Under the pieces are notes generated by a model that was given only the letters and a program-made list of their open reading frames with translations, searched no databases and had not been told where the DNA came from. 64,000 nt of DNA. Origin: Patescibacteria group bacterium (GTDB lineage Bacteria > Patescibacteriota > Patescibacteriia > UBA2591 > JAQUPP01). Positions 1 to 64,000 of this stretch are shown in pieces; positions within the stretch are counted from its first letter, which is position 1; every line of letters begins with the position of its first letter. Position numbers and translations under genes: made by a program. The DNA lies in the NCBI GenBank assembly GCA_028716665.1, contig JAQUPP010000001.1:555073-619072 (forward strand), in the 5' to 3' direction.

Positions 1-3000
1 GCCGGACAAGTTGGTTTATCAAAACCGGAAGAAACAATTACGGAAAATTTTTCCAGCACAACCAAGCGCGATGCCGCTCAAACTACGGCTGATTGGAATA
101 GCGGTACCAACGAACTTACTTTAAAGAAAACAATTACGCCAAGGATAGTTGGTACTTATGATACTCCGGCTACTGCTTATGATGTGGCGATTTCCGGCAA
201 TTACGCGTATGTGGTGGATTATAATCAAGGCTTAGAAATTTTTGATATTTCCACCCCTAGTACTCCGATTTTAAAGAGTAAATTAACCAGCGTAATGGAT
301 GCTTATGGTATTACTATATCAGGCAATTATGCATATATAGCCGGTAATGATTGGGGTTTTTGGATCGTTGATATTTCAAATCCTTTAAGTCCAACCTTAG
401 TTAAACGATATTATCCATGGGGCAGTAATACTTTAAAAGTGGATGTTTTAGGTAATTATGCTTATATAGCTCATGGTGGTGAAGGTTTAAGAATTGTTAA
501 TATCACAGATAGAAGCAATCCTTCAGAAACAGGTTTCTATGACACAACAGGTTCTTGTTATGATGTTAAAGTGCGTCAAGTCGGCGGAAATATTTATGCC
601 TACGTGGCTGACGGAGCACCCGGGTTATTGATTTTTGACGTAACCAATCCGGCCAGTCCGGTTCTTCTTGATACTCTTGATACTGAAAATGCCCGTGATG
701 TTTATGTTTCAGGTGATTACGCTTATGTCAGTGATGGAAATTATTTTAGAATTCTTGATGTTTCTACACCGTCTGATATTAAAGAAAAAAGTATTATAGA
801 TACTTTGGATGGCACTGAAGGAATTGATGTCAGCGGCAATCGCGCTTATCTTGCCAGCCATTCTTATGGAGTGCAGATTATTGATATTACCGATAAATCA
901 AATCCAAGTAAAATATCAATGGTTGATACCCCTCAATATCTTACTGATGCTAATAATTCCGCTTATCAAGTTGCAGTTTCCGGCAATTACGCGTATGTGG
1001 CAAATGGGAATAATATTGGACTCGTGGTTATTGATGTGAGTGAACCGTTTTCGCCGAATTTTTCCGAAAGTTTAAAAACTTTATCCGACAGCCAAGGCGT
1101 TTATGTCTCCGGCGATTACGCGTATATGGCTGAAGGTTATCAAGGACTTCATATTTATGATATAACCGGTGATACGCCAAGTTATGTCGGCAGTTATGAT
1201 ACACCCGGTTATGCTCGCGATGTTTATGTCAGCGGCGATTACGCTTACGTGACAGACAGTGATTGGGGTTTGCAAATTATTAATATTTCTATTCCTTCTG
1301 CGCCAAGTTTTGTCAGTTGGTATAATACTCCGGGTACTGCTTACCAAGTCGTGGTTGATGGTGATTACGCGTATGTAATTGATGCTACTACTTTGCAAAT
1401 TATAAATATCAGCAATAAAGCTTTATTAACCTTAACCGGTTCTTATAACTGTCCCGATAATGCTTATGGTTTGGATAAAGTTGGAAATTATGTTTATGTA
1501 ACCGGTTATGGTCAAAATCCAAGTTTTTCCGCGGTAAACGTAACCAATCCGGCCAGCCCTACATTAGCCGGTTCGTATAATGGCAGCGAATATGGCAATC
1601 AAGCTTATGATGTTAAAGTAAAAACAGTTGGCGCTTCAACTTACGCCTTTTTAGCTTCTTATAATTATGGTTTTCAAGTTTTAAATATTACTAATTTAGG
1701 TTCTATCTCTCGCGCTACTTATTTATATAGTACAGAAACGAGTTATGGTATAAGACTATTCCTGTCCGGCAATTATGCTTATCTTGCAAATGAAAGAGGA
1801 GGATTGGAAGTAATTGATATTTCTAATCCGGCCGCAATAAATCGCCAGCAAAAAATAGACGTACCTGATTATGTAATGGATGTGATGATTGACGGAGATA
1901 ATGCATATATGGCTGCGCGTTCTTCCGGACTTCAAAAAGTTAATATTACTCGGCCGGCTTCATTGTCTTCCACGCCAACCAGTGATTATGGTCGTGAAGT
2001 TTTTGTCAGCGGCAACTATGCTTACATGGCGGAAGAAACCAATAGCAGTTTAAGTATTTTTGACATAACTGATAAAACCGCGCCGGTATTTTTATCTAAT
2101 AAAGATTTAGCAGGCACTTATTGCAATGATGTTAAGGTTGTCGGCAGTTACGCTTACGTTTCCTGTTATGACGCCGGTCTTTATATTGTTGATGTTTCCG
2201 ATCCGGCCAATCCTGTTTATAAAGGCGTTTACAATACACCGAGTTATGCTTATGAAGTAATAGTTGACGGCAGTTATGCTTATGTGGCTGATTACACCAC
2301 TTTGCAAATTATTAATATTTCTGATCCGACAAATCCAACGCTTACAGGTTCATATAATTGTTCCGATTATGCTTATTATTTGGACAAAGTCGGCAATTAT
2401 GTTTATATAACCAGCTATAATCAAAATCCAAATTTAACAATAGTTAACGTAACTAATCCGGCCAGTCCGACTCTGGCTGGTTCTTTATATCAAAATGATC
2501 GTCAGTTAAATGGTATTAAGGTTAATGGCAGTTATGCTTACGTGGCCTATAGTGCTGCTTCCGGCGGAGTGGCAGTTTATAATATTTCCAATCCGGCTTC
2601 TATTTCTAAAACTGGTCAATGGGGTTTGAATGATTCAACAACCAATAGCAGTTTTATTACTTATAGCAATAATAAAGTTTATTTGTCAGCCGGCACCGGG
2701 GGTTTGCATGTGGTTGATGTAACTACGGCGGCCACTCCTGCTTATGTCGGGACTTTTGATACCACCAATACCGTGCGCGGCAGTTATATTTCCGGCAATT
2801 ATCTTTATTTTTCAGATTACATAGGCGGATTGAAAATTTTGGATATTTCACAAACCATGGGAGCGCCAACTTTGGAAGGTTCTCTCGACACGCCCGGCAA
2901 TTCTTATCGTTTGGATAAATTGGGCGATTATGCTTATGTGGCGGATTACAGCGGTGATTTAAGAATTATCAATGTTTCCAATCCGGCTTCGCCTTCGGCA

Positions 3001-6000
3001 ACCGGCAATCTTTCTTTAACAGGCAACAGTTATGATGTTAAGGCAAAAGTTCAGGGCAGCAAAACTTACGCTTATGTTGGAACAGATCAACTCGGACTTC
3101 AGATTGTAGACGCGACTACGCCGGCCAGTCCTACATTGGCGAACTCGGTTAATATTGGAAGCAATATTTATGGAGTTGAGCTTAACAATAATTATGCTTA
3201 TTTGGCCAGTGATACCGGAGGTTTAAATATCGTTGCTATTGGTGGGACAAATGGTTCGGATTCTGCGCAAGAATCTTCTGATAATGAAACTTTTCCATAT
3301 AAAAAATCAATTGCTTTGACCGGAGCCGGCGACGCCAGTACGAATTATCAAATTATGGTTAAGGTCGGTTATAGCAGCGCCGCAACAGGAGTAAATTTAA
3401 CGTGTTCCGGTAATTGTCAAGCCGATTTTGACGATATCAGATTTTATGATAATGACGGTGTGACAGAACTTGATTATTTTAAAGAAACATACACTTTGGG
3501 TGATAAAGCCACTTTTTGGGTGGAAGTAAAAGATAGTTTGTCCAGCGGACAAAACCCGACCATATATATGTATTATGGCGACAATGATGCCAGCACCACT
3601 TCCAGCGGCGCCAATACTTTCCCGTTATTTTTTGATGATTTTACCGGCACAACAATTGATACCGGAAAATGGAGCGAAACAGATACATCCAGTAAAATCA
3701 GTCAAAGTGATAAAATTGTTGTTACCGGCGGCGCGGGTTGGGGAAATACCAGTTTATACAGTGTGAGTGATTTTGCCAGAGCTGATAATTTGGAATTATT
3801 ATTTGATTATAAACCGACTGGCGGAACTTCTGTAATGTTTGGTTGGAAAGATAGCACTTCCGGCAAGAGCTATACGGATTTAATTTATTCTTTCTATGAT
3901 ACTAGTGATACAAATCGTATTTACGAAGACAATGGTGACAGAGGACAATTTTCCGGTGGTTGGATCGCCAATAACACTTATAAAGTCAGAATGCCGTTGA
4001 AAACCGGTGGCGGAGCAAAATATATGCGCAGTACTGATGGCGGACGAACATGGGTATTAAATTATGATTCTTCGTATTCCACTGAAGCGACTGAAAAAAT
4101 CGGTTTTATTAATTCTGATGCTGCTTATGAGATTGATAATGCTTTTATTCGTAAGGTTTCTTCTGCTGATCCGAAAATAAATAATTATATTTATAATGCC
4201 GGCGGTTCTGATTTAACAGAGCAAGCTTCGGGTAACGGAGATTTTCCATACAAAAAAACCATTGGTTTATTGGGCCAGGGTGATGCGGGAACGAATTATC
4301 AAATTGAAATTAAAGTTGGTTATGCTCCTACAACCAATGGAGTTAATTTAAGTTGTTCCAGCCATTGCCAAACTGATTTTGACGATATCAGATTTTATGA
4401 TAATGATGGTACGACCGAATTGGATTATTGGCGAGAAACTTATACTGCTTCTGATCAGGCCACTTTTTGGGTAGAAGTTAAAGATAGTTTGTCAGACGGT
4501 GAAAATCCGAATATTTATATGTATTATGGAAATGAAACGGCGGATACCGCTTCTAATTCCGCTAATACTTTTACTGAAACAAATCCTGACACATTTGATG
4601 TGGGAAGCTGGCACATGGAAGAAGGTTCTGGATCTACTACTGACGATGCTTCTGCTAATAGTAATACAGCCACTATTAATGGCGCGACATGGACTTCATC
4701 TGGGAAATTCGGGAACGCGCTAGACTTTGATGGAGCTGATAATGTCAGTGTTCCTTCAAGTTCTGAATTAAGCCCAACAGACGCGATTAGCGTGGAATTT
4801 TGGATTTATCCAAAGGGTCGTTATTCGGATTGGGGAAATATTATTTATAAATCAGGCAGTTATGGTCTTAATTGGGAGGGTTGGAATGCAAGAATGAGGT
4901 GGACAATAGGCGCAAGTTGCGGCGGCAGTTGGGGTGGAGGAGGTCTCCCCACTTTAGCCTATAATACCTGGACTCATGTCGTGGCCACTTATGATAAAAA
5001 TTTACCCAGCAATCAGATGAATATGTATTTTAATGGTGTTGTTGGCGAAACTTTAACCTGTACTAATGCTATTCCTGTTAATTCCAATGCTCTTGTAATG
5101 AAGATTGATAACAATATTCCTGTGGATCAATCAGAAAGATTAGATGAAGTAAAAGTTTATAATCGTGCTTTATCTGCCGATGAAGTTTCATCTTTATATA
5201 ATTATAACTTAATTAGAACTCGTAAGTCTTCTTCTGTTGATCCGGAAGTGGCTAATACTATTTCACCGTTTACACCCGAAATAATCAGTTCTTTTGATAC
5301 GCCGGGTAATGCTTGGGATGTGAAAGTGAAAACTATTGGCGCTGTAACTTATGCTTTTGTGGCAGATTATTCCGGCGGCGGATTAAGAATTATCAATGTA
5401 ACCGATCCTGCCAATCCGGTTGAAGTTTCATCAATCGGTTCCGGAAATACTTTTAGATCAGTTGATGTTGTTGGTAATTATGCTTATTTGGCTCTTGAAG
5501 GCAGCGATCTTTATATTTATGATATTTCCAATATAGCTGTTCCTTTTTTTGTCGGTAATTACAGTATAGTAAATTATGAAGCTTACGATATACAAGTTAT
5601 CAGTAATTATGCTTATTTGGCTAACAGACAAGGAGGTTTGTATATAATAGATGTCAGTAATCCGTATCGGCCGGGCATGGTCAGTCAATATAACACTTAT
5701 CCGGATTATACTTGGGGGTTGATTGTTGAAGGGGACTACGCTTATTTGGCTACTTATACTACTGGTTTAAAAATAATTGACTTAGGTGATTTATCACCGC
5801 CGGTTCAAGTTTCAACTACAATGGCAGTTGGAATTAGTAATGCTCAAGATGTGGCGGTTTCCGGTAATTATGCATATGTGGCGGAATACAATTGGGGATT
5901 AATAGTTATTGACGTCTCAAGCACAAGTACACCAAGCATTGTCGGGTCAGCTCAATCTTTTGGTAATCCATATGCTATTACAGTGGACGGCGATTACGCG

Positions 6001-9000
6001 TATGTGGCGAGCCAGAATAGAGGTTTGGAAATATTTGACATTTCCGATCCGACAGCGCCGATTTTAACCAAATCTTATATTTGGACGGGCAGCGGTTCGG
6101 TTTATGATATTGAAGTAATTGGCAATTATGCGTATCTTGCCAATTATACTTATGGTATTAAAATAATTGATATTACTGATAAATATAATCCACTTTTAGT
6201 CGGCAGTGCAGGCGTAAGTGGAAGCGCAGCCGGTATTGATATACAAGGTGATTATGCTTATGTCACAGACTATGGTGCTTATATGCATATTTTTAATATT
6301 TCCAATAAAACTTCGCCGCAATGGATAAGCAGTTATAATATTACCGGAGGTCAAGGCTTGGTGTGGAGAATAGCTGTTTCCGGCGATTATGCTTACGTGG
6401 CTGACAAAGGATATAATTTATATATTTTTAATATTGCCGACCCATATAATATCGCGCTTGTCGGCACTCTTGATTCTGACATATCAGGACAGAGTGACAG
6501 GGGTGCTTTAAATCTTTTTGTCAGCGGTACGCGTGTTTATATTGCGGATTACACTCGCGGTCTGCAAGTAATTGATATCAGCGATCCGACTGCTCCTTAT
6601 ATTTTATCTTGCATTGACAGAGTTAAAGATAATCAATTGTGGGCTGGAGCTTATTTTGGCGGAGTTATATCTGTATCTATCTCCGGACATTATGCTTATT
6701 TGATTGACACTTTAAGGGGTCTTTGGATTGTTGACCTTGATCAATTATCAGAAACACCGGCAGTGAATACTGCCAGTGGCGGTTATGTGACAGATATAGA
6801 AGTGCAAGGAGATTATACTTATGTTTTGGCGAATAGCAGTGCCGGGAGCGGTTCAACGGCATTTTCTGTTTTATCAATTTTTGATACCAGTACCAATCCG
6901 GCCACTTTAAAGAGTCGAATAAAAATTTATGATGCTTTGGGGATAACGGTCAGTGGTAATTATGTTTATGTGGCAAATCTTGGCAAGGGATTATTAATTA
7001 TTGATGTTTCAAATAAATCTGCTCCGCAGGGAGTCGGCGTTTATGATTCAACCGGTTCTACTTATGACGTGGCGGTCTCAGGAAATTATGCATACTTGGC
7101 GGATTATTCCGGCGGATTTAAAGTAATTGATATTTCTACTAAAACCAGCCCGGTTTATAAGACAGTTATTAATACAGGTGTCGCAACCCAGAGAGTTCAA
7201 GTAAAAGGCAATTATGCTTATGTGACTGATGCCACTACCGGTTTTCATATTATTAATATTACCACCCCCACTTCGCCTTCAGAAACAGGTTCAACTTTAC
7301 CGGTCAATGCTCATTATGACTTCTTTGTTGAAGGAAGTTATGTTTATGTCGGCGACAATACATCGGGTCTAACAATATACAACATTTCCAATCCGGCCGC
7401 GCCTTATTTGGTTGGTACTTATGATACCATGGGTAATGTTTATGACGTAAAAGTTTCCGGCGGATACGCTTATATCAGCGATTATGGCGGCGGACTTTTA
7501 ATTTTGGATGTTTCAATTCCTTCATCGCCGGCTTATGTTGGTAACTACATCAGCAAAAGCTCAACTTACAGACTTTTTGTCAAAAGGAATAAAATATATT
7601 TGGCTACGCAATATCACGGCGTGGAAGTTATAAATTTAAAAACACAAAATTCAAACGTTGTTTCAACCGGACTTGATACTTTGGCTGCTCCGATTTTAAA
7701 AGGTTCTTTAACCGCCACTGACACTGAGCCGACCGGCACTTCTATTACTTATTATTTAAGTGTTGATAACGGCACTACTTGGGAGGCAATTACGCCTGAT
7801 GGCAGTGAATATACTTTTACCGCTTTTGGTTCTGATTTAAAATGGAAGGCGGTTATGACCACTGATGATTCAACAATAACTCCAACTATTTCTCAAGTTG
7901 TAATTTGGGCTTCAACCGGAATGAGCAATACCGGTTATCTTATTTCTTCGGTTTTTGAGCAAAAATCTCCAAATTTTGCTTGGGAAACCATAGAATGGAC
8001 TGACAACGAAATACAAACTACAAGAGTAAAAGTTCGTACTGACGAGACTGCCGATATGGCCACAGCCACGACTTGGACAAATTGTCCATACGCGGTAGAC
8101 GAAGGCGATCTTGGCGATTTATCTTCTGTTTCCTCAACTCAACCTTATATCCAATATCGTCTTGAATTCGCCACTTCGGATATTGATGAAACTCCGATTC
8201 TTAGCGATATTGATATAACCTCAGCGGTTTATGCCACCGCGACTTATGATTATAGTCAAACTAATCCGGTTGGTTGGTATCACATTGATTGGGTTAATTC
8301 CGGCGGCACAGACACGGCTGTAAAAGTTAGAACTAAAGAAGCGGATACTCAAGAAGGATTAGACGATGATACTTGGAGTGATTGGGTAACTACCAGCGGC
8401 CAAGATATCAGAGAAATGGCCAGTCCGACAAAATGGATCAGGCTTGAAGTTCAAATAGAAACAAGAAAAAATAATGTTTCACCGATTCTGGAAAGTTTAA
8501 GTCTTTTTTACGCGGTCAATGTTACGCCAACAGTCTCAGAAATTTCGGCTCAGGAAAACGAAAATGGAGTGGTTCAAATTTCTTATACAGTTTTAGACGA
8601 GGACAGTGATAGTATTAGCACAACTTTTCAATATTGGGATGGTGATTCTTGGGAAGATTGCGATACCACTACGGGTGAAGGCAGTCATGATGTCACTCCG
8701 GGTTTGCAGACAGAATTAACCGGCACGTGGAATGTAAAAACAGATTATAATAATCAATATCTTGCCAATTCTCGCATTAAAATTATTATTGATGACAGTT
8801 CGCCTTATTTAAATCTTGGCGAAGATCAATCTACTACTTTTGTAATTGATACGAAAAAACCGACTACTCCGACTTTAAGTATTAACTCAGGCGCAGCGAT
8901 TACCAACTCTTTGTTTGTAACTTTAACTCCGGCTTGTGTTGATGACAGTGATTTAAAAGTTCAGTTTTCCAATGATGATTTAACTTATGGCACGGTCACC

Positions 9001-11928
9001 AATGTTGAAGGCGTGATAACTAATTCCGGCGAATGGGAGGCCAAGAGTATTGGTAAAAGTTGGATAATGAAAGCAATTGACGGCAGCACAAGAACAGCTT
9101 GGTTTAAATGTAAAGATATTTATGGCAATCAATCCGATACCGGCGGTTCGGCGACCATTAATTACGATACAGGTTTGCCCGGAGTAGTTGATAATGTCAG
9201 TATTGCCGATGCGTCAAATGAATATGTAGAACGTTATGCGTTGACTATTATGTGGGACGCTCTTAGTACTGAAGACAATCCTGATTTTTCAGCTTACAGT
9301 ATTGAGAGATCAACTGATGGTGTAACTTATTCACCGGCAGCCAGTATAAGTGATATCACCACTTCTGTTTATACCAATATCGGTCTTTCCAAAGATATTA
9401 CTTATTTTTATCGCATTAAATCAAAAGACACGGCTGATAATTATTCTTTACCTTCAAGTGTGGTTTCTTATCAACCGGCTTCGGAAGACGATATTCCCCC
9501 GGCTTTAACCGGCGGCTCTCCGGTTGCTACTTCGCACGAAGATTATGCCTTATTCACTTGGGCGACTGATGAACCTTCTGATTCTCACGTGGAATATGGA
9601 ATTATTTCCGGGACTTACACTTCCATGCAAGGTAATGACACTCAAACTGTTTCTCATTCAGTTCAGGTTTATGGATTAAATCCTTTAACCACATATTATT
9701 ATCGTATCAGATCCAAAGATGCCTCTGGTAATCCTTTGGTTTCTCCGGAATACTCTTTTATTTATTGGCCCCCTGAACTTGACGACATTCCATCTATTTC
9801 CGGAGAACAAGCTCAATCTCCGTCGGCTGTTGGCACTGAGGTAACTATTACTTGGATTACTGACAAATATACCACCAGTCAAGTTTACTATGGTTCGACT
9901 CAAACCGGAACTTGTGGAGAACTTAGCAGCTATACCACGGAAGATACAACTTTAAATAAATCGCATACCGTTTTATTAAGAAGTCTTCCTTATGACACTA
10001 CTTATTACTATTGCACACGTTCCAAAGATACTTACGATCATATCACTTGGGGAAGCATGAGAAATTTCACTACTGAAGCAGAACCAAGTCCGGATGACAC
10101 AACCGCTCCGGTTATTTCTGAAATCAATTCGTATCCCACAGAAACGCTTTGCACGATAATTTGGACCACTGATGATTCCGCCAATTCTCAAATTGAATAT
10201 GGTTCAACCACTGCTTACGGAACTTCAAGCACTCTTGATTCAACTTTAACCGCCAAACACGTGGTTCGCTTGACTGATTTAACCACTGAACAAGTTTATC
10301 ATTATCGAATCAAATCAAAAAATGCGGCCGATCTTGAAACCGTTAGCCAGGACTATACTTTTACTCCTCAATATGTTTCTCAGGAAGTAAGAGTGATTAA
10401 TGCAGGAGGAGGAGGCAGCGCAGCTGTCCCGACCAAAGACACAACTTCTCCGGTTATCAGCAACATATCTGCGTCTTCAATCAGCGACAACAGCGCCAAA
10501 ATTTCTTGGACTACTGATGAAAATGCCACCAGTCTAATTAGCTATGGTTTAACCACTGATTACAGTAATTATGTCTTCAGTGATATGACTAGCTTAATCA
10601 CTTCGCATCAAATCACTCTTTCCAATTTGACCAAGTCCACCGTCTATCATTATCAAGTCCTATCTCAAGACGCTTCGGGTAATCTTGCTCAAAGCGCTGA
10701 CGCCGTCTTCACCACTTTAAGTGTATCGGGTGGAACCACCCCGACTCAGGAAACCACGCCTGAAACTCCGGTTACTCCGGAAACACCGGTTGAACCAACA
10801 ACACCAATTGAACCGACTCCAACTCCTGTTACCGCCATAGATCAATCTTTTGTCACGGCCATGGAAGCAGCCAGACAAATCTCCACTCAAGTTACCGGAC
10901 CGGTTCTTGAAACAACTTTCCAGAATTTCTTGAACACTTTGAAAGACATCACGCCGGGTTTGTCGCTTGAAGCAGCTCCTGAGATTGAGATCTCAGCCAC
11001 TGACGCGATTATCAAATGGAAAACAAACAAACGTTCCAACTCTCAAATCGCTTTTGCCAAAGTTGCCGATTACGACGACACCAAATCAGAACCATATTCG
11101 CAAATTGTTGGCCAATCAAATGAGAAAGAATTAAATCACAATGTTAAAATTATCAACCTGACTCCTTCCACCGATTACTATTTCCAAATTCGCTCCAAGA
11201 GCATTATCGGTTCAGAAGCAAAATCAAAAAGATATACTTTCACCACGGCTTCGCAATTGCCCGAAGTGACTAATTTCTCCATCAAAAATATTTCTGAGAG
11301 AGCAGCCACTTTTGTTTGGCAGACAAATATCCCGACTGATTCGCAAGTGAAATTCATCCCTTATCGCAACAATGAACTGGCGGTGGGCGAAGCCCAGACT
11401 GTCAGCAAATCTGATTTCAATGTGGCTCACGAAATCGCAGTCAAGAATCTTGAACCGGGCACGACTTTCAATGTTTCGCTTGAAGGAAAAGATTTGCAGG
11501 GCAACAACTATTCTTTCCTGATTCCAAACTTCACCACCACCAAAGACAAAAATGCGCCAATCATTTCGCAAATCAGAACCTCAATCGCTTTGTCATCAAG
11601 AGGCGATGAAGTCCAGACCATTATTACTTGGAATACCAATGAACCTTCAACCTCGCAGGTTGAATACCAGGTTGGATTTGGTGAGGATGCTCCGACTGTC
11701 CAAATGACCGAAGATATCAGTTTGAGACAAGAACATTTAATGGTTATTACTTCGTTTAAACCCGGATCCATTTACAGATTCAGAGTCATTTCTGAGGATT
11801 CTTCGGGCAACAAAACTCAATCAACAACCAATACTTTACTGACTCCTCAAAAGAGATTGACCGTAACCGAATTGATTTTCCAAAACTTCCAACAGACCTT
11901 CGGATGGATGAAAGGATTGGGTAAATAA
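1..11928 (+). CDS. Giant surface protein, 5'-truncated by the window edge (frame open from nt 1; track start 184 is an internal Met). About 25 LVIVD-type beta-propeller repeats, two DUF2341-like modules, a LamG/ConA-like lectin domain, a second LVIVD block, a long Fn3-like array, a Pro/Thr linker, and a conserved C-terminal three-Fn3 module plus tail.
   Basis: Frame 1 has no stop from nt 1. Repeated 'GNYAYVAD..GL.I.D.S.P..P' units match LVIVD repeats. 'DIRFYDNDG..ELDY..ETY....ATFWVEV..L....NP.IYMYYGN' appears twice (DUF2341-like). 'LDFDGADNVSVP...ISVEFWIYPKG...WTHVVATYD' is LamG-like. Many 'YYYRI(R/K)SKD..GN' Fn3/PAP-N-like units. The C-terminal 600 aa are near-identical to ORF2 and ORF3. Confidence 0.8.
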   Translation, partial: AGQVGLSKPEETITENFSSTTKRDAAQTTADWNSGTNELTLKKTITPRIVGTYDTPATAYDVAISGNYAYVVDYNQGLEIFDISTPSTPILKSKLTSVMDAYGITISGNYAYIAGNDWGFWIVDISNPLSPTLVKRYYPWGSNTLKVDVLGNYAYIAHGGEGLRIVNITDRSNPSETGFYDTTGSCYDVKVRQVGGNIYAYVADGAPGLLIFDVTNPASPVLLDTLDTENARDVYVSGDYAYVSDGNYFRILDVSTPSDIKEKSIIDTLDGTEGIDVSGNRAYLASHSYGVQIIDITDKSNPSKISMVDTPQYLTDANNSAYQVAVSGNYAYVANGNNIGLVVIDVSEPFSPNFSESLKTLSDSQGVYVSGDYAYMAEGYQGLHIYDITGDTPSYVGSYDTPGYARDVYVSGDYAYVTDSDWGLQIINISIPSAPSFVSWYNTPGTAYQVVVDGDYAYVIDATTLQIINISNKALLTLTGSYNCPDNAYGLDKVGNYVYVTGYGQNPSFSAVNVTNPASPTLAGSYNGSEYGNQAYDVKVKTVGASTYAFLASYNYGFQVLNITNLGSISRATYLYSTETSYGIRLFLSGNYAYLANERGGLEVIDISNPAAINRQQKIDVPDYVMDVMIDGDNAYMAARSSGLQKVNITRPASLSSTPTSDYGREVFVSGNYAYMAEETNSSLSIFDITDKTAPVFLSNKDLAGTYCNDVKVVGSYAYVSCYDAGLYIVDVSDPANPVYKGVYNTPSYAYEVIVDGSYAYVADYTTLQIINISDPTNPTLTGSYNCSDYAYYLDKVGNYVYITSYNQNPNLTIVNVTNPASPTLAGSLYQNDRQLNGIKVNGSYAYVAYSAASGGVAVYNISNPASISKTGQWGLNDSTTNSSFITYSNNKVYLSAGTGGLHVVDVTTAATPAYVGTFDTTNTVRGSYISGNYLYFSDYIGGLKILDISQTMGAPTLEGSLDTPGNSYRLDKLGDYAYVADYSGDLRIINVSNPASPSATGNLSLTGNSYDVKAKVQGSKTYAYVGTDQLGLQIVDATTPASPTLANSVNIGSNIYGVELNNNYAYLASDTGGLNIVAIGGTNGSDSAQESSDNETFPYKKSIALTGAGDASTNYQIMVKVGYSSAATGVNLTCSGNCQADFDDIRFYDNDGVTELDYFKETYTLGDKATFWVEVKDSLSSGQNPTIYMYYGDNDASTTSSGANTFPLFFDDFTGTTIDTGKWSETDTSSKISQSDKIVVTGGAGWGNTSLYSVSDFARADNLELLFDYKPTGGTSVMFGWKDSTSGKSYTDLIYSFYDTSDTNRIYEDNGDRGQFSGGWIANNTYKVRMPLKTGGGAKYMRSTDGGRTWVLNYDSSYSTEATEKIGFINSDAAYEIDNAFIRKVSSADPKINNYIYNAGGSDLTEQASGNGDFPYKKTIGLLGQGDAGTNYQIEIKVGYAPTTNGVNLSCSSHCQTDFDDIRFYDNDGTTELDYWRETYTASDQATFWVEVKDSLSDGENPNIYMYYGNETADTASNSANTFTETNPDTFDVGSWHMEEGSGSTTDDASANSNTATINGATWTSSGKFGNALDFDGADNVSVPSSSELSPTDAISVEFWIYPKGRYSDWGNIIYKSGSYGLNWEGWNARMRWTIGASCGGSWGGGGLPTLAYNTWTHVVATYDKNLPSNQMNMYFNGVVGETLTCTNAIPVNSNALVMKIDNNIPVDQSERLDEVKVYNRALSADEVSSLYNYNLIRTRKSSSVDPEVANTISPFTPEIISSFDTPGNAWDVKVKTIGAVTYAFVADYSGGGLRIINVTDPANPVEVSSIGSGNTFRSVDVVGNYAYLALEGSDLYIYDISNIAVPFFVGNYSIVNYEAYDIQVISNYAYLANRQGGLYIIDVSNPYRPGMVSQYNTYPDYTWGLIVEGDYAYLATYTTGLKIIDLGDLSPPVQVSTTMAVGISNAQDVAVSGNYAYVAEYNWGLIVIDVSSTSTPSIVGSAQSFGNPYAITVDGDYAYVASQNRGLEIFDISDPTAPILTKSYIWTGSGSVYDIEVIGNYAYLANYTYGIKIIDITDKYNPLLVGSAGVSGSAAGIDIQGDYAYVTDYGAYMHIFNISNKTSPQWISSYNITGGQGLVWRIAVSGDYAYVADKGYNLYIFNIADPYNIALVGTLDSDISGQSDRGALNLFVSGTRVYIADYTRGLQVIDISDPTAPYILSCIDRVKDNQLWAGAYFGGVISVSISGHYAYLIDTLRGLWIVDLDQLSETPAVNTASGGYVTDIEVQGDYTYVLANSSAGSGSTAFSVLSIFDTSTNPATLKSRIKIYDALGITVSGNYVYVANLGKGLLIIDVSNKSAPQGVGVYDSTGSTYDVAVSGNYAYLADYSGGFKVIDISTKTSPVYKTVINTGVATQRVQVKGNYAYVTDATTGFHIINITTPTSPSETGSTLPVNAHYDFFVEGSYVYVGDNTSGLTIYNISNPAAPYLVGTYDTMGNVYDVKVSGGYAYISDYGGGLLILDVSIPSSPAYVGNYISKSSTYRLFVKRNKIYLATQYHGVEVINLKTQNSNVVSTGLDTLAAPILKGSLTATDTEPTGTSITYYLSVDNGTTWEAITPDGSEYTFTAFGSDLKWKAVMTTDDSTITPTISQVVIWASTGMSNTGYLISSVFEQKSPNFAWETIEWTDNEIQTTRVKVRTDETADMATATTWTNCPYAVDEGDLGDLSSVSSTQPYIQYRLEFATSDIDETPILSDIDITSAVYATATYDYSQTNPVGWYHIDWVNSGGTDTAVKVRTKEADTQEGLDDDTWSDWVTTSGQDIREMASPTKWIRLEVQIETRKNNVSPILESLSLFYAVNVTPTVSEISAQENENGVVQISYTVLDEDSDSISTTFQYWDGDSWEDCDTTTGEGSHDVTPGLQTELTGTWNVKTDYNNQYLANSRIKIIIDDSSPYLNLGEDQSTTFVIDTKKPTTPTLSINSGAAITNSLFVTLTPACVDDSDLKVQFSNDDLTYGTVTNVEGVITNSGEWEAKSIGKSWIMKAIDGSTRTAWFKCKDIYGNQSDTGGSATINYDTGLPGVVDNVSIADASNEYVERYALTIMWDALSTEDNPDFSAYSIERSTDGVTYSPAASISDITTSVYTNIGLSKDITYFYRIKSKDTADNYSLPSSVVSYQPASEDDIPPALTGGSPVATSHEDYALFTWATDEPSDSHVEYGIISGTYTSMQGNDTQTVSHSVQVYGLNPLTTYYYRIRSKDASGNPLVSPEYSFIYWPPELDDIPSISGEQAQSPSAVGTEVTITWITDKYTTSQVYYGSTQTGTCGELSSYTTEDTTLNKSHTVLLRSLPYDTTYYYCTRSKDTYDHITWGSMRNFTTEAEPSPDDTTAPVISEINSYPTETLCTIIWTTDDSANSQIEYGSTTAYGTSSTLDSTLTAKHVVRLTDLTTEQVYHYRIKSKNAADLETVSQDYTFTPQYVSQEVRVINAGGGGSAAVPTKDTTSPVISNISASSISDNSAKISWTTDENATSLISYGLTTDYSNYVFSDMTSLITSHQITLSNLTKSTVYHYQVLSQDASGNLAQSADAVFTTLSVSGGTTPTQETTPETPVTPETPVEPTTPIEPTPTPVTAIDQSFVTAMEAARQISTQVTGPVLETTFQNFLNTLKDITPGLSLEAAPEIEISATDAIIKWKTNKRSNSQIAFAKVADYDDTKSEPYSQIVGQSNEKELNHNVKIINLTPSTDYYFQIRSKSIIGSEAKSKRYTFTTASQLPEVTNFSIKNISERAATFVWQTNIPTDSQVKFIPYRNNELAVGEAQTVSKSDFNVAHEIAVKNLEPGTTFNVSLEGKDLQGNNYSFLIPNFTTTKDKNAPIISQIRTSIALSSRGDEVQTIITWNTNEPSTSQVEYQVGFGEDAPTVQMTEDISLRQEHLMVITSFKPGSIYRFRVISEDSSGNKTQSTTNTLLTPQKRLTVTELIFQNFQQTFGWMKGLGK
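10075..11928 (+). repeat. Conserved 3' gene module, copy 1 of 3, inverted relative to copies at 53355..55200 and 61368..63210. Encodes Fn3-like domains plus the C-terminal tail.
   Basis: Protein stretches such as 'FTTASQLPEVTNFSIKNISERAATFVWQTNIPTDSQVK' are 100% identical between ORF1 and ORF2. Spot nucleotide comparison of 11236-11350 against the reverse complement of about 53940-54060 gives roughly 90% identity. Boundaries are approximate. Confidence 0.7.
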
Positions 11929-11948
11929 ATCTTAAAATAAAAAATATA

Positions 11949-12356
11949 ATGTATTTATTAATTAATAATTTGGAAGAAAGCAGAAATTATTTGGCTTTAA
12001 TAATGGACAAGTCCGCGAAAAAATATTTTTTTTTAACTTTGAAAAACAAAAGAGGACAAGACAATAATATTTTGAAAGGATTGGACAATCTTTTATCAAA
12101 AGTAAATAAAAGATTAAAAGATATTAAGGGTATTATTGTTGTTAATGGTCCGGGCTCATTTGTCGGCATTAGGGTGGCCTTGTCAGTGGCGAATACTTTG
12201 GCTTGGTTGTTAAAAGTTCCCGTGGTCGGCCTTAAGAATGGAGAGAAATTTAATTTGATTAAAATCGGAATTAAAAAATTAAACAAGAAAACAAAAACAG
12301 TCAGGCCGTTTTATGGGAAACTGCCAAATATAAGCCAACCTAAAGAGTTTTGTTGA
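11949..12356 (+). CDS. tsaB: tRNA t6A biosynthesis protein TsaB (YeaZ)-like, short form of 135 aa
   Basis: 'IIVVNGPGSFVGIRVALSVANTLAWLLKVPVVGL' matches the TsaB/YeaZ N-terminal signature (GPGSFTGLR). It lacks the C-terminal half of canonical TsaB. Confidence 0.5.
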   Translation: MYLLINNLEESRNYLALIMDKSAKKYFFLTLKNKRGQDNNILKGLDNLLSKVNKRLKDIKGIIVVNGPGSFVGIRVALSVANTLAWLLKVPVVGLKNGEKFNLIKIGIKKLNKKTKTVRPFYGKLPNISQPKEFC

Positions 12357-12409
12357 AAATTTAGAGGTTGGAAGCCGAATAAATTTTTACTACAAAACCT
12401 TTACCACCT

Positions 12410-12516
12410 TCTTTATCCCAACGATAAACTTTCGATAATCGTTAGGAATAAGGCGAAGCCGCTTCGCTTACGGCGTATCGTAAAAGGGTAGACCCCCGAT
12501 GGAGTAAAGGAGGGGG
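12410..12516. repeat. GC-rich, hairpin-rich intergenic element bounded by imperfect 14 bp inverted repeats (TACCACCTTCTTTA / TAAAGGAGGGGGTA), sitting in the same conserved sequence frame as the element at 14472..14630
   Basis: Hairpins GCGAAGC-C-GCTTCGC and ACCCCC..GGGGGT. Flanked by 'acaaaaccttt' on the left and 'gcaaaattatagttaaaaattt' on the right, the same flanks seen at 14461 and 14631. Confidence 0.5.
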
Positions 12517-12584
12517 TACGCAAAATTATAGTTAAAAATTTCGCCCCGCCAGCTGGCGGATTAAATAATTTAAATAAATTTACT

Positions 12585-13160
12585 ATGATCAATAAAATAA
12601 TGTTGCAGAAATTAAGCAAGGAATACAAAAATCACGTTTCAATGTTTTATTTGGTGAATCAGCAATCAAATGTCGCTTTGCACAAATCAAAACAGGCGAT
12701 TTTTTCTTTGCAGCGTGATCAAATCAGTGAAGCTGAAAAAAGTCTTAAAGAAGTTGAACAGATTTTTATTAAGCTTCAAGGTTCATTAACCAAGTCGCCG
12801 CAACTTTTATATGCAGGTGCTTATAAAGCGGCATTGGAAGAATATGCGGAAGCCAAACTATTTTGGCAAGCCATAAAATTCGGACAATTGAAAGAAATTT
12901 CCGAAATCAAGCTTGGTTTTGAAAGCTATTTGGGCGGTATTTGCGATTTAACCGGCGAATTGGTTAGAAAAATTGTTCTCTTGGCCACTGAAGATAAAGT
13001 TGAAAAAGCGCGAGAACTTAAAGAATTAATCACTCAAGTCGTTGGCGAATTGATTAAATTGGATTTAACCGGTTATTTAAGGACAAAATATGATGATGCC
13101 AAGAGAAATTTGAAAAAAGCGGAAGAAATATTGTACGATTTGAAAATAAGAAGCAAATAA
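12585..13160 (+). CDS. Helical protein, possibly translin family
   Basis: 'ESYLGGICDLTGELVRKIV' resembles the translin/TRAX 'G..DLTGEL.R' motif. Predicted all-helical, about 190 aa. Weak call. Confidence 0.35.
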   Translation: MINKIMLQKLSKEYKNHVSMFYLVNQQSNVALHKSKQAIFSLQRDQISEAEKSLKEVEQIFIKLQGSLTKSPQLLYAGAYKAALEEYAEAKLFWQAIKFGQLKEISEIKLGFESYLGGICDLTGELVRKIVLLATEDKVEKARELKELITQVVGELIKLDLTGYLRTKYDDAKRNLKKAEEILYDLKIRSK

Positions 13161-13164
13161 TTTT

Positions 13165-13395
13165 ATGTCATCACTCGGAGACATGGGGTCATTCTTAAAA
13201 ACAATAATAGGTACTTTTATTTTTGGCATAAAAAATGCTCCTTTGGTTTATATTCCCATTTTAATTTTTGTCGTTTTAATAATCATTTTGATTATTTTTA
13301 CCGGCAGAAAAAAATTATCAAAAACTAATTTTCCGGCAGAGCCAAAAACTTTAATGAAGAAAAAATTTCCGCCTCGTCCACCTTTTATCAAATAA
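13165..13395 (+). CDS. Small hypothetical membrane protein (one TM segment)
   Basis: Hydrophobic stretch 'LVYIPILIFVVLIIILIIF'. No recognisable domain. Confidence 0.3.
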   Translation: MSSLGDMGSFLKTIIGTFIFGIKNAPLVYIPILIFVVLIIILIIFTGRKKLSKTNFPAEPKTLMKKKFPPRPPFIK

Positions 13396-13432
13396 AGGCG
13401 TCGAGAATTTCGCTATAAGTAATAAATGTTAT

Positions 13433-14107
13433 ATGAAAGAAAATAAAAAGAGAATAAGGGCGCAAATTATTCCCGCTGTTTTGGAGAAAGATTTTAAAGA
13501 AGTTGAAGAAAAAATAAATATTTGCCGAGGAATATTCAAATTGATTCAAATTGATATTGGCGACAATATTTTTGTTAAAAATAAAACTTGGCAAAACGCT
13601 TCAGATCTTAAAAATTTTAATGTTCAAATGAATTTTGAGGTTCATTTGATGGTTGAAAATCCAAGGTTGGTTGTTAAAAAATGGTTTTTCAAAAAAATAA
13701 AAAGGATTATCTTTCATCTTGAAGCTGATAAAAATCCAAAACAAATTTTAAAATTGATCAAGCAAAAAGGTTTCCAAGCCGGATTGGCCATTAATCCAAG
13801 AACATCTTTAGAAAAATTAAAAAATATTCCGCCTGAATTGTTGGATGAAGTGCTTTTTATGGGCGTGGAACCGGGGTTTAGCGGGCAAAAATTCGAAAAA
13901 TCAATTTTGAAAAAAATTAAATCTTTCCACAAAATGTTTCCGAAAGTAAAAATAGGCGTTGACGGCGGCGTAAATCCAAAAACAGCGTCATTGCTTGAAA
14001 AATCAGGCGCAAATTATTTATTTGTCGGTTCTTATTTCTGGAAAAATTTAAAGAAATATCCTGGTCAAGAAAAGAAAAAAATAAAAGAGTTAGTGAGACT
14101 CTTTTAA
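13433..14107 (+). CDS. rpe: Ribulose-phosphate 3-epimerase
   Basis: 'IIPAVLEKDF', 'HLMVENP', 'HLEA', 'MGVEPGFSGQKF' and 'VDGGV' match Rpe catalytic and binding motifs. Confidence 0.75.
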   Translation: MKENKKRIRAQIIPAVLEKDFKEVEEKINICRGIFKLIQIDIGDNIFVKNKTWQNASDLKNFNVQMNFEVHLMVENPRLVVKKWFFKKIKRIIFHLEADKNPKQILKLIKQKGFQAGLAINPRTSLEKLKNIPPELLDEVLFMGVEPGFSGQKFEKSILKKIKSFHKMFPKVKIGVDGGVNPKTASLLEKSGANYLFVGSYFWKNLKKYPGQEKKKIKELVRLF

Positions 14108-14114
14108 AAATTAT

Positions 14115-14453
14115 ATGTATTTTAAAGCTCCAAAAAATGATTTTAAAACAATCTGGACCCGACACGCTGTTTCAAAAATGCGCCAATACGGGCTTTCGGA
14201 AAATTGTTTGAAAAAATTGCTTCGCAATTCAATTCGTCAGGAAGAGGGGATTGCGCCGGGAACTACGGCCATAATGCAAGTTTCGGGCAGCAAAAAACAT
14301 CCGACTGAAATTTGGCTGATGTATCAAAAATCAGGCGCGAAAATAAAAATTATTACCGTTTGGCGTTATCCGGGCATAAGCCCGAAAAAAGAAATACCCA
14401 TACCCGAAGACATAAAGGGCTTTGTCCAAAATTACAAGTCGGAGACGCAGTAA
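14115..14453 (+). CDS. Hypothetical protein, DUF4258-like (possible orphan toxin-like domain)
   Basis: 'WTRHAVSKMRQYGLSENCLKKLL...IKIITVWRYPG' resembles the DUF4258 pattern. No partner gene seen. Confidence 0.35.
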   Translation: MYFKAPKNDFKTIWTRHAVSKMRQYGLSENCLKKLLRNSIRQEEGIAPGTTAIMQVSGSKKHPTEIWLMYQKSGAKIKIITVWRYPGISPKKEIPIPEDIKGFVQNYKSETQ

Positions 14454-14471
14454 TTTTGGCAACAAAACCTT

Positions 14472-14630
14472 TACCGAGCACTCAATTTATTCTTTTTTTA
14501 TGTATTACGTTTATATAATCAAAAATCAGATAAAGAAAAAAATATATATTGGCTATACTGATGATTTAAAAAGAAGACTTAAAGAACGTCTCAAATCTAG
14601 TTTAGAGGAATAAATTGAGTGCTCGGTACT
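14472..14630. mobile_element. Miniature TIR-flanked element carrying a truncated GIY-YIG nuclease ORF. Perfect 20 bp terminal inverted repeats: TACCGAGCACTCAATTTATT at 14472-14491 and AATAAATTGAGTGCTCGGTA at 14611-14630.
   Basis: The inverted repeats are read directly from the sequence and are perfect over 20 of 20 bp. The internal ORF encodes 'MYYVYIIKNQIKKKIYIGYTDDLKRRLKE...'. Confidence 0.7.
14500..14613 (+). pseudogene. Truncated GIY-YIG nuclease remnant (37 aa, N-terminal GIY..YIG half only), paralogous to the intact gene at 52443..52691
   Basis: 'YYVYIIKNQ...IYIGYTDDLKRRLKE' aligns with '[28 protein letters not shown]' of the 82-aa GIY-YIG protein. It ends before the catalytic Glu region. 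Confidence 0.6.
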
Positions 14631-14650
14631 CAAAATTATAGTTAAAAATT

Positions 14651-15814
14651 TTGCGTTTTCAACTTAAATTTTCAAATAATTTTGGTATGAAAAGAAAATA
14701 CAGATTCATTAAAGCATTGGCATGTTTTGCCGGAACCATTATCGGAGTCGGATTTTTTTGTTTGCCTTATGTGGCGCGACAAGCGGGATTTTTTGTCGTT
14801 GTCGCGTATTTTATTTTAATGTCCGGCATAGTTATTGTCATTCATTCTCTCTTGGGTGAAGTGACTTGCGACACCCATAGAGTTGCCAGAATTCCCGGTT
14901 ACGCCGAAGAATATCTCGGCAAAAGAGCAAAAAAAATAAGCTTTACGGTTTCTTTACTCAGTTTAACCGGAGCGCTCTTGGCTTATCTTATTATGGGTGG
15001 AGAGTTTTTGTATTTATTATTATCGCCATTGATCGGGGGCGCTGTTATTTATTATGTCTTGGCTTATTTTATTTTGGGATCAATTATAATTTATCGCGAT
15101 CGGTGCGCTATGGTGCCGATTCAATTGATTTTAGGAGTTGTTTTTGTATTGATACTTTTATTTTTCTTTTTCAGAGGCCTACCCTATGTTCATTTGAAGA
15201 ATTTAGTCACCTTTGATTATCGTCTTTTAACAATGCCTTACGGAGTAGTATTGTTTTCTCTTTGGGGCATTACTTTGGTGCCGGAAGCCAAGGAAATCGT
15301 GGATCGAAACCGCAAAAAACTTTTTAAAGTAATCGGTTTTGGCGTTATTATTGCCGCCATTTGCTATCTGCTTTTTATTTTTACTATTTTGGGCGTCAGC
15401 GGTGCAGAAACAACCAATGACGCTATTTTGGGATTTAGTAAAATTATTGATCCCAGATTGATTTATTTGGGTTTCTTTTTGGGATTAATCACCACTTTTA
15501 CTTCTTTTATCAGCATCGGGACGACTTTGAAGAAAATTTTTTGGTATGATTTGAAATTATCCAAAAAGAAATCTTGGGCTTTTGCTTGTTTTATTCCTCT
15601 TGCCTTGTATTTATTGGGTTTTAAAAATTGCATTGATGTTATCGGTCTGACCGGCGGGATTTTTTTGGGGCTGGAAGGAATTATTGTCATTCTAATTTAT
15701 CAGCATTTTGTTAAAAAAAGATTTCAATATCGCATACCGTTTTTCACTTATCTTTTGATAATTTTGCTTTTATTGGGCATGGTTTCGGAAATCGCTTATT
15801 TATTTATCCGTTAA
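14651..15814 (+). CDS. Amino acid permease-like integral membrane transporter (AAAP/aromatic amino acid permease-like)
   Basis: Ten or more predicted TM segments. N-terminal 'AGTIIGVGFFCLPY' resembles the amino-acid transporter signature. Confidence 0.45.
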   Translation: MRFQLKFSNNFGMKRKYRFIKALACFAGTIIGVGFFCLPYVARQAGFFVVVAYFILMSGIVIVIHSLLGEVTCDTHRVARIPGYAEEYLGKRAKKISFTVSLLSLTGALLAYLIMGGEFLYLLLSPLIGGAVIYYVLAYFILGSIIIYRDRCAMVPIQLILGVVFVLILLFFFFRGLPYVHLKNLVTFDYRLLTMPYGVVLFSLWGITLVPEAKEIVDRNRKKLFKVIGFGVIIAAICYLLFIFTILGVSGAETTNDAILGFSKIIDPRLIYLGFFLGLITTFTSFISIGTTLKKIFWYDLKLSKKKSWAFACFIPLALYLLGFKNCIDVIGLTGGIFLGLEGIIVILIYQHFVKKRFQYRIPFFTYLLIILLLLGMVSEIAYLFIR

Positions 15815-15821
15815 ATATATT

Positions 15822-17318
15822 ATGTGGCACCCGAGTGATCGCCAAAAATATCGTTTTTATGAAATGTTTCCCGGAATTATCGTTTGGGTAATATTATTGG
15901 GAAGTCTTTTATTGTCATTTATAAGACCCATTTGGGTTATTTATTTTATTATTGTTTTTGATCTTTATTGGCTGACCCAGGTTTTATATTTGTCAATTTT
16001 GCTTATTTACGCTTGGCGCAAATATCGCAAAAATTTAAAAATTAATTGGCGCGAAAGAGCGGAAAAGTTGCCCGGTTATGCGGATATTCATCATTTGGTA
16101 TTCTTCGCAACTTATAAAGAAGAAATAGATGTTGTCGGACCGACTTTTGAAGCTTTAATAAAATCAGATTATCCTTTGGACAAATTGATAGTTGTTTTGG
16201 CGGGGGAAGAAAAAGATAAAGATAATTTCTTAAAAATGGCGGAAGAAATTAGAAATAGATATGCCGATAAATTTTTTAAATTTTTAATAACCGTTCACCC
16301 GAAAAATTTACCTGATGAAATTCCTGGCAAGGGTTCCAATTTGCATTTTTCCGGACAAGAAGCGCAAAAAATAATCGATGAATTGGGTCTGCCTTATGAA
16401 AAAATAATAGTTTCCAGTTTTGATGTTGATACCTGTGTTCATCCTTTGTATCTTCCATATTTAACTTATGTTTATCTCACTCATCCGGATCCCACTCATT
16501 GTTCTTATCAGCCCGTAGCGGTGTTTAATAATAATATTTGGGACTCGCCGGCGCTTACGAGAGTGGTGGCCAGAGGAACAACTTTTTGGCTTTTAACCGA
16601 ACTTACCAAGCCGCATATTTATTTTACTTTTTCCAGCCATGCCATGAGTTTTAAGGCTTTAACTGACATTGGTTTTTGGCAAAAAGACGTGGTCAGCGAG
16701 GACTCCAGAATTTTTCTGCAATGTTACAATTATTATAACGGCAATTATCAAACAGTTCCGCTTTATATGTCTGTCTCAATGGATACGGTTTATGTCGGTT
16801 CAATTAAAAAAACTTTGATTAATCAGTATAAGCAAATAATGCGTTGGGGTTATGGAGTTGAAAATGTTCCCTGGATGATATGTAATTTTTTAAAAAACAA
16901 AAAAATGCCTTTTAAAAAAAAGATACCCCCATTTTGGGTTCAATTTGAAGGTTCATGCACTTGGGCCACGGTGCCGCTTTTAATTTTTATTTTGGGCAAC
17001 TTGCCGATGCGCATCGCTCATTTGCAAAATAAAACAGAAGCGATTGTTCATAACGCTCCTTTCGTTTTGGAAAAATTGATGACTTTTACTTTAGTCGGAA
17101 TTTTCTTGTCTGCTATTTTAAGCACTATTTTATTGCCTCCAAAGCCTCAAAAACATAAAATCACTCAATATTTTTTTATGATTTTTCAATGGCTTCTTTT
17201 TCCGATTACAATGATTATTTTCGGTTCTATTCCGGCCGGAGAGGGAATCACCAGATTAATGCTGGGTAAATATATCGGTTTCAGGGTGACGGAAAAAAAG
17301 AGAAAAGTTATAAAATAG
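15822..17318 (+). CDS. Membrane-embedded family-2 glycosyltransferase, processive type (cellulose/chitin-synthase-like)
   Basis: N-terminal and C-terminal TM segments. 'SSFDVDTCVHP' (DxD-like), 'SEDSRIF' and the 'KQIMRWGYG' QxxRW motif. Confidence 0.55.
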   Translation: MWHPSDRQKYRFYEMFPGIIVWVILLGSLLLSFIRPIWVIYFIIVFDLYWLTQVLYLSILLIYAWRKYRKNLKINWRERAEKLPGYADIHHLVFFATYKEEIDVVGPTFEALIKSDYPLDKLIVVLAGEEKDKDNFLKMAEEIRNRYADKFFKFLITVHPKNLPDEIPGKGSNLHFSGQEAQKIIDELGLPYEKIIVSSFDVDTCVHPLYLPYLTYVYLTHPDPTHCSYQPVAVFNNNIWDSPALTRVVARGTTFWLLTELTKPHIYFTFSSHAMSFKALTDIGFWQKDVVSEDSRIFLQCYNYYNGNYQTVPLYMSVSMDTVYVGSIKKTLINQYKQIMRWGYGVENVPWMICNFLKNKKMPFKKKIPPFWVQFEGSCTWATVPLLIFILGNLPMRIAHLQNKTEAIVHNAPFVLEKLMTFTLVGIFLSAILSTILLPPKPQKHKITQYFFMIFQWLLFPITMIIFGSIPAGEGITRLMLGKYIGFRVTEKKRKVIK

Positions 17319-17508
17319 CGTTGATTATTTTCGGATAACCGTTTAAAAAATGCCGATTTTGTCTGAACGAAGTGAAGGTACAAAATCGAGCACCCCGTAC
17401 AAATTCTCAAAAAAAAGCAATGTGTTAAAAAATAATTAGCCGTAGGCGATTCAGCGAAAGAAAAATAATTTTAAAATAAATTTTGTCGGGATTTGGTGCG
17501 GGGTTAAT

Positions 17509-18447
17509 TTAATTCAAAATAGAATCAATTATCCGCGGGTATCCATTAAGGAATTCTTTACTATTCATAACCTTTTTCCCTTCTAATTGAATTTCTTTCA
17601 AAATTAAAGCATTTTCGCCGCAAACTACTGCTAGTTGTTTGTCTGTTGTTAGAAATACTGTTCCGGATTTTTTATTATCTTGAGTTTCCAAAAAATCCGC
17701 TTTAATGATTTTTAATTTTTTATTGTCAAAATTGGTAAAAATTCCAGGCCAAGGATAATAAGCTCGCAACATTTTTTCAATTTTTTTCGCCGGAGAAGAC
17801 CAATCAATCAATCCGTCCTCTTTCTTGATTTGTCGCGTAAAAGTTACTTTGGTTTCGTCTTGAATGTTTGGTTTAATTTCTCCTGCCATCCATTTTGGCA
17901 AGGTTTCTATTAAAAGTTTTGCTCCCAGTTCCGCCAGTTCTTTTGATAATTTTGGTAATTGATAATTGGCAATTGGCGATCCCAATTGTTGTTGCGCGAC
18001 AATTGGTCCGTGATCCATTTTTTCGTCCATTAAAATAATACTGACTCCGGTTGTTTTGTCACCGTTTAAAATGGCGGTTTGAATAGGAGTGGCGCCGCGA
18101 TAAAGAGGCAATAATGAAGGATGAATATTAAGACAACCGTATTTCGGAATATCCAATATTTCTTTTGGCAAAAATTTTCCATAAGCGGCGACGATAAAAA
18201 GATCCGGTTTAGAATTTAGAATTTGGAATTTAGAATCTAGAATTTTGTCAGGTTGAAGAACGGGAATGTCATATTTGAGAGCTAATTCTTTTACTGGTGG
18301 AGCGGTTAAAATTTGTTTTCTGCCCACTGGTTTATCTGATTCAGTGATAACTTTGATTGGTTTAAATTCAGTTTGGCTCAGTAAATCTAAAACAATAGCC
18401 CCAAATTCAGGCGTACCCCAAAAAATAATTTTATTTTGACTGTTCAT
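17509..18447 (-). CDS. fmt: Methionyl-tRNA formyltransferase
   Basis: 'IIFWGTPEFG', 'NIHPSLLPLYRGATPIQTAILNGDKTTGVSI' and a C-terminal Fmt domain. Confidence 0.85.
   Translation of the reverse strand: MNSQNKIIFWGTPEFGAIVLDLLSQTEFKPIKVITESDKPVGRKQILTAPPVKELALKYDIPVLQPDKILDSKFQILNSKPDLFIVAAYGKFLPKEILDIPKYGCLNIHPSLLPLYRGATPIQTAILNGDKTTGVSIILMDEKMDHGPIVAQQQLGSPIANYQLPKLSKELAELGAKLLIETLPKWMAGEIKPNIQDETKVTFTRQIKKEDGLIDWSSPAKKIEKMLRAYYPWPGIFTNFDNKKLKIIKADFLETQDNKKSGTVFLTTDKQLAVVCGENALILKEIQLEGKKVMNSKEFLNGYPRIIDSILN
18208..18245. repeat. GAATTTRGA-type short tandem repeat block inside fmt, near-identical to 34111..34143
   Basis: 'tttagaatttagaatttggaatttagaatctagaatt' compared with 'agaatttggaatttggaatttggaatctagaat' at 34111. 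Confidence 0.6.
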
Positions 18448-18491
18448 ATTAAATATTATATCATTTTTTTAAAAAAATTACCATACAAAAT

Positions 18492-20339
18492 ATGATTGAT
18501 AAATTAAAAAAATTATCCAAATTAATCCGCTATTATATTTTATTTTCCACCACTGAAGCCGGTTCCGGTCATCCAACTTCTTCGCTTTCGGCGACTGATT
18601 TGATGGCTGTTTTATTTTTTGGCGGATTTTTTCGTGTAAATCTTCAAGATCCTAAATTTGTCAATAATGACAGATTTATTCTTTCAAAAGGCCACGCTGT
18701 GCCGGCGCTTTACGCTGTTTATGCTGCGGCCGGAATTTTGACCGAAACTGATCTTAAAAAATTGCGTAAATTCGACAGCCCTTTAGAAGGACATCCAGTG
18801 CCGCGTTTTCCATACAGTGAAGTCGCCACCGGTTCTTTGGGTCAAGGTTTGTCAGTCGGTGTTGGTATGGCTATTAATGCTAAATATTTGGATAAATTGC
18901 CTTATCGCACTTATGTCCTTTTAGGTGACAGCGAAATGGCCGAGGGTTCGGTTTGGGAAGCCATTGAATTGGCCAGTTATTATAAACTTGATAATTTAAT
19001 CGGTATTATTGACGTGAATCGCTTGGGACAAAGAGGTGAGACAATGCTCGGTCATAAAGTTAACGAATATGCCAAGCGAATTTCGGCTTTTGGTTGGCAG
19101 ACAATTGTTATTGACGGACATAATTTAAAAGAAATTGAAAAAACTTTTAAAAAAGCCAATCAAATTAAAAATAAACCGATAATGATAATTGCCAAAACCA
19201 TCAAGGGTAAAGGAGTTTCTTTTTTGGAAAATAAAAACGGTTGGCACGGGAAAGCGCTTTCAAAAGAAGAGTTTAATAAAGCTGTGCAAGAATTAGGAGA
19301 AATTGATAAAAAAATAAAGGGAGAAATTCAAGAACCAGAGAAAGGGCAAAAATCAACCCCGACGCCAATGGGTCGGGGCTCCGACCGAAGCGTCGGAGAA
19401 TTTAAAATTATAGAGTATCCAATAAATACTCCGGTCGCAACACGCAAGGCTTTTGGCAATGCCATAACCCGTTTGGCTGAAAAATATCCGGAAATAGTTG
19501 TTTTGGACGGCGAAGTTGGAAATTCAACTTACGCGGAAATTTTTGAAAAAAAATTTCCAAAAAGATTTTTTCAGATGTTTATTGCCGAACAAAATATGGT
19601 TGGTACGGCGCTGGGATTGGACAAGCGCGGAAAAATTCCTTTTGTCCCGACTTTTGGCGCTTTTTTAATCAGAGCTTTTGATCAAATCAGAATGTCGCAA
19701 TATTCAGAAGCTAATCTTAAATTTATCGGTTCGCACGCCGGCGTTTCCATTGGTGAAGACGGACCGTCGCAGATGGCGCTTGAAGATATTGCCATGTTTA
19801 GAACGATTTTAAACAGCGTAGTTTTATATCCGTCTGACGCGATTAGTACGGAAAAATTGGTTGAAGAAATGATAAAATTCAAAGGAATAGCTTATCTTCG
19901 CACCACGCGTTCGGCCACACCGATAATTTATAAACCAAATGAAAATTTTCCCATTGGCGGAAGCAAGGTTTTGAAGAAAAGCGAAAAAGATGCGGTGACC
20001 GTAGTCGCGGCCGGTATTACTCTTTTTGAAGCGTTAAAAGCTTATGAAATATTAAAAAAAGAGGGGATTAATATCAGAATAATTGACCTTTACAGTATCA
20101 AACCGATTGACGCAGCCACTTTGCAACAAGCGGCTAAAGAAACAAAAGCCATTATTACGGTTGAAGATCATTTTGCCGAAGGCGGAATGGGCGAAGCCGT
20201 GCGCAGTATTGGTATAAATATTAATTCATTAGCGGTGAGAAAAATGCCACGCAGCGGTAGGCCGGAAGAATTATTGGATTTTGAAGAAATTTCCGCCAAG
20301 GCGATTATTAAAAAAATCAGAGAAATTATGAAAGTTTAA
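18492..20339 (+). CDS. tkt: Transketolase (single fused polypeptide, 615 aa)
   Basis: 'TEAGSGHPTSSLSATDLMAV' (TPP-binding GHPG region), 'GDSEMAEGSVWEA', and C-terminal pyrimidine-binding and TKC domains. Confidence 0.85.
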   Translation: MIDKLKKLSKLIRYYILFSTTEAGSGHPTSSLSATDLMAVLFFGGFFRVNLQDPKFVNNDRFILSKGHAVPALYAVYAAAGILTETDLKKLRKFDSPLEGHPVPRFPYSEVATGSLGQGLSVGVGMAINAKYLDKLPYRTYVLLGDSEMAEGSVWEAIELASYYKLDNLIGIIDVNRLGQRGETMLGHKVNEYAKRISAFGWQTIVIDGHNLKEIEKTFKKANQIKNKPIMIIAKTIKGKGVSFLENKNGWHGKALSKEEFNKAVQELGEIDKKIKGEIQEPEKGQKSTPTPMGRGSDRSVGEFKIIEYPINTPVATRKAFGNAITRLAEKYPEIVVLDGEVGNSTYAEIFEKKFPKRFFQMFIAEQNMVGTALGLDKRGKIPFVPTFGAFLIRAFDQIRMSQYSEANLKFIGSHAGVSIGEDGPSQMALEDIAMFRTILNSVVLYPSDAISTEKLVEEMIKFKGIAYLRTTRSATPIIYKPNENFPIGGSKVLKKSEKDAVTVVAAGITLFEALKAYEILKKEGINIRIIDLYSIKPIDAATLQQAAKETKAIITVEDHFAEGGMGEAVRSIGININSLAVRKMPRSGRPEELLDFEEISAKAIIKKIREIMKV

Positions 20340-20363
20340 ATTATTAATAAATAGTCCTAATAT

Positions 20364-20393
20364 AAAAAGAGCTTTTTTAAAAGCTCTTTTTAT
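20364..20393. terminator. Bidirectional rho-independent terminator between convergent tkt and 20416..20901
   Basis: 'aaaagagctttt ttaa aagctctttt' palindrome with A-run and T-run flanks. Confidence 0.7.
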
Positions 20394-20415
20394 ATATTTA
20401 ATTAATTTAATATAT

Positions 20416-20901
20416 TTAACTTACTCGCCATTCAATTTCTTTGTCATCTCCGGCAAATTCGCGCCATTCTCCGTCTTCGGCTACGACAAACCATTTTTGT
20501 TTGGTTTGGCTCCAGACCATGGGATTGTCAAGAAAAAAAGGTTTTTTAACAATTTCTTTCGGCTGCAACTTATCAAGTTCCAGCCATTTTTTAAACACGG
20601 TTTCAATAGCATAATCAAGGCGGCGCGACTTAGCCCATTCGGATACTTTATTAATGGCTGTTTTGGCTTGTTCCACGGAACCGGCTAAATCCAATAATTG
20701 TTTTGCTGGACGGGTAAATCTTGAATAAATTATTTTTTTCTTTTTCGCGTCGTCTTTAATTTGTTCAAGCGTTAGACCCTTGCTGTAAAAATAATGATTA
20801 ACTATTTCTTGAATAGCCGTTCCTTTGTCTTCTTTAGGAGCCGCCGGAGGGGTGACTTTGATTTTTTTATTTTTAGGCAGTTTTAGTTTTTGTTCAGTCA
20901 T
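20416..20901 (-). CDS. Hypothetical protein (161 aa, Lys-rich)
   Basis: Clean ORF with no recognisable motifs. Its start codon abuts the repeat element at 20902. Confidence 0.45.
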   Translation of the reverse strand: MTEQKLKLPKNKKIKVTPPAAPKEDKGTAIQEIVNHYFYSKGLTLEQIKDDAKKKKIIYSRFTRPAKQLLDLAGSVEQAKTAINKVSEWAKSRRLDYAIETVFKKWLELDKLQPKEIVKKPFFLDNPMVWSQTKQKWFVVAEDGEWREFAGDDKEIEWRVS

Positions 20902-21041
20902 ACCAGGTAGTAGAAATTTGACTAATTAATATTAAATATTTTTTTAAACTTAGGCTAAGCGCCGAAATAGTAAGAATTTGATTTATTAATACCTATTTTT
21001 ACAGCCCACCTTAGTGGGCGGTCAAATTTTCACTACCTGGC
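20902..21041. repeat. MITE-like intergenic element copy A, about 140 bp, with 21 bp terminal inverted repeats ACCAGGTAGTAGAAATTTGAC / GTCAAATTTTCACTACCTGGC
   Basis: The inverted repeats are read directly. The same repeats bound a second element at 26213..26356. There is an internal hairpin 'gcccac ctta gtgggc'. Confidence 0.65.
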
Positions 21042-21145
21042 ATAATAAAAGTATTTTATCACTTTTGTAAAATTAGGCAAGGTGAAAAAGTTATCCACAG
21101 ATTAAGACTTGTTAATTTTATTTGGGTATGTTACTATGTGTATAG

Positions 21146-21182
21146 ATAACACTAAGTTAATGTATAAATAACATTAAGTTAA
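21146..21182 (+). promoter_or_regulatory. 15 bp direct repeat (ATAACACTAAGTTAA / ATAACATTAAGTTAA, 7 bp spacer) ending 5 bp upstream of the nrtR-like start. Candidate operator.
   Basis: Read directly from the sequence. Its position immediately 5' of a predicted transcription-factor gene heading an operon supports the call. Confidence 0.4.
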
Positions 21183-21186
21183 AAAT

Positions 21187-21888
21187 ATGAAAAACAAAAA
21201 TAAAATTGCCCGTTGGCAAGAAAAACCGGAGAAACCGCAAATAGCGGTGGATACAGTTATTTTTAATATCATTAATAATGATTTAAAAATTCTGTTAATC
21301 AAACGTGGATCGAAAACATTTAAAAATATGTGGGCCATACCCGGCGGCCGAGTTAATAAAAATGAACCGTTAGAGGAAGCGGCAAAAAGAGAGTTAGAAG
21401 AAGAAACCGGAGTGAAAGATGTTTATTTGGAACAGCTTTATACCTTCGGCGACCCTAAAAGAGATCCGAGAGGCAGGGTCATTTCTGTGGCTTATTTCGC
21501 TTTAATCGGCGAAGAACCGCGATTGAGGGCTGACACGGACGCTATAGACACAGACTGGTTTAGTGTTAAGAAATTGCCCCCATTGGCCTTTGACCATAAA
21601 AAAATTGTTAATTATGCTTTAAAACGTTTATCTTGGAAATTGGAATACACCAATATAGGCCGCAATCTTTTACCGAAAGTTTTTACTCTTTCGGAGTTAA
21701 GAGAAGTCTATGAAATTATTTTAGGCAAGAAAATTGATAAAAGAAATTTTCAGAAAAAAATATTATCCTTAAATCTCATTAAACCGGTGCATCAGTTAAA
21801 GAAAAATGTTTCTTACCGGCCGCCCAAGCTTTGGAAATTCATAACCGGTCAAAATGTGATCTTAGAAAAACGGGGATTGAATTTTTAA
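21187..21888 (+). CDS. nrtR: Nudix-domain transcriptional regulator of NAD metabolism (NrtR-like): N-terminal Nudix fold plus C-terminal winged-helix
   Basis: Nudix box 'GGRVNKNEPLEEAAKRELEEETGV'. About 100-aa C-terminal extension. The gene heads a pnuC-nadR operon. Confidence 0.55.
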   Translation: MKNKNKIARWQEKPEKPQIAVDTVIFNIINNDLKILLIKRGSKTFKNMWAIPGGRVNKNEPLEEAAKRELEEETGVKDVYLEQLYTFGDPKRDPRGRVISVAYFALIGEEPRLRADTDAIDTDWFSVKKLPPLAFDHKKIVNYALKRLSWKLEYTNIGRNLLPKVFTLSELREVYEIILGKKIDKRNFQKKILSLNLIKPVHQLKKNVSYRPPKLWKFITGQNVILEKRGLNF

Positions 21889-21910
21889 ATAAATTATTTA
21901 ATATTATAAT

Positions 21911-22585
21911 ATGCATAATTTTTTAAACATTAACAATATATTCTTCACATTTATCGGTTATCAGATGAGTTATTTGGAATTTTTCGGCACTATTTTTAAT
22001 TTATGGTGCGTTTATTTGGCGGCTAAAAATAAAATTTTAACTTGGCCTATCGGTATCGCGGGAATCATACTTTATCTTTTCCTTTTTTATCAAATTCAAC
22101 TGTATTCTGATTTTTTTGAACAAATCTACTTTTTAATTACAAGTTTTTACGGATGGTTTTTATGGCGAAAAATCATGTTAAAAAATAAGTCAGGCGAATC
22201 CAAACAACTGCAAATCAGCTATAATGTTCTTAAAAATAATATCATTGTTATAAGTTTAATAATTTTAGGAACAGCGTTAACTGGTTATTTCATGCAACAC
22301 ATACATCTTTATTTTCCCAAGATTTTCCCCGTGCAAGCATCATTTCCATTTTTAGATGCACTTACAACCGTAATGAGTTTTATTGCTCAATTTTTAATGG
22401 CAAAAAGAAAAATAGAATGTTGGTATCTTTGGATATTGGTGGATATCATCGGCATTGGCCTTTATTATATCAAAGGCGTTAAATTTATTTCTTTGGAATA
22501 TTTAATATTTCTTTGCCTGGCAATAAAAGGATTGGTTGATTGGCAAAAACAATATCATAATCAAATAATCAAGGGAAAAATATGA
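21911..22585 (+). CDS. pnuC: Nicotinamide riboside transporter PnuC-like membrane protein
   Basis: 224 aa with seven or eight TM segments and Trp-rich helices. Located between the nrtR-like gene and nadR. Confidence 0.5.
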   Translation: MHNFLNINNIFFTFIGYQMSYLEFFGTIFNLWCVYLAAKNKILTWPIGIAGIILYLFLFYQIQLYSDFFEQIYFLITSFYGWFLWRKIMLKNKSGESKQLQISYNVLKNNIIVISLIILGTALTGYFMQHIHLYFPKIFPVQASFPFLDALTTVMSFIAQFLMAKRKIECWYLWILVDIIGIGLYYIKGVKFISLEYLIFLCLAIKGLVDWQKQYHNQIIKGKI

Positions 22586-23613
22586 AAAATAATATCGCCG
22601 GTAAAAAAATAGGGAGCGGCCTGGTTTTCGGGAAATTCATGCCTCTGCACGAAGGTCATGTTTATTTATTGAATTTTGCCCTTAAATCATGCAATAAATT
22701 AACCATACTTGTCTGTTCGTTAAAAGACGAACCTATTCCGGGAGAGATAAGATTTTTATGGGTAAAACAATTATTTCCCAACGCAAACGTTATTCATCAT
22801 TATGCCGATATTCCGCAAGAGCCAAAAGAGGATCCTGATTTTTGGAATATTTGGAAAGAAAGTATCAAGAAACATTGCCCGGGAGAGGAATTCGACGCCT
22901 TGTTCGGTTCAGAAGATTATGGCTGGAAAATGGCCGAGACAATGGGAATTGAATATATTCCGGTAAATCGTCAAAGAGATTTGGTGCCGATTTCGGGCAC
23001 AACCATAAGAAAAAATCCGATAAAATATTGGAGATTTCTGCCTGAAATAACAAGACCTTATTTTGTAAAAAAAGTATGCATTGTTGGTCCGGAATCTACG
23101 GGAAAAACAACGCTTGTTAAAAAATTGGCAAAAAAATATAAAACTGTTTTTGTGGATGAATATGCCCGTCAATTATTGGATGAATATGTCAAGCATGCCG
23201 GTTATAAAGAAGGGGAGGTTCGTTATAAAGATATTTTCAATATTGCTCGCGGACAAATAGCAACGGAAGATTCTCAAGTTAAAAGAGCGAATAAAATACT
23301 TTTTTGCGACACGGATTTGAATACAACTGTTTTTTGGTCAAATTTTTATTTTAAAAAATGTCCTCAATGGATCAAGAAAGAAGCTGAAAATAGAATTTAT
23401 GACCTTTATTTATTGCTCGATATTGATGTTCCATGGGTAAAGGATCCTCAAAGGCCGATACCAAAAATAAACGAACGCAAGAAATACTTGAAATGGTGGC
23501 AAGAAGAATTAAAAAAACAAAAAAGACCGTACATTATAATTAAAGGAAACTGGGAAGAGAGACTTAAATTGGCCAATCAATCCATAAATAAATTATTTGT
23601 TAATTCTAAATAA
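22582..23613 (+). CDS. nadR: Bifunctional NMN adenylyltransferase / ribosylnicotinamide kinase (NadR-type, without HTH domain)
   Basis: 'GKFMPLHEGHVYLL' ((H/T)xGH nucleotidyltransferase motif) and 'GPESTGKTTLVKKL' (P-loop of the RNK domain). Confidence 0.8.
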   Translation: MKNNIAGKKIGSGLVFGKFMPLHEGHVYLLNFALKSCNKLTILVCSLKDEPIPGEIRFLWVKQLFPNANVIHHYADIPQEPKEDPDFWNIWKESIKKHCPGEEFDALFGSEDYGWKMAETMGIEYIPVNRQRDLVPISGTTIRKNPIKYWRFLPEITRPYFVKKVCIVGPESTGKTTLVKKLAKKYKTVFVDEYARQLLDEYVKHAGYKEGEVRYKDIFNIARGQIATEDSQVKRANKILFCDTDLNTTVFWSNFYFKKCPQWIKKEAENRIYDLYLLLDIDVPWVKDPQRPIPKINERKKYLKWWQEELKKQKRPYIIIKGNWEERLKLANQSINKLFVNSK

Positions 23614-23627
23614 TTTAAAAAATAAAT

Positions 23628-24491
23628 ATGCGAATTCAAACTTACAGCGTTTTAATAGGAAATCGTAAATGCAATGCTCGTTGTCCTTATTGTGTTTCCA
23701 AAATGACGCCGGCGCAAGGAGTTGATTCTAAAAAATCAAAAATAAATTGGAGAAATTTCAATATTGGCTGTCAATTTGCTCAAAATAACGAGGTTTCCAC
23801 CATTTTGCTTACCGGCAAAGGAGAACCGCTTTTATTTCCAAAAGAAATTACAGCTTTTTTGAAACACCTTAAACCTTACAAATTTCCTTTTATAGAGCTT
23901 CAAACTAACGGCATCCTCATTTTCCAAAAAAGAAATTTATACAAAAAATATCTGAAAGAATGGTATCAGCTTGGTTTAACAACTATTGCTATTTCCATAG
24001 TTCATTATAAAGATGAAAAAAATAAAATAATTTATCAGCCAGAAGGTTCTTATATGAAATTGGTTGATTTAATAAAAATTATTCATTCAGCAGGACTTTC
24101 AGTAAGATTTTCCTGTACGATGTTAAAAAATTTTATAGACAGCCCAACAGAAGTTAAAAAATTAGTTAATTTCGCCAAAGAAAACAAAGTGGAACAAATA
24201 TCCACAAGGTCGCTGGAAAAACCGATTAAAAGTGAAAATAAGGAAATTTCTCAATGGGTTGCCAAACATCAGATAAATGAAACCCAACTTAGAAATTATC
24301 TTAAGAATAATGCCGTTGAAGTGATGAAGCTGGTTCACGGGGCTACTGTTTATGATTTAGACGGTCAAAATATTTGTTTAACCAATGCTCTAACTTTAGA
24401 TCCATCTTCAGAGGAACTTAGACAATTAATATTTTTTCCGGACGGTCATTTAAGATATGACTGGCAATATCCGGGGGCTAACTTAATTTAA
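23628..24491 (+). CDS. Radical SAM enzyme of unknown specificity
   Basis: 'CNARCPYC' is a CX3CX2C cluster motif near the N-terminus. 287 aa with no SPASM extension. Confidence 0.65.
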   Translation: MRIQTYSVLIGNRKCNARCPYCVSKMTPAQGVDSKKSKINWRNFNIGCQFAQNNEVSTILLTGKGEPLLFPKEITAFLKHLKPYKFPFIELQTNGILIFQKRNLYKKYLKEWYQLGLTTIAISIVHYKDEKNKIIYQPEGSYMKLVDLIKIIHSAGLSVRFSCTMLKNFIDSPTEVKKLVNFAKENKVEQISTRSLEKPIKSENKEISQWVAKHQINETQLRNYLKNNAVEVMKLVHGATVYDLDGQNICLTNALTLDPSSEELRQLIFFPDGHLRYDWQYPGANLI

Positions 24492-24496
24492 TAAAT

Positions 24497-25450
24497 ATGA
24501 AAAAATTTAACGCCATTACCACTGTTTACAGTTATTATTTTCCCGAAATCAGAAAAATAATAACTGATTTAACCAAAAATTATCCTCATCAGATATTTCT
24601 TAAATCCATAGATCCCGGTTTGGACGATTTTCATTTTCCGATTATTGATCAATTTTTAAAATTTCAATCCGAGGCAATACCGCGTCTTAAAGATTTTGCT
24701 TTTAAATATCCGATCGGCGGCGCGGAAGAAGGAATACGCGAGATTTTAACCATGCTACAGAGTAAGGGGATTAAACAAATATATGTTTTAAAAGGGGACT
24801 ATGAAGGTTATCAGGCCGTAGCCGAGACGCGCAACATTAAAACGATTGAGGTTGATAAAAATACAGATCCGACAAAAATTAGAAAGGGTTATTGGTTTAT
24901 TTCCAATCCTTCGGCCTGCGACGGCAATATTTTATCCGATGAATTTATAAATAATATCTGTCAGGCCGGTCATAAAATTATTTATGATTTAACTTATCTC
25001 GGCATGACCGATTTGCACCATTTTGATATCAGTCATCCGAACATTATCGCTGTTCTTGTGTCTTTTAGTAAACCGTACGGATTATTTTACTATCGTTTGG
25101 GATTTGCTTTCAGTCGAATATCCATTCCGTCATTATATGGAAACAAGTGGTTTAAAAATATTTTATCGCTGTTGATTATACGGAGAATAATGGTAAAATT
25201 CAATTGTCGATATTTTTCTAAAAAATATAAACCCGTTCAGAAAAAAATCGTTAATGAAATTAATAAGCAGTTTGAATTGAATTTAAAACCAAGTGATGCC
25301 TTGCTTTTGGCTTATTTAAATAAAAAAGATGCAAAAAAACTTAATTCGCAGCAATTAAAATTAATTAAAAAATTTAAACGAGGCGATAATTATAGATTTT
25401 GCCTCACTCCTTATTACCAAGAGTATGAAAAAAATATGCGTTTTCATTAA
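24497..25450 (+). CDS. Hypothetical protein with weak PLP fold-type-I (aminotransferase-like) motif resemblance
   Basis: 'FISNPSACDGNIL' resembles NP.NPTG, and 'VSFSKPYGLFYYRLGFAFS' resembles SFSK..G..G.R.G with a PLP lysine. It is short (317 aa). Weak call. Confidence 0.3.
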   Translation: MKKFNAITTVYSYYFPEIRKIITDLTKNYPHQIFLKSIDPGLDDFHFPIIDQFLKFQSEAIPRLKDFAFKYPIGGAEEGIREILTMLQSKGIKQIYVLKGDYEGYQAVAETRNIKTIEVDKNTDPTKIRKGYWFISNPSACDGNILSDEFINNICQAGHKIIYDLTYLGMTDLHHFDISHPNIIAVLVSFSKPYGLFYYRLGFAFSRISIPSLYGNKWFKNILSLLIIRRIMVKFNCRYFSKKYKPVQKKIVNEINKQFELNLKPSDALLLAYLNKKDAKKLNSQQLKLIKKFKRGDNYRFCLTPYYQEYEKNMRFH

Positions 25451-26213
25451 AACAACCAAGCCCGGCGTGCGTCAAACGGCAAAAGAAATAGAAAAATATT
25501 TCAAAGAACGGAATTATCAGGTTTTTAATAAAATAAATTCATCAGTTTTAAAAAAGGGATTAGACTGGATTATGGTTCTTGGCGGAGACGGATCAATACT
25601 TCATACGGCTAATAAAGTGGCGATTCAGAAAGTTCCCTTAGTAGGCGTTAATTTTGGCTGCAAGGGTTATCTCTGCCGCATTTCAAAAGAACAATTATTA
25701 AAAAAAATGGAAGAGCTTCATCAAGGAAATTTTTCCGTTGATTCTTATACGCGAATTAAAGCGCGGATCACCAGAAAAAATAAAATTATCAAAGAAATAG
25801 ACGCGCTTAACGATATAGTGGTCGGTGGAATCAATCGGGTGGTTTGGTTAAAACTTAAAATTATTCATGGTAATCAAAGGAAATTAGCCAATGTCGTTGG
25901 CGATGGTATAATTTTTTCCACTCAAATAGGTTCAACTGCTTATAATCTTTATGCCGGCGGGCCGGTGCTTTTCAATGATTCTTTCAGCGTGGTTGCCTGC
26001 AACGCGTTCTTTGAATCTGATTATTTTTCGCCCAATACAAGAGCATTTGTCGCGCCAACCAGCGCTTCATTTGAAGTGATAACCTTGCGGAGCGGTCAGC
26101 ATTTGCCTTATGTTGTGGCCGACGGACAGAGAGACTATCGTCTTAATGAAGGCGATAAAGTGGTTATTTCAAAATCATTAATGACCACAAAATTAATAAA
26201 ATTCAAGGATTGA
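25425..26213 (+). CDS. nadK: NAD+ kinase
   Basis: 'WIMVLGGDGSILH' (GGDG) and 'DGIIFSTQIGSTAYNLYAGGPVL' (NAD kinase signature). Confidence 0.85.
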   Translation: MKKICVFIKTTKPGVRQTAKEIEKYFKERNYQVFNKINSSVLKKGLDWIMVLGGDGSILHTANKVAIQKVPLVGVNFGCKGYLCRISKEQLLKKMEELHQGNFSVDSYTRIKARITRKNKIIKEIDALNDIVVGGINRVVWLKLKIIHGNQRKLANVVGDGIIFSTQIGSTAYNLYAGGPVLFNDSFSVVACNAFFESDYFSPNTRAFVAPTSASFEVITLRSGQHLPYVVADGQRDYRLNEGDKVVISKSLMTTKLIKFKD

Positions 26214-26356
26214 CCAGGTAGTAGAATTTTGACTTATTTTTTTTAAGGGCGGTAAGAGGTAATTAATAAATTTTTAAGCTAATAAATTGATAAGTATATA
26301 TAAATAAAGAAATTAAATAAAAAATTAAAGGCCCTGTCAAAATTTCACTACCTGGT
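26213..26356. repeat. MITE-like intergenic element copy B: ACCAGGTAGTAGAATTTTGAC ... GTCAAAATTTCACTACCTGGT
   Basis: Same terminal inverted repeats as 20902..21041. It starts at the last base of the nadK stop codon. The AT-rich interior differs from copy A. Confidence 0.65.
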
Positions 26357-26413
26357 TGACAAATAGCAATTTTTTTGATATTATAATAATAATTTTGCAG
26401 CTCTTTACAATAT

Positions 26414-26427
26414 CCGCTAAATAGCGG
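26414..26427 (+). promoter_or_regulatory. Perfect palindrome CCGCTAAATAGCGG immediately 5' of the pncB ribosome-binding site (AAAGGAGG). Candidate operator.
   Basis: Read directly from the sequence. It lies 4 bp before a strong SD and 15 bp before the ATG. Confidence 0.35.
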
Positions 26428-26441
26428 AAAAGGAGGAAAAG

Positions 26442-27656
26442 ATGGAACATATTATTAATTCATTGTTGGACCTGGATTATTACAAATTGACCATGGCCCA
26501 AGTATCTTGGAAATATTATCCTGAAGTTCCGGTACAGTATAGTTTTATAAATCGCACCGCTCGTGTGAATTTATCCGATTATATTTCCCTTGAAGTTTTA
26601 AAGTCGGAGTTTGACCATGTTAAAACGCTCAAATATCTTCCTGAAGAAATTGATTATCTGCGCGGTTTGAAAATTTTCGAAGAAGGTTTTTTAAATTTCT
26701 TAAACGGCGTAAGGTTGGACGGTATTTCTTTTCGCACTCAACCGAAATTTGAAATTGAAGTGGAAGGTAATTGGAGTGAACGAATTTTTTGGGAAACCAT
26801 AAAATTATGCATCGTTACAGAGTTGTATAATCGGGTTTTAGTAAAACGATCCGGCATGTCCATGGAAGAAGTTTGGAGAGAAGGAGAAAGGCGATTGGAT
26901 GAGAAAATTAGAATTATTCAAAAACATCCGGAAATTAAATTTATAGATTTCGGCACTCGGCGCAGATTCAGCAGAGATTGGCATGATTATGCTGCAAGGA
27001 AATTAAAAAATGAATTATCGCCGGAACAGTTTTTGGGAGTATCAAATGTTTACCTTGCCAAAAAATACGGTTTAGCCTCAAAAGGCACTTATGCTCATGA
27101 AAAAGACATGATTCTTTACGGAGTTTTCTATGACAGTAAAGATCCTGTCCGCGAGTCGCATAACAGGGTTATGGAAATATGGTGGGAAACATACGGTAAG
27201 GGATTATCAATTGCTTTGTCTGATACTTATGGCAGCGATTTCTTTCTTGAAAATTTTACATTAGAACAGGCTCAAAATTGGAATGGATTACGTCAAGATT
27301 CAGGTGATCCTTTTAGATGGGGCGAGAAAGTATTTGATTTTTATCTTAAAAAAACCATTAACCCCACCACTAAAACAGTTATTTTCAGTGACGGATTGGA
27401 CATTACAATGATGTTGAAATTATCAGGATATTTTCGGAATTGCTTCAATGTTTTGTTCGGTTGGGGTACGAATCTGACAAATGATTGCGGTTTTGAGGCG
27501 CTTTCCTTGGTTTCAAAGCCAACGTATTCTTGCGGTCACCCGGTAATTAAATTGAGTGATAATATCGCCAAAGCTACCGGAGATCTCAAAGAAATCGAAA
27601 GAGTTAAACGTATTCTCAGTTATACCAACGACTTTAACGAAACCTGTGTGTATTAA
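26442..27656 (+). CDS. pncB: Nicotinate phosphoribosyltransferase
   Basis: The N-terminal 'LLDLDYYKLTMAQV' is characteristic of NAPRTase. 404 aa. Confidence 0.75.
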   Translation: MEHIINSLLDLDYYKLTMAQVSWKYYPEVPVQYSFINRTARVNLSDYISLEVLKSEFDHVKTLKYLPEEIDYLRGLKIFEEGFLNFLNGVRLDGISFRTQPKFEIEVEGNWSERIFWETIKLCIVTELYNRVLVKRSGMSMEEVWREGERRLDEKIRIIQKHPEIKFIDFGTRRRFSRDWHDYAARKLKNELSPEQFLGVSNVYLAKKYGLASKGTYAHEKDMILYGVFYDSKDPVRESHNRVMEIWWETYGKGLSIALSDTYGSDFFLENFTLEQAQNWNGLRQDSGDPFRWGEKVFDFYLKKTINPTTKTVIFSDGLDITMMLKLSGYFRNCFNVLFGWGTNLTNDCGFEALSLVSKPTYSCGHPVIKLSDNIAKATGDLKEIERVKRILSYTNDFNETCVY

Positions 27657-27707
27657 TAATTTTTTCCGTCTTTAAAAAATAAAAAATCCAAAAAAAGAAA
27701 AAGGGAG

Positions 27708-28319
27708 GTGATTAAAATGAAAGGAAAGATTATCAGGATAAATTTGATAGTGGATGGGATTATTGGTTTTCTTGAAGAAGGTCCGCTTTTCAGTCCGAGA
27801 ACCAGAATAATTATTCCGCACATTGATGAGTATTTAAAAAAGGAATGGACCGAAGAGAGAAGACATAATCAAGAAACCATTTTTGTCGGAGATGCGCATG
27901 GTAAGAATGATCTGGAAAACAAAATATTCGGTGTTCATTGTCAAAAGGGAAGCAAGGAAGCTCAAATTATTCAAGAATTGCGTTGGTGCGCGGAAAATAG
28001 TTATAGCTCGGTTTATACTAAAAAAAGTCACAGCGCGCTTTTTGAAACAGGTTTATTGGATCATCTACAGGCGTATCATCCGTTTAACGCTCCGGTTCCG
28101 GAGAATATGGAAATAGTAATTATGGGAGCTTGGACTGACGTTTGTGTTTTGCACACAATAATTGACCTTGTGAGATACGGTTATAATAAAATTATTGTAT
28201 CAAAGGATTGTGTGGAAACCGGCGATTTACCTTGGCATCCGGGCGATGAAGTGCAAAAATGGGCGCTGGTTTATATAGAAAAAGTATTGGGCGCGAAAGT
28301 AGTAGACCATTTGGATTAA
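27708..28319 (+). CDS. pncA: Isochorismatase-family hydrolase, likely nicotinamidase
   Basis: 'MGAWTDVCVLHT' is the catalytic Cys context of the isochorismatase/nicotinamidase family. The gene lies downstream of pncB. Confidence 0.55.
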   Translation: MIKMKGKIIRINLIVDGIIGFLEEGPLFSPRTRIIIPHIDEYLKKEWTEERRHNQETIFVGDAHGKNDLENKIFGVHCQKGSKEAQIIQELRWCAENSYSSVYTKKSHSALFETGLLDHLQAYHPFNAPVPENMEIVIMGAWTDVCVLHTIIDLVRYGYNKIIVSKDCVETGDLPWHPGDEVQKWALVYIEKVLGAKVVDHLD

Positions 28320-28321
28320 AT

Positions 28322-28354
28322 AAAAAAGCCCTCTCAATAATCGAGAGGGCTTTT
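28322..28354. terminator. Bidirectional terminator between convergent pncA and lemA
   Basis: 'aaaaagccctctc aataatc gagagggcttttt'. Confidence 0.75.
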
Positions 28355-28373
28355 TAAATTATCCGAATATAAT

Positions 28374-28931
28374 TTAGAATTCAACTTTCGGCGCAGTGCG
28401 AGCCGCTTCTTCTTTAAGTTCAAAAAATTCCACTGTTTTAAAACCGAGTTTTCCGGCAATTAAATTGGACGGAAACACTTCGCATTTGACATTGAAATCT
28501 CTGGCATTGCTATTGTAAAATCTACGGGAAGCTTGAATTTTATTTTCCGTATCAGTCAGTTCATCTTGCAGTTTTTGAAAATTTTCCGAAGCTCTTAACT
28601 GAGGATAATTTTCAGCCACGGCGAATAAAGTTTTTAAAGCGCCGGTCAAACCATCTTCCGCTTCCGCTTTTTGCGACATTGTTTGCGCTCCCATGGCTTG
28701 AGTTCTGGCTTGAGTGACATTTTCAAATGTTTCTTTTTCATGAGCCGCGTATCCTTTGACGGCATTAACCAAATTCGGAATAAGGTCGTATCTTCGTTTA
28801 AGTTGAACGTCGATATCAGACCAGGATTCATTTACGCGATTGTGCCAAGTAATTAAGCCGTTATAAGTGGAAATAATCCACCAAACAAACCAAATTACTA
28901 TGACGACGATAATCCAAAGATAAGTAGGCAT
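28374..28931 (-). CDS. lemA: LemA family membrane protein
   Basis: N-terminal TM segment, then 'YNGLITWHNRVNESWSDIDVQLKRRYDLIPNLV...FAVAENYPQLRA...RRFYNSNARDFN', which is canonical LemA. Confidence 0.85.
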   Translation of the reverse strand: MPTYLWIIVVIVIWFVWWIISTYNGLITWHNRVNESWSDIDVQLKRRYDLIPNLVNAVKGYAAHEKETFENVTQARTQAMGAQTMSQKAEAEDGLTGALKTLFAVAENYPQLRASENFQKLQDELTDTENKIQASRRFYNSNARDFNVKCEVFPSNLIAGKLGFKTVEFFELKEEAARTAPKVEF

Positions 28932-28975
28932 ATTTTTATAAATTAAAATTATTAATTAAATTATTATAACACGTT

Positions 28976-29782
28976 TTAAGAAATTTTGAAATGAGCCACC
29001 AGAGTGCCGACGCCAAATGGCGCTTCGTAAGAAAGTATCTCCGGTTTGTAATTTAAATTGTCCAAAACTCCCAAAAGAACGATAATCGGACGCAGACCGC
29101 ATTCTTTAGCTTCTTGAACTAAATTAGGATCAAAATTTATGATTTTATCAATATTTTTTTGTTTGAGAAACTTGATTAATTTTTTATCAAATTCGTTTTC
29201 AACGGGATTCTCCGTTTGACTCAAGGCATGAGATAAATCTCCGGAAGCGATGACGGCGATTTTTTTATCACTTTGCATGATTTCTTCTTTCAATCCTTGT
29301 CCGAATTCAAAATGTTTTTGATAATCCAATTCGGAAACACTGATTGGAATAAGAGAAAAATTTGAAATAGAATCATTGGTCGCGGGTGTTTTTTGAGTTA
29401 AATAATATAACGGTACTGTAACGCCATAATCCAAATTTTGTTCGCTGATCATTGTTAAAAAGGGCGGGGGATTGGCGGTTTCAAAACGTTCTCTGATTCT
29501 GTATGTTAATTTTGAGTCGCTCTTGAATTCCATCTTGGTGGTTAAGTCTCCGAATAATTCAAGGCTGCTGGAATATTTTTCAGCCAAGTTTAAACAAAAA
29601 GCATCGGCGAAAATCAAACCGTGCGGAGAAATAACAATAATTATATCCGGTTTTATTTTAACCAATTTATTTTTTAATTTTTCCATTGCTTCAACGGTCT
29701 GTTTGGCCATTTCAAGTTTTTCTTGGCCAATAGACGGGATGAGAATGGGATGATGAGGAATAATAGCGGCAAAAGAAATCAT
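28976..29782 (-). CDS. Class III extradiol dioxygenase / Memo-like family protein (uncertain)
   Basis: 'AAIIPHHPILIP' ... 'IIVISPHGL' resembles the His-containing motifs of LigB/DODA-Memo superfamily members. Confidence 0.35.
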   Translation of the reverse strand: MISFAAIIPHHPILIPSIGQEKLEMAKQTVEAMEKLKNKLVKIKPDIIIVISPHGLIFADAFCLNLAEKYSSSLELFGDLTTKMEFKSDSKLTYRIRERFETANPPPFLTMISEQNLDYGVTVPLYYLTQKTPATNDSISNFSLIPISVSELDYQKHFEFGQGLKEEIMQSDKKIAVIASGDLSHALSQTENPVENEFDKKLIKFLKQKNIDKIINFDPNLVQEAKECGLRPIIVLLGVLDNLNYKPEILSYEAPFGVGTLVAHFKIS

Positions 29783-29789
29783 AGTATTA

Positions 29790-29828
29790 GCTTTTTAGGA
29801 AGTTAGCTTATTAGCTTTTTAGGAATTA
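29790..29828. repeat. Tandem direct repeat TAGCTTTTTAGGAA (2 copies) in a promoter region
   Basis: 'tagctttttaggaagttagcttattagctttttaggaatt'. Confidence 0.4.
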
Positions 29829-29911
29829 AAAATTTAAAATATTTTTGAAAATTTTGAAGTTTTTCTAATTTTGAATTTTGCTCTGTCATTTTGCACTTTG
29901 ATTTTTACATT

Positions 29912-31267
29912 TTAAATTTTTAACGATTCACCCAGAGTGTACATATATAATACGGTCTCCGGAACAGTCAGGATGGCGCTCCATTGATAACCCAAGGCGT
30001 CAAAAATTTCTTCAGAAGGGATAGGCAGGCGTTGTCCTTGAGTTATTAAATAAACATTCGGTTCATTGGCGGTTTTCACCAAGGTTCCGTCTCTGAATTT
30101 AACCGGTTCGCCATTTTTAAATTCGGTTAAGTATTTTGGTTCACTCTTAACAATATGAGAATAAGGGAAATTAACGTTTAAAATAGACTGATCAACAATA
30201 GGGTACTTTATGTCTTCTTCGACATAATAGACGCTTTTAGAGGCCTTATCTTGAAGCAGGGCGCCTGAAGGATAAGGAGTAAGTATCGGTCTTCCTTCTT
30301 TATAAGTTAATAAATCATTCGGTTCAACTTTAATAATTTCTTCCGGATTAAACCCGATAGCTTTGAATATTTTTTCTGAAATGGAACGTTTGACGCCGTC
30401 AATTAACATAAAAATTTCTCCGGTGGAAGCTTTGACAAGCGAGTAATTCGGGAAAGTCATCGGCTCACCGATTTCAAAATTTTTAAGTTCTTCAAGGCTC
30501 ACTTCTCTTACATTCTTAAAACTGTGATTAAGCAAGAAAACCGTCTTTGAATAAAATGGCCGTCGCTGGTTGTTTTGAATAAGCCAAATACCATTGTCTC
30601 CCTCAGCTTTTAAAAGTGTCCCATCGGCAAATTTAGATTCCGTTTTTTTAACAAACCATTTTTGCCAAATCGACCAAAATAATTTATTGCCGGTAACATA
30701 AGGCGTGTAATTATAAAGGGCGGCCGTGGCTGAATTTTGCGGACTTACTTTTTGATAGCTTATTCTATATGTTTGTCCGGCGCGATAAAAGAATTCCCAT
30801 GGATGCTCTATGAAATAACGCAGTCGCCAGGTGGCGCGATCAACTTGCGTGGCAAAACCGGAAAAACGTTGAACCGGTTTGCGATAATCGTAACATCCGA
30901 ATCCGGTCGCCCAATCGTATTGTGAAGATTTTTTTGGGGGCTGGGAAACAAGAGTTTGTTCTTTTTGGAGCACGGTAATGATAATTTGAGGATTAACTTT
31001 GTATTCTTGGGCGGCTCGATAAATTATTTCCGAAGCTAATTTTTTTTTGCCATCTATGTCCGTACATTGATATGTATCGAGCGTTCCGCCTGCATTTTCC
31101 AAGAATTTTTGAATTTCTTCCAAAGTCATGCTTTGATAATTAGTTAAGTCATAATCGGAAATGATGGAATTTGGATTAAAAAAAACTTCGGCCCGACATA
31201 TTAACGGCCAATTAAGACTGACTAAAACAAGAATCAATAAAACAGCAATTTTTTTTATAAAAGACAT
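29912..31267 (-). CDS. Secreted hypothetical protein (451 aa)
   Basis: Signal peptide 'MSFIKKIAVLLILVLVSLNWPLICRAEV'. No recognisable catalytic motif. Confidence 0.5.
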   Translation of the reverse strand: MSFIKKIAVLLILVLVSLNWPLICRAEVFFNPNSIISDYDLTNYQSMTLEEIQKFLENAGGTLDTYQCTDIDGKKKLASEIIYRAAQEYKVNPQIIITVLQKEQTLVSQPPKKSSQYDWATGFGCYDYRKPVQRFSGFATQVDRATWRLRYFIEHPWEFFYRAGQTYRISYQKVSPQNSATAALYNYTPYVTGNKLFWSIWQKWFVKKTESKFADGTLLKAEGDNGIWLIQNNQRRPFYSKTVFLLNHSFKNVREVSLEELKNFEIGEPMTFPNYSLVKASTGEIFMLIDGVKRSISEKIFKAIGFNPEEIIKVEPNDLLTYKEGRPILTPYPSGALLQDKASKSVYYVEEDIKYPIVDQSILNVNFPYSHIVKSEPKYLTEFKNGEPVKFRDGTLVKTANEPNVYLITQGQRLPIPSEEIFDALGYQWSAILTVPETVLYMYTLGESLKI

Positions 31268-31334
31268 AGAATACTATATTTTATTATATTTATAACTTAT
31301 GGTCAAGGGTTGAATTCTATGTTAAGATGTTTAA

Positions 31335-32207
31335 ATGATGAATTTCAACAAAAAATCTATTTATTTTTGGGAGACCATTTTGTTTATTTTGACCCTAGGA
31401 TTGGGGATATCGGCTGTTTTCAGATTACGTTCATTTTTTACACCGGGCGCTGCCGGTATTCCACCGCTTAATATTTGGCACTTTATGGGACAATTCTTTT
31501 CAGTCACTTTATTTGTTTTTATCATTTCAATATTAGGCGCAAAAGCAGCTAAAATAAAAGACATAATATTTAAAACTATTTTTATTTTAGCTGTATTTTC
31601 GGGTGGATTTATTTTATTGAATTTATGGATGCCGAGTATTTTCGCCTTGATTTTAATAATTGCTTTGATTTTAGTTTGGTTAATCAAGCCGACGGTTTTA
31701 ATTCATGATTTGTCAGTGATTTTGGCAATATCAAGTATTGGCGCCATAATGGGTTTGGGATTTAAACCAATGGAAGTAATTGTGCTGTTATTGATTTTTT
31801 CCGTTTACGATTTTATTGCTGTTTATAAGACCAAGCATATGGTTAAAATGGCCAGAGAAATGATCAGGAGTCAAGCTATTTTGGGTTTTATTATTCCGTC
31901 AAATTTTTCCGCCCAAGGCGGATCGGCCTTGGGCGGAAAAGATTGGATGGAAAATTTAAAAAAAGTGGAACCTGGTGGAAATTTTTTAATTTTAGGCGGC
32001 GGCGATATTATTTTTCCATTGCTTTTGTGCGCGTCTTTGGCAGGAAGGGGGATTATGGATGTTTTGATCGTCGCTATCTTTGCTTTAATCGGACTTTTGA
32101 CAAGCTTTTGGATTTTTAACCGACAATCAAATCGTCAACCGATTCCCGCTCTTCCGCCCATTGCCTTATTTTCCATTATTGGATATTTATTAAGCTTGAT
32201 TGTTTAA
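31335..32207 (+). CDS. Presenilin / signal-peptide-peptidase family (A22) intramembrane aspartyl protease homolog
   Basis: Polytopic. 'FSVYDFIAV' (YD motif), 'LILGGGDIIFPLLL' (GxGD motif) and C-terminal 'QPIPALPPIA' (PAL motif) occur in canonical order. Confidence 0.5.
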   Translation: MMNFNKKSIYFWETILFILTLGLGISAVFRLRSFFTPGAAGIPPLNIWHFMGQFFSVTLFVFIISILGAKAAKIKDIIFKTIFILAVFSGGFILLNLWMPSIFALILIIALILVWLIKPTVLIHDLSVILAISSIGAIMGLGFKPMEVIVLLLIFSVYDFIAVYKTKHMVKMAREMIRSQAILGFIIPSNFSAQGGSALGGKDWMENLKKVEPGGNFLILGGGDIIFPLLLCASLAGRGIMDVLIVAIFALIGLLTSFWIFNRQSNRQPIPALPPIALFSIIGYLLSLIV

Positions 32208-32293
32208 ATATTGACAAATTTTAATAAATCGCTATGATTAAATCAGTTATTTTAAAATTGGGATAAAATATTTCAATAAAAAGGGAGGTAAAG

Positions 32294-32788
32294 ATGTGGT
32301 GGAAAAAAGATAAACAGGCAAAAGTTAATTTTTTGGCGCTTGATTTGGCCAAGAAATTGGCTCCCGTATTGGAAAAAAGACTCAATGAAATGAGTCAACC
32401 ATTTGAACGTTGTCCGGATGAATATGATAGTAAACAATATGGTTCAACCCCAGAATCACCATATACAGTTAGGGTGGAGAGTGGTAGTAATAAAAAAAGA
32501 TGCTTTGTGAGATTTGATATTAACCGAGGCCATATACCTGGTCATAGTTCCTATTTTATTTCGTTCGTATTAGTAGTATCTCTCTCTGACCCCTCAGATA
32601 TTGAACATAAACTTCAATACCTGGATGTTGCGGCCTATAAGGAAAAATTAGACCCAAGGGAGTATCAAGAAATAAGGAATATTTTAAGTGATTTTTTTGG
32701 TGGTAATTGGGAAGAACAGAAATACGATTCTTGCGGCGACAATGAGTATATAGATAAAAACACAAGAGAATTAGTTACGGTTTATTAA
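32294..32788 (+). CDS. Hypothetical protein (164 aa)
   Basis: Strong SD 'aaagggaggtaaag' followed by ATG, and a terminator immediately downstream. No motifs recognised. Confidence 0.5.
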   Translation: MWWKKDKQAKVNFLALDLAKKLAPVLEKRLNEMSQPFERCPDEYDSKQYGSTPESPYTVRVESGSNKKRCFVRFDINRGHIPGHSSYFISFVLVVSLSDPSDIEHKLQYLDVAAYKEKLDPREYQEIRNILSDFFGGNWEEQKYDSCGDNEYIDKNTRELVTVY

Positions 32789-32792
32789 AACA

Positions 32793-32832
32793 GAAAGGCT
32801 TAATTTTTTAATCAAATTAAGCCTTTTTTTAT
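32793..32832 (+). terminator. Rho-independent terminator
   Basis: 'aaaggcttaatttttt aatca aattaagccttttttt'. Confidence 0.7.
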
Positions 32833-32916
32833 TGGTATTGACAAAAGGCTGAATTTGTGTTATGTTTTTATTATATAAAGTTCTTTGATTCAAAAAATAA
32901 AAAGGAGGTGAGTAAT

Positions 32917-33378
32917 ATGGATAACAAAAATACAGAGGATAAAGAGAGAATTTCTCGTATGGCTACTCATGATTTAGTTGAAAAACATCATGAAGATATG
33001 AAGATTATCAGGGGATTATTCCAGAACTCTGCTTTATTGTCAAAAGAAGAGGGGAATAAACTGATTAATTTTTTTAACAGCATAACTGAATTTGAACAGA
33101 GAGCAGCTCTGATGGTTTATGTTCTAATGGAATTCAAATGGCGAGTTGAAAGTAAAATGGATGCCATTTCGGTAGATATTCACGGTGGAGATAAAAAACA
33201 AATAGAGGCGATCAGAGAATCACTTAAGCTATCCTCACAAAACACCGACGAGTTAGGAATCAAACTTACACGACATCTGGACGATTCATTACCGGATAAA
33301 AAATGCGAGTTAATGCTCACTATCTTGAGTGTGGCATTAAACGTAATACATAGAAACAAAAAAGGCTCAATTTATTAA
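32917..33378 (+). CDS. Hypothetical protein (153 aa). Start revised from the track's 32857 to the Met preceded by SD 'aaaaggaggtgagtaat'.
   Basis: A strong SD lies 8 nt upstream of ATG 32917. No motifs recognised. Confidence 0.45.
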   Translation: MDNKNTEDKERISRMATHDLVEKHHEDMKIIRGLFQNSALLSKEEGNKLINFFNSITEFEQRAALMVYVLMEFKWRVESKMDAISVDIHGGDKKQIEAIRESLKLSSQNTDELGIKLTRHLDDSLPDKKCELMLTILSVALNVIHRNKKGSIY

Positions 33379-33457
33379 ATTGGGCCTTTTCTTTTTAAAC
33401 TAAATCAGTATTTATCCACTTAATAAATAGTCTAAATAATGATATACTATACATATA

Positions 33458-34345
33458 ATGATTTCTATTATTATCACCACCAATAAAGAGCCGAAGAGTT
33501 TGCCGCAAGCCATTCAGTCATTTTTGGATTCCAATTTATTAAAAGCGGATGACGAAATTTTAATTGTCGGTCCTGACGAAGAATCTGAAAAAATAGCAAA
33601 AGAATTTCAAATAAGATTTCCTGTTATAAAATATTTAAAAGACAAAGGAAAAGGTAAGCCGGCTGCTTTAAATTTGGTCTTTCAACAAGCAAGGGGAGAG
33701 ATTTTAATTTTAAGCGACGGTGATGTTAAAATAAAGAAAGAAGATTTGGAATATTTAATAACTCCTTTTGAAAATAATAAAGTCGGCGCGGTCAGCGGTC
33801 AACCGATTTCAACCAGTTCTCGCAATAATTTATTCGGTTATTGGTCTCATTTTCTGACTTTTGCCGCTCATCAAATGAGATTAAAAAATAGAAATTTTCC
33901 TTGTTCGGGTTATCTTTTTGCCATTTTAAAAAAAATTATTGATCAAATTCCCGAGAATATGCTGGCTGAAGATGCGGTTATGACTCAGATGGCCAGAAAT
34001 CAGGGTTATCAAGTAGTTTACGCGCCGCAAGCCAAGGTTTATATTAAATATCCTGATAATTTTAAAGATTGGTTAAAACAGAAAGTTCGTTCAACCGGCG
34101 GCTATGTACAAGAATTTGGAATTTGGAATTTGGAATCTAGAATAAAAAAAATGAGAAATTTTTGGCAAGAAGTGCAGAGTGGCATTAAACTATTTTTCAT
34201 TTTTCCAAAGACCATAAAAGAATTTTTTTGGACAATTTTACTTTATTTGGCGAGAATTTATCTTTGGTTGGCCATTTTTTGGCAAATAAAAATAAGAAAA
34301 AAAACCTTTGCTCATATTTGGCAAAGGATAGAAAGTACAAAGTAA
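33458..34345 (+). CDS. Family-2 glycosyltransferase
   Basis: 'ISIIITTNKEP' ... 'DEILIVGPDEESEKIAKEF' ... 'KGKPAALNLVFQQARGEILILSDGDV' is a classic GT2 N-terminal domain. Confidence 0.8.
   Translation: MISIIITTNKEPKSLPQAIQSFLDSNLLKADDEILIVGPDEESEKIAKEFQIRFPVIKYLKDKGKGKPAALNLVFQQARGEILILSDGDVKIKKEDLEYLITPFENNKVGAVSGQPISTSSRNNLFGYWSHFLTFAAHQMRLKNRNFPCSGYLFAILKKIIDQIPENMLAEDAVMTQMARNQGYQVVYAPQAKVYIKYPDNFKDWLKQKVRSTGGYVQEFGIWNLESRIKKMRNFWQEVQSGIKLFFIFPKTIKEFFWTILLYLARIYLWLAIFWQIKIRKKTFAHIWQRIESTK
34111..34143. repeat. GAATTTGGA-type short tandem repeat block inside the GT2 gene, near-identical to 18208..18245
   Basis: 'agaatttggaatttggaatttggaatctagaat'. Confidence 0.6.
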
Positions 34346-34526
34346 AATTCATAGTTATTAGTTAATGGTTCTTAGTTTTGGTTTATTGGTTTCCGGTTTC
34401 TAACTGACGACTGAATAACTATAACCAATAAACTATGAACTAAAAACTATTATTTATTTGTATGATTAGTGGACAAGTCCGCTTGAGGCGGACGAATTAA
34501 ATTAGTAGAGTAATTAATGTTTTAAT

Positions 34527-35996
34527 ATGATCAGAACTCGTTTTGCTCCATCACCAACAGGATTTTTGCATGTCGGCGGCTTGCGGACCTGTCTTTATAG
34601 TTGGCTTTTTGCCAAAAAGAACAACGGCAAATTTATTTTGCGCGTTGAAGACACCGATCGTCAAAGATATGTGGAAAATGCGGTGGAAAATTTACTAAAA
34701 ATGCTGCAAACCATGGGTCTGGATTGGGATGAAGGACCTTTTATTGAAAATAATAAAATAGTTCAAAAAGGAAATTGCGGACCGTATATTCAATCTGAAC
34801 GGCTGGAAATTTATCAAAATTTGGCGAAAAAATTAGTGGAAGAAGACAAGGCATATTATTGTTTTTGCACTTCGGAAGAATTGGATAAAATGAAACAAGA
34901 CCAAATGGCGCAAAAACTTCCGCCCAGATATGACGAAAGATGCAGAAAATTAACCAAAGATGAAATAGCTCTTCGGCTTAGTTCGGGACAACCTTATGTT
35001 ATTAGGTTAAAAGTTCCGGAAGAGGGGACGATTGCTTTTACGGATTTGATCAGAGGTGAAATAAAATTTGATTTAAAAGATATTGACGATCAAGTTTTAT
35101 TGAAATCAGACGGTTTCCCGACTTATCATTTAGCCGTGGTCATTGATGATTACAAAATGGAAATCACTCATATTATTAGGGGAGAAGAATGGATTCCTTC
35201 AGTGCCAAAACATATTTTGCTTTATCAATATTTTAATTGGCCATTGCCTCAATTTGCTCATTTGCCATTATTGCTTAATCCGGATCATTCCAAATTATCC
35301 AAGCGGCAGGGAGATGTTACAGTGGAAGATTATCTATCAAAAGGATATTTAAAAGAAGCTATTTTGAATTTTATCGCTTTCTTGGGTTGGAATCCCGGGA
35401 CCGAACAGGAAATTTTCAGTCTTGAAGAATTGATTAAAACGTTTTCTTTGGAAAAAATTCAAAAAGCCGGAGCTGTTTTTAATGTGGAAAAATTGGATTG
35501 GCTGAATGGATGTTATATACGGCAAATGGATACGGACGAGCTGACAAAAAAATGCATGCCATATTTGGAGCAAACAGGCTTGATAAAGTCATCAAATTTT
35601 GACTGGATTAAAAAAATTGTCGCGCTTGAGCAGGAACGGCTTAAACGGTTGAACGAGATAGGAGATTTAACCAAATTTTTCTTTTTAGATACTTTGGAAT
35701 ATGAACCGGAACTGTTGCAATGGAAAAAAATGGATAATCAGCAAATTAAAGACAGTTTAAGTCAAACCGGAGTTATTTTGGAAAAAATTTCAAGCGATCA
35801 ATTTACTGCTAAAAATATAATGGACAATTTATTACCATTAAAGGAGAAAATCGGAGTAGGAGAGACACTTTGGCCTTTAAGAGCGGCTTTAAGCGGCCTT
35901 AAATCTTCACCTCCGCCCGAAGCGATAGCCGAAGTTTTAGGCAAAGAAAAAACTATAAACAGGGTTAATCAGGCTATTGAAAAATTGAAACAATGA
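34527..35996 (+). CDS. gltX: Glutamate--tRNA ligase
   Basis: 'RFAPSPTGFLHVGGLRT' (HIGH region) and 'KLSKRQG' (KMSKS). 489 aa. Confidence 0.9.
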   Translation: MIRTRFAPSPTGFLHVGGLRTCLYSWLFAKKNNGKFILRVEDTDRQRYVENAVENLLKMLQTMGLDWDEGPFIENNKIVQKGNCGPYIQSERLEIYQNLAKKLVEEDKAYYCFCTSEELDKMKQDQMAQKLPPRYDERCRKLTKDEIALRLSSGQPYVIRLKVPEEGTIAFTDLIRGEIKFDLKDIDDQVLLKSDGFPTYHLAVVIDDYKMEITHIIRGEEWIPSVPKHILLYQYFNWPLPQFAHLPLLLNPDHSKLSKRQGDVTVEDYLSKGYLKEAILNFIAFLGWNPGTEQEIFSLEELIKTFSLEKIQKAGAVFNVEKLDWLNGCYIRQMDTDELTKKCMPYLEQTGLIKSSNFDWIKKIVALEQERLKRLNEIGDLTKFFFLDTLEYEPELLQWKKMDNQQIKDSLSQTGVILEKISSDQFTAKNIMDNLLPLKEKIGVGETLWPLRAALSGLKSSPPPEAIAEVLGKEKTINRVNQAIEKLKQ

Positions 35997-37237
35997 AAAA
36001 AAATATAAAACAATTTTTGACTATTTTTATTTTGGCAAGTTTTATTTTTTTATTTAATTTTGTAAAAACGCCGATAACGGCCGCTCAGGATTATACTCAA
36101 GAGATTGACCAAATTCAGAAAGAGATTGACTCTCACCAGAGTTATCTTAAAAAGTTGGAAGAGCAAAAGAAAGTTTATGAAAAAAATATAGAAATCAAGA
36201 GAAAAGAGGCGGTTAATCTTAAAAATCAATTAAGTATTTTAAAAAATCAAGTCTCAAAAACAAAAGTGGAGATAGAAGAAAAAGAAACAGAGATAACGAC
36301 CACAGATTTATCAATTAAAAATATTCAATTTAAAATTTTGGAAAAGCAAAAAGAAATTCAGGATCAGAAAGAAAATTTACAGCAAATTTTAAGATTGATT
36401 AATCGATATGACAATAAAAATCTTTTGACAATTATTGTTTTAAGCGATTCCATCTCTGATATTTTGAGTCACGTGCGCTATTTAAACACTTTTCAAGGAA
36501 GCCTGTCTCATTCTCTTGAACAAATCAAATTAATCAAAGAAGGGATGGAACTGCAAGAAAAAGATTTACGCACCAATTTGCAGAACATAACCAATCTGCA
36601 GAATGATTTATTGGATAAAAAATCTCAGTTAACAACTGAGAAAAATGCCAATGAAAATATTTTGGAAAAAACACAAGGCGCGGAATGGAAATTTCAAAGT
36701 TTATTGGCCGATGCTGTCGCCGAACAGCGAAGAACGGAAAATGAAATTTCAAATTTGGAAACAAGCATCAGGACAAAATTAGCAGAAGAGAAAGAAAAAA
36801 AAGATCAAATCATGGAGCAAGAGGGTTCAATTGTTTTTTCCTGGCCGGTGCCGAATAATGGTATAACTTGTTCCTTTCATGATCCTGATTATCCTTATAG
36901 AAAATGGATTGGAGAGCATCCGGCTATTGATATTCGCGCCTCTCAGGGTATAAATATCAGAGCGGCAGCCTCGGGTTATGTGGCAAAAGCAAAAAATGGC
37001 GGAATGGGTTACAGTTATATTATGATTATCAATAATGACACCTTTTCCACTGTTTACGGGCATGTAAGTCAAATTTTTGTAAGAGAAGACGAATATGTCA
37101 GAAGGGGTACGGTTATAGGAAAAAGCGGGGGACTACCGGGAACCAGCGGCGCAGGAAATTTTTCTACCGGTCCGCATTTGCATTTTGAAATAAGAAAAAA
37201 TGGTATTCCTGTCAATCCGGAAGATTATTTATTGTAA
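35993..37237 (+). CDS. M23 family metallopeptidase with N-terminal coiled coil (EnvC-like)
   Basis: Signal/TM segment, a long heptad-rich region, then 'HPAIDIRAS', 'GHVSQIF' and 'GPHLHFEIRKNG' (M23 HxxxD / HxH). Confidence 0.8.
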   Translation: MKKNIKQFLTIFILASFIFLFNFVKTPITAAQDYTQEIDQIQKEIDSHQSYLKKLEEQKKVYEKNIEIKRKEAVNLKNQLSILKNQVSKTKVEIEEKETEITTTDLSIKNIQFKILEKQKEIQDQKENLQQILRLINRYDNKNLLTIIVLSDSISDILSHVRYLNTFQGSLSHSLEQIKLIKEGMELQEKDLRTNLQNITNLQNDLLDKKSQLTTEKNANENILEKTQGAEWKFQSLLADAVAEQRRTENEISNLETSIRTKLAEEKEKKDQIMEQEGSIVFSWPVPNNGITCSFHDPDYPYRKWIGEHPAIDIRASQGINIRAAASGYVAKAKNGGMGYSYIMIINNDTFSTVYGHVSQIFVREDEYVRRGTVIGKSGGLPGTSGAGNFSTGPHLHFEIRKNGIPVNPEDYLL

Positions 37238-37359
37238 AAATTCAAACTTATCAGTATTTTATTGATCAGTGGGTTAGTGGTCAAAAATGAGAGGGAATAG
37301 CGTTTTTCCTCTATATACCACGTCGCACAATATTCCTTTTACGTCGCTACCCTTATCTT

Positions 37360-37398
37360 AAACCACTTTTGGAGATAGTGCCCCAAAAGTGGTTTTTT
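37360..37398 (+). terminator. Rho-independent terminator after the M23 peptidase gene
   Basis: 'aaaccacttttgg agatagtgcc ccaaaagtggtttttt'. Confidence 0.75.
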
Positions 37399-37406
37399 AT
37401 TATATT

Positions 37407-38297
37407 CTATGGTATTTGTTTATTTAAATACCATAAATCTCTGAAGCGCAGGTCAATGTGGTCTAACGCTTGCCTATCTTTTAATTGATCTTTTAAAACT
37501 AAATTAAGACTCTCCTCTTGTTTCTTGAAATCCGTCTCAGAATTGACCAATATCTTCCATCCTTCCAATGTGGTGATTTCTGCCTCCAAAATACTCCCTT
37601 TTTCGTTAATTTTAACAATAGTGGCTGTTATGTTGTTTTGCCTTAAAATATTGCCTCTAATTAGGTCTAGAATGCCTTTAATGAAGTTTATATAGGTCTG
37701 ATTATGGAAGTTGGCTGAACCTTGATCATAAAAAATTATCAAATCATTATTTTTCTCTTCATTATTATTTAGTGTCGTAAAATATTGAGTGGATTCTGAT
37801 TTTATTATGATCACTTGGCCGTTAGAATTGAAATAATACTCCCCTTCATAGCCTAAAATTTCCAAACGAGCAACCGGTTGATATTCTTCTATGTTTAATT
37901 CCAATGTATTGGTCATTTTTTTGTTAATTTTAAATGAACGGATACGGGAATCCACACTGAGTATTTTGGACAAACAATTATTGTTAAAAAGAATCAAGTT
38001 GGAACCAAATGGTCTCTTTACTACAGAATTAATCAAATCTTTTAATTCCGCTTCAGAGGTTAAATTATAGTCATTAATTTTGGTGATTGTAATATTTTTA
38101 ATTTTAAAAATCGGACTGAATAATAAAATATAGCCGCCGCCCAAAATTAAAACAAATGCCGAAATGATTAAAATCATCAATTTTAATTTCGTTGTTCTTT
38201 TCTTTATAAAATCTTTCCTTGAGGCGCGTACAGCTTTGACCTCAGGTCTAAAATTTTGTTTTTTTTCGTATCTGGTTGGTTTCTTCCGCGTAAACAT
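37407..38297 (-). CDS. FtsQ/DivIB-like cell-division protein (uncertain)
   Basis: Basic N-terminus, a single TM segment, then a POTRA-like 'IKNITITKINDYNLTSEAELKDLI...GSNLILFN' region. Confidence 0.45.
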   Translation of the reverse strand: MFTRKKPTRYEKKQNFRPEVKAVRASRKDFIKKRTTKLKLMILIISAFVLILGGGYILLFSPIFKIKNITITKINDYNLTSEAELKDLINSVVKRPFGSNLILFNNNCLSKILSVDSRIRSFKINKKMTNTLELNIEEYQPVARLEILGYEGEYYFNSNGQVIIIKSESTQYFTTLNNNEEKNNDLIIFYDQGSANFHNQTYINFIKGILDLIRGNILRQNNITATIVKINEKGSILEAEITTLEGWKILVNSETDFKKQEESLNLVLKDQLKDRQALDHIDLRFRDLWYLNKQIP

Positions 38298-38330
38298 AAT
38301 ATAGTAAATTTTATCCTATTTTTGTAAAAA

Positions 38331-38367
38331 AACAAGAAGGTAATTTTTTAAAATTACCTTCTTGTTA
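38331..38367. terminator. Perfect palindromic terminator between the Zn-ribbon ORF and the ftsQ-like gene
   Basis: 'aacaagaaggtaattttttaaaattaccttcttgtt'. Confidence 0.65.
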
Positions 38368-38382
38368 AGATATTCTGTTCAA

Positions 38383-38556
38383 CTAGACAACTTTAGGAGC
38401 ATCCTTGCCTAAGATTTTATACATCTTGGTTCCGCATTTTGCGCAAGTGCCGGTGGCAGCTCTGCGCTTTACGTCACCCTTGCCATTCATGACAACTTCT
38501 TTAACGTCTTTCATTTCACTGTCTTTGGCTTTACATTTTACACAATAACCTTGCAT
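38383..38556 (-). CDS. Small zinc-ribbon protein (57 aa, two CxxC pairs). Not in the ORF track because it is under 60 aa.
   Basis: Reverse-strand ORF 'MQGYCVKCKAKDSEMKDVKEVVMNGKGDVKRRAATGTCAKCGTKMYKILGKDAPKVV' with CVKC and CAKC motifs. Followed by a perfect terminator. Confidence 0.5.
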   Translation of the reverse strand: MQGYCVKCKAKDSEMKDVKEVVMNGKGDVKRRAATGTCAKCGTKMYKILGKDAPKVV

Positions 38557-38622
38557 AGTTTTAAAATTTAATTGATTAATTTGATTATATTATAGCACAG
38601 ATATAAGATATTAGAAAGGGCC

Positions 38623-39294
38623 TTATTCGTCAAAAACCCCTTGTTGATACAGATGATTAATTATCTCTTTTTCATCTTCATCCGAATAAGTCTTTATTAA
38701 AAGTTGATGAATTTCAGCGGGTTTTAATTTTTTAGTTATGTCCGAATTTCTATCTGTTCTGGTCGAGGCCGCATCATAGAAATCGATAATCGACAAGATT
38801 TTGGCGTATTTTTCAATTATTTTTATTGTTTCTGGACTGGCGGTAAAATTTAATTCGGGTAAATTTTGAGGATATTTTTTTTCGCCAAAATAATGATGAC
38901 GCAATAAAATTTCCGCCGAAAAAGGAAAATCATCTTTTAACAAGAAATAACCGTAAAGAGGATGAGATTTCATCGTTTCCATATCCTGCTCGGTGAATTT
39001 CTCGGTTTTTTGTAAAATTTCTTCGTCTATTGCCACTTTACCCAAGTCATGTAATAAGCCGGCGTAGAAAAATGGTTTAGGGTCTATTTTTAATGATTCG
39101 GCCACCAGGGCGCCGGTTAAACCAACTCTTAATGAATGATTGTATGTGGCAGTATCTTTTCTTTTAATCCAATTTAAATATTCTTTTAAAGAGTTTTGTT
39201 GATTAGGATCAATATTAAATTGATCTATTCTCTGATATAAAAGTTTTTCTAGATTTTTTTCTTCTTGCGTTTGTTCAAGCCCTTCTTTAAACAT
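38623..39294 (-). CDS. HD-domain phosphohydrolase
   Basis: 'HSLRVGLTGALVA...GLLHDLGKVAI' H..HD motif. Confidence 0.7.
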   Translation of the reverse strand: MFKEGLEQTQEEKNLEKLLYQRIDQFNIDPNQQNSLKEYLNWIKRKDTATYNHSLRVGLTGALVAESLKIDPKPFFYAGLLHDLGKVAIDEEILQKTEKFTEQDMETMKSHPLYGYFLLKDDFPFSAEILLRHHYFGEKKYPQNLPELNFTASPETIKIIEKYAKILSIIDFYDAASTRTDRNSDITKKLKPAEIHQLLIKTYSDEDEKEIINHLYQQGVFDE

Positions 39295-39343
39295 GACTTA
39301 ATTATAGCATGTTTTAAAGATAAAACAAGGGGTTTCGGTGAGC

Positions 39344-40165
39344 CTAAAAAGGCTTTTTAAGGGCAAAATTAGGGATTAAAACCCTAGAACTATCCTTCTC
39401 TTGGACCCAACCATTCTTAAAGCCCAGATTTAAAGCATATTTGCAGACCTTATTAAATTCTTCATTATCAACGCATTGGTTGATTTCTTTGAAGTCAGCA
39501 GCTTTATATAGTGGATAATATTGATTCATAAGGCTTAAATGAATGTTTTTATCGATTAAGGCTGTTTGTTCTAGAACTTGCAAACTGTTTTTGGTATTAT
39601 TTGGTAAAACTAAGTGTCGTAAAATAATTCCTTTATAGGCAATGTTATTTTTTGTTTTTAAATGACCGACCTGTCTTAACATTTCTTTAATGGCGTTTGT
39701 GGCGGTGGTTGTGTAATTTTTAATTCCCGAATATTTAAGAGCTATTTCATCATCTCCATATTTAAAATCAGGCAAATAAATATCCACCAATTTTTCCATT
39801 TGTTTAAGCGTCTCCACTTTTTCATAGGCGTTGGAATTCCATACAATTGGTATGATTAGTCCCCTCTTTTTAGCCGCGATGATTGCTTTTTTTATGTATG
39901 GCAGCCAAATAGTTGGTGTTACCAGATCAATATTGACTGCTTTTTGTTTCTGCAGACTTAACATAATATCAGCCAGTTCTTCAATAGAATATTTTTTTTC
40001 AATCAATCTTTGCTGAGAAATTTGAAAATTTTGACAAAAAACGCAACGTAGGTTGCAACCGCTAAAAAAAATTCCGCCGGCTCCTTGATTTTTATTTCCG
40101 ACCAACGGCGGCTCTTCGCCAACATGCTTGCCAAACCAGGCAATTTTAATTATTTTTTCGGTCAT
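39344..40165 (-). CDS. Radical SAM protein, PflA/activating-enzyme-like (COG1180-type)
   Basis: 'GGIFFSGCNLRCVFCQN' is a CX3CX2C motif with the glycine-rich lead typical of activase-like enzymes. Confidence 0.6.
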   Translation of the reverse strand: MTEKIIKIAWFGKHVGEEPPLVGNKNQGAGGIFFSGCNLRCVFCQNFQISQQRLIEKKYSIEELADIMLSLQKQKAVNIDLVTPTIWLPYIKKAIIAAKKRGLIIPIVWNSNAYEKVETLKQMEKLVDIYLPDFKYGDDEIALKYSGIKNYTTTATNAIKEMLRQVGHLKTKNNIAYKGIILRHLVLPNNTKNSLQVLEQTALIDKNIHLSLMNQYYPLYKAADFKEINQCVDNEEFNKVCKYALNLGFKNGWVQEKDSSRVLIPNFALKKPF

Positions 40166-40389
40166 ATTACGTCGATAATATCAAAAATTTTATTTCTTGT
40201 TTTGGCCCCTCTGATTAATCTGATTTTAGATTCGGGTAAATTAAAATGCATGGACAGCATTGTTATTACGCGCTTAGTGGCTCGTCCTTGCTCAGGCTTT
40301 TCTTTGGTTTTAATTTCAAAACTGTCTTTATTTTTTTGAAGAATGTTTTCCTTTTTTGAACTAGGAAAAACTTTTACCTTGATTAACAT
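40162..40389 (-). CDS. DUF167 (YggU-like) small protein
   Basis: 'IKVKVFPSSKKENI...EIKTKEKPEQGRATKRVITMLSMHFNLPESKIRLIRGAKTRNKIF' matches the DUF167 pattern. 4 nt overlap with the radical SAM gene. Confidence 0.55.
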   Translation of the reverse strand: MLIKVKVFPSSKKENILQKNKDSFEIKTKEKPEQGRATKRVITMLSMHFNLPESKIRLIRGAKTRNKIFDIIDVI

Positions 40390-40465
40390 ATCAATATTTT
40401 TTTAGAATAATTTATAATATTATTATACTTCTTTTTGTGATTAGTGTAAAATATCATCAAAAATA

Positions 40466-40502
40466 AAAATACCTTTGATACATTTTATCAAAGGTATTTT
40501 TA
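40466..40502. terminator. Bidirectional terminator
   Basis: 'aaaaatacctttgata cattt tatcaaaggtattttt'. Confidence 0.7.
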
Positions 40503-40515
40503 TTATATAAAAAAT

Positions 40516-40794
40516 TTATTTTTTCGGTTCAATATTATCCGCTGAAAATCCACCGGCCAGCATCATTATAATTCCCAAAAGTATTCCGGTTATTCCGCAT
40601 CCGATGAAAACTTGATTGATATTTTGTTGAGCCTCCAGATATGGATCCATGTTGATAATGGCTTGTTTTAAAGAGTACACTCCGTTAAAACCAATAACCG
40701 CCAGAACAATACCTGCAATTAATAAAATCGCCCCTACCCAAATTAATTGTTGCTTAACACCGAATCCGCGAATATAAATTTTAAATGCTTTCAT
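40516..40794 (-). CDS. Small membrane protein (two TM segments)
   Basis: Hydrophobic helices, no motifs. Confidence 0.4.
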   Translation of the reverse strand: MKAFKIYIRGFGVKQQLIWVGAILLIAGIVLAVIGFNGVYSLKQAIINMDPYLEAQQNINQVFIGCGITGILLGIIMMLAGGFSADNIEPKK

Positions 40795-40859
40795 ATATTT
40801 ATTATTTTTTAAATTAATTTAGATAACTGAATTAATTATATCTTATCCCTGGATAATTG

Positions 40860-43316
40860 TTAGTTATTGTTTTCCACAGGCATTTGATTATTGGAATTAC
40901 GTCCATTTTTGATATATTTTATCAGTTCTACCCAGAAAACAGTAATTAGGGCCACGCCGATAACAATAAACCAATAAAATGGTTTTAAAGGCATTGTTTC
41001 CAGAACTTTATTCAAGACGGGGATATAAATAGCCGCAACTACTAATAATAATCCGTAAATTACCGCCCATATTAAGCGTTTATTATCAAATAAATTTTTG
41101 GTTTTGAATAATGAATTTTTTAAATCTTTAAAAGCAAAAATATAAATCAAATCCACTGTTGCTACGGTGGCAAAAGTTATGGTTCTGGCTAAATTTATCT
41201 GGCCGGTTTGTTTTAAGAAATACGTAAATATAAAAAGTGAGGAAAGTCCGACAGTTAAACTGATTAAAATGATCAGGGCGATAATCGGCTTGTCCAAAAT
41301 TTCTTCCCTTCTTAAGATTTTAGGATCTTCTTCGTGCAGGGCTTTATTTCTTGTTTCAAATCCTAAAACTATGTCAGGCGGCCCGTCGCATATCAAATGA
41401 GCCCATAAAATTTGAATAATGGTCAAAGGGGTTGGTAATCCCATCAAAATAGCGCCGAAAATTAAAACTATTTCGGCAAAAGAATTTGAAAGAACATAAG
41501 CTACTACTTTTTTAATGTTGGAAAAAATTAATCTGCCTTCTTTGCAGGCGGCAATAATGGTTTTAAAATTATTATTTAATAAAATTAAATCAGCCGCTTC
41601 TTTGGCAACGTCAGTCGCATTATTCACGGCTATGCCGATATCAGCTTTTTTAAGAGCCGTGGCGTCATTGATTCCGTCGCCGGTCATTGCCACCACTTCT
41701 CCTTTTTCCTGTAAAACTTTAACTATTTTCAGTTTTTGACGGGGTGTTACCCGACTAAATATGATAATATCGTCGATTTTTTCTTTTAATTCGTCTTCGC
41801 TGATAATTTCCAGAGTACTTCCTTCCATGATGTTTTTTTCAGTAATATTAAATCCTAAACTGCGAGCGATTTTTTCCGCTGTCTTACGATAATCACCGGT
41901 TACTATTTTGACTTTAATTCCGGCTTCCATGGCCACTCTAATTGCTTCTTTAACTCCTTTTCTGATCGGATCTTGAATTCCTATCAGACCCAGCCAAGTA
42001 AAATTATTTTTATCTTTCAAATCTCCTTGATTTTTAGAAATAACTCCTAAAACTTTTAATCCTTCTTCCGCCCAGCAGCTTATTTTTTCCAAAATATCTT
42101 GTTTTTTATCAGCCTCAATGTCGCACATCTGTAAAATAATTTCCGGCGCGCCGATAATAGAAGCGGCTTCATTACCATCTATTTGATTAATGCTTAACAT
42201 GTATTTTTTTTCATTATCAAACGGTTCTTCAAAAGTTCTGGCCATGGAATTAAAAATATCTTGAGGATTAAAGTGTTTTTTTCTGATATAATCCCAAATC
42301 GCCGTTTCCAAATTAGATCTTTGATTGTTGGCCAGGGTTAACCCCAAAAGAGCTTTTTCCTGATCCATGAAATCGGTTTTGACAACTTTCATGACTCCTT
42401 CAGTCAAAGTGCCTGTTTTGTCAGTGCAAATCACAGAAGTTACGCCGAGTGTTTCCATGGCTAATAATTTTTTAACCAATCCTTTCCGTTTTAAAACTTT
42501 TTTCATTCCGAGGGACAAGATGACCATAATTGCTACCGGCAATCCCTCTGGAATGGCTGCAACAGCCAAAATTATCGACATTTTTAACATTTGCAATATG
42601 TTTTGATGGCGCAAAATGCCGACTAAAAAAATAATAGAACAAATAACAATTATTAAATAAACCAATTTTGTGGCGAATTTTTCCAATTTAATTTGCAATG
42701 GTGTTTTTTCTTCTTTAATTTCAGCCAAGCTTTGGCCAATCTTACCGATTTCTGTCTGAGTGCCGATTTTAGTTACTTTCATAATTCCTCTGCCATAAAT
42801 AACAACCGTACCCATAAAAACCAGATTATTTTTATCAATGCTGGATTTTAAAATTGCCTCTTCTTCGCCTGTTAAAATCGCCTCTTTGACCAAAAAATTA
42901 ACGTCTTCAATTAATTCGCCATCGGCCGGAATTTTATCTCCGGGTCCCAAGACAACCAAATCGCCGACAACGATATCTTTTGCTTCTATTTTTTTATTAA
43001 TACCGTCTCTGATGACAATTGTCTCTGGTTTTAAAAGATTTTTTAAAGCGATTAAAGTTTTTTGAGCGTTATATTCCTGAAAGAATCCCATTAACAAATT
43101 AAAAGTTACCACCAAAGCCATTAATCCGGCGTTAATATATTCTTTTAAAATTAAAGAAATGATTGCCGTGGCAACCAAAATATAAATCAAAGGGCTTTTG
43201 AATTGCGACAATAAAATAATAAACCAAGAATTATTTTCCTTGGTTGGCAAAATATTTTCACCGAATTTTTGTCGCGATTCTAAAACTTGATTTTCATTGA
43301 GTCCCTGCCTAATCAT
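40860..43316 (-). CDS. P-type cation-transporting ATPase (type II, Ca2+/Mg2+-like)
   Basis: 'ICTDKTGTLTEG' (DKTGT phosphorylation site), 'MTGDGINDATALKKADIGIA' and the TGES-equivalent region. 818 aa. Confidence 0.85.
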   Translation of the reverse strand: MIRQGLNENQVLESRQKFGENILPTKENNSWFIILLSQFKSPLIYILVATAIISLILKEYINAGLMALVVTFNLLMGFFQEYNAQKTLIALKNLLKPETIVIRDGINKKIEAKDIVVGDLVVLGPGDKIPADGELIEDVNFLVKEAILTGEEEAILKSSIDKNNLVFMGTVVIYGRGIMKVTKIGTQTEIGKIGQSLAEIKEEKTPLQIKLEKFATKLVYLIIVICSIIFLVGILRHQNILQMLKMSIILAVAAIPEGLPVAIMVILSLGMKKVLKRKGLVKKLLAMETLGVTSVICTDKTGTLTEGVMKVVKTDFMDQEKALLGLTLANNQRSNLETAIWDYIRKKHFNPQDIFNSMARTFEEPFDNEKKYMLSINQIDGNEAASIIGAPEIILQMCDIEADKKQDILEKISCWAEEGLKVLGVISKNQGDLKDKNNFTWLGLIGIQDPIRKGVKEAIRVAMEAGIKVKIVTGDYRKTAEKIARSLGFNITEKNIMEGSTLEIISEDELKEKIDDIIIFSRVTPRQKLKIVKVLQEKGEVVAMTGDGINDATALKKADIGIAVNNATDVAKEAADLILLNNNFKTIIAACKEGRLIFSNIKKVVAYVLSNSFAEIVLIFGAILMGLPTPLTIIQILWAHLICDGPPDIVLGFETRNKALHEEDPKILRREEILDKPIIALIILISLTVGLSSLFIFTYFLKQTGQINLARTITFATVATVDLIYIFAFKDLKNSLFKTKNLFDNKRLIWAVIYGLLLVVAAIYIPVLNKVLETMPLKPFYWFIVIGVALITVFWVELIKYIKNGRNSNNQMPVENNN

Positions 43317-43321
43317 AAAAT

Positions 43322-44389
43322 TTAAGCATTACTTTTAATTTCAATTACGTCTCCGTCTTGAATAATATAATCCTTACCCTCAGTGCGAATTAGTCCCTTT
43401 TTGAGCGCTTCGCCAAATCCGCCCACATTCAATAAATCAAGCCAATTAATGACATCTGCTTTGATAAAATGCGTCTCAAAATCGCTATGAATGACTCCGC
43501 CGGCCTGCGGCGCTGTTCCTCCTTTTTTTAACGTCCAGGCGCGAGTTTCGTCAGGCCCGGTGGTTAAAAAAGTGATTAGATCAAGCAGTTTATAAGATTC
43601 TTTAACTAAATCGTTTATTTTTAAATCCGTAGGCAGGTCAAAATCTTTTCTTTCTTCCGGTTTTAAATCCGCAGCATCAAACTCGGTTAAAATATCAATA
43701 ATCAAATATGACCAATTATTTTTTTTGAAGATTTCCATTGTTGCCGAATCAATTTCCGTTTCTGTGCCGTTCAATAAAAATAATCGAGGCTTCATGGTTA
43801 ACAATTGATAATTTTGCAATATTTTTTTCTCTTCTTCTTCCCAAATTTTTTCACTCAATATCTCCCCTTTTTCCAACAAATCATACGCTTTTTTTACAAC
43901 GTCCATTTCTTTGATCGCTTCTTTTTTTCCGGCCCTAACATCTCTATTCAAAGCTTGTTTTCTTTTCTCCATAGTTTCCAAATCCTTAAGAGCCAATTCC
44001 GTGTCCAGAACTTCTTTATCTCTGACAATGTCAATATTTTGCTGGGTATTGATAATTTTTTCATTTTTAAATCCGCGCAAAACATAAACTATTGAATCAA
44101 CTTCTCTGATATTGGTTAAAAATTTATTTCCCAAACCTTCACCCTTTGACGCTCCCTTAACCAATCCGGCAATATCAACAAACTCTACGGTAGTGTAAAT
44201 TTTTTTAGCTGATTTGGTTAATTCGGCTAATTTATCCACTCTTTCATCAGGCACGGCCACGACGCCGATATTTGGATCAATGGTGCAGAAAGGATAGTTG
44301 GAATGATCCACTTGTTTTCTGGTAATCGCCTGAAATAAAGTTGATTTGCCGACATTTGGCAGTCCGACTATTCCGACTCTTAAAGACAT
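43322..44389 (-). CDS. ychF: Ribosome-binding ATPase YchF
   Basis: '[16 protein letters not shown]' G1 motif, '[14 protein letters not shown]' and a C-terminal TGS domain. 355 aa. Confidence 0.9.
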
Positions 44390-44461
44390 ATTAAAATTAA
44401 ATTATAATTAATGATATGATTATAGCAAATAATTCATTATAAAGCAATTAAACAAAAAGAA

Positions 44462-44494
44462 AAAAGGGAGAAAATATAAATTCTCCCTTTTTAG
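44462..44494. terminator. Bidirectional terminator
   Basis: 'aaagggagaaaatataaattctcccttttt' with T-run. Confidence 0.7.
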
Positions 44495-44498
44495 TTTT

Positions 44499-44924
44499 TT
44501 AAAATTCATTTTTTTCGTTTTTCGGCTTAACAACCATTATAATAGCGATTGTTGGACTATATGTACTTTCAACATATCCTGCTTCTGTTGCTATGGGTGC
44601 CATACTAAGTATTTGATACTTCGTGGCGACTTCTTTAATGCCCTTTTTCCAATTTTCAATACTCACGTCCCATTCAGATGTCAAGCGCAGAATAATTATA
44701 TTTTCATCTATTTTTTCTATAGTATACGGATTAACAACCGCAATTTCTTGCGCCGTATTGAAGGTTTTGTTTTCATTGGAATTTGAGCATCCGGAAAAAA
44801 TTCCGGCAATAAAAAATATACAAATTATCCCTGCAATAATGATTGCATAAGTCATTATTGTGTTTCGCCTCCATCTTTCTTTGACTGTCATTTCTTTCCC
44901 CCTTTTTATTTTTTTGTTAAACAA
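44499..44924 (-). CDS. Hypothetical lipoprotein-like protein
   Basis: TM/signal segment then 'FSGCSNS' lipobox-like. The start is uncertain (several in-frame Met). Confidence 0.4.
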   Translation of the reverse strand: MFNKKIKRGKEMTVKERWRRNTIMTYAIIIAGIICIFFIAGIFSGCSNSNENKTFNTAQEIAVVNPYTIEKIDENIIILRLTSEWDVSIENWKKGIKEVATKYQILSMAPIATEAGYVESTYSPTIAIIMVVKPKNEKNEF

Positions 44925-44961
44925 CTTCTATATGTTTTAATAATAGCAAATTTTTGATTTT

Positions 44962-45037
44962 TGTCAACCTCGCACCTTTCGGCGATGGTATTTTTCAAAT
45001 GCGGAGCATATCGCCGAAAGGTGCGGGGTCAAGGTTG
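44962..45037. repeat. Large GC-rich palindrome: perfect 16 bp arms CGCACCTTTCGGCGAT / ATCGCCGAAAGGTGCG with a 23 nt spacer, extended by imperfect outer arms (tgtcaacct / aggttg)
   Basis: Read directly from the sequence. It is an unusually GC-rich structure for this genome, lying between two same-strand genes. Confidence 0.6.
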
Positions 45038-46054
45038 TTATAATTGTGATTTGAATAATTCTTGAACAAAATTAAAAATTTCCGGATGGCCTTGATTTTT
45101 CAACCAGTACCACCACTCCACTCCCCAAAGATAATATTCACTGAAACCGGTACGGCGGGCATAAATTACCACATTTTTCATATAATCCAAGTTGACGATT
45201 TTAAGTTGTTCGTCAAGAGACATTGTCAGAAGCGATCCGCTGGGAGTCCATGGTTCGGCTTGCAATTCCGCGACAATGATTTTTTTTACGCCGGTTAAAA
45301 GTTTTACTATCTCGCCTTTCAAATAATAAGAAGCTTCGGGAAAAGGATAATAAAAATATTTTACGTATTTATTCCAAACCACCCGATACATCGTAATGCC
45401 TAAAGCATCTCCATAATGTCCTCCGCCCAGCCAAGTGGAAAGTTCTCCGCTCTCGGTAACAATAATCGGTCGATTATCAAGAGATTTTACCAAAGCCAAT
45501 TCTTGTCTGAAAAAATCGCGATCAATCGGCGGGCAAATGCCAAAAGTCCTTAAAAAGGGTTCATTTTCAACTTGCCAAGCCGAAATTTGAGGATCTGATT
45601 TATAGCGATTAACTGTCTCTTTGATTAAATTTGAAATTTGTTCTTGTCGTTCTTGCTCGCTTAAATCAGTCGCCCAATTTGGAGTATGGCATTCTGGCCA
45701 ACCCGGTAAACGCCAGCCAATGGCTAAAATAATTTTTGCCTGATGATTTCCGGCTTCATCAACCATCCAATCAAGGTCGGAAAAATTATAAACATCTTTT
45801 TTCGGCATTATATCAGGCCAATAAGCGCCCAGTCGTAAATATTTTACTTGTAACTCATCAAGAATAGATGAATAAGTATTGTGCCAATCAAGTCCTAAAT
45901 ATTCCGCCCTGCCTATGGAAAAAGTTACGCCGAATTTACCTTCAGGCATTTGGCTGATTCTCTTATCGCAAATTTTGATTGCTAAAAAAACAGCTATTAC
46001 TAAAACAGCGATTATCAAAATAATAAATAATATTTTTCTTTTAATGGATGACAT
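45038..46054 (-). CDS. Clan GH-A glycoside hydrolase (GH5-like), membrane-anchored
   Basis: N-terminal TM segment. 'AWQVENEP' (acid/base NEP) and 'IIVTESG' (nucleophile) are the characteristic GH-A motifs. Confidence 0.55.
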   Translation of the reverse strand: MSSIKRKILFIILIIAVLVIAVFLAIKICDKRISQMPEGKFGVTFSIGRAEYLGLDWHNTYSSILDELQVKYLRLGAYWPDIMPKKDVYNFSDLDWMVDEAGNHQAKIILAIGWRLPGWPECHTPNWATDLSEQERQEQISNLIKETVNRYKSDPQISAWQVENEPFLRTFGICPPIDRDFFRQELALVKSLDNRPIIVTESGELSTWLGGGHYGDALGITMYRVVWNKYVKYFYYPFPEASYYLKGEIVKLLTGVKKIIVAELQAEPWTPSGSLLTMSLDEQLKIVNLDYMKNVVIYARRTGFSEYYLWGVEWWYWLKNQGHPEIFNFVQELFKSQL

Positions 46055-46055
46055 T

Positions 46056-46964
46056 TTAGAAATTAATCAGGAAAATACCCGCTCCGATCAATAAAATGGC
46101 GATAATTTTTTGAATAATCACCGATTTATTGACTTCTTCAACTAGAATGCGCGGATATCTGACCAAAAATAAGCTGATTAAAAATATAAACGCGTATTGA
46201 ACGCCTTGCATGGCATTCACCAACGCGACACTGGCCATGGAAATAGCCCAATTAATAAGAATAAAATTTGTTCCGCCCATCAATTGATTTGAAAGAAAAA
46301 GTATTGATGTCAATTTCCCGCTCTTGGCAGGATTTTTTTCTTTTGATTTTTTAAAGACAGACTTGGCGACTGAAGGAATAAATAATAAGAATAAAGCAAA
46401 AATCACTCCGCCAAATCGAGACCAAATAAATCCGCTGATAAACGGCTGATGGAGATAAATATATTTTGTCAAAATATAAAATATTGAAAAAATTAAACTT
46501 GCCAAAATAGCAAGTAAAAATTTACAATCAAATTTTTCTCGTTTCTTGGTCAAACGAAGACTGATCAAAATACTGCCTGCCAATAATAATAGAAATGCGG
46601 ATGTAAATTTCGGGGTTAAAGTTTCGCCCAAAAATATCGTGCTTAAAATTAAAACAAAAACAGCGCTGAAACTGCCGACTACCGGCACTACTCTTGATGC
46701 TTCATTCACTTTTAATGCCTGATAAAAAACCCAACAGGCCAAAATATAAATACCACCGGTTAAAAAATCAATCAGCAGTCCATTCATCCCCGGAAAACTT
46801 AATCCGCCAAACGGAATTAGAACCACGCCGATTACACCCAACATGCCGACATAAAAAGCGTATAATGCCGGTTTGTCTATTCGACCGCTGCCCAGCAGAT
46901 ATTTGTCAAATAAAAAAACTATGGCATTAAGAAATTGAGCGATCAAAACGATAATTAACCACAT
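46056..46964 (-). CDS. EamA/DMT-superfamily transporter-like membrane protein
   Basis: Ten TM segments in two halves. 1 nt gap to the hydrolase gene. Confidence 0.45.
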   Translation of the reverse strand: MWLIIVLIAQFLNAIVFLFDKYLLGSGRIDKPALYAFYVGMLGVIGVVLIPFGGLSFPGMNGLLIDFLTGGIYILACWVFYQALKVNEASRVVPVVGSFSAVFVLILSTIFLGETLTPKFTSAFLLLLAGSILISLRLTKKREKFDCKFLLAILASLIFSIFYILTKYIYLHQPFISGFIWSRFGGVIFALFLLFIPSVAKSVFKKSKEKNPAKSGKLTSILFLSNQLMGGTNFILINWAISMASVALVNAMQGVQYAFIFLISLFLVRYPRILVEEVNKSVIIQKIIAILLIGAGIFLINF

Positions 46965-47026
46965 ACCAAATTTTTTAAAATTTTTAAGTTATTTATAACG
47001 CGAAAAATTTTACTAAAAATTTGAGT

Positions 47027-47064
47027 ACCCGCCCAAGTTTTTCTTTGAAAAATCTGGGCGGGTG
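47027..47064 (-). terminator. Probable terminator for the gene at 47119..48435
   Basis: 'acccgcccaag tttttctttgaaaaat ctgggcgggt'. Confidence 0.5.
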
Positions 47065-47118
47065 AAAGTTTTGTTGCTAAATTTTGTTCGTCTTACAGAC
47101 TCCAAAATTCAGACAAAA

Positions 47119-48435
47119 CTATTTCATTTCTTCTCCGTTAAGCACTTTTTCTATATTAAAAACTCCAAGATTTCTGGCTTCAACAAAACCGTGCATAGCC
47201 GCGTCCGCCAAAGAACCTGTTTTTAAAAAGTCAAAAAGCCATTCATTGGTGTATTTTGGGTCATTTTGAATAATAGCGGCGTGATGTTGAATAAGCCAAT
47301 CGCGATTAAAATTTTCTTGCGAACCGACCGAAGGGGCAATGATAATCGGCAAACCAAGTCCGGAATAAAAGGACAATTCACTTGGCTTAGTCCATAAAAT
47401 ATCCGTTACTCTCAAGGCGGCATTAAATTTTTCAAAGTATTCTTTCATGTTTTTTGCGTAAATAATTTCGATCCCGCTCCTAGCGGGATCATTTTCAAAA
47501 TCTAAATTTTTTAATTCTCCGATAAAGAAATTTTTAACCCAATTTTTAATGCCCGCGACCAAAATAATTTTAATTTCTTCTCTGTTGATTTTTTCTTTTA
47601 AACTTTTAACCACGTTAATGGCTATTTCTTTCTGAGCGCCGGCACCGCCGACAGCGAACATCAGAGTTAAAGGATGTTCTGATTTTTCCGGACAATTATC
47701 CAAATATTGACTGATTAATGTTTCATAACGTTGGTGATAAAGGCCTTTTGGATCAAGATTATCAATTCTTTGACAAAGGTCTGATTTTAAAATTTCCATT
47801 TTTTCCGAACCGATATTTTCATTCGGCAAAGGATAACCGGTTAAAAATATATTTTCTTTTCTGACTCCGTAAAGCTGCAATCGGCTGGCTACCCGGCTGG
47901 TAGGCGCGAAATATTTAATTTTGCTTCTTCGAGGATTGAAAGGAGCCCAAGCTCTGGCGATATCGGCGTCACAAACCACGCAATAAATGTCTCCCGGATA
48001 ATCATAAAATTCCGCCATGTAAGCCGGAACAAAAAAAGTGGTAATAATGGGAATCGGATTTTGTTTTAATTTTTCAATTAAATGTTTTCCCCATCCCTTT
48101 TTAATCGTACCGAGAGTTTGTTTGAGAAATAAATTCGGCTGTGAAAGATTTCTTCTGGGATAAAAATCGGCGATTTTTTGAAATTGGTCAAAAATAAAAA
48201 AACATAAATCGCCTATTAAAGGGACTCTTTTAAAACCGGAAATAAATTCATAAAATTTTCTGCTTGCCTCCCAAACATTTTTATCGGAATTGGGAATTCC
48301 CGGATAATTATTGGCGCTGATCACTTGTCCATCAGGCGCAAGATGTTTCAAGGGATTGGCCGTTCTTTGATGTCCGTAACCCATACTGACATCAATAATC
48401 CAAGCTTGTGTGTATTGTTTTTTAAAAGTATTCAT
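47119..48435 (-). CDS. Hypothetical protein, possibly GT-B fold glycosyltransferase (MurG/MGDG-synthase-like)
   Basis: The N-terminal 'IIDVSMGYGHQRTANPL' resembles the G-rich loop of GT28/MGDG synthases. Weak call. Confidence 0.3.
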   Translation of the reverse strand: MNTFKKQYTQAWIIDVSMGYGHQRTANPLKHLAPDGQVISANNYPGIPNSDKNVWEASRKFYEFISGFKRVPLIGDLCFFIFDQFQKIADFYPRRNLSQPNLFLKQTLGTIKKGWGKHLIEKLKQNPIPIITTFFVPAYMAEFYDYPGDIYCVVCDADIARAWAPFNPRRSKIKYFAPTSRVASRLQLYGVRKENIFLTGYPLPNENIGSEKMEILKSDLCQRIDNLDPKGLYHQRYETLISQYLDNCPEKSEHPLTLMFAVGGAGAQKEIAINVVKSLKEKINREEIKIILVAGIKNWVKNFFIGELKNLDFENDPARSGIEIIYAKNMKEYFEKFNAALRVTDILWTKPSELSFYSGLGLPIIIAPSVGSQENFNRDWLIQHHAAIIQNDPKYTNEWLFDFLKTGSLADAAMHGFVEARNLGVFNIEKVLNGEEMK

Positions 48436-48639
48436 ATTATTTAATTCCCCATTTTTTCAGAGAAAATAATATTATTGTTAAAATTATTATAGATGACAAT
48501 ACTGTTAATATAACATACCAGGGAACTTTCATATAAAACATAAAATTAATCATTATGCTGATTGTACTGATAATTGGCACTAAATATTTTTCCATATTTT
48601 TTTTGTTAAATTGTTTAAAATATAAAAAATGTATTTTTA

Positions 48640-50352
48640 TTATTCTTTTAACATCATTCTGGCTATTCTTAATTCTGTATATGAATATGCCCCATTGAAT
48701 TTTTTAAAAACAGGCAGAAGTGAATTGGTATCAAGTTCGTAAAATGCGGCATAAATTTCAGCAAGAGCGCAAGAAAGAGAAGGCGTGACAAGACGAGACA
48801 GATCTGCTGTATTAATCTTATCACTTAAAACAAGTTTTTCAATATGGCTCAGAATTGTTTCTTCCTTTACTCCGCGCGTTTTGGCAATTTGCGAAATAGT
48901 TTGTCCTTGATTCCATAAGACGAGAGTTTTATCGCGCGTATTGCCATTTTTTTTATTTTTACCGTATGTGTATAAATTTTTCTTTTTGCCGGATTTTGGC
49001 TCTCCTCCGCAAACAGTGATGAAATTTTGATATATTTTTTCAAGTTCAGCGGGTGGAATTTTGGCAAATTCTTTTTCAATCTGTTCTGATAATGACCGGA
49101 ATAATTCATCTTTAACAAGAATTTCCGGATGCACTTGAAAAGCGCGTTCATTCCAACCGAGCAAATAAAGTCCGGAAAGTTTTCTTACCCGAGAAAGCGC
49201 GACATAGCCTTGTCCAAATTCAAAAACATCAGAAAGATCCATAACTGCTTCGTCCAAAGTCATTCCCTGGCTTTTGTGCACGGTAATCGCCCAAGCAAGA
49301 CGAAGCGGTATTTGCGTAATTCGGCCGCGCACGCTGCCATTTTCATCTATTGTCCAATCCATTGGTTCAACCTTAATTTTCATTCCGTTTCTCGTTTTAA
49401 CGATCGGATTGCCGATTTGGTTGAATTCTTCAATAAGGCCGAGCGTGCCGTTTACAAATCCTTTGTTGGGATTATTTTTTGTAAACATTACCGTTGCGCC
49501 GATTTTTAAATAAAGCGTTTCCGGCGAAAGACAGCCTTTTTTAAGAGAAGCGGTAAAAATATCATGGCCCTGCGAAATCATATTAAAAACTTTTGATTCG
49601 CCTTTAATATTAGCCAACATTTCATTATTGATGCGATCTACTTCAATATTGTGCGTAAAAAGTTTGGGTATATTGTTCGGCGCCAGATGATATTCAATTT
49701 TTCGCGCTTCAAGATGGCATAAATGATTATTTTTAAATGAGTTGCGCCTGATTGAAGAAAGTATGGAAAGAAAATTATCGTCTTCCTGGCGAAATTGTTC
49801 ATCAAGATAACAAACGGCTAAATTTGCTCTTTCCCATGACGGAGAATCATAAGCGAAATGAGCGGATGATTTTCCAAGCAGAGAAGTTTGGGAATTATTT
49901 TCATTTTTTATTTTAATAATCGGCGGGAGCTGGAAAAAATCGCCGACAAAAATCACTATTATGCCGCCGAACGGTTCGGAATTTTGCTTGACTTCGCGGC
50001 AAACCAAATCAATCATGGTAATCGTTTCGGGCGGAAGCATTGATACTTCATCAATAATAAGAACTTTGGTTTGATTAATGCGTTTTTCAATATATTTGGT
50101 TGAAGCGATTTTATCCAAATCATGCCTGTCCAATTTGGTTTTAATTCCAATTCCGCACCAGGAATGAATTGTCATGCCGCCGATATGCGTTGCGGCAATG
50201 CCAGTGGATGCGGTAATCGCCGGTTCAATGCCATTTTCGCGCAAATACGCCACATATTTATTTACCAAATATGTTTTTCCTGATCCGGGTTCGCCGGTCA
50301 AATACACGTTTGCCCCGGCCTTAAGTATTGAAAACGCTTGAGCTTGATTCAT
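48640..50352 (-). CDS. PIF1/RecD-family SF1 DNA helicase with C-terminal helix-turn-helix extension
   Basis: 'LTGEPGSGKTYL' Walker A, 'LIIDEVSM' Walker B, 'ITVHKSQGMTLD', and a C-terminal 'TISQIAKTRGVKEETILSHIEKL' HTH-like segment. Confidence 0.7.
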   Translation of the reverse strand: MNQAQAFSILKAGANVYLTGEPGSGKTYLVNKYVAYLRENGIEPAITASTGIAATHIGGMTIHSWCGIGIKTKLDRHDLDKIASTKYIEKRINQTKVLIIDEVSMLPPETITMIDLVCREVKQNSEPFGGIIVIFVGDFFQLPPIIKIKNENNSQTSLLGKSSAHFAYDSPSWERANLAVCYLDEQFRQEDDNFLSILSSIRRNSFKNNHLCHLEARKIEYHLAPNNIPKLFTHNIEVDRINNEMLANIKGESKVFNMISQGHDIFTASLKKGCLSPETLYLKIGATVMFTKNNPNKGFVNGTLGLIEEFNQIGNPIVKTRNGMKIKVEPMDWTIDENGSVRGRITQIPLRLAWAITVHKSQGMTLDEAVMDLSDVFEFGQGYVALSRVRKLSGLYLLGWNERAFQVHPEILVKDELFRSLSEQIEKEFAKIPPAELEKIYQNFITVCGGEPKSGKKKNLYTYGKNKKNGNTRDKTLVLWNQGQTISQIAKTRGVKEETILSHIEKLVLSDKINTADLSRLVTPSLSCALAEIYAAFYELDTNSLLPVFKKFNGAYSYTELRIARMMLKE

Positions 50353-50353
50353 T

Positions 50354-51307
50354 TTATTTTAATTTAGCTTTATACAATTCCGGGTCAATTGTTCTTGTAA
50401 AACAAGTTTTTCCCGTTTCGTGATCCCAATTTTGTTGAAGAGAACCAAATTGATTTAATGCAGGAGAAGATCTTAATTTGGCAGGAGAAATTGATTTGGG
50501 ATTTTTACTTGAAGCGTTAAATGTGGCGCATAATTCAAAAGAAAGAGGACCAGTCACATTATATTCGTATGAAACAACGGTTTCCGGATCTTGAGGAACG
50601 ATAAATCCGGAAATACTGTCTTCCAGCTCGCCAAGATTTTGCGGTAATTTTTCTTTTTGCGTCCAATAATTGACAATTCTTTCTTGAATTTCCTGAAGAT
50701 TGCTGACTCTTTGCTCGTCAAGTCGTCTGTCTCTTTGGATAGCCGGTGTTCCAAGAATAAAAAATCCCCAAATAATACTGATCAAAACAACGCCGGAAAT
50801 AACCCAAGCAAGTATTTTTGGCAACTTGGAAGTTTCCGGATCTTTTCTTTTTAAATCCCAAATGTAATAACCGAAAACGGCCACCGCGACCAAAAGCACG
50901 GTTAAAATTTTCAAAAAGAATTGAATGGTTAATTCGCCGCTTAAAAAATTATTGATAAAAACAATAAGATCTATAATAATAGTTAAGGCGGAAATAAAAA
51001 GGGTGAAATAAAGCAGCCATTTTCTCAATTTCATTTCTCTTTTTTCAGGGTTGTTTTTGAGGTCTTTTCCCAGCATCCAAGAAGTTAATATAAAGACTGG
51101 AATGGATATTATCAATATTGAAGTGGAACTTTGAATCGCTCTTGTTATGCCGTTATAATAAAAACTGAGAGCGTCGGGGAAAATAACGCTGATATATTCG
51201 GTTATAAGCAGAATGAAATTCACAATGCTTAAATAAAAAATAATGATGTTAAAAAGATGCAAGAAAACATCTTTTGGCGTGTTATAAGCGGTGTTTGTTT
51301 TTTCCAT
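50354..51307 (-). CDS. Hypothetical polytopic membrane protein
   Basis: Five or six TM segments then a soluble C-terminal domain. 2 nt gap to the helicase gene. Confidence 0.4.
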   Translation of the reverse strand: MEKTNTAYNTPKDVFLHLFNIIIFYLSIVNFILLITEYISVIFPDALSFYYNGITRAIQSSTSILIISIPVFILTSWMLGKDLKNNPEKREMKLRKWLLYFTLFISALTIIIDLIVFINNFLSGELTIQFFLKILTVLLVAVAVFGYYIWDLKRKDPETSKLPKILAWVISGVVLISIIWGFFILGTPAIQRDRRLDEQRVSNLQEIQERIVNYWTQKEKLPQNLGELEDSISGFIVPQDPETVVSYEYNVTGPLSFELCATFNASSKNPKSISPAKLRSSPALNQFGSLQQNWDHETGKTCFTRTIDPELYKAKLK

Positions 51308-51319
51308 AATTTTATTTTT

Positions 51320-52303
51320 TTAATGTTTTAAAATAGTGATTTTAATTAATTTATTTTTAACTGCAAGGCTCGCTGTTCCGCCAATAGGAAAAGTAATAAT
51401 CGGACTGGTGTGGCCAAAATCAACATTGGCAACAATCGGTATTTTGAAGAGTTGAGGACGAATTTTAATCAACCGTTGCATTTTAGCCAAAGTCATATCG
51501 CTTTCATTCTGAAAACGGCCAAAAATAATACCGCGAATATTTTTTATCCCGAACATTTGAAGGAGTGATTCAAAATCACGATCAAAATGAACATAGTCTG
51601 ATTCGCTGTCATCTTCAATAAAAAGAATAACATTTTTTTTCAAAGGAAAATAAGATGTTCCCTGCAATAAATTCAAAGTGCATAAATTGCCGCCGATTAT
51701 TGTTCCTTCGGCTTCGCCATTGGAAATATTCCAATAACCGCTATTTTCTATCAATACGCGCTTGTCTTGATCAAGATACCACGCGTCATCTGTCCATTTT
51801 GGCGATGGTTTAAGGATAATTGATTGATTATCCATGAGACATTTTTTAAAACAATCCAACGTATAATCAAAGTGTAATTTTTGACCAAAAGTGGAATAGG
51901 CCGGACCGTAATAAGTGACAAGACCGGTTTTTGTCAAAATAGCATTTTGCAGGGCGGTAGTGTCGGAAAAACCGATAAAAATTTTTGGATTTTTCTTAAT
52001 CAAATTCCAATCAAGATAAGGTAAAAGTTGATTGCAATTGAATCCTCCGATTACCGTGAAAATTCCTTTTACATTTTTATCGGCAAAGGCTTTGTGCAAA
52101 TCTTCAACGCGCGATTTGATGGACGAAGAAATAAATTCATCTTTTTCTTCAACGTTTTTGCTGAAACTGAGACTCAAACCAAGCTCTTTAAATTTTTGAT
52201 TGGCAATATCGCGAACGCCCTGTGAAATCAAACCGAGCGATGATGATGGGGCGACAATTCTGATCGTATCCCCTATTTTAAGTTTATTCGGAACAATATT
52301 CAT
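51320..52303 (-). CDS. ldcA: LD-carboxypeptidase (peptidase S66)
   Basis: 'IRIVAPSSS' and 'GFSDTTAL' (catalytic Ser context) with a C-terminal His/Glu domain. Confidence 0.8.
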   Translation of the reverse strand: MNIVPNKLKIGDTIRIVAPSSSLGLISQGVRDIANQKFKELGLSLSFSKNVEEKDEFISSSIKSRVEDLHKAFADKNVKGIFTVIGGFNCNQLLPYLDWNLIKKNPKIFIGFSDTTALQNAILTKTGLVTYYGPAYSTFGQKLHFDYTLDCFKKCLMDNQSIILKPSPKWTDDAWYLDQDKRVLIENSGYWNISNGEAEGTIIGGNLCTLNLLQGTSYFPLKKNVILFIEDDSESDYVHFDRDFESLLQMFGIKNIRGIIFGRFQNESDMTLAKMQRLIKIRPQLFKIPIVANVDFGHTSPIITFPIGGTASLAVKNKLIKITILKH

Positions 52304-52442
52304 AAATTAACTTTATAGTATGATAAATCTACTTTTAGTATATCAAAAATATCACAAAAAGAAAAGAGGAAAGAACCCACTTCTATCCCCTTTTAACGCT
52401 TATTTTTAAAATCAATCATTTTTCCGTCCTTAAAAAATAAAT

Positions 52443-52691
52443 TTAATTATCTTTAATTAATGCTATTTTTTTATTTCTATCCCAACTTTTTATTTCGGCT
52501 TCACGTTTTCTTGCCTCTTTCAAATTTTCGTAAGTTTCCGAATATTTTAAGATTACCGGACGTCGCAATTTTGTATAATGAGCGCCGCACTTGGAATTAT
52601 TATGCTGTTTTAAGCGTTTTTCAAGATTATTGGTTGAACCAGAATATAAGGATTTATCAGCGCATTCAAGGATGTAAACATAGTATTTCAT
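52443..52691 (-). CDS. GIY-YIG nuclease superfamily small protein (UPF0213/YhbQ-like)
   Basis: 'YYVYILECADKSLYSGSTNNLEKRLKQHN' ... 'ENLKEARKREAEIKSW'. Confidence 0.8.
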   Translation of the reverse strand: MKYYVYILECADKSLYSGSTNNLEKRLKQHNNSKCGAHYTKLRRPVILKYSETYENLKEARKREAEIKSWDRNKKIALIKDN

Positions 52692-53323
52692 TCAGATATT
52701 GTTACTGTTTCCATTATGACAGGAGAAAGCGGACGATCATTTGAATCTTTTTTCACTTTGGCAATTGCGTCAACCACTTCTTGTCCGGAAATCACTTTCC
52801 CGAAAATAGTGTATTGGTTTGGTAAAGGATAATCGGCAACCATAATAAAAAATTGACTGCCATTGGTGTCAGGTCCGGCATTGGCCATGGCGACCACGCC
52901 TTTTTTATAACCTTGTTTATAGGAATCGGTTTGAGGATCAAGCTCATCGGCAAATTGATATCCCGGTCCGCCCATTCCTGTTCCGTCAGGATCCCCTCCT
53001 TGAATCATAAATCCGTCTATAACCCGATGAAAAATAACTTTGTCATAAAATCCTTTTTTGGCAAGAGTAAGAAAATTACTAACCGCTCTTGGCGCATCGG
53101 CATCATAAGTGGCGAAACGAATTTCGCCCATATTTGTTTTAATGGTTACAATGTGGTTCATATTTTTTATTTTAGAATTATTAGTTTGATTAGAAGAGTC
53201 TATTTTAATGTTATCAACTTTTTTATTTTGAGAATCATTTTTGGCCGGCGCTTTAAAAAACGAGACACTGAAAATCATCGCCGCGGCCACTATGATAATC
53301 AGTATAATATAAATTTTCTTCAT
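52688..53323 (-). CDS. ppiB: Cyclophilin-type peptidyl-prolyl cis-trans isomerase, secreted
   Basis: Signal peptide, then 'FHRVIDGFMIQGGDP', 'GGPGYQFADE' and 'MANAGPDTNGSQFFI'. Confidence 0.85.
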   Translation of the reverse strand: MKKIYIILIIIVAAAMIFSVSFFKAPAKNDSQNKKVDNIKIDSSNQTNNSKIKNMNHIVTIKTNMGEIRFATYDADAPRAVSNFLTLAKKGFYDKVIFHRVIDGFMIQGGDPDGTGMGGPGYQFADELDPQTDSYKQGYKKGVVAMANAGPDTNGSQFFIMVADYPLPNQYTIFGKVISGQEVVDAIAKVKKDSNDRPLSPVIMETVTISE

Positions 53324-53354
53324 AAATTATAAATTAAAATTTTATTAAATTAAT

Positions 53355-55200
53355 TTATTTACCCAATCCTTTCATCCATCCGAAAGTCTGTTGGAAGTTC
53401 TTGAAGATAAGTTCGGTTACAGTCAATCTTCTCTGCGGAGTCAGTAAAGTATTGGTCGTTGATTGAGTTTTGTTGCCCGAAGAATCTTCAGAGATGACTC
53501 TGAACCTGTAAATTGAGCCCGGTTTAAAGGAAGTGATAACCATTAGATGTTCTTGTCTTAAACTGATATCTTTAGCCATTTGGATAATTGGAGTGTCATT
53601 AGCAAAGCCGACTTGATATTCAACTTGCGAAGTTGATACTTCATTGGTATTCCAGGTAATGATAGTTTGGACTTCGTCGCCTCTTGATGACAAAGCGATT
53701 GAGGTTCTGATTTGCGAAATGATTGGCGCGTTTTTGTCTTTGGTGGTGGTGAAGTTTGGAATCAGGAAAGAATAGTTATTGCCTTGTAAATCTTTTCCTT
53801 CAAGAGAGACATTAAAGGTCGTGCCCGGTTCAAGATTTTTGACTGTAATCTCATGAGTAATACTGGAATCAGATTTGCTAACTACTTGAACTTCATTTGG
53901 AGATAATTTGTTGTTGCGATACGGAATGTATTTCACTTGCGAATCAGTCGGGATATTTGTCTGCCAAACAAAAGTGGCCGCTCGTTCAGAGATGTTTTTA
54001 ATTGAGAAATTTGTCACTTCGGGCAATTGCGAAGCAGTGGTGAAAGTATATTGTTTAGATCTTGTTTCAGAACCGATAATGCTCTTTGATCGAATTTGGA
54101 AATAGTAATCAGTAGAAGGAACCAAATTAATAATGTTGACATTATGCGCTAATTCATATTCGCTTGATTGACCAACCACTTGCGAATACGGTTCTGATTT
54201 GGTTTTATCAAAATCAGCAACCTTGGTGATAGCGACCACACTATTTGCCTTTCTATCAGTCGTCCATTTAACTCTTGCTTCAGTGGCTGATATTTCAATG
54301 CCTGGAGAACCCTCTAATATCGGACCGGGAATAAATCCTTTAAAAATATTAGCGAGTTCTGTAAAACCATTTTCGGCAACAGACAAAGAAATAGTACTGG
54401 AAACTTTTTTAATCATTTCCATTGCCGTCGTAAATGTTTCTTGAGAAACTGTTTGTTCTTCAATCTTTTTTATCTCTTGCGCTTTTTCTTCCGGAGTTTT
54501 TTCCGCTTCCGGTTCTGTAATTTCTTCATTTTCTGTTATTTCCGGAACAGGAGGAATTACCGAACTTCCCAAAGTTGTAAAAATCAAATCAGCGCCTTGA
54601 GCGAGATTGCCGGAAGCGTCTTGGGACAAGACTTGATAATGATAGACAGTGGCTTTAGTTAAACCAGAAAGAATAGCTTGATGAGAAGTTACAAAAGATG
54701 ATAAACCGGCATGCTGAGTGTCAGTATAGGTTGAGGTTAAACCATAATCTATTAAACTATTTGCATTTTCATTAGTGACCCAGCTGATTGTGGCACTATT
54801 TTCAGTAATATTAGAAGTTAAAATATTGCTGATTATAGGGGTTGTTTTATCTATTAATGTTGCAGAACTGCCTCCTCCTCCGGCATTAATCACTCTTACT
54901 TCCTGAGAAACATATTGAGGCGTGAGAGTATAATCTTGGCTGACGGTTTCAAGATCAGCTGAATTTTTTGATTTGATTCGATAATGATAAACCTGTTCAC
55001 TGATCAAGTCGGTCAAACGAACCACATGTTCGACGGTTAAAGTTGAGTTCAAAGTGGTTGAAGTTCCGTAAGCAGTGGTTGAGCCATATTCAATTTGAGA
55101 AGTGGCCAAATCATCGGTTGTCCAGGTGATTGTGCCGATTGTTTCCGTGGCGTAAGAATTGACCTCGGAAATAACCGGAGCGGTAGCATCTACCGGCTCT
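53355..55200 (-). repeat. Conserved 3' gene module, copy 2 of 3
   Basis: See the copy at 10075..11928. Boundaries are approximate. Confidence 0.7.
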
Positions 55201-58200
55201 GCTTCTTGAGTGGTGATAAAATTATAATCGCCGGAAACACTTTCATTATCATTTGCGTCTTTAGATTTTACCCTGAAATGGTAAGTTCTGTCAGTGGTCA
55301 AATCTGTTAAGTGAATAACGTGTTGAATGGTTAATTGAGAATCAAGATCGGTTTCCGTGCCATAATCGGTGGTAGTTCCATATTCCAATTGGCTGGTTGA
55401 TAATTCATCTGTTTCCCAAGTAATAGTGGAAGTGTAAGCGGTGGCGGATGAATTAACTAAAGAAATTACCGGATCAACTTGATCATCGGCGGTAGTAAAA
55501 TAATAATAACTGCCTTGATTATTATCTTTAGCTGTATTTTCTGAAACATCTGTTGACTCAACATAAAAATAATAAATTACATTCGGATAAAGACCGGTTA
55601 AATTTATAACATGAACAGTGTTTAAAGTTTCATCTGTTTCTTGCTGAGGATTGCTTAAATTTGAAGTAGTGGAATAAACCACTTTGGAATCAGAAGCTGT
55701 ATCAGTAAGCCATCTGACGGTAACTTTTTCATTTACGACGGAAGAAATAATAACATTGGAAATAATCGATCCGGCTTTAGTTATAAACGAATAATCATTG
55801 GACTTAGTTGTTTCATTTTCGGCCGCGTCTTTTGATTTAACCCTGAAATAATAAGGAGTATTTTTAGATAATCCGGTTAGAACAACCGAATGACTTGTTA
55901 CCATTGAAGTGGAATTTTTACTTAAAGAATAAACTCCCGGAGTGGCCGAATATTCCACGGTGGAATCGGACAATTCGTCAGTGGTCCAAGTAATAGTCGC
56001 TTGATTTGTAAAAATAGAAGCGCTTGGCACTTCAGGAGTTGAAATAGTCGGACCGGTTAAATCTCCTTCGCGGGTTGGAGTAAATGTATAATCCGCGGAA
56101 ACGCTTTCATTATTATTCGCGTCTTTTGAATAAACTCTGAAATGATAAGTGGAACCGACAGTCAAACTGCTTAATTTGATAACGTGATCAATGGTAAGGT
56201 CGGTTGTTGTTACCGAGGACGGACTTAAAGTTCCGTAACCATCCGTCAAACCGTATTCAACCTGGCTGGTGGCCAATTCGTCAGTTTCCCAAGTAATAGT
56301 GGAAGTGTAGGCCGTGGTAGACGCGGAAACTTCATTAATAATCGGCGGAGTCAAGTCATAGGTGGTATTAAAAAAATAATAATCAGAGGCATTGTCATTA
56401 ATGCCGAGATTGATAGAAATATCATAAGATTTAACATAAAAATAATAGCGAGTGCCGGGCGTTAAAGAAGAAATTTCCACTGAATGTTCATAATAATCTT
56501 CGCTGTTCGGAGTAAGAACTCTGGTTTCCGTGCCATGCGTTAAAGAACCGGATAAATCTGAGCTGGTGGAATAAACAACATAAGAATTTGAAGAAGTATC
56601 CGTGAGCCAAGTAATTTTTGCCGTACTATTATTAATTTGAGAAACAGAAACATTTGTCAAAGTTGGACCGGGAAGTGTCGTAAAAGTATAATAAGCATTG
56701 GAATGATTATCAACGGTTTCATTATTGCTTGGATCTTCTGATTTTACCAAAAAATAATATGGAGTGTCTTGCGTTAAACCATTTATGGTAAGAGAATGCG
56801 ATGTTCCCATGGTCGGAAGATTGACATAAGTAAAAGTTTCTAAAACTTCAGACGTGGAATAACCGACCGTTGAATCCGAAAATTCATCCGTTGTCCAAGT
56901 TATAGTTGCTTGAGAAGTATAAACATCAGTAGAAGTAACATTGGAAACAGTCGGCGCCGTAATATCAGTGCCTCCCCCGCCTTCACCGGAATCTTGAATG
57001 CCATTTGCCTTGCCGGTAATGGCATTGGAACGATAAGAAATATTATTTAAAGAATCATAAGCGATAATTTTATAATAATGGAGAACATTATAATCCGGCG
57101 TAGTGTCCGTATAATAATTGGTTGTCTTAACATTAACCGTGCCGACTTCCGTAAAATCAGCGTCATTAGTAGTATTTGAACGCAAAATGGAATAATGATC
57201 AAATATTCCTTGAGGCGGATCATCTATTACTTCCCAGGCAATAAAAAGCCGATATTCATTGGGCGTAATTCTGACATTTGAAGTGTCTTGGGTCATAATG
57301 CATGCCGGAGTTGCCGGAGTAATTACTGACGCAGTGGCGGAAACATTTCCTTTGGCGTCTTTAAATTTAACATAAACAGTATCCGGATTATCAGCCAAGG
57401 TGATTGTTGAAGCAGTGTTGTATGTTTGATAACTTGCGCCGGAAAATCCGCTGTCCAAAGAAATCATCATAGAGCCCTTGACGCCGGATTGCATCGTGCT
57501 GTCGGTGGCAGACAAGGTTAAAGTTGCCGCGTTAGAACCGTATTGTGTTGAAGCATTAACTTTAATACTTGGGCTGGCCGGATTTATTGTGTCTAATTCA
57601 AAAGTTGAAGATTCCAAAGTGGCGGTGTTGTAAACCAATTCAAGATCATTGGCTGTAACTTTAATTTTCATTCCATTGGCAGTGTATTGATTATTGTAAT
57701 CTGTTTTTGGATCCCAAGTGCCGGTGTAAGTCGTCCAATCAGTAGCCGGAGAAGTAGCCACATTTTTTACTCCTTCACCGGTTGTAGTCGTTGCTTCTTG
57801 CCATTCATCTCCATCCCAATATTGAAAAGAAATTGTTGCTTTGCCCTGATGGGCTTCTTCACCATCATTGGTATCAGTATCGCGGACTTGATATGAAATA
57901 TTTACCAAGCCATCCGCGCCTTGCGAAGCAGTTAAAGTTTGAAGTTCAGGAGAAGCATTTATTGAATAACTGACAGTAAAATCGTTAATTGTCGGACTTG
58001 TGCCGTCAATCGTACTTTCTAAATATGCTTCTGCTTCGCACCAGCGATTAATTCCTGAAGTAATATCGGCCGGAGAAGAAGTGTACCAATCTGACCATGA
58101 AGCTCCGGATAAACCGCCTTCAGTGGCAGCAGTACGAGTTCTGAATTTAACCAAAGTACCGGAAGGAACAGTCGCGTTCCAAGAAATTGTATTCCAACCG

Positions 58201-61200
58201 GCATCACCGCCGGCATCTTTTTTAAGATTAGTAATGTTGCCGAAATAAAGAAGAGGATAATAATAAAAATCAGTTGTACCTCCATGTAAAGCATAAATAT
58301 TTGTTCCATCATAAGCTAAAGCACCGCCGTCATTAATTGCCACGCTTGTTGAAGATAAGGTTGACCAAGAATTGCCGGAAATATTATATTTGTAAAAATT
58401 AGAAGTATTTCCTCCGCGCAAAGCATAAATATTTGTTCCGTCATAAATTAACGAACCGCCGGCTCCAACCGCACCGGTAATGGAAGTCATAGCACTCCAA
58501 GAATTTCCGGAAATATCGTAACGATAAAAATCCGTGCTGCTTCCGCCGCGCAAAGCGTAAATATAATTTCCTGCTCTTACCATTGCTCCGCCCGCGCCAA
58601 TCACGGCAGAAGGTTGGGCTAAAACTTCCCAGCCAAGCGAAGAAAGACTTATGGAATTTGAACCAGAAGATAAAGTATTATAATCATTTAATGTGCCGGA
58701 AGAATTATACCAATTGGTATTGTCCGGAGAAAATTGAAGTTTAAGAACAGAATCAGCCGGAATTGAAGAAGCGTTGTAATCAAAAGAATCAACACTGCCC
58801 TTTAAGCCAGATAAAAGATTAGTTGAAGTTAAAGTGCCGGAAGAATAATAATATGGAGAATACATGTTGTCTATATAGAAAGTATTATCCGCGTCGGCAT
58901 TAACTATGGTAATCACCATACTGTCTATCGCGTCTTTATTGGCATTAGACACGGCTGATATATCCCAAGAAACTGTTTGAAAAACATTTGCCGAAGTAAT
59001 ATTGGGCGTAATTTCCGTAGTCGTTCCGCCAGAATCATGCATGCTTATTTTTATATTGCTTCCTGTTCTTGTAGAACGAATATCAAAATAAATTAATGAT
59101 TTATCGGTTAAATCTATTGTCGGCGAAATTGTGCGAGTAAGAGTTTTATTTAAACTGCCTGTTATCGCCGCTGATCCTTTTAACGCGTAGGTTCCCTGAG
59201 ATTTAATTGTAGATTCAGAAGATGACTGTAAAGAAAGAAAATCTGAAGTTAAACATCTTATTACCACTATTCCTGAACCTCCGGCACCGGCAGCACCACC
59301 ACTATAAGCACCGCCTCCACCACCGCCGCCGGTATTTGGCGTTCCTGATTGAGCGACAGTATCATTACAAGTTCCGTTTCCACCTCCGCCATTGCCACCA
59401 AGACCAGGATTATTTGAATAAGCAGTTCCATATCCGCCGCCTCCACCGCCGCCAGCATAATAAACATTAGTTCCGCTTAATACTATGTCATATGCAAGTC
59501 CAACTCCTCCGCCGGATGTTCCTCCTTCACTCCTTGATGTGCTTCCTACAGCTCCAGCTCCGCCGCCACCGCCGCCGGTAAAAGGGTTTGCATAATAAAG
59601 ATCAGAAGAACCTCCTCCATTATTTCCTTGACCAGAAGTGCCTGCTCCACCGGGAACTAATTGATAGTTACCTTCTTGTCCGCCTCCACCTGAACCACCA
59701 CTTTTAGGAAGTCCCCACGTGCTAGCTCCGCCGCCGCCTCCACCGCCTATTGCAGTTTTTGTACTAAAAACAGAATTTTCGCCATTTCCACCAGCGCTAT
59801 TGCCACCCGTAGGTCCTTTGACACCGCCAGCGCCAACTGTAATAGGATATGCTTGCGCGGTAATTGCAAAATTTGCGTCATAAATTAAACCTCCTCCTCC
59901 ACCGCCGCCAGACATTCCTTGACCACCTCCACCACCGCCGGCAACTACAAGAGTTGCTACATTAGCAGCTTTTGTAGAAGTAAATGTTCCTGATGAAGTA
60001 AATTTATGAACAGTATAATTTCCATTTGTAGTTATCGTTCCACCGGTATTGCCATAAGTGGCATTTGTTACATACGCCGCTTGAGCAAGTGAATTGGAAG
60101 AATATTCCATATAATCAATAGTTACTGCCGATGTATCAAGTTTTATTTGGCCATTTCCCGCGTCAATAACAGTATTTGATTTACTGGCCACTTTGGTTTC
60201 ATCGGTAAAACTATCAGAAACAGAACTGCCGCTATTATAATTAATGGCAATACTGTCCAAAAGCGGAGCGAGATTTTGAGCCGGATTTGATTGAAGAGTT
60301 GTTTTGTAATAAAAACCCGCGCTTCCTGTCCAAAAATTTTCACTGATATCATATCTATAAAAATCAGCAGTGCCGCCGCCGCGCAAGGCATAAATATATG
60401 TTCCGTCATAAGTTAATGAACCGCCGGTTCCAACTGTACCAAGAACAGAAGTCATTGCACTCCAAGAATTTCCGGAAATATCGTAACGATAAAAATCTGT
60501 TGTGCTTCCGCCTCTTAAGGCATAAATATATGTTCCGTCATAAGTTAAGGCTCCTCCTGCGCCAATTGCGGCTGTAACAGAAGTCATTGCACTCCAAGAA
60601 TTTCCGGAAATATCGTAACGATAAAAATCCGTGCTGCTTCCGCCGCGCAAAGCGTAAATATAATTGCCGACTCTAACTGATGAACCGCCGGCACCAGTTG
60701 CACCGGTTATGGCAGTTAAAGATGACCAGACACTGCTAAACGCTGCGTCTGATAATTTAATATCGCCCTCTGAAGTAGTTGTGTCTAATTTTGTTATCGT
60801 CCCTGCTTCCCAATTAGCCTTGGAAGTTACTGTCCAATTATAAGTTGCCGCTTTGGAAAAATGAGGAAAATATTGAACGCTGTTTGTAACAATCAAACCA
60901 ATACATAATGTTACGGCAATAATTCGGCTGATGCCCAATTTTACCAATGATTGGCGGAATTGTTTTTCTAAAATAAAAAATCGCTTTTGTAAAGCAATAA
61001 ATTGTTTTTGCAAATCAAAATATTTTTCTTTCCAATCTAAATTCTCCGACGCTTCAGTCGGAGCCCCGACCCTTCGGCGTCGGGATTTTATTTTTATCGG
61101 CTCGGTTGAGACGATTGATTTTATATACCAACCCGAATAAATTTTTTTGCAAGATTTATCTTTTTTTATATGAATTAAATAAAAAAATCTAAATTCTTTT

Positions 61201-61295
61201 AAAAATTTAGATAATAAAATACTTCCCTGTTTATAAAGGTAAATTAAAATTTGTCTCAAATTTTCTTTTTTGAGGTTCATTTGCCGCTTATTCAA
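53355..61295 (-). CDS. Giant surface protein (2646 aa): N-terminal basic tail and TM anchor, two Kelch-type beta-propeller blocks, a glycine-rich domain, a long Fn3-like array, and the conserved C-terminal module
   Basis: 'GNYIYALRGGSSTDFYRYDISGNSWSAMTSV' Kelch-like repeats occur twice in three-repeat blocks. 'LVVAGGGGGGQGMSGGGGGGG...GSGIVVIRC' is a glycine-rich domain. Many 'YYF.VKSKD' Fn3-like units. The C-terminus is near-identical to ORF1 and ORF3. Confidence 0.8.
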   Translation of the reverse strand: MNKRQMNLKKENLRQILIYLYKQGSILLSKFLKEFRFFYLIHIKKDKSCKKIYSGWYIKSIVSTEPIKIKSRRRRVGAPTEASENLDWKEKYFDLQKQFIALQKRFFILEKQFRQSLVKLGISRIIAVTLCIGLIVTNSVQYFPHFSKAATYNWTVTSKANWEAGTITKLDTTTSEGDIKLSDAAFSSVWSSLTAITGATGAGGSSVRVGNYIYALRGGSSTDFYRYDISGNSWSAMTSVTAAIGAGGALTYDGTYIYALRGGSTTDFYRYDISGNSWSAMTSVLGTVGTGGSLTYDGTYIYALRGGGTADFYRYDISENFWTGSAGFYYKTTLQSNPAQNLAPLLDSIAINYNSGSSVSDSFTDETKVASKSNTVIDAGNGQIKLDTSAVTIDYMEYSSNSLAQAAYVTNATYGNTGGTITTNGNYTVHKFTSSGTFTSTKAANVATLVVAGGGGGGQGMSGGGGGGGLIYDANFAITAQAYPITVGAGGVKGPTGGNSAGGNGENSVFSTKTAIGGGGGGGASTWGLPKSGGSGGGGQEGNYQLVPGGAGTSGQGNNGGGSSDLYYANPFTGGGGGGAGAVGSTSRSEGGTSGGGVGLAYDIVLSGTNVYYAGGGGGGGYGTAYSNNPGLGGNGGGGNGTCNDTVAQSGTPNTGGGGGGGAYSGGAAGAGGSGIVVIRCLTSDFLSLQSSSESTIKSQGTYALKGSAAITGSLNKTLTRTISPTIDLTDKSLIYFDIRSTRTGSNIKISMHDSGGTTTEITPNITSANVFQTVSWDISAVSNANKDAIDSMVITIVNADADNTFYIDNMYSPYYYSSGTLTSTNLLSGLKGSVDSFDYNASSIPADSVLKLQFSPDNTNWYNSSGTLNDYNTLSSGSNSISLSSLGWEVLAQPSAVIGAGGAMVRAGNYIYALRGGSSTDFYRYDISGNSWSAMTSITGAVGAGGSLIYDGTNIYALRGGNTSNFYKYNISGNSWSTLSSTSVAINDGGALAYDGTNIYALHGGTTDFYYYPLLYFGNITNLKKDAGGDAGWNTISWNATVPSGTLVKFRTRTAATEGGLSGASWSDWYTSSPADITSGINRWCEAEAYLESTIDGTSPTINDFTVSYSINASPELQTLTASQGADGLVNISYQVRDTDTNDGEEAHQGKATISFQYWDGDEWQEATTTTGEGVKNVATSPATDWTTYTGTWDPKTDYNNQYTANGMKIKVTANDLELVYNTATLESSTFELDTINPASPSIKVNASTQYGSNAATLTLSATDSTMQSGVKGSMMISLDSGFSGASYQTYNTASTITLADNPDTVYVKFKDAKGNVSATASVITPATPACIMTQDTSNVRITPNEYRLFIAWEVIDDPPQGIFDHYSILRSNTTNDADFTEVGTVNVKTTNYYTDTTPDYNVLHYYKIIAYDSLNNISYRSNAITGKANGIQDSGEGGGGTDITAPTVSNVTSTDVYTSQATITWTTDEFSDSTVGYSTSEVLETFTYVNLPTMGTSHSLTINGLTQDTPYYFLVKSEDPSNNETVDNHSNAYYTFTTLPGPTLTNVSVSQINNSTAKITWLTDTSSNSYVVYSTSSDLSGSLTHGTETRVLTPNSEDYYEHSVEISSLTPGTRYYFYVKSYDISINLGINDNASDYYFFNTTYDLTPPIINEVSASTTAYTSTITWETDELATSQVEYGLTDGYGTLSPSSVTTTDLTIDHVIKLSSLTVGSTYHFRVYSKDANNNESVSADYTFTPTREGDLTGPTISTPEVPSASIFTNQATITWTTDELSDSTVEYSATPGVYSLSKNSTSMVTSHSVVLTGLSKNTPYYFRVKSKDAAENETTKSNDYSFITKAGSIISNVIISSVVNEKVTVRWLTDTASDSKVVYSTTSNLSNPQQETDETLNTVHVINLTGLYPNVIYYFYVESTDVSENTAKDNNQGSYYYFTTADDQVDPVISLVNSSATAYTSTITWETDELSTSQLEYGTTTDYGTETDLDSQLTIQHVIHLTDLTTDRTYHFRVKSKDANDNESVSGDYNFITTQEAEPVDATAPVISEVNSYATETIGTITWTTDDLATSQIEYGSTTAYGTSTTLNSTLTVEHVVRLTDLISEQVYHYRIKSKNSADLETVSQDYTLTPQYVSQEVRVINAGGGGSSATLIDKTTPIISNILTSNITENSATISWVTNENANSLIDYGLTSTYTDTQHAGLSSFVTSHQAILSGLTKATVYHYQVLSQDASGNLAQGADLIFTTLGSSVIPPVPEITENEEITEPEAEKTPEEKAQEIKKIEEQTVSQETFTTAMEMIKKVSSTISLSVAENGFTELANIFKGFIPGPILEGSPGIEISATEARVKWTTDRKANSVVAITKVADFDKTKSEPYSQVVGQSSEYELAHNVNIINLVPSTDYYFQIRSKSIIGSETRSKQYTFTTASQLPEVTNFSIKNISERAATFVWQTNIPTDSQVKYIPYRNNKLSPNEVQVVSKSDSSITHEITVKNLEPGTTFNVSLEGKDLQGNNYSFLIPNFTTTKDKNAPIISQIRTSIALSSRGDEVQTIITWNTNEVSTSQVEYQVGFANDTPIIQMAKDISLRQEHLMVITSFKPGSIYRFRVISEDSSGNKTQSTTNTLLTPQRRLTVTELIFKNFQQTFGWMKGLGK
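58270..60740 (-). repeat. Two near-identical nucleotide blocks (about 58270-58620 and about 60330-60740) encoding the Kelch-type repeats
   Basis: Roughly 55-nt stretches such as 'ggaaatatcgtaacgataaaaatccgtgctgcttccgccgcgcaaagcgtaaatataatt' recur exactly at about 58508 and 60616. Confidence 0.6.
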
Positions 61296-61367
61296 TTAAT
61301 ACCCTTGTATTTAATATTATATAGAAAAAACATTAATAAATCAATATAATAACCATTATTTTAAAGT

Positions 61368-63210
61368 TTATTTACCCATACCTTTCATCCATCCGAAAGT
61401 CTGTTGGAAGTTCTTAAAGATGAGCTCGGTCACGGTCATTCTCTTTTGAGGGGTCAATAAAGTATTGGTTATTGATTGAGCTCTATTGCCCGAAGAATCT
61501 TCAGAAATGACTCTGAATCTGTAGATGGATCCGGGTTTAAAAGATGTAACAACTATTAAATGATCCTGTTTTAAAGTGATATCTTTGGCCATTTGGATAA
61601 TTGGAGCGTCATTGGCAAAGCCGACCTGGTATTCAAATTGAGAATTTGCGGGTTCATCAGTATTCCAGGTGATAATGGTTTGGACTTCATCGCCCCTTGA
61701 TGATAAAGCAACCGAGGTTCTGATTTGAAAAATGATTGGCGAAGTATTATCTTTAACAGTCGTAAAATTCGGGATCAGGAAAGAATAATTATTTCCTTCC
61801 GAATCTTTTCCTTCAAGTGAAATATTGTAAGTAGTGCCGGGCGCGAAATTTTTAATCATAATTTCGTGAGTAGTGTTAAATTCTGATTTATTGACGGTCT
61901 GCGCTTCGCCTGAAGATATTTTATTATTGCGATACGGGATATATTTAACTTGAGAGTTGGTAGGAATATTGGTTTGCCAATCAAAAGTGGCGGCTCGCGC
62001 GGAAACATCTTTAATGGAAAAAGTGATTACCTCCGGCACTTGCGAAGCTGTTTTAAAATTATATTGTTTGGATTTTGTTTCAGAACCGATCAATCCTTTG
62101 GAACGAGTTTGGAAATAGTATTCAGTGGACGGAGTCAAATTAATAATTCTAACGCCATGCGTCAATTGATGTTCATTTGATTGACCGACAACTTGCGAAT
62201 ACGGTTCTGATTTATTTTTATCAAAATCAGAAGCTTTAACAAAAGCAATCATTGAATTGGAACGCTTATTGGTTTCCCATCTGATTATGGCTTCGGTCGC
62301 GGAAACTTCAATGACAGGATTTTTTTCAATGACCGGTCCGGGAGTAATATCTTTTAAAGTATCCAAAATATCTTGAAAAGCGCTTTCCAAAACCGGAGCG
62401 GTTACTTGAGAAGAAAGACTTTTGGCTTCTTCCATGGCGGTAATAAAATTCTGATCCACGCTATTAACGGGTGTTATTACTGTTGATTCTCCCTCTCCTT
62501 CCGAAGAAGTTGGAGTTGAAGGATTTTGATTTTCTGGTGTCGGAGTAACCGGAATTATTCCACCCAAAGTGGTAAAAATAGCATCGGAACTTCGTCTTAA
62601 ATTAGAAGAAGAATCTTGAGACAAAACTTGATAATGATAAACAGCGCCTTTTGTCAAATTAGAAAGAGTGACTTGATGAGTCGTAGCTAAAGTTGACAAA
62701 CCGTCATGCGCGGTATTGGTATAAGCAGCGGTTAAACCATAGTCAATCAAACTGGTGGCTTTTTCATCGGTTGTCCAAGCAATAACAGCGCTGGTTTCTT
62801 TAATATCAGAAACTTTAATATTACTGACAATAGGAGGAATCTCATCTTTAATTGTTGTACTGCCGCCGCCGGCATTAATCACTCTGACCTCCTGAGAAAC
62901 ATATTGAGGTGTGAGAGTATAATCTTGACTGATGGTTTCAAGGTCGGCTAAATTTTTTGATTTGATTCGATAATGATAAAGTTGATTAGAGGTCAAATCA
63001 GTCAAACGAACCACATGTTCAACGGTTAAAGTTGAATTCAAAGTGGTCGAAGTTCCGTAAGCAGTGGTTGAACCATATTCAATTTGAGAAGTGGCAGAGT
63101 CATCCGTTTTCCAAGTGATCGTGCCGATTGTTTCCGTGGTATAAGAATTAACCTCTGAAATAACCGGAGCAGTAGCATCTACCGGCTCTGCTTCTTGAGT
63201 GGTGACAAAA
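61368..63210 (-). repeat. Conserved 3' gene module, copy 3 of 3
   Basis: The tail 'TNTLLTPQKRMTVTELIFKNFQQTFGWMKGMGK' and the preceding three Fn3-like domains are shared with ORF1 and ORF2. Confidence 0.7.
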
Positions 63211-64000
63211 CTGTAATCAATTGAGGTTGATTCGTTGTTGTTCGCGTCTTTGGACTTGACTCTGAAATGATAAGTTTGATCATTGGTCAAGTCAGTCAGA
63301 TGAATAACATGTTGAATTGTTAATCCGGAATCAATATCTGTGATTGTTCCATAATCAGTGGTAGATCCGTATTCCATTTGGCTGGTTGCCAATTCGTCGG
63401 TTTTCCAAGTAATGGTGGCCGTGTAAGCAGTGGCGGCCGAAGAAATGCTGCTGATTACGGGCGCGGATTGATCATCAGCAGTGGTGAAATAATAATAGAC
63501 GCCTTGGTTGTCGGAACGGCTGACATTGTCCAGAGCATCCGTTGATTCCACGTAAAAATAATAGATAACGTTAGGATAAAGACTTACCAAATCCACCGAA
63601 TGAGTGGTGGTTAAAACCGCGTCTGTCTTGGTTTGAGGATTTGAAAGATTAGCCGAACTTGAATAAACAACTTTGGAATCTGAATTTGAATTAGTAGACC
63701 ATTTGATGGTTGCTGTTTCATTAACCACACTGGCCACATAAACATTTGAAATAATTGAACCTAATTTAGTAGTTAAAGAATAACCGACTCCGCCATTATT
63801 ATCAGTTTGAGTATTGGTTGAAAAATCAGTTGACTTGACTCGGAAATAATAAATAGTGCCCGGAGTGAGATCAGTGATGACCAAAGAGTGGCTGATAACC
63901 ATTGAAGTGGAATTTTTGCTTAAAGAATAAACTCCCTGCGTAGCTGAATATTCCACGGTTGAATCGCTTAACTCATTGGTGGTCCAAGTGATTGTCGCTT
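61368..64000 (-). CDS. Giant surface protein paralog, 5'-truncated by the window edge. The visible portion is Fn3-like array plus the conserved C-terminal module, collinear with the C-terminal 870 aa of ORF2.
   Basis: The visible 862 aa align end-to-end with the ORF2 C-terminus. The frame remains open to nt 64000 and the track's Met at 63956 lies inside an Fn3 domain. Confidence 0.75.
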   Translation of the reverse strand, partial: ATITWTTNELSDSTVEYSATQGVYSLSKNSTSMVISHSLVITDLTPGTIYYFRVKSTDFSTNTQTDNNGGVGYSLTTKLGSIISNVYVASVVNETATIKWSTNSNSDSKVVYSSSANLSNPQTKTDAVLTTTHSVDLVSLYPNVIYYFYVESTDALDNVSRSDNQGVYYYFTTADDQSAPVISSISSAATAYTATITWKTDELATSQMEYGSTTDYGTITDIDSGLTIQHVIHLTDLTNDQTYHFRVKSKDANNNESTSIDYSFVTTQEAEPVDATAPVISEVNSYTTETIGTITWKTDDSATSQIEYGSTTAYGTSTTLNSTLTVEHVVRLTDLTSNQLYHYRIKSKNLADLETISQDYTLTPQYVSQEVRVINAGGGSTTIKDEIPPIVSNIKVSDIKETSAVIAWTTDEKATSLIDYGLTAAYTNTAHDGLSTLATTHQVTLSNLTKGAVYHYQVLSQDSSSNLRRSSDAIFTTLGGIIPVTPTPENQNPSTPTSSEGEGESTVITPVNSVDQNFITAMEEAKSLSSQVTAPVLESAFQDILDTLKDITPGPVIEKNPVIEVSATEAIIRWETNKRSNSMIAFVKASDFDKNKSEPYSQVVGQSNEHQLTHGVRIINLTPSTEYYFQTRSKGLIGSETKSKQYNFKTASQVPEVITFSIKDVSARAATFDWQTNIPTNSQVKYIPYRNNKISSGEAQTVNKSEFNTTHEIMIKNFAPGTTYNISLEGKDSEGNNYSFLIPNFTTVKDNTSPIIFQIRTSVALSSRGDEVQTIITWNTDEPANSQFEYQVGFANDAPIIQMAKDITLKQDHLIVVTSFKPGSIYRFRVISEDSSGNRAQSITNTLLTPQKRMTVTELIFKNFQQTFGWMKGMGK

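Follow-up and report, generated by a model that had tools for sequence, protein, structure and literature searches.

Patchy gene conversion within an old, conserved C-terminal module of giant secreted proteins from an uncultivated Patescibacteria genome

The stretch of DNA analyzed here (the window, 64 kb in full) comes from an uncultivated Patescibacteria (CPR) genome and contains three very long open reading frames, which end at 11928 (+), 53355 (-) and 61368 (-). ORF1 (1..11928, +) encodes a giant secreted protein that is truncated by the left window edge, frame 1 being open from base 1; the gene call in an identical public contig (L039) gives a full length of 4737 aa, and the ORF1 ortholog in L010 begins with a K-rich leader and a transmembrane segment. 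Pfam searches identified LVIVD propellers, DUF2341 and LamG modules in ORF1, followed by an Fn3 stalk and a C-terminal module. ORF2 is a complete ORF of 2641-2646 aa with its own leader. ORF3 (61368..64000, -), represented only by its 3' 877 codons before the right window edge, is a tandem paralog of ORF2 with an Fn3 stalk and the C-terminal module, and its ortholog in L016 is open past 1379 aa. PF16656 (Pur_ac_phosph_N) was matched above the Pfam gathering score (128.8-213.1 bits), in 6-9 stretches per protein. The family of full-length paralogs whose ends are conserved and whose middle diverges comprises ORF1, ORF2 and ORF3 and, in relatives, also gene Z and an upstream gene. Every copy is an intact giant gene with its own leader, and these giant secreted paralogs share one plan: a leader with a transmembrane segment, a variable head, an Fn3 stalk and a conserved C-terminal module.

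As originally predicted, the ORF1 copy of the shared 3' region is inverted with respect to the ORF2 and ORF3 copies (inverted repeats I1-I7), and the copies bracket a block of housekeeping and metabolic genes. This 41.4-kb interior between ORF1 and ORF2 (11949..53323) contains TsaD-like, translin-like, Rpe, Fmt, transketolase, NAD salvage, GltX, M23 peptidase, FtsQ-like, P-type ATPase, YchF, PIF1 helicase, S66 peptidase and PPIase genes.

Comparison of the C-terminal regions by blastp showed homology between ORF1 and ORF2 (60% over 883 aa), ORF1 and ORF3 (56% over 893 aa) and ORF2 and ORF3 (69% over 885 aa), each with E = 0. The shared ends are therefore homologous, but their description as near-identical was an overstatement. 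Across the ~1.85-kb cassette, pairwise nucleotide identity among the three copies is 0.73-0.75, well short of the ~90% first estimated, and identity of 88-97% is confined to patches (for example, 88% between 11401-11930 and 53353-53882, with a peak of 0.97 in a single 120-nt window). The longest exact nucleotide matches are 53, 49 and 47 nt for ORF1/ORF2, 42 nt for ORF1/ORF3 and 35 nt for ORF2/ORF3. Long identical protein stretches do occur, with maximal runs of 68 aa (ORF1/ORF2), 34 aa (ORF2/ORF3) and 21 aa (ORF1/ORF3), but amino acid identity over the cassette is only 0.69-0.74. Cassette-wide dS between paralogs is 0.97-1.12, about twice the ortholog dS, and dN is 0.19-0.21.

Measured per 120 nt, the identity of ORF1 to ORF2 and ORF3 rises fairly sharply from 0.43 to 0.75-0.87 at ~10078, in agreement with the sharp boundary that the original prediction proposed to look for. 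Its view that the genes are completely different upstream of the cassette was too strong. ORF2 and ORF3 keep 58-84% amino acid identity per 50-codon window up to the window edge, with the ORF3 ortholog being 70.6% identical to ORF2 over 1383 aa, and the ORF1 stalk (8272..10077, +), composed of beta-sandwich and Fn3 repeats, is distantly homologous to the ORF2 stalk (blastp of ORF1 aa 2697-3500 against ORF2 aa 1033-1827, 31.6% over 869 aa). Within the ORF1 stalk the orthology signal is exclusive (35-50 sites versus 0-1), and it collapses in the adjoining patch A (10078..10437, +), one Fn3 repeat with unusually high similarity among the three genes. Its counterparts in ORF2 (54852-55208, -) and ORF3 (62847-63197, -) pair with it as inverted repeats I3/I5 at 82-84% identity; dS in this patch is 0.35-0.68 between paralogs versus 0.43-0.64 between orthologs, and neither L014 nor the related gene Z has the repeat. 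The middle of the cassette, a Pro/Thr-rich linker with a helical segment (10783..11127, +), is divergent and paralog-specific, with paralogs at 0.58-0.67 nucleotide identity (dS 1.3-1.7) and orthologs at 0.91-0.92; AF2 predicted two helices here with low confidence. The ORF2 copy of the shared region (53355..55208, -) likewise comprises patch A, the linker and the C-terminal module.

The step-like boundary in ORF1 and the tandem arrangement of ORF2 and ORF3, which are alike over at least 880 aa, would be expected if fairly recent partial (3'-end) duplications had been decaying, with a 3' gradient marking the duplication boundaries. Against this, relatives carry orthologs of all three ORFs in the same flanking context at dS 0.4-0.5, indicating that the duplications are older than those splits. 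The identity profile inside the cassette is a mosaic and not graded, paralog dS is unequal among cassette segments, and the module described below is much older than the genus. Recent partial duplication is therefore very unlikely as an explanation of the shared ends.

The conserved C-terminal module of ORF1 (10834..11925, +; ~360 aa) begins with two helices, continues with three Fn3 domains and closes with a terminal helix, which bears the motif NFxxTFGWxK. The AF2 model of the module (mean pLDDT 83) contained three Fn3 folds, and its best PDB matches were tandem Fn3 arrays. The signature of the module is its terminal tail (..TELIFQNFQQTFGWMKGLGK; 11863..11925, +), which is predicted to form an amphipathic helix (residues 344-361 in the AF2 model, pLDDT ~60) and is not covered by any Pfam or NCBIfam model. 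The N, F, F, G, W and K residues of the tail are invariant in nine sequences, down to 34% identity; dN in the tail is 0.04-0.10, and dN/dS is below 0.1 in the tail versus ~0.2 overall. Homologs of the module at 27-37% identity, with the same architecture and the invariant NF..FGW.K tail, include ~500-aa stand-alone signal-peptide proteins and giant proteins in Moranbacteria, Magasanikiibacteriota and other Patescibacteria. The tail was present in 107 of the 150 top matches listed from a library of 1.84 billion proteins and lay at most 16 aa from the C-terminus in 106 of these 107, which represent more than 100 other large protein clusters; the 106 proteins are 780-6321 aa long, with a median of 2200. 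These results demonstrate that the C-terminal module is an ancient functional unit, far older than the host genus, whose similarity is maintained by purifying selection.

In five separate lineages overall (among them L005, L006, L034 and L035), genes for an ABC ATPase (429-444 aa) and a MacB_PCD/FtsX permease (~400 aa) come directly after the tail-bearing gene. The same arrangement follows Z-type genes (L004, L008, L015, L016 and L021), including a family member in a strain 99.93% identical to the window (L015), so that an ABC_tran ATPase with a MacB_PCD/FtsX permease occurs in relatives and in distant lineages; the 64-kb window itself contains no copy of a MacB/FtsX-type transporter. Since the module is strictly C-terminal in more than 100 clusters and directly precedes the ABC/MacB pair in five lineages, the shared ends are primarily due to function and are not primarily a recombination substrate. 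Judged from gene neighborhood, the C-terminal module probably serves to dock or anchor the protein at a MacB/FtsX-type ABC complex. Alternatively, the N-terminal transmembrane segment could be the anchor, with the C-terminal module at the distal tip. The arrangement resembles type VII ABC systems (MacB/FtsEX/LolCDE), such as FtsEX with PcsB, EnvC or CwlO, in which permease and ATPase are encoded beside a secreted protein, and the predicted helical segments of the module could dock. It differs from them in that the partner is an Fn3 module that often ends a giant protein and in that the ATPase carries an additional ~200-aa C-terminal extension. A giant adhesin of type I secretion (RTX type) was also considered and rejected, as Pfam searches gave no RTX/HemolysinCabind matches, the linked transporter is of the MacB_PCD/FtsX type and not an ABC_membrane exporter, and the proteins have transmembrane or signal segments at their N-termini.

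Gene conversion between the shared ends, which the original prediction had suspected, was borne out. The best-supported ORF1/ORF2 tract lies at 11506-11601 (+), with its ORF2 partner at 53682-53777; exact matches of 47 and 53 nt begin at 11506 and 11554, and a Sawyer-type run test on synonymous polymorphic sites detected a 16-site run between ORF1 and ORF2 (permutation p<=0.0005). The quartet signal across the shared region is also a mosaic. For the last ~150 codons of ORF2, dS is 0.56 against ORF1 and 0.44 against the ORF1 ortholog, compared with 1.04 against the positional ortholog of ORF2 itself. In the related MAG STD1_195 (L001/L003), the tail at the ORF2 locus is 95.8% identical to the tail at the ORF1 locus and only 86.8% and 81.7% identical to ORF2 orthologs, with a dS of 0.06-0.22 between these paralog tails versus 0.44-0.80 between orthologs. 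ORF1 and a fourth paralog in the 99.93%-identical strain (L015) differ by a dS of 0.07 across 112 codons and share ~170 nt without a mismatch. Within-genome ends are more alike than orthologous ends in patches only and not over the whole cassette, and the detected tracts are located in the conserved part of the genes. Many contigs (L003, L004, L008, L010, L015, L020 and L021) break inside the cassette, so the most repeat-like stretches are under-sampled, and contig-end artefacts could inflate some of the paralog identities.

Purifying selection acting alone on a domain shared since old duplications, with no gene conversion, would account for the low dN/dS and for the conservation of the module at phylum-level distances, and it would agree with the overall synonymous divergence, which at a dS of about 1 is near saturation. 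The identity runs, however, occur at the synonymous sites themselves, the phylogenetic placement of the ORF2 tail is incongruent, nearer to ORF1-type sequences than to the ORF2 ortholog, and the lowest within-MAG paralog dS is far below the ortholog range. Selection alone is thus contradicted, unless L003 and L015 are assembly chimeras and the 11506-11601 tract is a codon-usage artefact, and we give it little probability. The near-saturation that was to count against conversion exists cassette-wide, but younger patches are embedded in it. These results show that patchy gene conversion between the paralogs is real. Short, non-reciprocal conversion tracts have turned the module into a patchwork of old (dS>1) and young (dS 0.06-0.6) stretches. 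It is thus quite likely that the locus harbors an adhesin family under concerted evolution, in which short patches are exchanged between the copies of an old C-terminal module under functional constraint, with the ABC/MacB neighborhood as an interesting lead.

The ORF2 Fn3 stalk (55209..57981, -), with nine Pur_ac_phosph_N/fn3 stretches identified by Pfam, is conserved with ORF3 and with ORF2 orthologs; ORF2 is 88% identical to its L018 ortholog over aa 1076-2646, and the stalk has a dS of 0.40-0.47 to L002. The head (57982..60837, -; ~2.9 kb) contains a Kelch propeller and a Gly-rich domain, and the leader (60838..61295, -), a basic N-terminal region with a transmembrane or signal-anchor segment that is common to the paralog Z, is 70% identical in amino acids to the L018 ortholog and 41-50% identical to Z. 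An unrelated ~870-aa segment substitutes for the head in L018, between homologous leader and stalk. In L002, the head is 92-96% identical in nucleotides to that of ORF2, with a sharp drop to 0.86 at ~57880, and its dS is 0.21 versus 0.40-0.67 in the flanks, a low value for which codon constraint, as opposed to recent transfer, could be partly responsible. These data show that the ORF2 head is the unit actually exchanged between lineages, and the proposal of variable ectodomains on constant ends therefore holds in spirit, on an evolutionary and population scale. In L016, Z and the ORF2 ortholog are preceded by the same leader DNA, and Z joins an ORF2-like leader to an ORF1-like tail. A 13-kb block between ORF3 and ORF2, which carries Z and the ABC/MacB genes and is flanked by leader repeats, is present in some relatives and absent from others. 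The replacement of whole heads over longer periods is probably the work of homologous recombination within the conserved leader and stalk, and the shared leader sequence suggests that the same recombination may move or delete neighboring family members.

The original prediction went further and proposed an adaptive switch, in which inversion of the 41-kb interior and reciprocal exchange would generate population-level ectodomain variation as in pilin or Msp systems. Recombination across the inverted copies is possible in principle, given exact matches of up to 53 nt within 88%-identical stretches, and the gene conversion, the differing heads at one locus, the variably present 13-kb block with leader repeats at its edges and the frequent contig breaks inside the cassette would all fit such a switch; recombination-driven variation of giant Patescibacteria proteins has also been speculated upon (PMC11809585). 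Several results are against it. Only parental junctions, and no recombinant ones, were seen at the left side (two lineages) and at the right side (five lineages), in consensus assemblies in which minority isoforms are invisible; they occur in two contigs 100% identical to the window (L039 and L036), in L037 (99.93%) and in relatives at ~86-90% (L001, L002, L018 and L019). Across the ORF2 head, the consensus assemblies L036 and L037 differ from the window by one mismatch, other mismatches lying near contig ends, and no chimeras were seen among the near-identical strains. The repeat scan of the window found no silent, promoter-less or short orphan cassettes, the interior and flanks contain no recombinase, invertase or tyrosine/serine recombinase (Pfam, ORF translations), and the 64 kb contain no reverse transcriptase domain. 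The bracket itself is not kept in relatives, and a synteny breakpoint at 52453 lies ~900 bp outside the cassette. Moreover, a crossover inside the cassette would keep each head on essentially the same constant end, so the protein would be little changed, and the cassette as a whole is old, with 73-75% identity and a dS of about 1. We conclude that the inverted placement around the 41 kb is incidental and lineage-specific and that there is no programmed switch; no flip was observed, and the adaptive switch is very unlikely. A site-specific invertible segment or shufflon was rejected, as there is no adjacent invertase or recombinase gene, and so was a diversity-generating retroelement target, as there is no reverse transcriptase and the repeats found are coding-domain repeats. 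The first observation is thus partly confirmed and its interpretation partly supported.

The window derives from a MAG-type source and related assemblies fragment at the cassette, which raises metagenome mis-assembly as the origin of the repeats or of their arrangement. Independent public contigs reproduce 15.6, 16.3 and 13.4 kb of the window across both junctions at 100%, 100% and 99.93% identity, and with ~25% difference among them the three copies are not collapsed repeats. Mis-assembly is therefore extremely unlikely.

Recombination between inverted paralogs is known from tufA/tufB in Salmonella and from rrn operons, where RecA-dependent events between copies that exceed 98% identity over 1-5 kb can lead to gene conversion or inversion. 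Here, too, a chromosomal segment lies between inverted homologous genes, but their arms are far less alike and no inverted isoform was seen. Silent-cassette systems switch at very high rates and combine a single expression site with truncated donors that lack promoters. Like Neisseria pilE/pilS, Anaplasma msp2, Borrelia vlsE and Treponema tprK, the present genes have conserved sequence flanking variable surface segments, with gene conversion as the event; unlike them, they are intact giant ORFs with leaders, conversion falls in the conserved part, and near-identical strains show no head variation in consensus assemblies. Antigenic variation of the pilE/pilS type was rejected on these grounds: the copies are intact, there are no orphan cassettes, and the consensus assemblies show no head heterogeneity.

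Fn3/DUF2341 exoproteins above 4000-5000 aa were described for Patescibacteria in the Patescibacterium danicum study, whose authors speculated on adhesion and on domain reshuffling by homologous recombination (PMC11809585). That study reported no full-length homologs and no conversion evidence, and the shared C-terminal module and ABC/MacB neighborhood are not described in it. In Helicobacter pylori, intragenomic recombination and gene conversion in the shared ends of babA/babB/babC and of the Hop/Hom adhesins homogenize the genes and make chimeras (PMC4552749; on concerted evolution, Pride and Blaser, 2002, as cited there). The present genes differ from bab in size (8-14 kb versus ~2 kb), in having an Fn3 stalk and tail module instead of a beta-barrel as the constant end, and in their much greater divergence between copies (about 25% in nucleotides); they have no slipped-strand repeats or demonstrated phase variation, and no within-population chimeras were observed. 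Like bab, Hop and Hom, they are full-length adhesin paralogs at separate loci with conserved 5' and 3' regions and differing middles, and, as in bab, tails are closer within a genome than between orthologs and heads differ at one locus.

The locus is a surface-protein family under concerted evolution. Three very long ORFs encode its members in the window: ORF1 (+ strand, ending at 11928, with its frame open from base 1), ORF2 (- strand, 53355-61295) and ORF3 (- strand, ending at 61368 and cut by the right window edge). ORF1 is 4737 aa long in matching public records. The G+C content of the window is 36%, and the 41.4-kb interval between ORF1 and the ORF2/ORF3 pair contains ordinary genes, which encode TsaD-like and translin-like proteins, Rpe, Fmt, transketolase, an NAD-salvage cluster, GltX, an M23 peptidase, an FtsQ-like protein, a P-type ATPase, YchF, a PIF1 helicase, an S66 peptidase and a PPIase. 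No recombinase, invertase or reverse transcriptase was found among these 41.4 kb of interior genes, and tRNA and Rfam scans of the window gave no matches. Contigs of GCA_028713475.1 were 100% identical to the window at 5822-22130 and 45298-60906, and a contig of GCA_028690995.1 was 99.93% identical at 48917-62336.

The three C-terminal regions are homologous (60% over 883 aa for ORF1/ORF2, 56% over 893 aa for ORF1/ORF3, and 69% over 885 aa for ORF2/ORF3), and ORF1 carries its copy in the opposite orientation to those of ORF2 and ORF3. The common, inverted ends of the original prediction were thus real, but their identity had been overstated: instead of ~90% nucleotide identity, pairs of the common 3' cassette were only 73-75% identical over ~1.85 kb, with a dS of 0.97-1.12 and a dN of 0.19-0.21. 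Nucleotide comparison of the three copies showed that identity is a mosaic along the cassette, with 79-88% among copies in an Fn3 repeat at 10078-10437 (patch A), 82-88% in the last ~440 nt (patch B), and only 58-67% in the linker and helical middle at 10783-11127. The longest exact nucleotide matches measured 53, 49 and 47 nt between ORF1 and ORF2, 42 nt between ORF1 and ORF3, and 35 nt between ORF2 and ORF3; in the same order of pairs, the longest identical peptide runs were 68, 21 and 34 aa. The genes had also been described as completely different upstream of the cassette, which holds for the variable heads only. ORF2 and ORF3 are alike up to the window edge, and an ORF3 ortholog was 70.6% identical to ORF2 over 1383 aa; the stalks of ORF1 and ORF2 show a more distant homology. 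The possibility that ORF3 is a head-less silent cassette was ruled out by its ortholog, the frame of which is open to the edge of the locus.

We examined gene conversion between the paralogs by using orthologs of ORF1 (L001, from the MAG STD1_195) and ORF2 (L002, from another MAG), both of which match the window at ~89% identity and are colinear with it into the flanks. In quartet analysis, the linker and most of the stalk had an overwhelming orthology signal (35-50 sites versus 0-1), which collapsed over patch A and the ~150 final codons, where the counts for orthology and the two alternative groupings in two such windows were 3, 1 and 5, and 2, 4 and 6. In a Sawyer-type permutation test on synonymous polymorphic sites alone, the ORF1/ORF2 pair was significant (p<=0.0005), with a tract at 11506-11601/53682-53777. 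The dS of the ORF2 tail was 0.56 to ORF1, 0.44 to the ORF1 ortholog, and 1.04 to its own ortholog. In STD1_195, the tail at the ORF2 locus (L003, assigned by its PPIase flank) matched the tail at the ORF1 locus of that MAG at 95.8% identity (dS of 0.06-0.22), and the ORF2 orthologs at 86.8% and 81.7%. ORF1 and a fourth paralog (L015) shared ~170 exactly identical nucleotides, with a dS of 0.07 over 112 codons. Many short-read contigs ended within the cassette, as would be expected if longer exact repeats exist there. These results support the proposal of ongoing gene conversion, which occurs in short tracts within a module of which the overall dS is about 1, twice the divergence of orthologs (0.50-0.67). 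Mismatches between the window and the 99.93%-identical strain (L037) were rejected as fresh conversion events, because they are concentrated at the ends of contigs and do not match the bases of the paralogs.

It had further been proposed that recombination between the inverted cassettes flips the 41-kb interior. All classifiable junctions were parental, with stalk and flank paired as in the window, in public contigs, which are consensus assemblies and blind to rare isoforms. The ORF1-type stalk was joined to the TsaD-like flank in the window lineage (L039) and in STD1_195 (L001), and the ORF2-type stalk to the PPIase flank in the window lineage (L036), the 99.93%-identical strain, L002, L018 and L019. 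The left junction, on the ORF1 side, was traced in public contigs via a 498-aa gene; exact-protein matches for the TsaD-like and translin-like genes beside ORF1 were not found. In relatives (L003, L018 and L019), the DNA past the PPIase gene is unrelated to the window interior, and synteny ends at 52453, ~900 bp outside the cassette, indicating that the 41-kb bracket is a lineage-specific arrangement with a breakpoint that does not lie in the cassette. RecA-dependent recombination depends on sequence identity, and a RecA crossover should be rare at 73-75% identity with exact matches of at most 53 nt. A crossover within the cassette would, moreover, hardly alter the constant end attached to each head. 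The switch and inversion therefore find no support in junctions, gene content or synteny. Exactly at the synteny end, between the PPIase and S66 peptidase genes, lies an 82-aa GIY-YIG ORF (52443-52691, - strand), and this site may be a rearrangement or insertion point that is not related to the cassette. In the region ~36000-38500, gene orientation changes from + to - (at ~37.3 kb) and the cumulative GC skew reaches its maximum (at 36-38 kb). Both giant-gene clusters are transcribed convergently toward this point, a layout that could be a replication-terminus-like organization or mere coding-strand bias. The skew profile was uninformative as evidence of a recent inversion, since skew tracks the coding strand and its maximum falls at the ~38-kb orientation switch.

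We compared the heads of ORF2 and its relatives. At the ORF2 locus of a 57-kb metagenome contig (L016/L018), the first 146 aa were 70% and the last 1570 aa 88% identical to ORF2, and the ~870 aa between these conserved parts were unrelated and lacked the Kelch and Gly-rich domains. The window-type head was present in L002 (= L017) from the same metagenome. Within the head (about 57982-60837), L002 was 92-96% identical to the window with a dS of 0.21; identity fell sharply at ~57880 to 83-90%, and outside the head dS rose to 0.40-0.47 for the stalk, 0.67 for the cassette and 0.42 for the PPIase gene. ORF3 is directly followed by ORF2 in the window, whereas the L016/L018 contig carries a 13-kb block between them, containing the fourth paralog (Z), ABC/MacB genes, and the L10 and L12 genes; in this contig a copy of the ORF2 leader sequence precedes Z as well as ORF2. 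The replaced head, the Z block and the leader repeats together indicate that, on an evolutionary time scale, these loci have been remodeled by homologous recombination within sequences common to the family. Of the proposed exchange of ectodomains on constant ends, modular evolution by recombination thus stands, but no switch was seen. Direct repeats were also present within heads, namely Kelch-blade blocks in ORF2 (58233-58599 and 60330-60696, 77-81% identical) and DUF2341 modules in ORF1 (3388-3578 and 4339-4529, 80% identical), suggesting that intragenic duplication also shapes the heads. The sole head mismatch between near-identical strains (60635) lies inside one of the internal repeats of ORF2.

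Arrays of Fn3 and Pur_ac_phosph_N domains were detected in the common region with Pfam. The last ~360 aa form a distinct module, predicted by AlphaFold (mean pLDDT of 83) to consist of two helices, three Fn3 domains and a terminal helix, and its tail motif, ..I.NF..TFGW.K, is invariant among homologs down to 34% identity. The module occurs either in ~500-aa signal-peptide proteins (P0003, P0004, P0007 and P0009) or at the C-terminus of giants in other Patescibacteria, such as a 2072-aa Kelch and Fn3 protein from a Magasanikiibacteriota MAG. A profile of the last Fn3 domain and the tail was searched against 1.84 billion representative proteins. Among the best 150 matches, 107 included the tail within the match, and in all but one of these (106) the tail ended at most 16 residues from the C-terminus, in proteins of 780-6321 aa (median, 2200). 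The tail has no model in Pfam or NCBIfam, a scan for NCBIfam C-terminal sorting-signal models yielded sub-threshold noise only, and a Foldseek search of the PDB with the module retrieved only generic tandem Fn3 arrays and no match that informs on the tail. Gene Z, which has an ORF1-like tail (L016, 8914-11080), and L014 lack precisely the patch-A Fn3 repeat (window 10083-10456), the repeat most alike among the three window genes, pointing to the gain or loss of entire Fn3 units through recombination between paralogs.

Outside the genus of the window, an ABC ATPase gene and a MacB_PCD/FtsX permease gene follow the tail-bearing gene in all lineages with visible downstream DNA (L005, L006, L034 and L035). 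Both genes lie within ~150 nt, with the ABC gene starting 3-121 nt downstream of the tail-bearing gene, and they encode proteins of 437-444 aa and ~400 aa, respectively. In L034, a stand-alone module protein is encoded between a 6967-aa DUF2341 giant and the transporter. Within the genus of the window, the same pair, sometimes preceded by a small response regulator gene, is found beside one family member, Z (L004, L008, L015, L016 and L021). Since L015 comes from the 99.93%-identical strain, the genome of the window almost certainly has this fourth copy elsewhere. The block downstream of Z (L016, 11192-17264; L004, 481-6798; L008, 258-9733) comprises, after the occasional response-regulator receiver, genes for the ABC ATPase, the MacB/FtsX permease and ribosomal proteins L10 and L7/L12, and it ends with an opposite-strand gene for a 715- to 721-aa protein without a Pfam match; the position of rplJ-rplL between giant adhesin genes is unusual. 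In relatives (L010, 1-400; L002, 1-126), the ORF1 ortholog is preceded, across a gap of ~180 nt, by another tail-bearing gene, the product of which ends in ..GMGVKF. Like ORF2 behind ORF3, ORF1 is therefore probably the downstream gene of a tandem pair, which would give each genome five or more members of the family.

For the attachment of ultrasmall, host-dependent Patescibacteria to other cells, giant surface proteins are the leading candidates, and their mounting and diversification have, to our knowledge, hardly been described. The gene neighborhoods suggest that the module may be a handle for work with a type VII (MacB/FtsEX-like) ABC complex, which ORF1, ORF2 and ORF3 would use in trans; such a shared complex would explain why the tail is strongly constrained and why alike tails would be advantageous. 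A fuller model is offered tentatively, as possible but doubtful. The ~360-aa module with its NFxxTFGWxK helix would be a hitherto undescribed sorting or anchoring handle gripped by a dedicated MacB/FtsX-type ABC machine that holds, and possibly actuates, the giant proteins. A single machine would serve several paralogs in trans, which would account for the likeness of their tails under selection and conversion, and heads of ~3 kb would move between lineages by way of the conserved leader and stalk arms, changing host or surface specificity. The locus shows ends that form a widespread, strictly C-terminal module with genetic linkage to an ABC/MacB operon, patchy conversion in the family, and whole-head swaps between lineages. 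It offers concrete, testable hypotheses on anchoring and host-range change, and a moderately interesting lead in its conserved C-terminal handle with ABC/MacB linkage and in the exchange of head cassettes among lineages. The more dramatic but unsupported idea of a 41-kb invertible switch is now removed.

The closest known behavior is that of the Helicobacter pylori bab/hop adhesin paralogs, which have conserved ends and a divergent middle and undergo intragenomic gene conversion that yields chimeras (PMC4552749). The hallmarks of a silent-cassette system were absent, as there were no donors and no heterogeneity between consensus assemblies. Domain scans revealed neither a recombinase nor a reverse transcriptase, which speaks against an invertible segment and a DGR target, respectively, and a T1SS adhesin was rejected for the lack of RTX repeats and the MacB type of the transporter. 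Giant Fn3/DUF2341 proteins of Patescibacteria, with speculated reshuffling through recombination, have already been published (PMC11809585). Neither the strictly C-terminal module nor its ABC/MacB neighborhood was found described in the literature and family libraries searched, which is not proof of novelty.

Two features of the interior were also observed. The NAD-salvage cluster is compact (21187-28319) and encodes a NUDIX/NrtR-like regulator, PnuC, a NadR-like AAA_28 kinase, NAD kinase, NAPRTase and a nicotinamidase-like isochorismatase. A 216-nt intergenic segment (12344-12560), missing at that position in two relatives (L001 and L020), gave no Rfam match even at E<=1 and folds with a long closing helix (MFE of -50.4 kcal/mol, z = -2.06). 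In relatives (L016, 13893-14046; L008, 6294-6442), a sequence with 94% identity to its core (12392-12541) lies shortly before the ribosomal protein L10 gene, and the 216-nt segment may be an unannotated L10-leader-like RNA copied ahead of a translin-like gene.

Follow-up and report, generated by a model that had tools for sequence, protein, structure and literature searches.

The window, that is, the whole 64-kb stretch of DNA analysed, comes from a tiny bacterium of the candidate phyla radiation (Patescibacteria) and contains three giant ORFs, P1, P2 and P3, which all end in TNTLLTPQ[KR]R[LM]TVTELIF[QK]NFQQTFGWMKG[LM]GK. This raises the question of whether the shared tail is an export, sorting or attachment tag, as an earlier note proposed, or only the end of a longer common sequence. 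The near identity of the three tails is confirmed, at 88-97% in pairwise comparisons across 33 aa, which is far above chance. The relevant features are as follows.

1..11928, + strand: giant protein P1, at least 3975 aa, its 5' end lost at the window edge
10516..11925, + strand: family-wide C-terminal module, as present in P1 (about 470 aa)
11536..11847, + strand: terminal Fn3 domain of P1, last residues ...TNTLLTP, taking in the opening 7 aa of the tail
11827-11925, + strand: 33-aa tail of P1 (stop codon 11926-11928)
11848..11925, + strand: 26-aa C-terminal extension proper of P1, QKRLTVTELIFQNFQQTFGWMKGLGK
53355..61295, - strand: giant protein P2, complete, 2646 aa
53358..53456, - strand: 33-aa tail of P2, TNTLLTPQRRLTVTELIFKNFQQTFGWMKGLGK (26-aa extension 53358-53435)
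61368..64000, - strand: giant protein P3, at least 876 aa seen, its N-terminus lost at the window edge
61371..61469, - strand: 33-aa tail of P3, TNTLLTPQKRMTVTELIFKNFQQTFGWMKGMGK (26-aa extension 61371-61448)

P2 is the only giant protein complete within the window, P1 being cut at the 5' edge and P3 at the 3' edge. LVIVD propellers, DUF2341, LamG and an Fn3 array precede the tail in P1, which has a full-length ortholog of 4773 aa (P0004), and the P1 module itself runs from an Fn3 domain through a Pro/Thr-rich segment and a helical linker to three Fn3 domains and the tail. P2 comprises an N-terminal leader that contains a single hydrophobic segment, then Kelch, a Gly-rich domain, an Fn3 array and the tail; P3 lies upstream of P2, in tandem, and is orthologous to gene A in L009.

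When the last domain is lined up with the Fn3 repeats inside these proteins, the Fn3 boundary falls at ...LLTP. The opening 7 aa of the tail therefore make up Fn3 strand G, which leaves an actual extension of 26 aa. The P1 tail also begins at 11827, one codon before the start of 11830 given previously. Nor is the tail the sole conserved part of otherwise modular proteins, as had been supposed: the approximately 250 aa before it are 80-100% identical between P1, P2 and P3, within a common cassette of about 600 aa. As the last 250-600 aa thus form a single cassette, tail conservation within the window is weak proof of function. The ELIF codons differ synonymously across the three genes (GAATTGATTTTC, GAACTTATCTTC and GAGCTCATCTTT), and these differences argue for purifying selection on the peptide rather than very recent copying.

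An exhaustive hmmsearch with a profile of the 33-aa tail against 1.84 billion representatives gave 27 matches at E<=1e-3, 25 of which are real (clusters at 50% identity). Each of these has one match only, ending a few residues from the C-terminus, so other proteins with the same ending do exist, all bearing it at the extreme C-terminus. The motif, LLTP-x5-[VI]-x2-[LI]I-x2-NF-x2-TFG[WF], is ungapped with fixed spacing and stops 4-9 residues ahead of the stop codon, and its register holds in distant lineages where overall identity is 40-55%, among them Ca. Doudnabacteria and a high-GC organism. The last residues vary among relatives (KNVGVKF, KGMNK, KKF, ERLGL and others), and the 'basic-Gly end' once listed as a tail feature is therefore not retained. 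The N-terminal payloads are unrelated, including LVIVD propellers, beta-helix, BNR, Ig-like arrays, Gly-rich and F5/F8-C domains, while the helical linker, the three Fn3 domains and the tail are common to all members.

No case of the tail without this same three-Fn3 module was found across the family. This implies that the tail is no tag that can move on its own, and the module as a whole may be the functional unit; the tail is far from confined to the paralogs in the window, but it has spread only in this company. A C-terminal module of about 450 aa (linker, three Fn3 domains and the 26-aa extension) defines an unannotated Patescibacteria family of giant, putatively Sec-exported surface proteins, in which the tail is the module's terminal and most conserved element and the payloads are exchanged freely. 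Both family and motif appear to be undescribed so far. Published giant putative adhesins of Patescibacteria (>1500-5000 aa, rich in Fn3, DUF2341 and LamG, bearing either a signal peptide or a TM segment) are proteins of the same kind as P1-P3, and are thought to attach the cells to hosts and to reshuffle their domains; in the passages searched, neither a conserved C-terminal module nor the tail motif nor an ABC transporter linked to it is mentioned (PMC11809585, PMC13059738).

The tail was described as amphipathic, and structure prediction of the C-terminal end agrees. AlphaFold gives a helix of 13-18 residues (at 110-127 in one run, at 110-122 plus 125-128 in another) with a pLDDT of about 62-82, which is only moderate compared with 90+ in the domain core. 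The hydrophobic moment is 0.40-0.47. In P1 it is located as follows.

11863..11901, + strand: predicted amphipathic alpha-helix VTELIFQNFQQTF, then an invariant Gly (kink) and Trp

Family-wide, N117, F122 and G123 are invariant and I114, F118 and T121 are at least 90% conserved, levels inflated by the alignment having been collected by tail similarity. A helical-wheel reading places conserved residues, including polar N, E/Q and T, on nearly the whole circumference, with three positions varying freely; the consensus also holds one or two acidic residues inside the helix (D/E at 112, E at 119). Conservation nearly all round the helix suits a grip by protein better than a position lying on lipid.

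In all full-length members an AXA-like site comes after a single N-terminal hydrophobic segment, and a C-terminal TM segment is absent throughout. The example in P2 is:

60888..60944, - strand: sole strongly hydrophobic segment of P2, residues 118-136, VKLGISRIIAVTLCIGLIV

The residues after it, ...FSKA|ATY, form a candidate signal-peptidase site of AXA-like type, at which the leader is probably cut. Two members (P0017 and P0023) have classical short signal peptides, which are cleavable, so that after cleavage another means of retention would be needed. The architecture of Sec-type N-terminus, variable payload, Fn3 stalk and tail is as expected for a C-terminally attached surface protein. An attachment role for the tail is plausible.

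The 64-kb window lacks any sortase- or exosortase-like gene, and genes for a sortase, exosortase, rhombosortase or archaeosortase are likewise missing from the window and from the surroundings of about 15 related loci. The recurrent neighbour is instead an ABC transporter pair, consisting of a long ATPase (420-500 aa) and a MacB_PCD/FtsX permease (about 400 aa). This pair is absent from the window, but directly adjoins a tail-bearing gene in five distant lineages (L016, L017, L018, L024 and the P0023 contig) and in four genomes from the clade to which the window belongs (L009, L003/L011, L005/L013 and L025); it does not neighbour the tail-bearing genes P0012, P0008, P0054/P0021 or P0004, the P1 ortholog. 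The linked transporters are orthologous, with 37-56% identity that includes an unusual, repeated C-terminal extension of about 200 aa in the ATPase. They are of type VII, the permease being closest to YtrF, MacB and Lol rather than FtsX. Type VII ABC transporters act from the outer face, through mechanotransmission, and this class is not known to thread polypeptides out of the cytoplasm.

The reading tentatively preferred, somewhat short of an even chance, is that the tail is a non-covalent docking or anchoring helix at the cell surface, with the dedicated MacB/FtsX-type transporter as leading candidate partner; both the anchoring role and the partner are inferred. The N-terminal leader would direct Sec export and probably be cut at the AXA-like site, the payload would be displayed at the distal end of the Fn3 stalk, and the C-terminal helix would dock into a protein partner, possibly the extracytoplasmic domain of the transporter, keeping the stalk base at the surface. 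Such docking would resemble the retention and actuation of EnvC, PcsB or CwlO by FtsX, whose external domain grips helical elements of exported proteins and transmits ATP-driven movements (PMC7668044, PMC6355983). The systems share an exported protein that has no membrane span itself and is encoded beside a type VII ABC pair. They differ in that the candidates here are giant adhesin-like proteins, not hydrolase activators, and in the permease affinity and ATPase extension already described, with the interaction putative. Known FtsX partners also use long coiled coils, not one short C-terminal helix like the candidate docking element, which counts against docking. Further points against it are the lack of the transporter pair in the window and beside several tail-bearing genes, the moderate pLDDT of the helix, the constant company of the Fn3 module, and conservation values raised by the way in which the alignment was collected.

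The helix might instead lie in the outer leaflet of the cytoplasmic membrane, tethering the exported protein in plane, as E. coli PBP5 and PBP6 are held non-covalently at the membrane's outer face through an amphipathic helix, about 18 residues long, at the C-terminus (PMC2909392). The predicted helix length and moment, four aromatics and flanking Lys/Arg in the window copies, and Sec export without another C-terminal anchor all suit this conjectural lipid contact. However, such anchors usually keep amphipathicity rather than sequence, whereas the N, T, G and E/Q of the tail, polar and acidic residues included, are register-fixed across large evolutionary distances on giant Fn3 proteins; the acidic positions are unfavourable on anionic bacterial membranes, the mean hydrophobicity is modest, and the transporter linkage is left unexplained unless a MacB-type pump extracts or inserts the helix. 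We therefore regard membrane anchoring as possible but unlikely. A purely structural helix, capping the module by packing on the terminal Fn3 or upstream linker helix with no targeting or anchoring role, would account for the constant Fn3 company, for conservation on nearly every face, as burial would demand, and for a last Fn3 nearly as conserved as the tail, and a conserved upstream helical segment (..F..QFN.L..L...IP.P) could pair with it. This is nonetheless doubtful, as the helix pLDDT is what an unpacked appendage typically shows, internal Fn3 repeats manage without such a cap, and neither the strict end-of-protein position nor the cell association of proteins with cleavable signal peptides is explained.

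The sorting signal originally envisaged, if taken as one cleaved by a lineage-specific sortase- or exosortase-like enzyme that attaches the protein covalently, is improbable. The tail does resemble LPXTG and exosortase-type signals (PEP-CTERM, GlyGly-CTERM, PGF-CTERM, MYXO-CTERM) in standing at the extreme C-terminus behind a repeat-domain stalk, on many Sec-exported surface proteins per genome with differing N-terminal functional domains, and 'LLTP' is conserved ahead of the helix. Unlike them, it lacks a signature motif, a terminal basic cluster, an enzyme gene nearby and the TM helix that such enzymes need behind the motif, and its 26-aa amphipathic helix always comes with a specific Fn3 module; 'LLTP' aligns to strand G of ordinary internal Fn3 repeats. 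The earlier note was right that the tail is not of LPXTG, PEP-CTERM, T9SS or TM type, as it contains no TM segment and is matched neither by LPXTG, PEP-CTERM or T9SS models nor by any NCBIfam or Pfam CTERM model. Its broader proposal of a tag stands insofar as the tail is selected, strictly C-terminal and borne by unrelated payloads, and lacks support as regards portability and a sortase partner. Still less probable is an uncleaved secretion signal for the adjoining ABC transporter, as in type I secretion of giant RTX adhesins (LapA/SiiE type), with which these proteins share repetitive surface character, a conserved C-terminal peptide and nearby ABC genes; all full-length members have Sec-type leaders, RTX repeats are absent from these giant proteins, the transporter is of another class, the organisms are single-membraned, and most paralogs are not beside a transporter. 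That the tail has no function of its own, as the mere end of a duplicated or gene-converted cassette, is scarcely credible: within the window its conservation is only marginally above that of the preceding 250 aa, but the profile search largely refutes this reading, the register persisting in distant lineages and the tail being terminal in every case, and amino-acid identity coexists with synonymous divergence. As a marker, the shared helix peptide points to a wider unannotated family of giant surface proteins in candidate-phyla-radiation bacteria.

The window is low in GC and has a gene content typical for Patescibacteria; the MAGs most closely related to it carry the labels Patescibacteria group or Candidatus Paceibacterota. 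Its three giant surface proteins (P1, P2 and P3) are encoded by genes with a GC of 0.39-0.435, against 0.32-0.36 for housekeeping genes. Amino-acid composition or a separate history are possible causes of this elevation (window 1-12000 and 54000-64000). The genes, and two of the shared C-terminal peptides ('tails') with which their products end, are:

1-11928, plus strand: P1, a very long ORF running off the 5' edge, at least 3975 aa
53355-61295, minus strand: P2, a very long ORF, complete, 2646 aa
61368 to beyond 64000, minus strand: P3, cut by the 3' edge, in tandem with and upstream of P2
53358-53456, minus strand: tail of P2, 33 aa
61371-61469, minus strand: tail of P3, 33 aa

Pfam assigns 33 LVIVD repeats, DUF2341 and LamG to the N-terminal half of P1, of which the 4773 aa protein P0004 is a full-length ortholog, and Kelch plus a glycine-rich domain to that of P2. 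In both proteins arrays of the Fn3 or Pur_ac_phosph_N type follow, and the domain preceding the tail is itself a Pur_ac_phosph_N-like Fn3 (PF16656, PF00041). Directly downstream of P2 lies a cyclophilin-type PPIase (52688-53323, minus strand) with the N-terminal signal or TM segment MKKIYIILIIIVAAAMIFSVSFF, an arrangement repeated in the related loci L001/L008, L006/L012 and L007; the PPIase possibly assists folding outside the cytoplasm. A bacterial Translin-family protein is also found near tail-bearing giant genes (window 12585-13160, plus strand; L021 18800-19375; L020 12469-13038; L023 13617-14186), those of the window's clade and of a distant lineage being 47% identical, which may be coincidence. 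Elsewhere, a compact NAD salvage island (21187-28319, plus strand) comprises an NrtR-like Nudix regulator, a PnuC transporter, a NadR-like AAA_28 kinase, NAD kinase, NAPRTase and an isochorismatase-family (nicotinamidase-like) gene.

The near-identity of the three C-termini described in the earlier note is borne out, with all three matching TNTLLTPQ[KR]R[LM]TVTELIF[QK]NFQQTFGWMKG[LM]GK. The peptide had been correctly placed at the end of P1, albeit with its start one codon late (the true position is 11827-11925). Aligning the terminal domain with the proteins' own internal Fn3 repeats indicates that the Fn3 fold ends at ...LLTP. Hence the first seven residues of the 'tail' form strand G, and it is the remaining 26 residues, the real appendage, that follow the last Fn3-like domain as proposed. 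The premise of a tail that alone is conserved on otherwise modular proteins fails within the window, where the cassette common to P1, P2 and P3 extends for about 600 aa, of which the roughly 250 aa preceding the tail are also 80-100% identical, so the window alone supports nothing beyond a duplicated cassette. Comparison of codons reveals that those for ELIF differ in all three genes, and this synonymous divergence despite amino acid identity implies that the tail, like the adjoining Fn3, is under purifying selection.

Searches of very different reach were used to find the tail elsewhere. A word-index search with a 40 aa tail query returned no candidate, this index being nearly blind to the lineage; with the last 249 aa it gave no more than two proteins, a close but partial homolog and an unrelated Fn3 protein, and a profile of 24 diverse tails recovered only 14 contig-end fragments. 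Back-translated tail patterns, which reach only near-identical tails, were scanned over 185,579 species genomes and the JGI metagenomes, and detected the peptide in a single clade (four MAG species and two metagenomes), always after the same Fn3 cassette and in several, often tandem, copies per genome. When 1.84 billion representative proteins were searched exhaustively (hmmsearch, 33-position tail profile, E ≤ 1e-3), 27 matches emerged, of which 25 were retained, P0013 and P0018 being repeat artefacts. The possibility raised in the earlier note, that the tail occurs only in the window's paralogs, is contradicted by these 25 proteins.

Each of the 25 contains a single match, which ends at or a few residues from its last residue. 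The motif is ungapped, LLTP-x5-[VI]-x2-[LI]I-x2-NF-x2-TFG[WF] followed by 4-9 variable residues, and an alignment of 23 sequences shows no variation at N117, F122 and G123 and at least 90% conservation at I114, F118 and T121. By contrast, the N-terminal regions of the carriers are unrelated to one another, as the domains found N-terminal to the shared module illustrate:

P0004 and P0008: LVIVD propellers
P0012: right-handed beta-helix repeats
P0015: BNR repeats
P0017 and P0023: long Ig-like arrays
P0021: glycine-rich domain
P0024: F5/F8 type C domain

What all carriers have in common is the C-terminal 450 aa or so: a GGGG/IDKTDK-Fn3, a helical linker, three signature Fn3 domains and the tail. 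The tail is thus the end of a conserved module rather than an independent tag. Among 14 diverse members no 20 aa stretch within the last 470 aa is better conserved than the one in the tail (0.67-0.70, where the mean is 0.46), a figure biased upward because the members were found through their tails. Named sources of the carriers include Patescibacteria group and Candidatus Doudnabacteria, and the annotations are limited to 'fibronectin type III domain-containing' or 'DUF2341 domain-containing'.

All full-length members possess exactly one strongly hydrophobic segment, near the N-terminus, with an AXA-like site 5-15 residues after it (SKA|ATY in P2; SWA|A, VQG|A, VKA|A, VFA|F and AYA|T in others), and two have ordinary short signal peptides. 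These leaders are probably cleaved, which would leave mature proteins without a membrane span. The paralogs additionally share a basic leader of about 60-120 aa ahead of the hydrophobic segment (GSILLSK..K.FRFFYLI.IK.DKS...I.S.WY.K), present at window 61120-61295 (minus strand), at L009 3287-3460 and at the N-terminus of P0004. Together with the shared tail, this implies that both protein ends are conserved while the middle is swapped. In Gram-positive adhesins the C-terminus is the attached end, and the order seen here, of variable N-terminal payload, Fn3 stalk and tail, mirrors theirs; this constitutes the main architectural argument for a role in attachment.

Two AlphaFold2 runs on the last Fn3 and tail, one with a shallow alignment and one with 23 diverse sequences, both predicted a confident seven-stranded Fn3 (core pLDDT above 90) and, C-terminal to it, an alpha-helix. 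This helix extends from V110 to G127 in the first run and from V110 to F122 in the second, where it breaks at the invariant Gly and resumes as a short second turn. Its pLDDT is about 80, dropping to 62-65 at the end. A beta-hairpin reading of LTVTELIF-QN-FQQTFGWM was set aside in view of the helix in both runs, itself of moderate confidence only. A Foldseek search of the model against the PDB returned generic Fn3 domains as all of its top matches, and the helix had no informative match. The amphipathic character attributed to the tail in the earlier note is real (hydrophobic moment 0.40-0.47), and nowhere is the hydrophobicity of a membrane span reached (maximum Kyte-Doolittle mean of 0.91 in 11 aa windows). 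Reading the alignments onto a helical wheel places conserved residues, among them the polar N117, E/Q119 and T121 as well as an acidic one at 112, around nearly the whole circumference; only three positions vary freely.

One gene pair directly flanks the tail-bearing gene in five distant lineages: L016 (with P0015), L017 (P0017), the P0023 contig, L018 (P0024) and L024 (P0028). It encodes a long ABC ATPase of 420-500 aa and a MacB_PCD/FtsX permease of about 400 aa, and the smallest gap to the giant gene is 3 nt. Four genomes from the window's own clade likewise have the pair after a tail-bearing gene: adjacent to it in L009, L003/L011 and L025, and no more than 3.4 kb away in L005/L013. Positions of the pair include:

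L009 10202-12692: ABC pair
L016 17332-19789: ABC pair
L017 7301-9965: ABC pair
L018 15915-18443: ABC pair
L024 3701-6431: ABC pair
L025 1271-3410: ABC pair

In L018 (5595-18788) the giant gene and the pair are inserted together into a ribosomal-protein operon, between rplE (L5) and rpsN (S14). The transporters are orthologous across lineages (37-56% identity), including a C-terminal ATPase extension of about 200 aa made of two repeats ending ...GG[VI]GL[NY]..A. The permease, a type VII ABC component, is closest among solved structures to B. subtilis YtrF (E 8.5e-29) and next to MacB and LolF/C/E, the match to FtsX itself being marginal; no NCBIfam equivalog scored above cut-off, and no curated family claims the pair. 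By a rough estimate of our own, assuming a genome of about 1000 genes with a handful of such pairs, chance adjacency would be about 1%.

The pair is absent from the 64 kb window. The related contig L009/L007 has the order gene A (a P3 ortholog, 95% identical), gene B (whose tail ends VKF), ABC ATPase, FtsX-type permease, L10, L7/L12, gene C (which takes the place that P2 has in the window) and cyclophilin, whereas in the syntenic window P3, P2 and the cyclophilin follow one another directly. Several other tail-bearing genes likewise have no such neighbour. This is to be expected if one transporter serves several paralogs, and leaves the link between tail and transporter unproven. After P0012 (L014 18525-21996) come a 507 aa membrane protein of unknown function and a TrwB/VirD4-like coupling ATPase, with no ABC pair; a second conserved neighbour gene was dropped from consideration because this 507 aa protein and the 494 aa protein after P0008 have no detectable homology. 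In a small sample from the window's clade (L003, L004, L005, L009, L011, L013 and L025 against window 11908-11925), the ABC-adjacent paralog invariably has the end ...G[VA]KF, which is aromatic and adds two residues, while non-adjacent paralogs end ...G[LMV]GK, GLGR or GMNK. Either between the giant gene and the pair or alongside them, genes for stand-alone receiver domains, a PAS-HAMP histidine kinase and TPR proteins turn up repeatedly, which hints at a regulated module:

L013 258-3551: receiver/kinase/TPR genes
L025 859-1242: receiver/kinase/TPR genes
L016 22541-26328: receiver/kinase/TPR genes
L017 18751-19059: receiver/kinase/TPR genes
P0023 contig: receiver/kinase/TPR genes

Taken together, these observations best support a tail that acts as a docking or anchoring helix, without covalent attachment, where the conserved stalk module meets the cell. 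Processing by a sortase-type enzyme is unlikely. The earlier note's statement that the tail is not of the LPXTG, PEP-CTERM, T9SS-CTD or TM type proved sound: the three window tails lack any LPXTG, NPQTN or LAXTG motif ('LLTP' was discarded as one because it aligns with strand G of the internal Fn3 repeats), and no C-terminal 19 aa window exceeds 1.7 in any member. No PEP-, PGF-, GlyGly- or MYXO-CTERM model of Pfam or NCBIfam matched the tail, nor did any CTERM model when the last 199 aa of the three proteins were scanned with NCBIfam (E ≤ 1), a scan in which a weak MXAN_2561 match, far under cut-off, covers the Fn3 (residues 107-175). Por_Secre_tail is equally unmatched in both databases, and the T9SS C-terminal domain is a beta-sandwich of about 70-100 aa, in contrast to this predicted helical extension of 26 aa. 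The suggestion that a cognate sortase or exosortase-like gene might co-occur found no support, since no sortase, exosortase, rhombosortase or archaeosortase gene is present among window ORFs of at least 150 aa or in the flanks of about fifteen related loci. The window does encode an intramembrane aspartyl protease of the presenilin/signal-peptide-peptidase type (31335-32207, plus strand; PF06550), which is unlinked to the giant genes and was rejected as a processing enzyme, as the tail offers no TM substrate helix. A type I-like secretion signal also seems unlikely despite the neighbouring ABC genes: RTX export involves RTX repeats and an HlyB-type ABC with MFP but no N-terminal Sec signal, whereas the full-length carriers all have a hydrophobic leader, the giant proteins have no RTX repeats or model match (Pfam, NCBIfam), and the ABC neighbours are MacB/YtrF/Lol-like.

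The main rival to docking is an in-plane lipid anchor like that of PBP5 (PMC2909392), which the tail resembles in being a predicted C-terminal amphipathic helix (110-127 or 110-122) on an exported protein. The polar face of such anchors is cationic and tolerant of sequence change, however, and the conserved N, E/Q and T and common acidic residues of this helix are atypical for one. Next in plausibility is a purely intramolecular cap, under which the tail would still be a useful family marker, albeit of modest interest. What speaks for a protein partner is the gene linkage, together with the helix's acidic residues and its conservation on nearly all faces. FtsX grips EnvC or PcsB (PMC7668044, PMC6355983), and by analogy the obvious candidate for docking the tail would be the extracytoplasmic domain of the MacB/FtsX-type permease; partners of FtsEX (EnvC/PcsB/CwlO-like) are genetically linked to a type VII ABC pair, as are several tail-bearing genes outside the window. 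A bolder proposal, which we consider improbable though worth stating, makes the tail the coupling peptide of an unrecognised patescibacterial surface apparatus. In it, the conserved C-terminal helix of giant host-attachment proteins with swappable payloads would slot into a dedicated mechanotransducer, type VII and MacB/FtsX-like, with its extended ATPase and often receiver/histidine kinase and TPR genes, and ATP hydrolysis would anchor, actuate or release the adhesins. If this is true, episymbiotic bacteria would attach by a system that is both energised and regulated.

Giant Fn3- and DUF2341-rich surface proteins of Patescibacteria are already known, and the available portions of two reports treat them as presumed adhesins with shuffled domains (PMC11809585, PMC13059738). 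In those portions of the literature on giant patescibacterial adhesins, no mention was found of the C-terminal module, the tail or a link to MacB or another transporter; Pfam, NCBIfam and existing annotations likewise yielded nothing that describes any of the three. The tail is best placed among C-terminal surface-retention elements, a new energised attachment apparatus being a minority possibility. Host attachment and release is a central open question for the ultrasmall episymbiotic Patescibacteria, and giant surface proteins, the usual suspects, look non-homologous between genomes. The module and tail provide a sequence handle by which this class can be recognised across lineages despite payload shuffling, and a concrete hypothesis for retention at the cell surface without a recognisable sortase-type signal, which the MacB/FtsX-type ABC transporter, as candidate energised partner, makes testable.

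Follow-up and report, generated by a model that had tools for sequence, protein, structure and literature searches.

Recurrent sequence frames in a Patescibacteria genome as junctions of a putative three-hairpin intercistronic element associated with a small GIY-YIG gene

Several families of short hairpin repeats, namely REP/BIME with RAYT, Neisseria dRS3/NIME, Correia and pneumococcal BOX, consist of conserved 'frame' units with variable units between them. They are multicopy, intergenic and co-transcribed; REP/RAYT comes with a hairpin-specific nuclease or transposase, and BOX has a modular A-B-C build. The Seg proteins are of about 200 aa or more and carry a DNA-binding domain; their genes are single-copy, lack TIRs, are not known to leave ORF-less derivatives in multiple copies, and spread when genomes co-infect a host, by homing. 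A published precedent exists for small single-domain GIY-YIG nucleases that are flanked by, and act on, genome-wide hairpin repeats, the Ssn/SRM system (Chenal et al. 2025, PMC11893778), whose proteins belong to the CDD clade cd10448 and cut single-stranded DNA beside their hairpin; palindromic intergenic repeats of the REP/BIME type are discussed in the same work. Additionally, GIY-YIG ORFs have been described in non-intron insertions of CPR rRNA genes, located mostly at the tops or bases of stem-loops (PMC11270868).

Here we analyse a stretch of 64,000 nucleotides from a Patescibacteria group bacterium (the window; contig JAQUPP010000001.1, positions 555,073 to 619,072), in which the same sequence frame surrounds two different inserts. 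Each frame probably marks the junction region within a single copy of an intercistronic three-hairpin element that is modular and multicopy.

Anatomy of the repeated frames

The frame has the form ACAAAACCTTTACC[insert]GGTAC(G/T)CAAAATTATAGTTAAAAATTT and occurs at 12392-12541 and 14462-14651, the places where a sequence-only reading had located it. Its left half, ACAAAACCTTTACC, is matched exactly at 12392-12405 and 14462-14475, and its right half, CAAAATTATAGTTAAAAATTT, at 12521-12541 and 14631-14651; with the GGTAC prefix included, the two right frames are identical at 28 of 30 positions. The three matches of the right-frame 21-mer in the window were reached by none of 100 dinucleotide shuffles (0.14 expected), and the third of them, at 61846-61866, lies within a coding repeat of a giant-protein paralogue and was set aside as a chance match. 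The inserts and their inverted repeats are present as had been reported, with lengths of 115 and 155 nt (ACC to GGT inclusive) in place of the slightly different 107 and 159 bp. The arms of the first insert (12403-12517) are imperfect, with 16 of 21 positions paired, and it folds as a hairpin, while the second is bounded by an inverted repeat, TACCGAGCACTCAATTTATTC / GAATAAATTGAGTGCTCGGTA (14472-14492 and 14608-14628), that is indeed perfect and measures 21 nt, one more than first counted. Two features had been overlooked: a diverged third copy on the minus strand at 46965-47118, and the fact that both halves of the frame are themselves arms of inverted repeats.

The frame stems from two conserved hairpins, A and C: its left half is the 3′ arm of A and its right half the 5′ arm of C, and the other arm of C stops at the ATG of the following gene. 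A variable, TIR-bounded hairpin B separates A from C. In general form, the arms of hairpin A read TAAAGrGyTTTGT / ACAAAACCTTTA and those of hairpin C read GTAC-n-CAAAATTAT-AG-TTAAAAATTT / AAATTTTTAA-ATAATTTTG-GTAT, and hairpin B, variable in its interior, always opens with ACC...GGT. The folding of hairpin C is supported by the folds of 18 C units and by covariation of its arms, with 95.1% of cells paired and 7 of 13 pairs changed on both sides, a level reached by none of 500 shuffles; slid registers give at most 51%. For hairpin A, 89.6% of cells are paired and two pairs have changed on both sides. Such covariation of inverted repeats is equally expected for TIRs acting at the DNA level. Nor does the invariant G-U pair at the foot of hairpin C speak for RNA, since the fixed ATG and hairpin B's GGT impose it, and mismatch types in the B arms show no clear bias of G-U over A-C that would indicate RNA-level selection on B.

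Module copy 1 (12341..12584, plus strand) extends from the TAAAG at the end of a TsaB-like gene to the base preceding the ATG of a translin-like gene, and the RNA fold of 12338-12590 gives three abutting hairpins (z = -3.3). In its hairpin A (12341..12403), identified by fold, inverted repeats and arm covariation, TAAAGAGTTTTGT on the 5′ side is paired to ACAAAACCTTTA on the 3′ side, the latter constituting the left frame at 12392-12405; the upstream ORF runs across the 5′ arm and ends at TGA. Hairpin B (12403..12517) is a non-coding TIR cassette of family F3 with ACCCCCTCCTTTA-type arms, imperfect here, and a GC-rich, structured interior; it shares 84% identity with a cassette of L052 that has the same orientation, and 89% with a cassette of L038 once this is reverse-complemented. 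Hairpin C (12516..12587), assigned from fold and covariation, has the right frame as its 5′ arm, GTACGCAAAATTATAGTTAAAAATTT, an apex of CCGCCAGCTGGCGG, and a degenerate 3′ arm ending at the ATG (12585-12587).

Module copy 2 (14413..14686, plus strand) lies between a DUF4258-like gene and a Trp/Tyr-permease-like gene. Inverted repeats and covariation define its hairpin A (14413..14473), in which TAAAGGGCTTTGT pairs with ACAAAACCTTTA around an inner stem CCAAAATTAC / GTAATTTTGG and which contains the final 13 codons of the upstream ORF. Hairpin B (14473..14627) is a TIR-bounded GIY-YIG cassette of family F4 whose perfect arms (14472-14492 and 14608-14628) are identical in alignment to the TIRs of full elements in L071 and L072. 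In hairpin C (14626..14689), again recognized by inverted repeats and covariation, GTAC-T-CAAAATTAT-AG-TTAAAAATTT pairs with AAATTTT-C-AAATAATTTTG-GTAT, and the basal stem takes in the A and U of the start codon at 14687-14689. The diverged copy 3 (46965..47118, minus strand) reads ACAAAACTTTCACC-[short F2 hairpin, 47027-47063]-GGTACTCAAATTTTTAGTAAAATTTTTCGC and ends at the ATG of the gene at 46056-46964.

Copies 1 and 2 bracket a 2-kb block (12585..14453, plus strand) holding the translin-like gene, a 76-aa ORF with no Pfam match (the candidate small TM gene), a ribulose-phosphate 3-epimerase gene and the DUF4258-like gene. The labels translin, rpe and DUF4258-like given from the sequence agree with Pfam Translin, Ribul_P_3_epim and DUF4258, the last being a weak match under the curated cutoff. 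These genes are ordinary residents and not cargo.

The GIY-YIG gene and the distribution of modules

In a complete B cassette, the hairpin loop, enclosed by TIRs of 17-21 bp, contains a 74-76 aa single-domain GIY-YIG gene. This gene occupies the B slot at eight independent junctions: in the window, where it is the remnant in copy 2, at ParA|ParB in L071, at TPR|L32 in L068, and in L072, L074, L075/L076, L080 and L082. The remnant ORF (14500..14613, plus strand; 37 aa plus stop) matches positions 1-29 of the 78 of the Pfam GIY-YIG profile, which bears out the label first given to the second insert. It corresponds to the 76-aa gene P0002 minus an in-frame internal deletion of 117 bp (39 codons) that removes the KEH, Glu and Asn motifs, such that copy 2 equals the L071/L072 element minus 117 bp. 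Judged from these alignments, copy 2 is a predicted dead internal-deletion derivative of the GIY-YIG gene, and copies 1 and 3 are ORF-less B cassettes. Homologues were sought with a 63-aa upstream-extended version of the 37-aa ORF, and PF01541 is present in P0002 and 13 homologues. The full-length protein has the GIY and YIG motifs followed by the conserved Arg, Glu and Asn and the alpha/beta fold of the GIY-YIG superfamily. Its AF2 model (pLDDT 91) comprises one domain plus a C-terminal helix and no additional domain, with UPF0213, I-TevI and Slx1 as best folds and UPF0213 proteins as the nearest solved folds; the model confidently predicts a minimal GIY-YIG fold without a DNA-binding domain. 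Other full-length GIY-YIG genes (52443-52691 of the window, L065 and L024) lie outside modules.

Approximately 33 instances of A-B-C were found in related Patescibacteria, all between co-directional genes and all filled, including the ribosomal-protein operon junctions L23|L2 and S17|L14. In each, A-B-C fills the entire spacer from stop codon to ATG and is co-oriented with the genes. The insertion sites are unrelated gene junctions that share no flank beyond the stop and ATG codons, and no target-site duplication or defined element ends were found for the block. Most modules lack the nuclease gene, and hairpins A and C occur without it at at least 25 sites. ORF-less B cassettes, as tabulated, span 37-155 nt and are unrelated in sequence, as compared to about 270 nt with the full gene; their TIRs measure 9-21 bp and fall into at least four families, which recur at several loci, and no coding parent was found for families F1-F3. 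Two IMG/VR matches to the 21-mer do not point to a virus: the one examined, L066, is without the frame and looks like a chance match, and the TIR gave no match. As a separate observation, co-orientation could stem from the replication strand and not from transcription, as the switch in gene strand coincides with that in GC skew near 37-40 kb.

Comparison of related genomes reveals two kinds of variation. At one orthologous junction the nuclease gene is polymorphic, with L075 and L076 filled and L077, L078 and L079 empty; the filled sites hold the whole A-B-C block including the frame, and in L077 and L079 the spacer is 4-10 nt long (TAA-ATTT-ATG or TAA-CACACATCAC-ATG) with no frame. This clean comparison covers a single junction and is compatible with A, B and C having arrived together or in sequence. 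The module in L075 might seem to split a glycosyltransferase gene, but more than 100 CPR homologues show two separate cistrons as the native state, and it is the 4-10 nt spacer between these that the module occupies. Further, the middle cassette differs at orthologous sites in genomes of about 90% identity while A and C persist, and B cassettes of 84-92% identity are found in both orientations. Presence and absence of the block is thus demonstrated at one orthologous junction, as are exchange and inversion of B within otherwise conserved modules.

Alternative readings and a possible mechanism

The sequence-only reading had offered two accounts of the repeated frame, a target site filled twice or two diverged copies of one element family. 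The frame-free empty junction and the lack of any empty frame in a metagenome scan favor the latter, and the part of the former that survives is that the middle cassette is exchangeable within the frame. Seen as a pre-existing repeated site, be it a promoter, a terminator or a TACC|GGTA palindrome, the frame would have been filled independently by site-specific TIR elements. The opening of at least four TIR families with ACC...GGT at exactly the same position would suit this account, as would the varying content of B cassettes at orthologous sites and their occurrence in both orientations. Palindromes of F2-like and F4-like type are moreover present at the apices of hairpins A and C, as though insertions were drawn to the centres of palindromes. 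We nonetheless regard independent filling as quite unlikely, given that a scan of JGI metagenomes for uninterrupted frames (ACAAAACCTTTA-N{0,14}-CAAAATTATAGTTAAAAAT) returned no matches, that none of the approximately 33 instances is unfilled, that the sole empty orthologous junction has no frame at all, and that the frame halves belong to covarying hairpins with partner arms 40-70 nt away. The insert-free palindrome TACCGGTA that had been predicted for the junction was never observed; it and the TA/TAC duplication are not conserved and were rejected, the right flank being GGTGC or GGTTC in L068, L072, L074 and L075 with a base that covaries with hairpin C. It had also been suggested that the 2-kb block could move or recombine as a unit, and direct repeats of 14 and about 27 nt do bracket it, with Logan contig L001 starting and stopping in the two right frames, as if the modules were the ends of a composite unit that transposes or is deleted through direct repeats. 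Such contig breaks are, however, the usual effect of multicopy repeats on assemblies. A composite transposon would vary as a unit, whereas in the syntenic relative L034 (about 90% nucleotide identity) gene order is unchanged and both junctions again carry modules, many unrelated genes are flanked by modules elsewhere, and no genome was seen with the block missing or relocated, which leaves a composite unit exceedingly improbable.

Readings at the level of transcription were weighed against the same instances. Flanks that are common promoter or terminator motifs independent of inserts, the outcome named beforehand as refuting the sequence-only reading, were not what was found: every flank has an insert, there is no U-tract terminator, the hairpins being followed by GGTAC or ACC and not T-runs, and there is no consistent promoter. 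On the sense strand, the match to a sigma-70 promoter reaches only 9 of 12 positions in copy 2, where the -35 would fall within the variable TIR, and copy 1 has no such match; the right frame itself was rejected as a promoter, since its TATAGT becomes TGTAGC, TTTAGT or TATAGC in relatives, with loss of key -10 bases, and no -35 is conserved. True promoters and terminators at other places in the window have a canonical appearance. A host-selected intercistronic RNA element with the GIY-YIG gene as an occasional passenger, serving as a processing or stabilizing structure, in translational coupling, or as a promoter for genes without Shine-Dalgarno sequences, would account for the complete co-orientation with genes, the exact stop-to-ATG span, the covarying arms of A and C, and the retention of modules at orthologous junctions in genomes of about 90% identity. 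It would also fit the start codon that is partly paired within the basal stem of hairpin C and the lack of a Shine-Dalgarno sequence in genes downstream of modules, where other genes of the window have one. Yet the module is lineage-restricted (the exact right-frame 19-mer occurs in only two Patescibacteria assemblies, both MAGs, out of 185,579 species genomes searched), ordinary TTGACA/TATAAT promoters, Shine-Dalgarno sites and U-tract terminators serve other junctions of these genomes, and Rfam had no match at the gathering threshold across the 64 kb and, for 12300-14750, none of relevance at E<=10. With a middle hairpin so variable in length and sequence, and with a nuclease gene and its decay products at the module's centre, selection by the host as the primary explanation seems unlikely to us. 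An opposite-strand small RNA, running from a perfect minus-strand TATAAT in the right frame into hairpin B and ended by hairpin A and UUUAUUUU, is suggested by TTGAAA-16-TATAAT at 14662->14635 (11 of 12 positions matched) and by U-rich sequence after hairpin A on the minus strand of several modules. But the -35 of this antisense promoter is not conserved among modules, its TATAAT changes to, for example, GCTACAA in diverged ones, the 'variable region' of the RNA would consist of a self-paired hairpin whose sequence is unrelated, or of a nuclease gene in antisense, and Rfam has no match for it, all of which makes a small RNA highly improbable. No tRNA was found by ARAGORN.

We return to the modular three-hairpin element. 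By analogy with Ssn/SRM and REP/RAYT, the small nuclease would recognize the hairpins, probably as single-stranded DNA, and its breaks would seed the spread of the A-B-C block. Repair or recombination between modules, with the near-identical A and C arms as homology, could then swap and flip B cassettes, which would explain the occurrence of the same frame with different inserts. Within the transcript, the hairpins may fold the insert away so that insertion inside operons is tolerated, and candidate benefits are a short distance between stop and start codons, RNase III processing or protection of mRNA ends. Both the role of the nuclease in mobility and an RNA-level role of the hairpins are parts that we infer from these analogies.

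One tentative extension, which we hold to be possible and less than probable, is that the element represents an undescribed class of bacterial mobile element: a nested-hairpin GIY-YIG gene inserted precisely from stop to start, with the nuclease as a hairpin- or ssDNA-specific 'transposase' and with ORF-less derivatives at dozens of operon junctions in Patescibacteria, a ribosomal-protein operon included, where hairpins may make the insert translationally and transcriptionally 'invisible' or be co-opted as processing or coupling signals. If the three-hairpin reading is right, the tiny, streamlined genomes of the CPR would put up with a selfish nuclease-and-hairpin element in the operons that they conserve most, and three abutting hairpins would offer a concrete, testable example of a mobile element neutralizing its own polar effects. 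The Ssn-type pairing of a single-domain GIY-YIG nuclease with a cognate hairpin repeat would extend to Patescibacteria with a new motif and architecture, making new nuclease/hairpin specificity pairs available, and the unexplained GIY-YIG-bearing non-intron insertions in CPR rRNA genes may find an explanation. In practical terms, modules break assemblies and make ORF calls too long or too short where genes end, and the annotation of promoters and operons in CPR MAGs could be misled by them.

Comparison with known systems

Taken alone, the B cassettes are short, non-coding, multicopy and TIR-bearing, as MITEs are, but target-site duplication was not found in the block and the only coding parent found is the GIY-YIG nuclease, not a known transposase. 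Like REP/BIME and BOX, A-B-C places conserved hairpin units around a variable unit and is multicopy, intergenic and probably co-transcribed. Unlike REP/BIME, NIME, Correia and BOX, it has a fixed order and orientation, occupies the whole stop-to-ATG spacer and lacks a TA duplication, and neither a Y1 nor a DDE transposase was seen near the modules examined.

Compared with Seg proteins, the nuclease is far smaller at 74-76 aa, TIR-bounded, and accompanied by multicopy ORF-less derivatives, decayed copies being a feature of the A-B-C element. A homing endonuclease would bring a DNA-binding domain and a long specific site in the empty allele; here the protein has no extra domain and the junctions are unrelated. 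The similarities to free-standing GIY-YIG homing endonuclease genes such as the seg genes of phage T4 lie in insertion into short spacers between conserved genes, often as promoter-less cassettes carried by the transcript of the host, in RNA hairpins that border the gene, and in sporadic occurrence (PMC2988022). The presence-absence polymorphism of the nuclease gene at the intergenic site of L075 to L079 is likewise a trait of such homing genes. The insertions in CPR rRNA genes share with A-B-C the bacterial radiation and GIY-YIG ORFs in a non-intron setting, and in 23S rRNA intervening sequences a long stem likewise encloses an optional ORF, but these insertions sit inside rRNA genes (PMC11270868).

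The resemblance to Ssn/SRM is closer. In both, a single-domain GIY-YIG gene of about 75-95 aa has hairpin-forming inverted repeats on both sides, the same oriented repeats are dispersed without the gene in many, mostly intergenic copies, and the architecture is IS-like, with recombination between repeats proposed (PMC11893778). Indeed, the 74-76 aa protein consists of a single domain with no extra one, and at 8 sites the gene lies between hairpins A and C, gene-free copies of which are dispersed over at least 25 sites. The SRM consensus HGTCWY-N0-2-YYVSBRH-N0-5-WNVSBRG-N0-2-RNCYNB had no matches in the window and 12 loci, where a control NTS sequence was detected. In contrast to Ssn/SRM, A-B-C has flanking hairpins that differ between the two sides (A and C), together with a third formed by gene-enclosing TIRs, spans exactly from stop to start, is strictly co-oriented with genes, and resides in Patescibacteria. 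The closest published analogue is Ssn/SRM (NTS-ssnA-NTS), and the A-B-C element is, by the sequence features described here, a putative variant of the nuclease-plus-hairpin-repeat selfish elements.

A three-hairpin block between co-directional genes

Window searches located the left frame half, ACAAAACCTTTACC, exactly at 12392-12405 and 14462-14475 and the right half, CAAAATTATAGTTAAAAATTT, exactly at 12521-12541 and 14631-14651, as the sequence-only reading had reported; none of 100 shuffles held as many right halves (chance expectation 0.14). In pairwise alignment of copy 1 (12341-12584, plus strand) with copy 2 (14413-14686, plus strand), the flanks alone are identical and the inserts are unrelated. 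Insert 1 is an imperfect GC-rich hairpin; in insert 2, inverted repeats of 21 nt match perfectly and an ORF of 37 aa aligns to positions 1-29 of 78 of Pfam GIY-YIG. The window holds a third copy as well, diverged and on the minus strand (46965-47118). Pfam labels the neighbouring genes as TsaB-like, Translin, rpe, weak DUF4258 and Trp/Tyr-type permease, largely the names first given to them, and returned no match for the 76-aa small ORF of the 2-kb block; Rfam and tRNA searches found nothing.

The element is a lineage-restricted, multicopy, strictly oriented block of three hairpins. All instances lie between two co-directional genes, in the same orientation as those genes, and run from the upstream stop codon through TAAAGrGyTTTGTC, a small hairpin and nnACAAAACCTTTACC to a variable inverted-repeat insert, and from there through GGTACGCAAAATTATAGTTAAAAATTTTGC and a further small hairpin to TTAAAT..AAATAATTTTnnTATG. 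Hairpin A pairs the left frame half with TAAAGAGTTTTGT, which overlaps the upstream stop codon, and hairpin C pairs the right half with AAATTTTTAA-ATAATTTTG-GTAT, a 3′ arm directly 5′ of the ATG that takes in part of it. The insert, which opens with ACC and closes with GGT in all cases, forms hairpin B, and the three hairpins abut with zero linker. Within the L082 module, at a related locus, an F4-type TIR hairpin (ACCCAGCACTCAG...CTGAGTGCTGGGT) occupies the apex of hairpin A (1100-1215), placing palindromes inside palindromes, and slot B of the same module holds a full GIY-YIG gene.

The C arms differ among diverged modules yet remain complementary (CAAAATTAT / ATAATTTTG, CAAATTTTT / AAAAATTTG, TAAAATTGT / ACAATTTTA, CGATGTTGT / ACAACATCG, CAAGGTTAT / ATAACCTTG, CAAATTTGT / ACAAATTTG, CAATGTTGT / ACAACATTG and GAATTTTGT / ACAAAATTC). 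With arms extracted by hand, 95.1% of hairpin C cells are paired, with double-sided change in 7 of 13 pairs; 0 of 500 shuffles scored as high, and slid registers reached at most 51%. Hairpin A is 89.6% paired, with two double-sided pairs. Covarying inverted repeats fit RNA structure and DNA-level TIRs alike, and so do not distinguish between them. The base 3′ of GGT and the one preceding the start codon covary (GTAC/GTAT, GTGC/GCAT, GTTC/GAAT, GTAT/ATAT), which rules out a TA duplication as well as the TACCGGTA palindromic target proposed from sequence.

A scan of one genome per GTDB species with the right-frame 19-mer gave 10 matches across 8 contigs of the Patescibacteria MAG JBAZMD01 and 2 in a second, JAQUOF01, while the approximately 35 other loci are single matches in unrelated AT-rich genomes and most likely reflect chance. 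A metagenome scan added further module sites, and modules occur even within a ribosomal-protein operon, at the L23-L2 and S17-L14 junctions. No frames with halves 0-14 nt apart were found in a metagenome scan for insert-free frames. The frame is common inside a narrow lineage and always filled. Among a small sample of distant GIY-bearing loci, no A/C frames were seen in other intergenic regions. An independent short-read contig, L001 (Logan SRR22315505), corresponds to window 12512-14645 with both ends inside the two right frames, indicating assembly-graph branching at modules in that data set, caused by other module copies or strain variants.

Insertion of the block and turnover of its middle cassette

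The same frame around different inserts had been read either as a target site hit twice or as one element family, and a glycosyltransferase junction separates these possibilities. GT1 in Falkowbacteria-type genomes consists of two native cistrons (about 323 aa and ~94 aa), cut inside a conserved ..GDxEG.. motif between E and G and 4-10 nt apart where uninterrupted. Four related loci carry the split cistrons: L075 (525-2144), L076 (1192-2800), L077 (1501-2761) and L079 (1501-2788). The junctions of L077 (GACATGGAATAA-ATTT-ATGACAACA) and L079 (GATATGGAGTAA-CACACATCAC-ATGACCACA) are empty and carry no frame, whereas L076 and L075 read TAA/TAG-[A: TCTTTTGTT..AACAAAAGA]-TTACC-[TIR-GIY-YIG-TIR] and, after B, GGTGC-[C: TGAATTTTGT..ACAAAATTCGC]-ATGAC. 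The inserted unit is therefore the entire A-B-C block, and the frame as a pre-existing target site is not supported. What survives of the target-site idea is an exchangeable middle cassette; the evidence favors one element family, and the 2-kb block as a mobile unit finds no support. Module insertion did not create the two GT1 cistrons of L075; the split predates insertion, and its truncation point is common to more than 100 CPR homologues.

Gain or loss affects the block as a whole; within it, the middle cassette is swapped and flipped. B comprises at least four TIR families, F1 (ACCCTGTTAAATAA), F2 (ACCCGCCCAGATTT), F3 (ACCCCCTCCTTTA) and F4 (ACC(G/A)AGCACTCA), each found at several loci and the first three in both orientations. 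The copy 1 cassette is 89% identical to that of related locus L038 as reverse complement, versus 69% in the same orientation. Reverse-complement identity is likewise 91% between L038 and L052a (both from one MAG), 84% between L003c and L062, and 92% between copy 3 and L034b. The related locus L034 is syntenic to window 11949-18821 at ~90% nucleotide identity. Its site orthologous to copy 1 holds an F3 cassette, whose AT-rich interior is unrelated, and a hairpin C with a variant arm and large apex, and at the site of copy 2 a 37-nt F2 hairpin replaces the GIY-YIG remnant. Thus the junction occupied by each module persists, and what turns over is B, together with the apex of C.

Other repeats occur in the window and at related loci. 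In L034, rpe is separated from the small 76-aa ORF by an extra ~150-nt TIR-bounded insertion (5158-5305) with GAATTTCGC/GAAATTCGC at its flanks; the window has no such insertion (13396-13432), so that this further small palindromic element, too, is polymorphic for presence. Another TIR element, CCAGGTAGTAGAAaTTTGAC...GTCAAAaTTTCACTACCTGG, is found at 20903-21040 and 26214-26355; the interiors of its two copies are unrelated, and the second is directly followed by a canonical TTGACA-N17-TATAAT promoter. A 57-nt GC-rich double-hairpin (..CCCCGACGCCAATGGGTCGGGGCTCCGACCGAAGCGTCGGAG..) forms an inverted pair at 19348-19404 and 61038-61094, 88% complementary. On L068, a contig from a distant Patescibacteria, AT-rich palindromic repeats of another family (AATTACGAATAATGAATTATGAATCA... 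/ ...TGATTCATAATTCGT...) fill several intergenic regions (3700-3870, 4310-4376, 5106-5200). The window also carries a giant gene for a 3,900-aa repeat protein and two large opposite-strand paralogous genes (1-11928, 53355-61280 and 61368-63902), which have inverted segments in common, 76-88% identical and ~40-50 kb apart.

The GIY-YIG gene as coding parent

The complete form of the element encodes a minimal GIY-YIG nuclease, and the commonest forms are ORF-less. Searching with the ORF that crosses copy 2 retrieved 14 proteins, all small and of GIY-YIG type, including the full-length homologue P0002 (76 aa; MYYVYIIKNQIKKKIYIGYTDDLKRR[IKEH...AIRH]LKERLKSSLEE). The copy 2 ORF is P0002 without the bracketed 39 residues; in the DNA, 117 bp are cleanly deleted and the TIRs are identical. 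With its His, Glu and Asn motifs deleted, copy 2 is predicted to be dead. The full gene occupies slot B of the A...C frame, flanked by ACC-GAGCACTCAATTT... and ...AAATTGAGTGCTC-GGT, at ParA/ParB (L071), TPR/L32 (L068), ABC/FtsX (L074) and GT/GT (L075/L076) junctions, between pilin-like genes (L072), 3′ of a PolX-type polymerase gene (L080), and between an upstream aminoacyl-tRNA synthetase gene and a downstream gene that is L28-like by eye (L082). In four further homologues, upstream read-through translation gives ..NLY(P/R)AHNF, which corresponds to CTTTACC followed by the TIR and places the same junction there as well.

The family is of moderately large size, with 984 clusters at E<=1e-3 and 84 at E<=1e-10, and its members are mostly 73-110 aa long. 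In a confident AF2 model (pLDDT 91), the protein consists of a GIY-YIG domain alone, ending in a long C-terminal helix; the closest solved structures, all weak matches, are UPF0213 proteins, followed by the I-TevI catalytic domain and Slx1. Outside any three-hairpin module, at 52443-52691 (minus strand), the window has a full-length GIY-YIG gene (82 aa) from another subfamily, its start overlapping the stop of the upstream gene.

Proposed mechanism, possible transcript-level role and known systems

The anatomy is well supported, and a mechanism is proposed by analogy with SsnA. The nuclease would recognise its own hairpins, and the breaks it makes would drive copying of the block. Recombination or repair between modules, with the near-identical A and C units of 40-70 nt as homology, would replace or flip B, yielding the same frame with different inserts and requiring no new insertion for every change. 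Transcript-level selection is suggested by a span that runs exactly from stop to ATG, by the constant orientation, by the lack of a downstream Shine-Dalgarno and by a start codon that pairs into C. Module orientation could instead follow the replication strand, as gene strand and GC skew of the window switch together at ~37-40 kb. Under transcript-level selection, candidate roles are folding away of the insert, end protection, RNase III-type processing, or coupling.

No Shine-Dalgarno precedes module-downstream genes (..AAATAATTTTGGTATG; 12560-12584, 14660-14686), whereas canonical promoters and strong AAAGGAGG sites precede many other window genes (e.g. 26400-26441, 27690-27716, 32270-32293), suggesting two modes of translation initiation within one genome. 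Each canonical right frame, read as its reverse complement, holds a perfect TATAAT that diverged modules do not conserve; in copy 2 (14635-14662, minus strand) TTGAAA lies 16 nt upstream of it, an 11/12 match pointing into hairpin B.

Literature searches found no description of the module in Patescibacteria. The mosaic hairpin-repeat elements REP/BIME-RAYT, Neisseria dRS3/NIME, Correia and BOX have their mosaic logic in common with it. B cassettes resemble MITEs in TIRs, size and copy number, but neither a target-site duplication nor a transposase parent was found. T4 free-standing GIY-YIG homing endonucleases are likewise intergenic, promoter-less and hairpin-bordered; unlike the module, they carry DNA-binding domains and leave no multicopy derivatives. 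Insertions in CPR rRNA genes that are not introns have been noted to carry GIY-YIG ORFs (PMC11270868) and may be related to the module. The closest analogue is Ssn/SRM: SsnA, a single-domain GIY-YIG enzyme of 94 aa, binds the ssDNA form of an oriented hairpin repeat and cleaves adjacent to it, and its gene is typically flanked by its own hairpin repeats, which also litter the genome (PMC11893778). Architecture and protein type agree, but the published SRM consensus is absent from the window and from 12 loci (0 matches; control positive). The element appears to be of a known kind, a nuclease gene with cognate hairpin repeats, and its distinctive part is the three-hairpin stop-to-start design.
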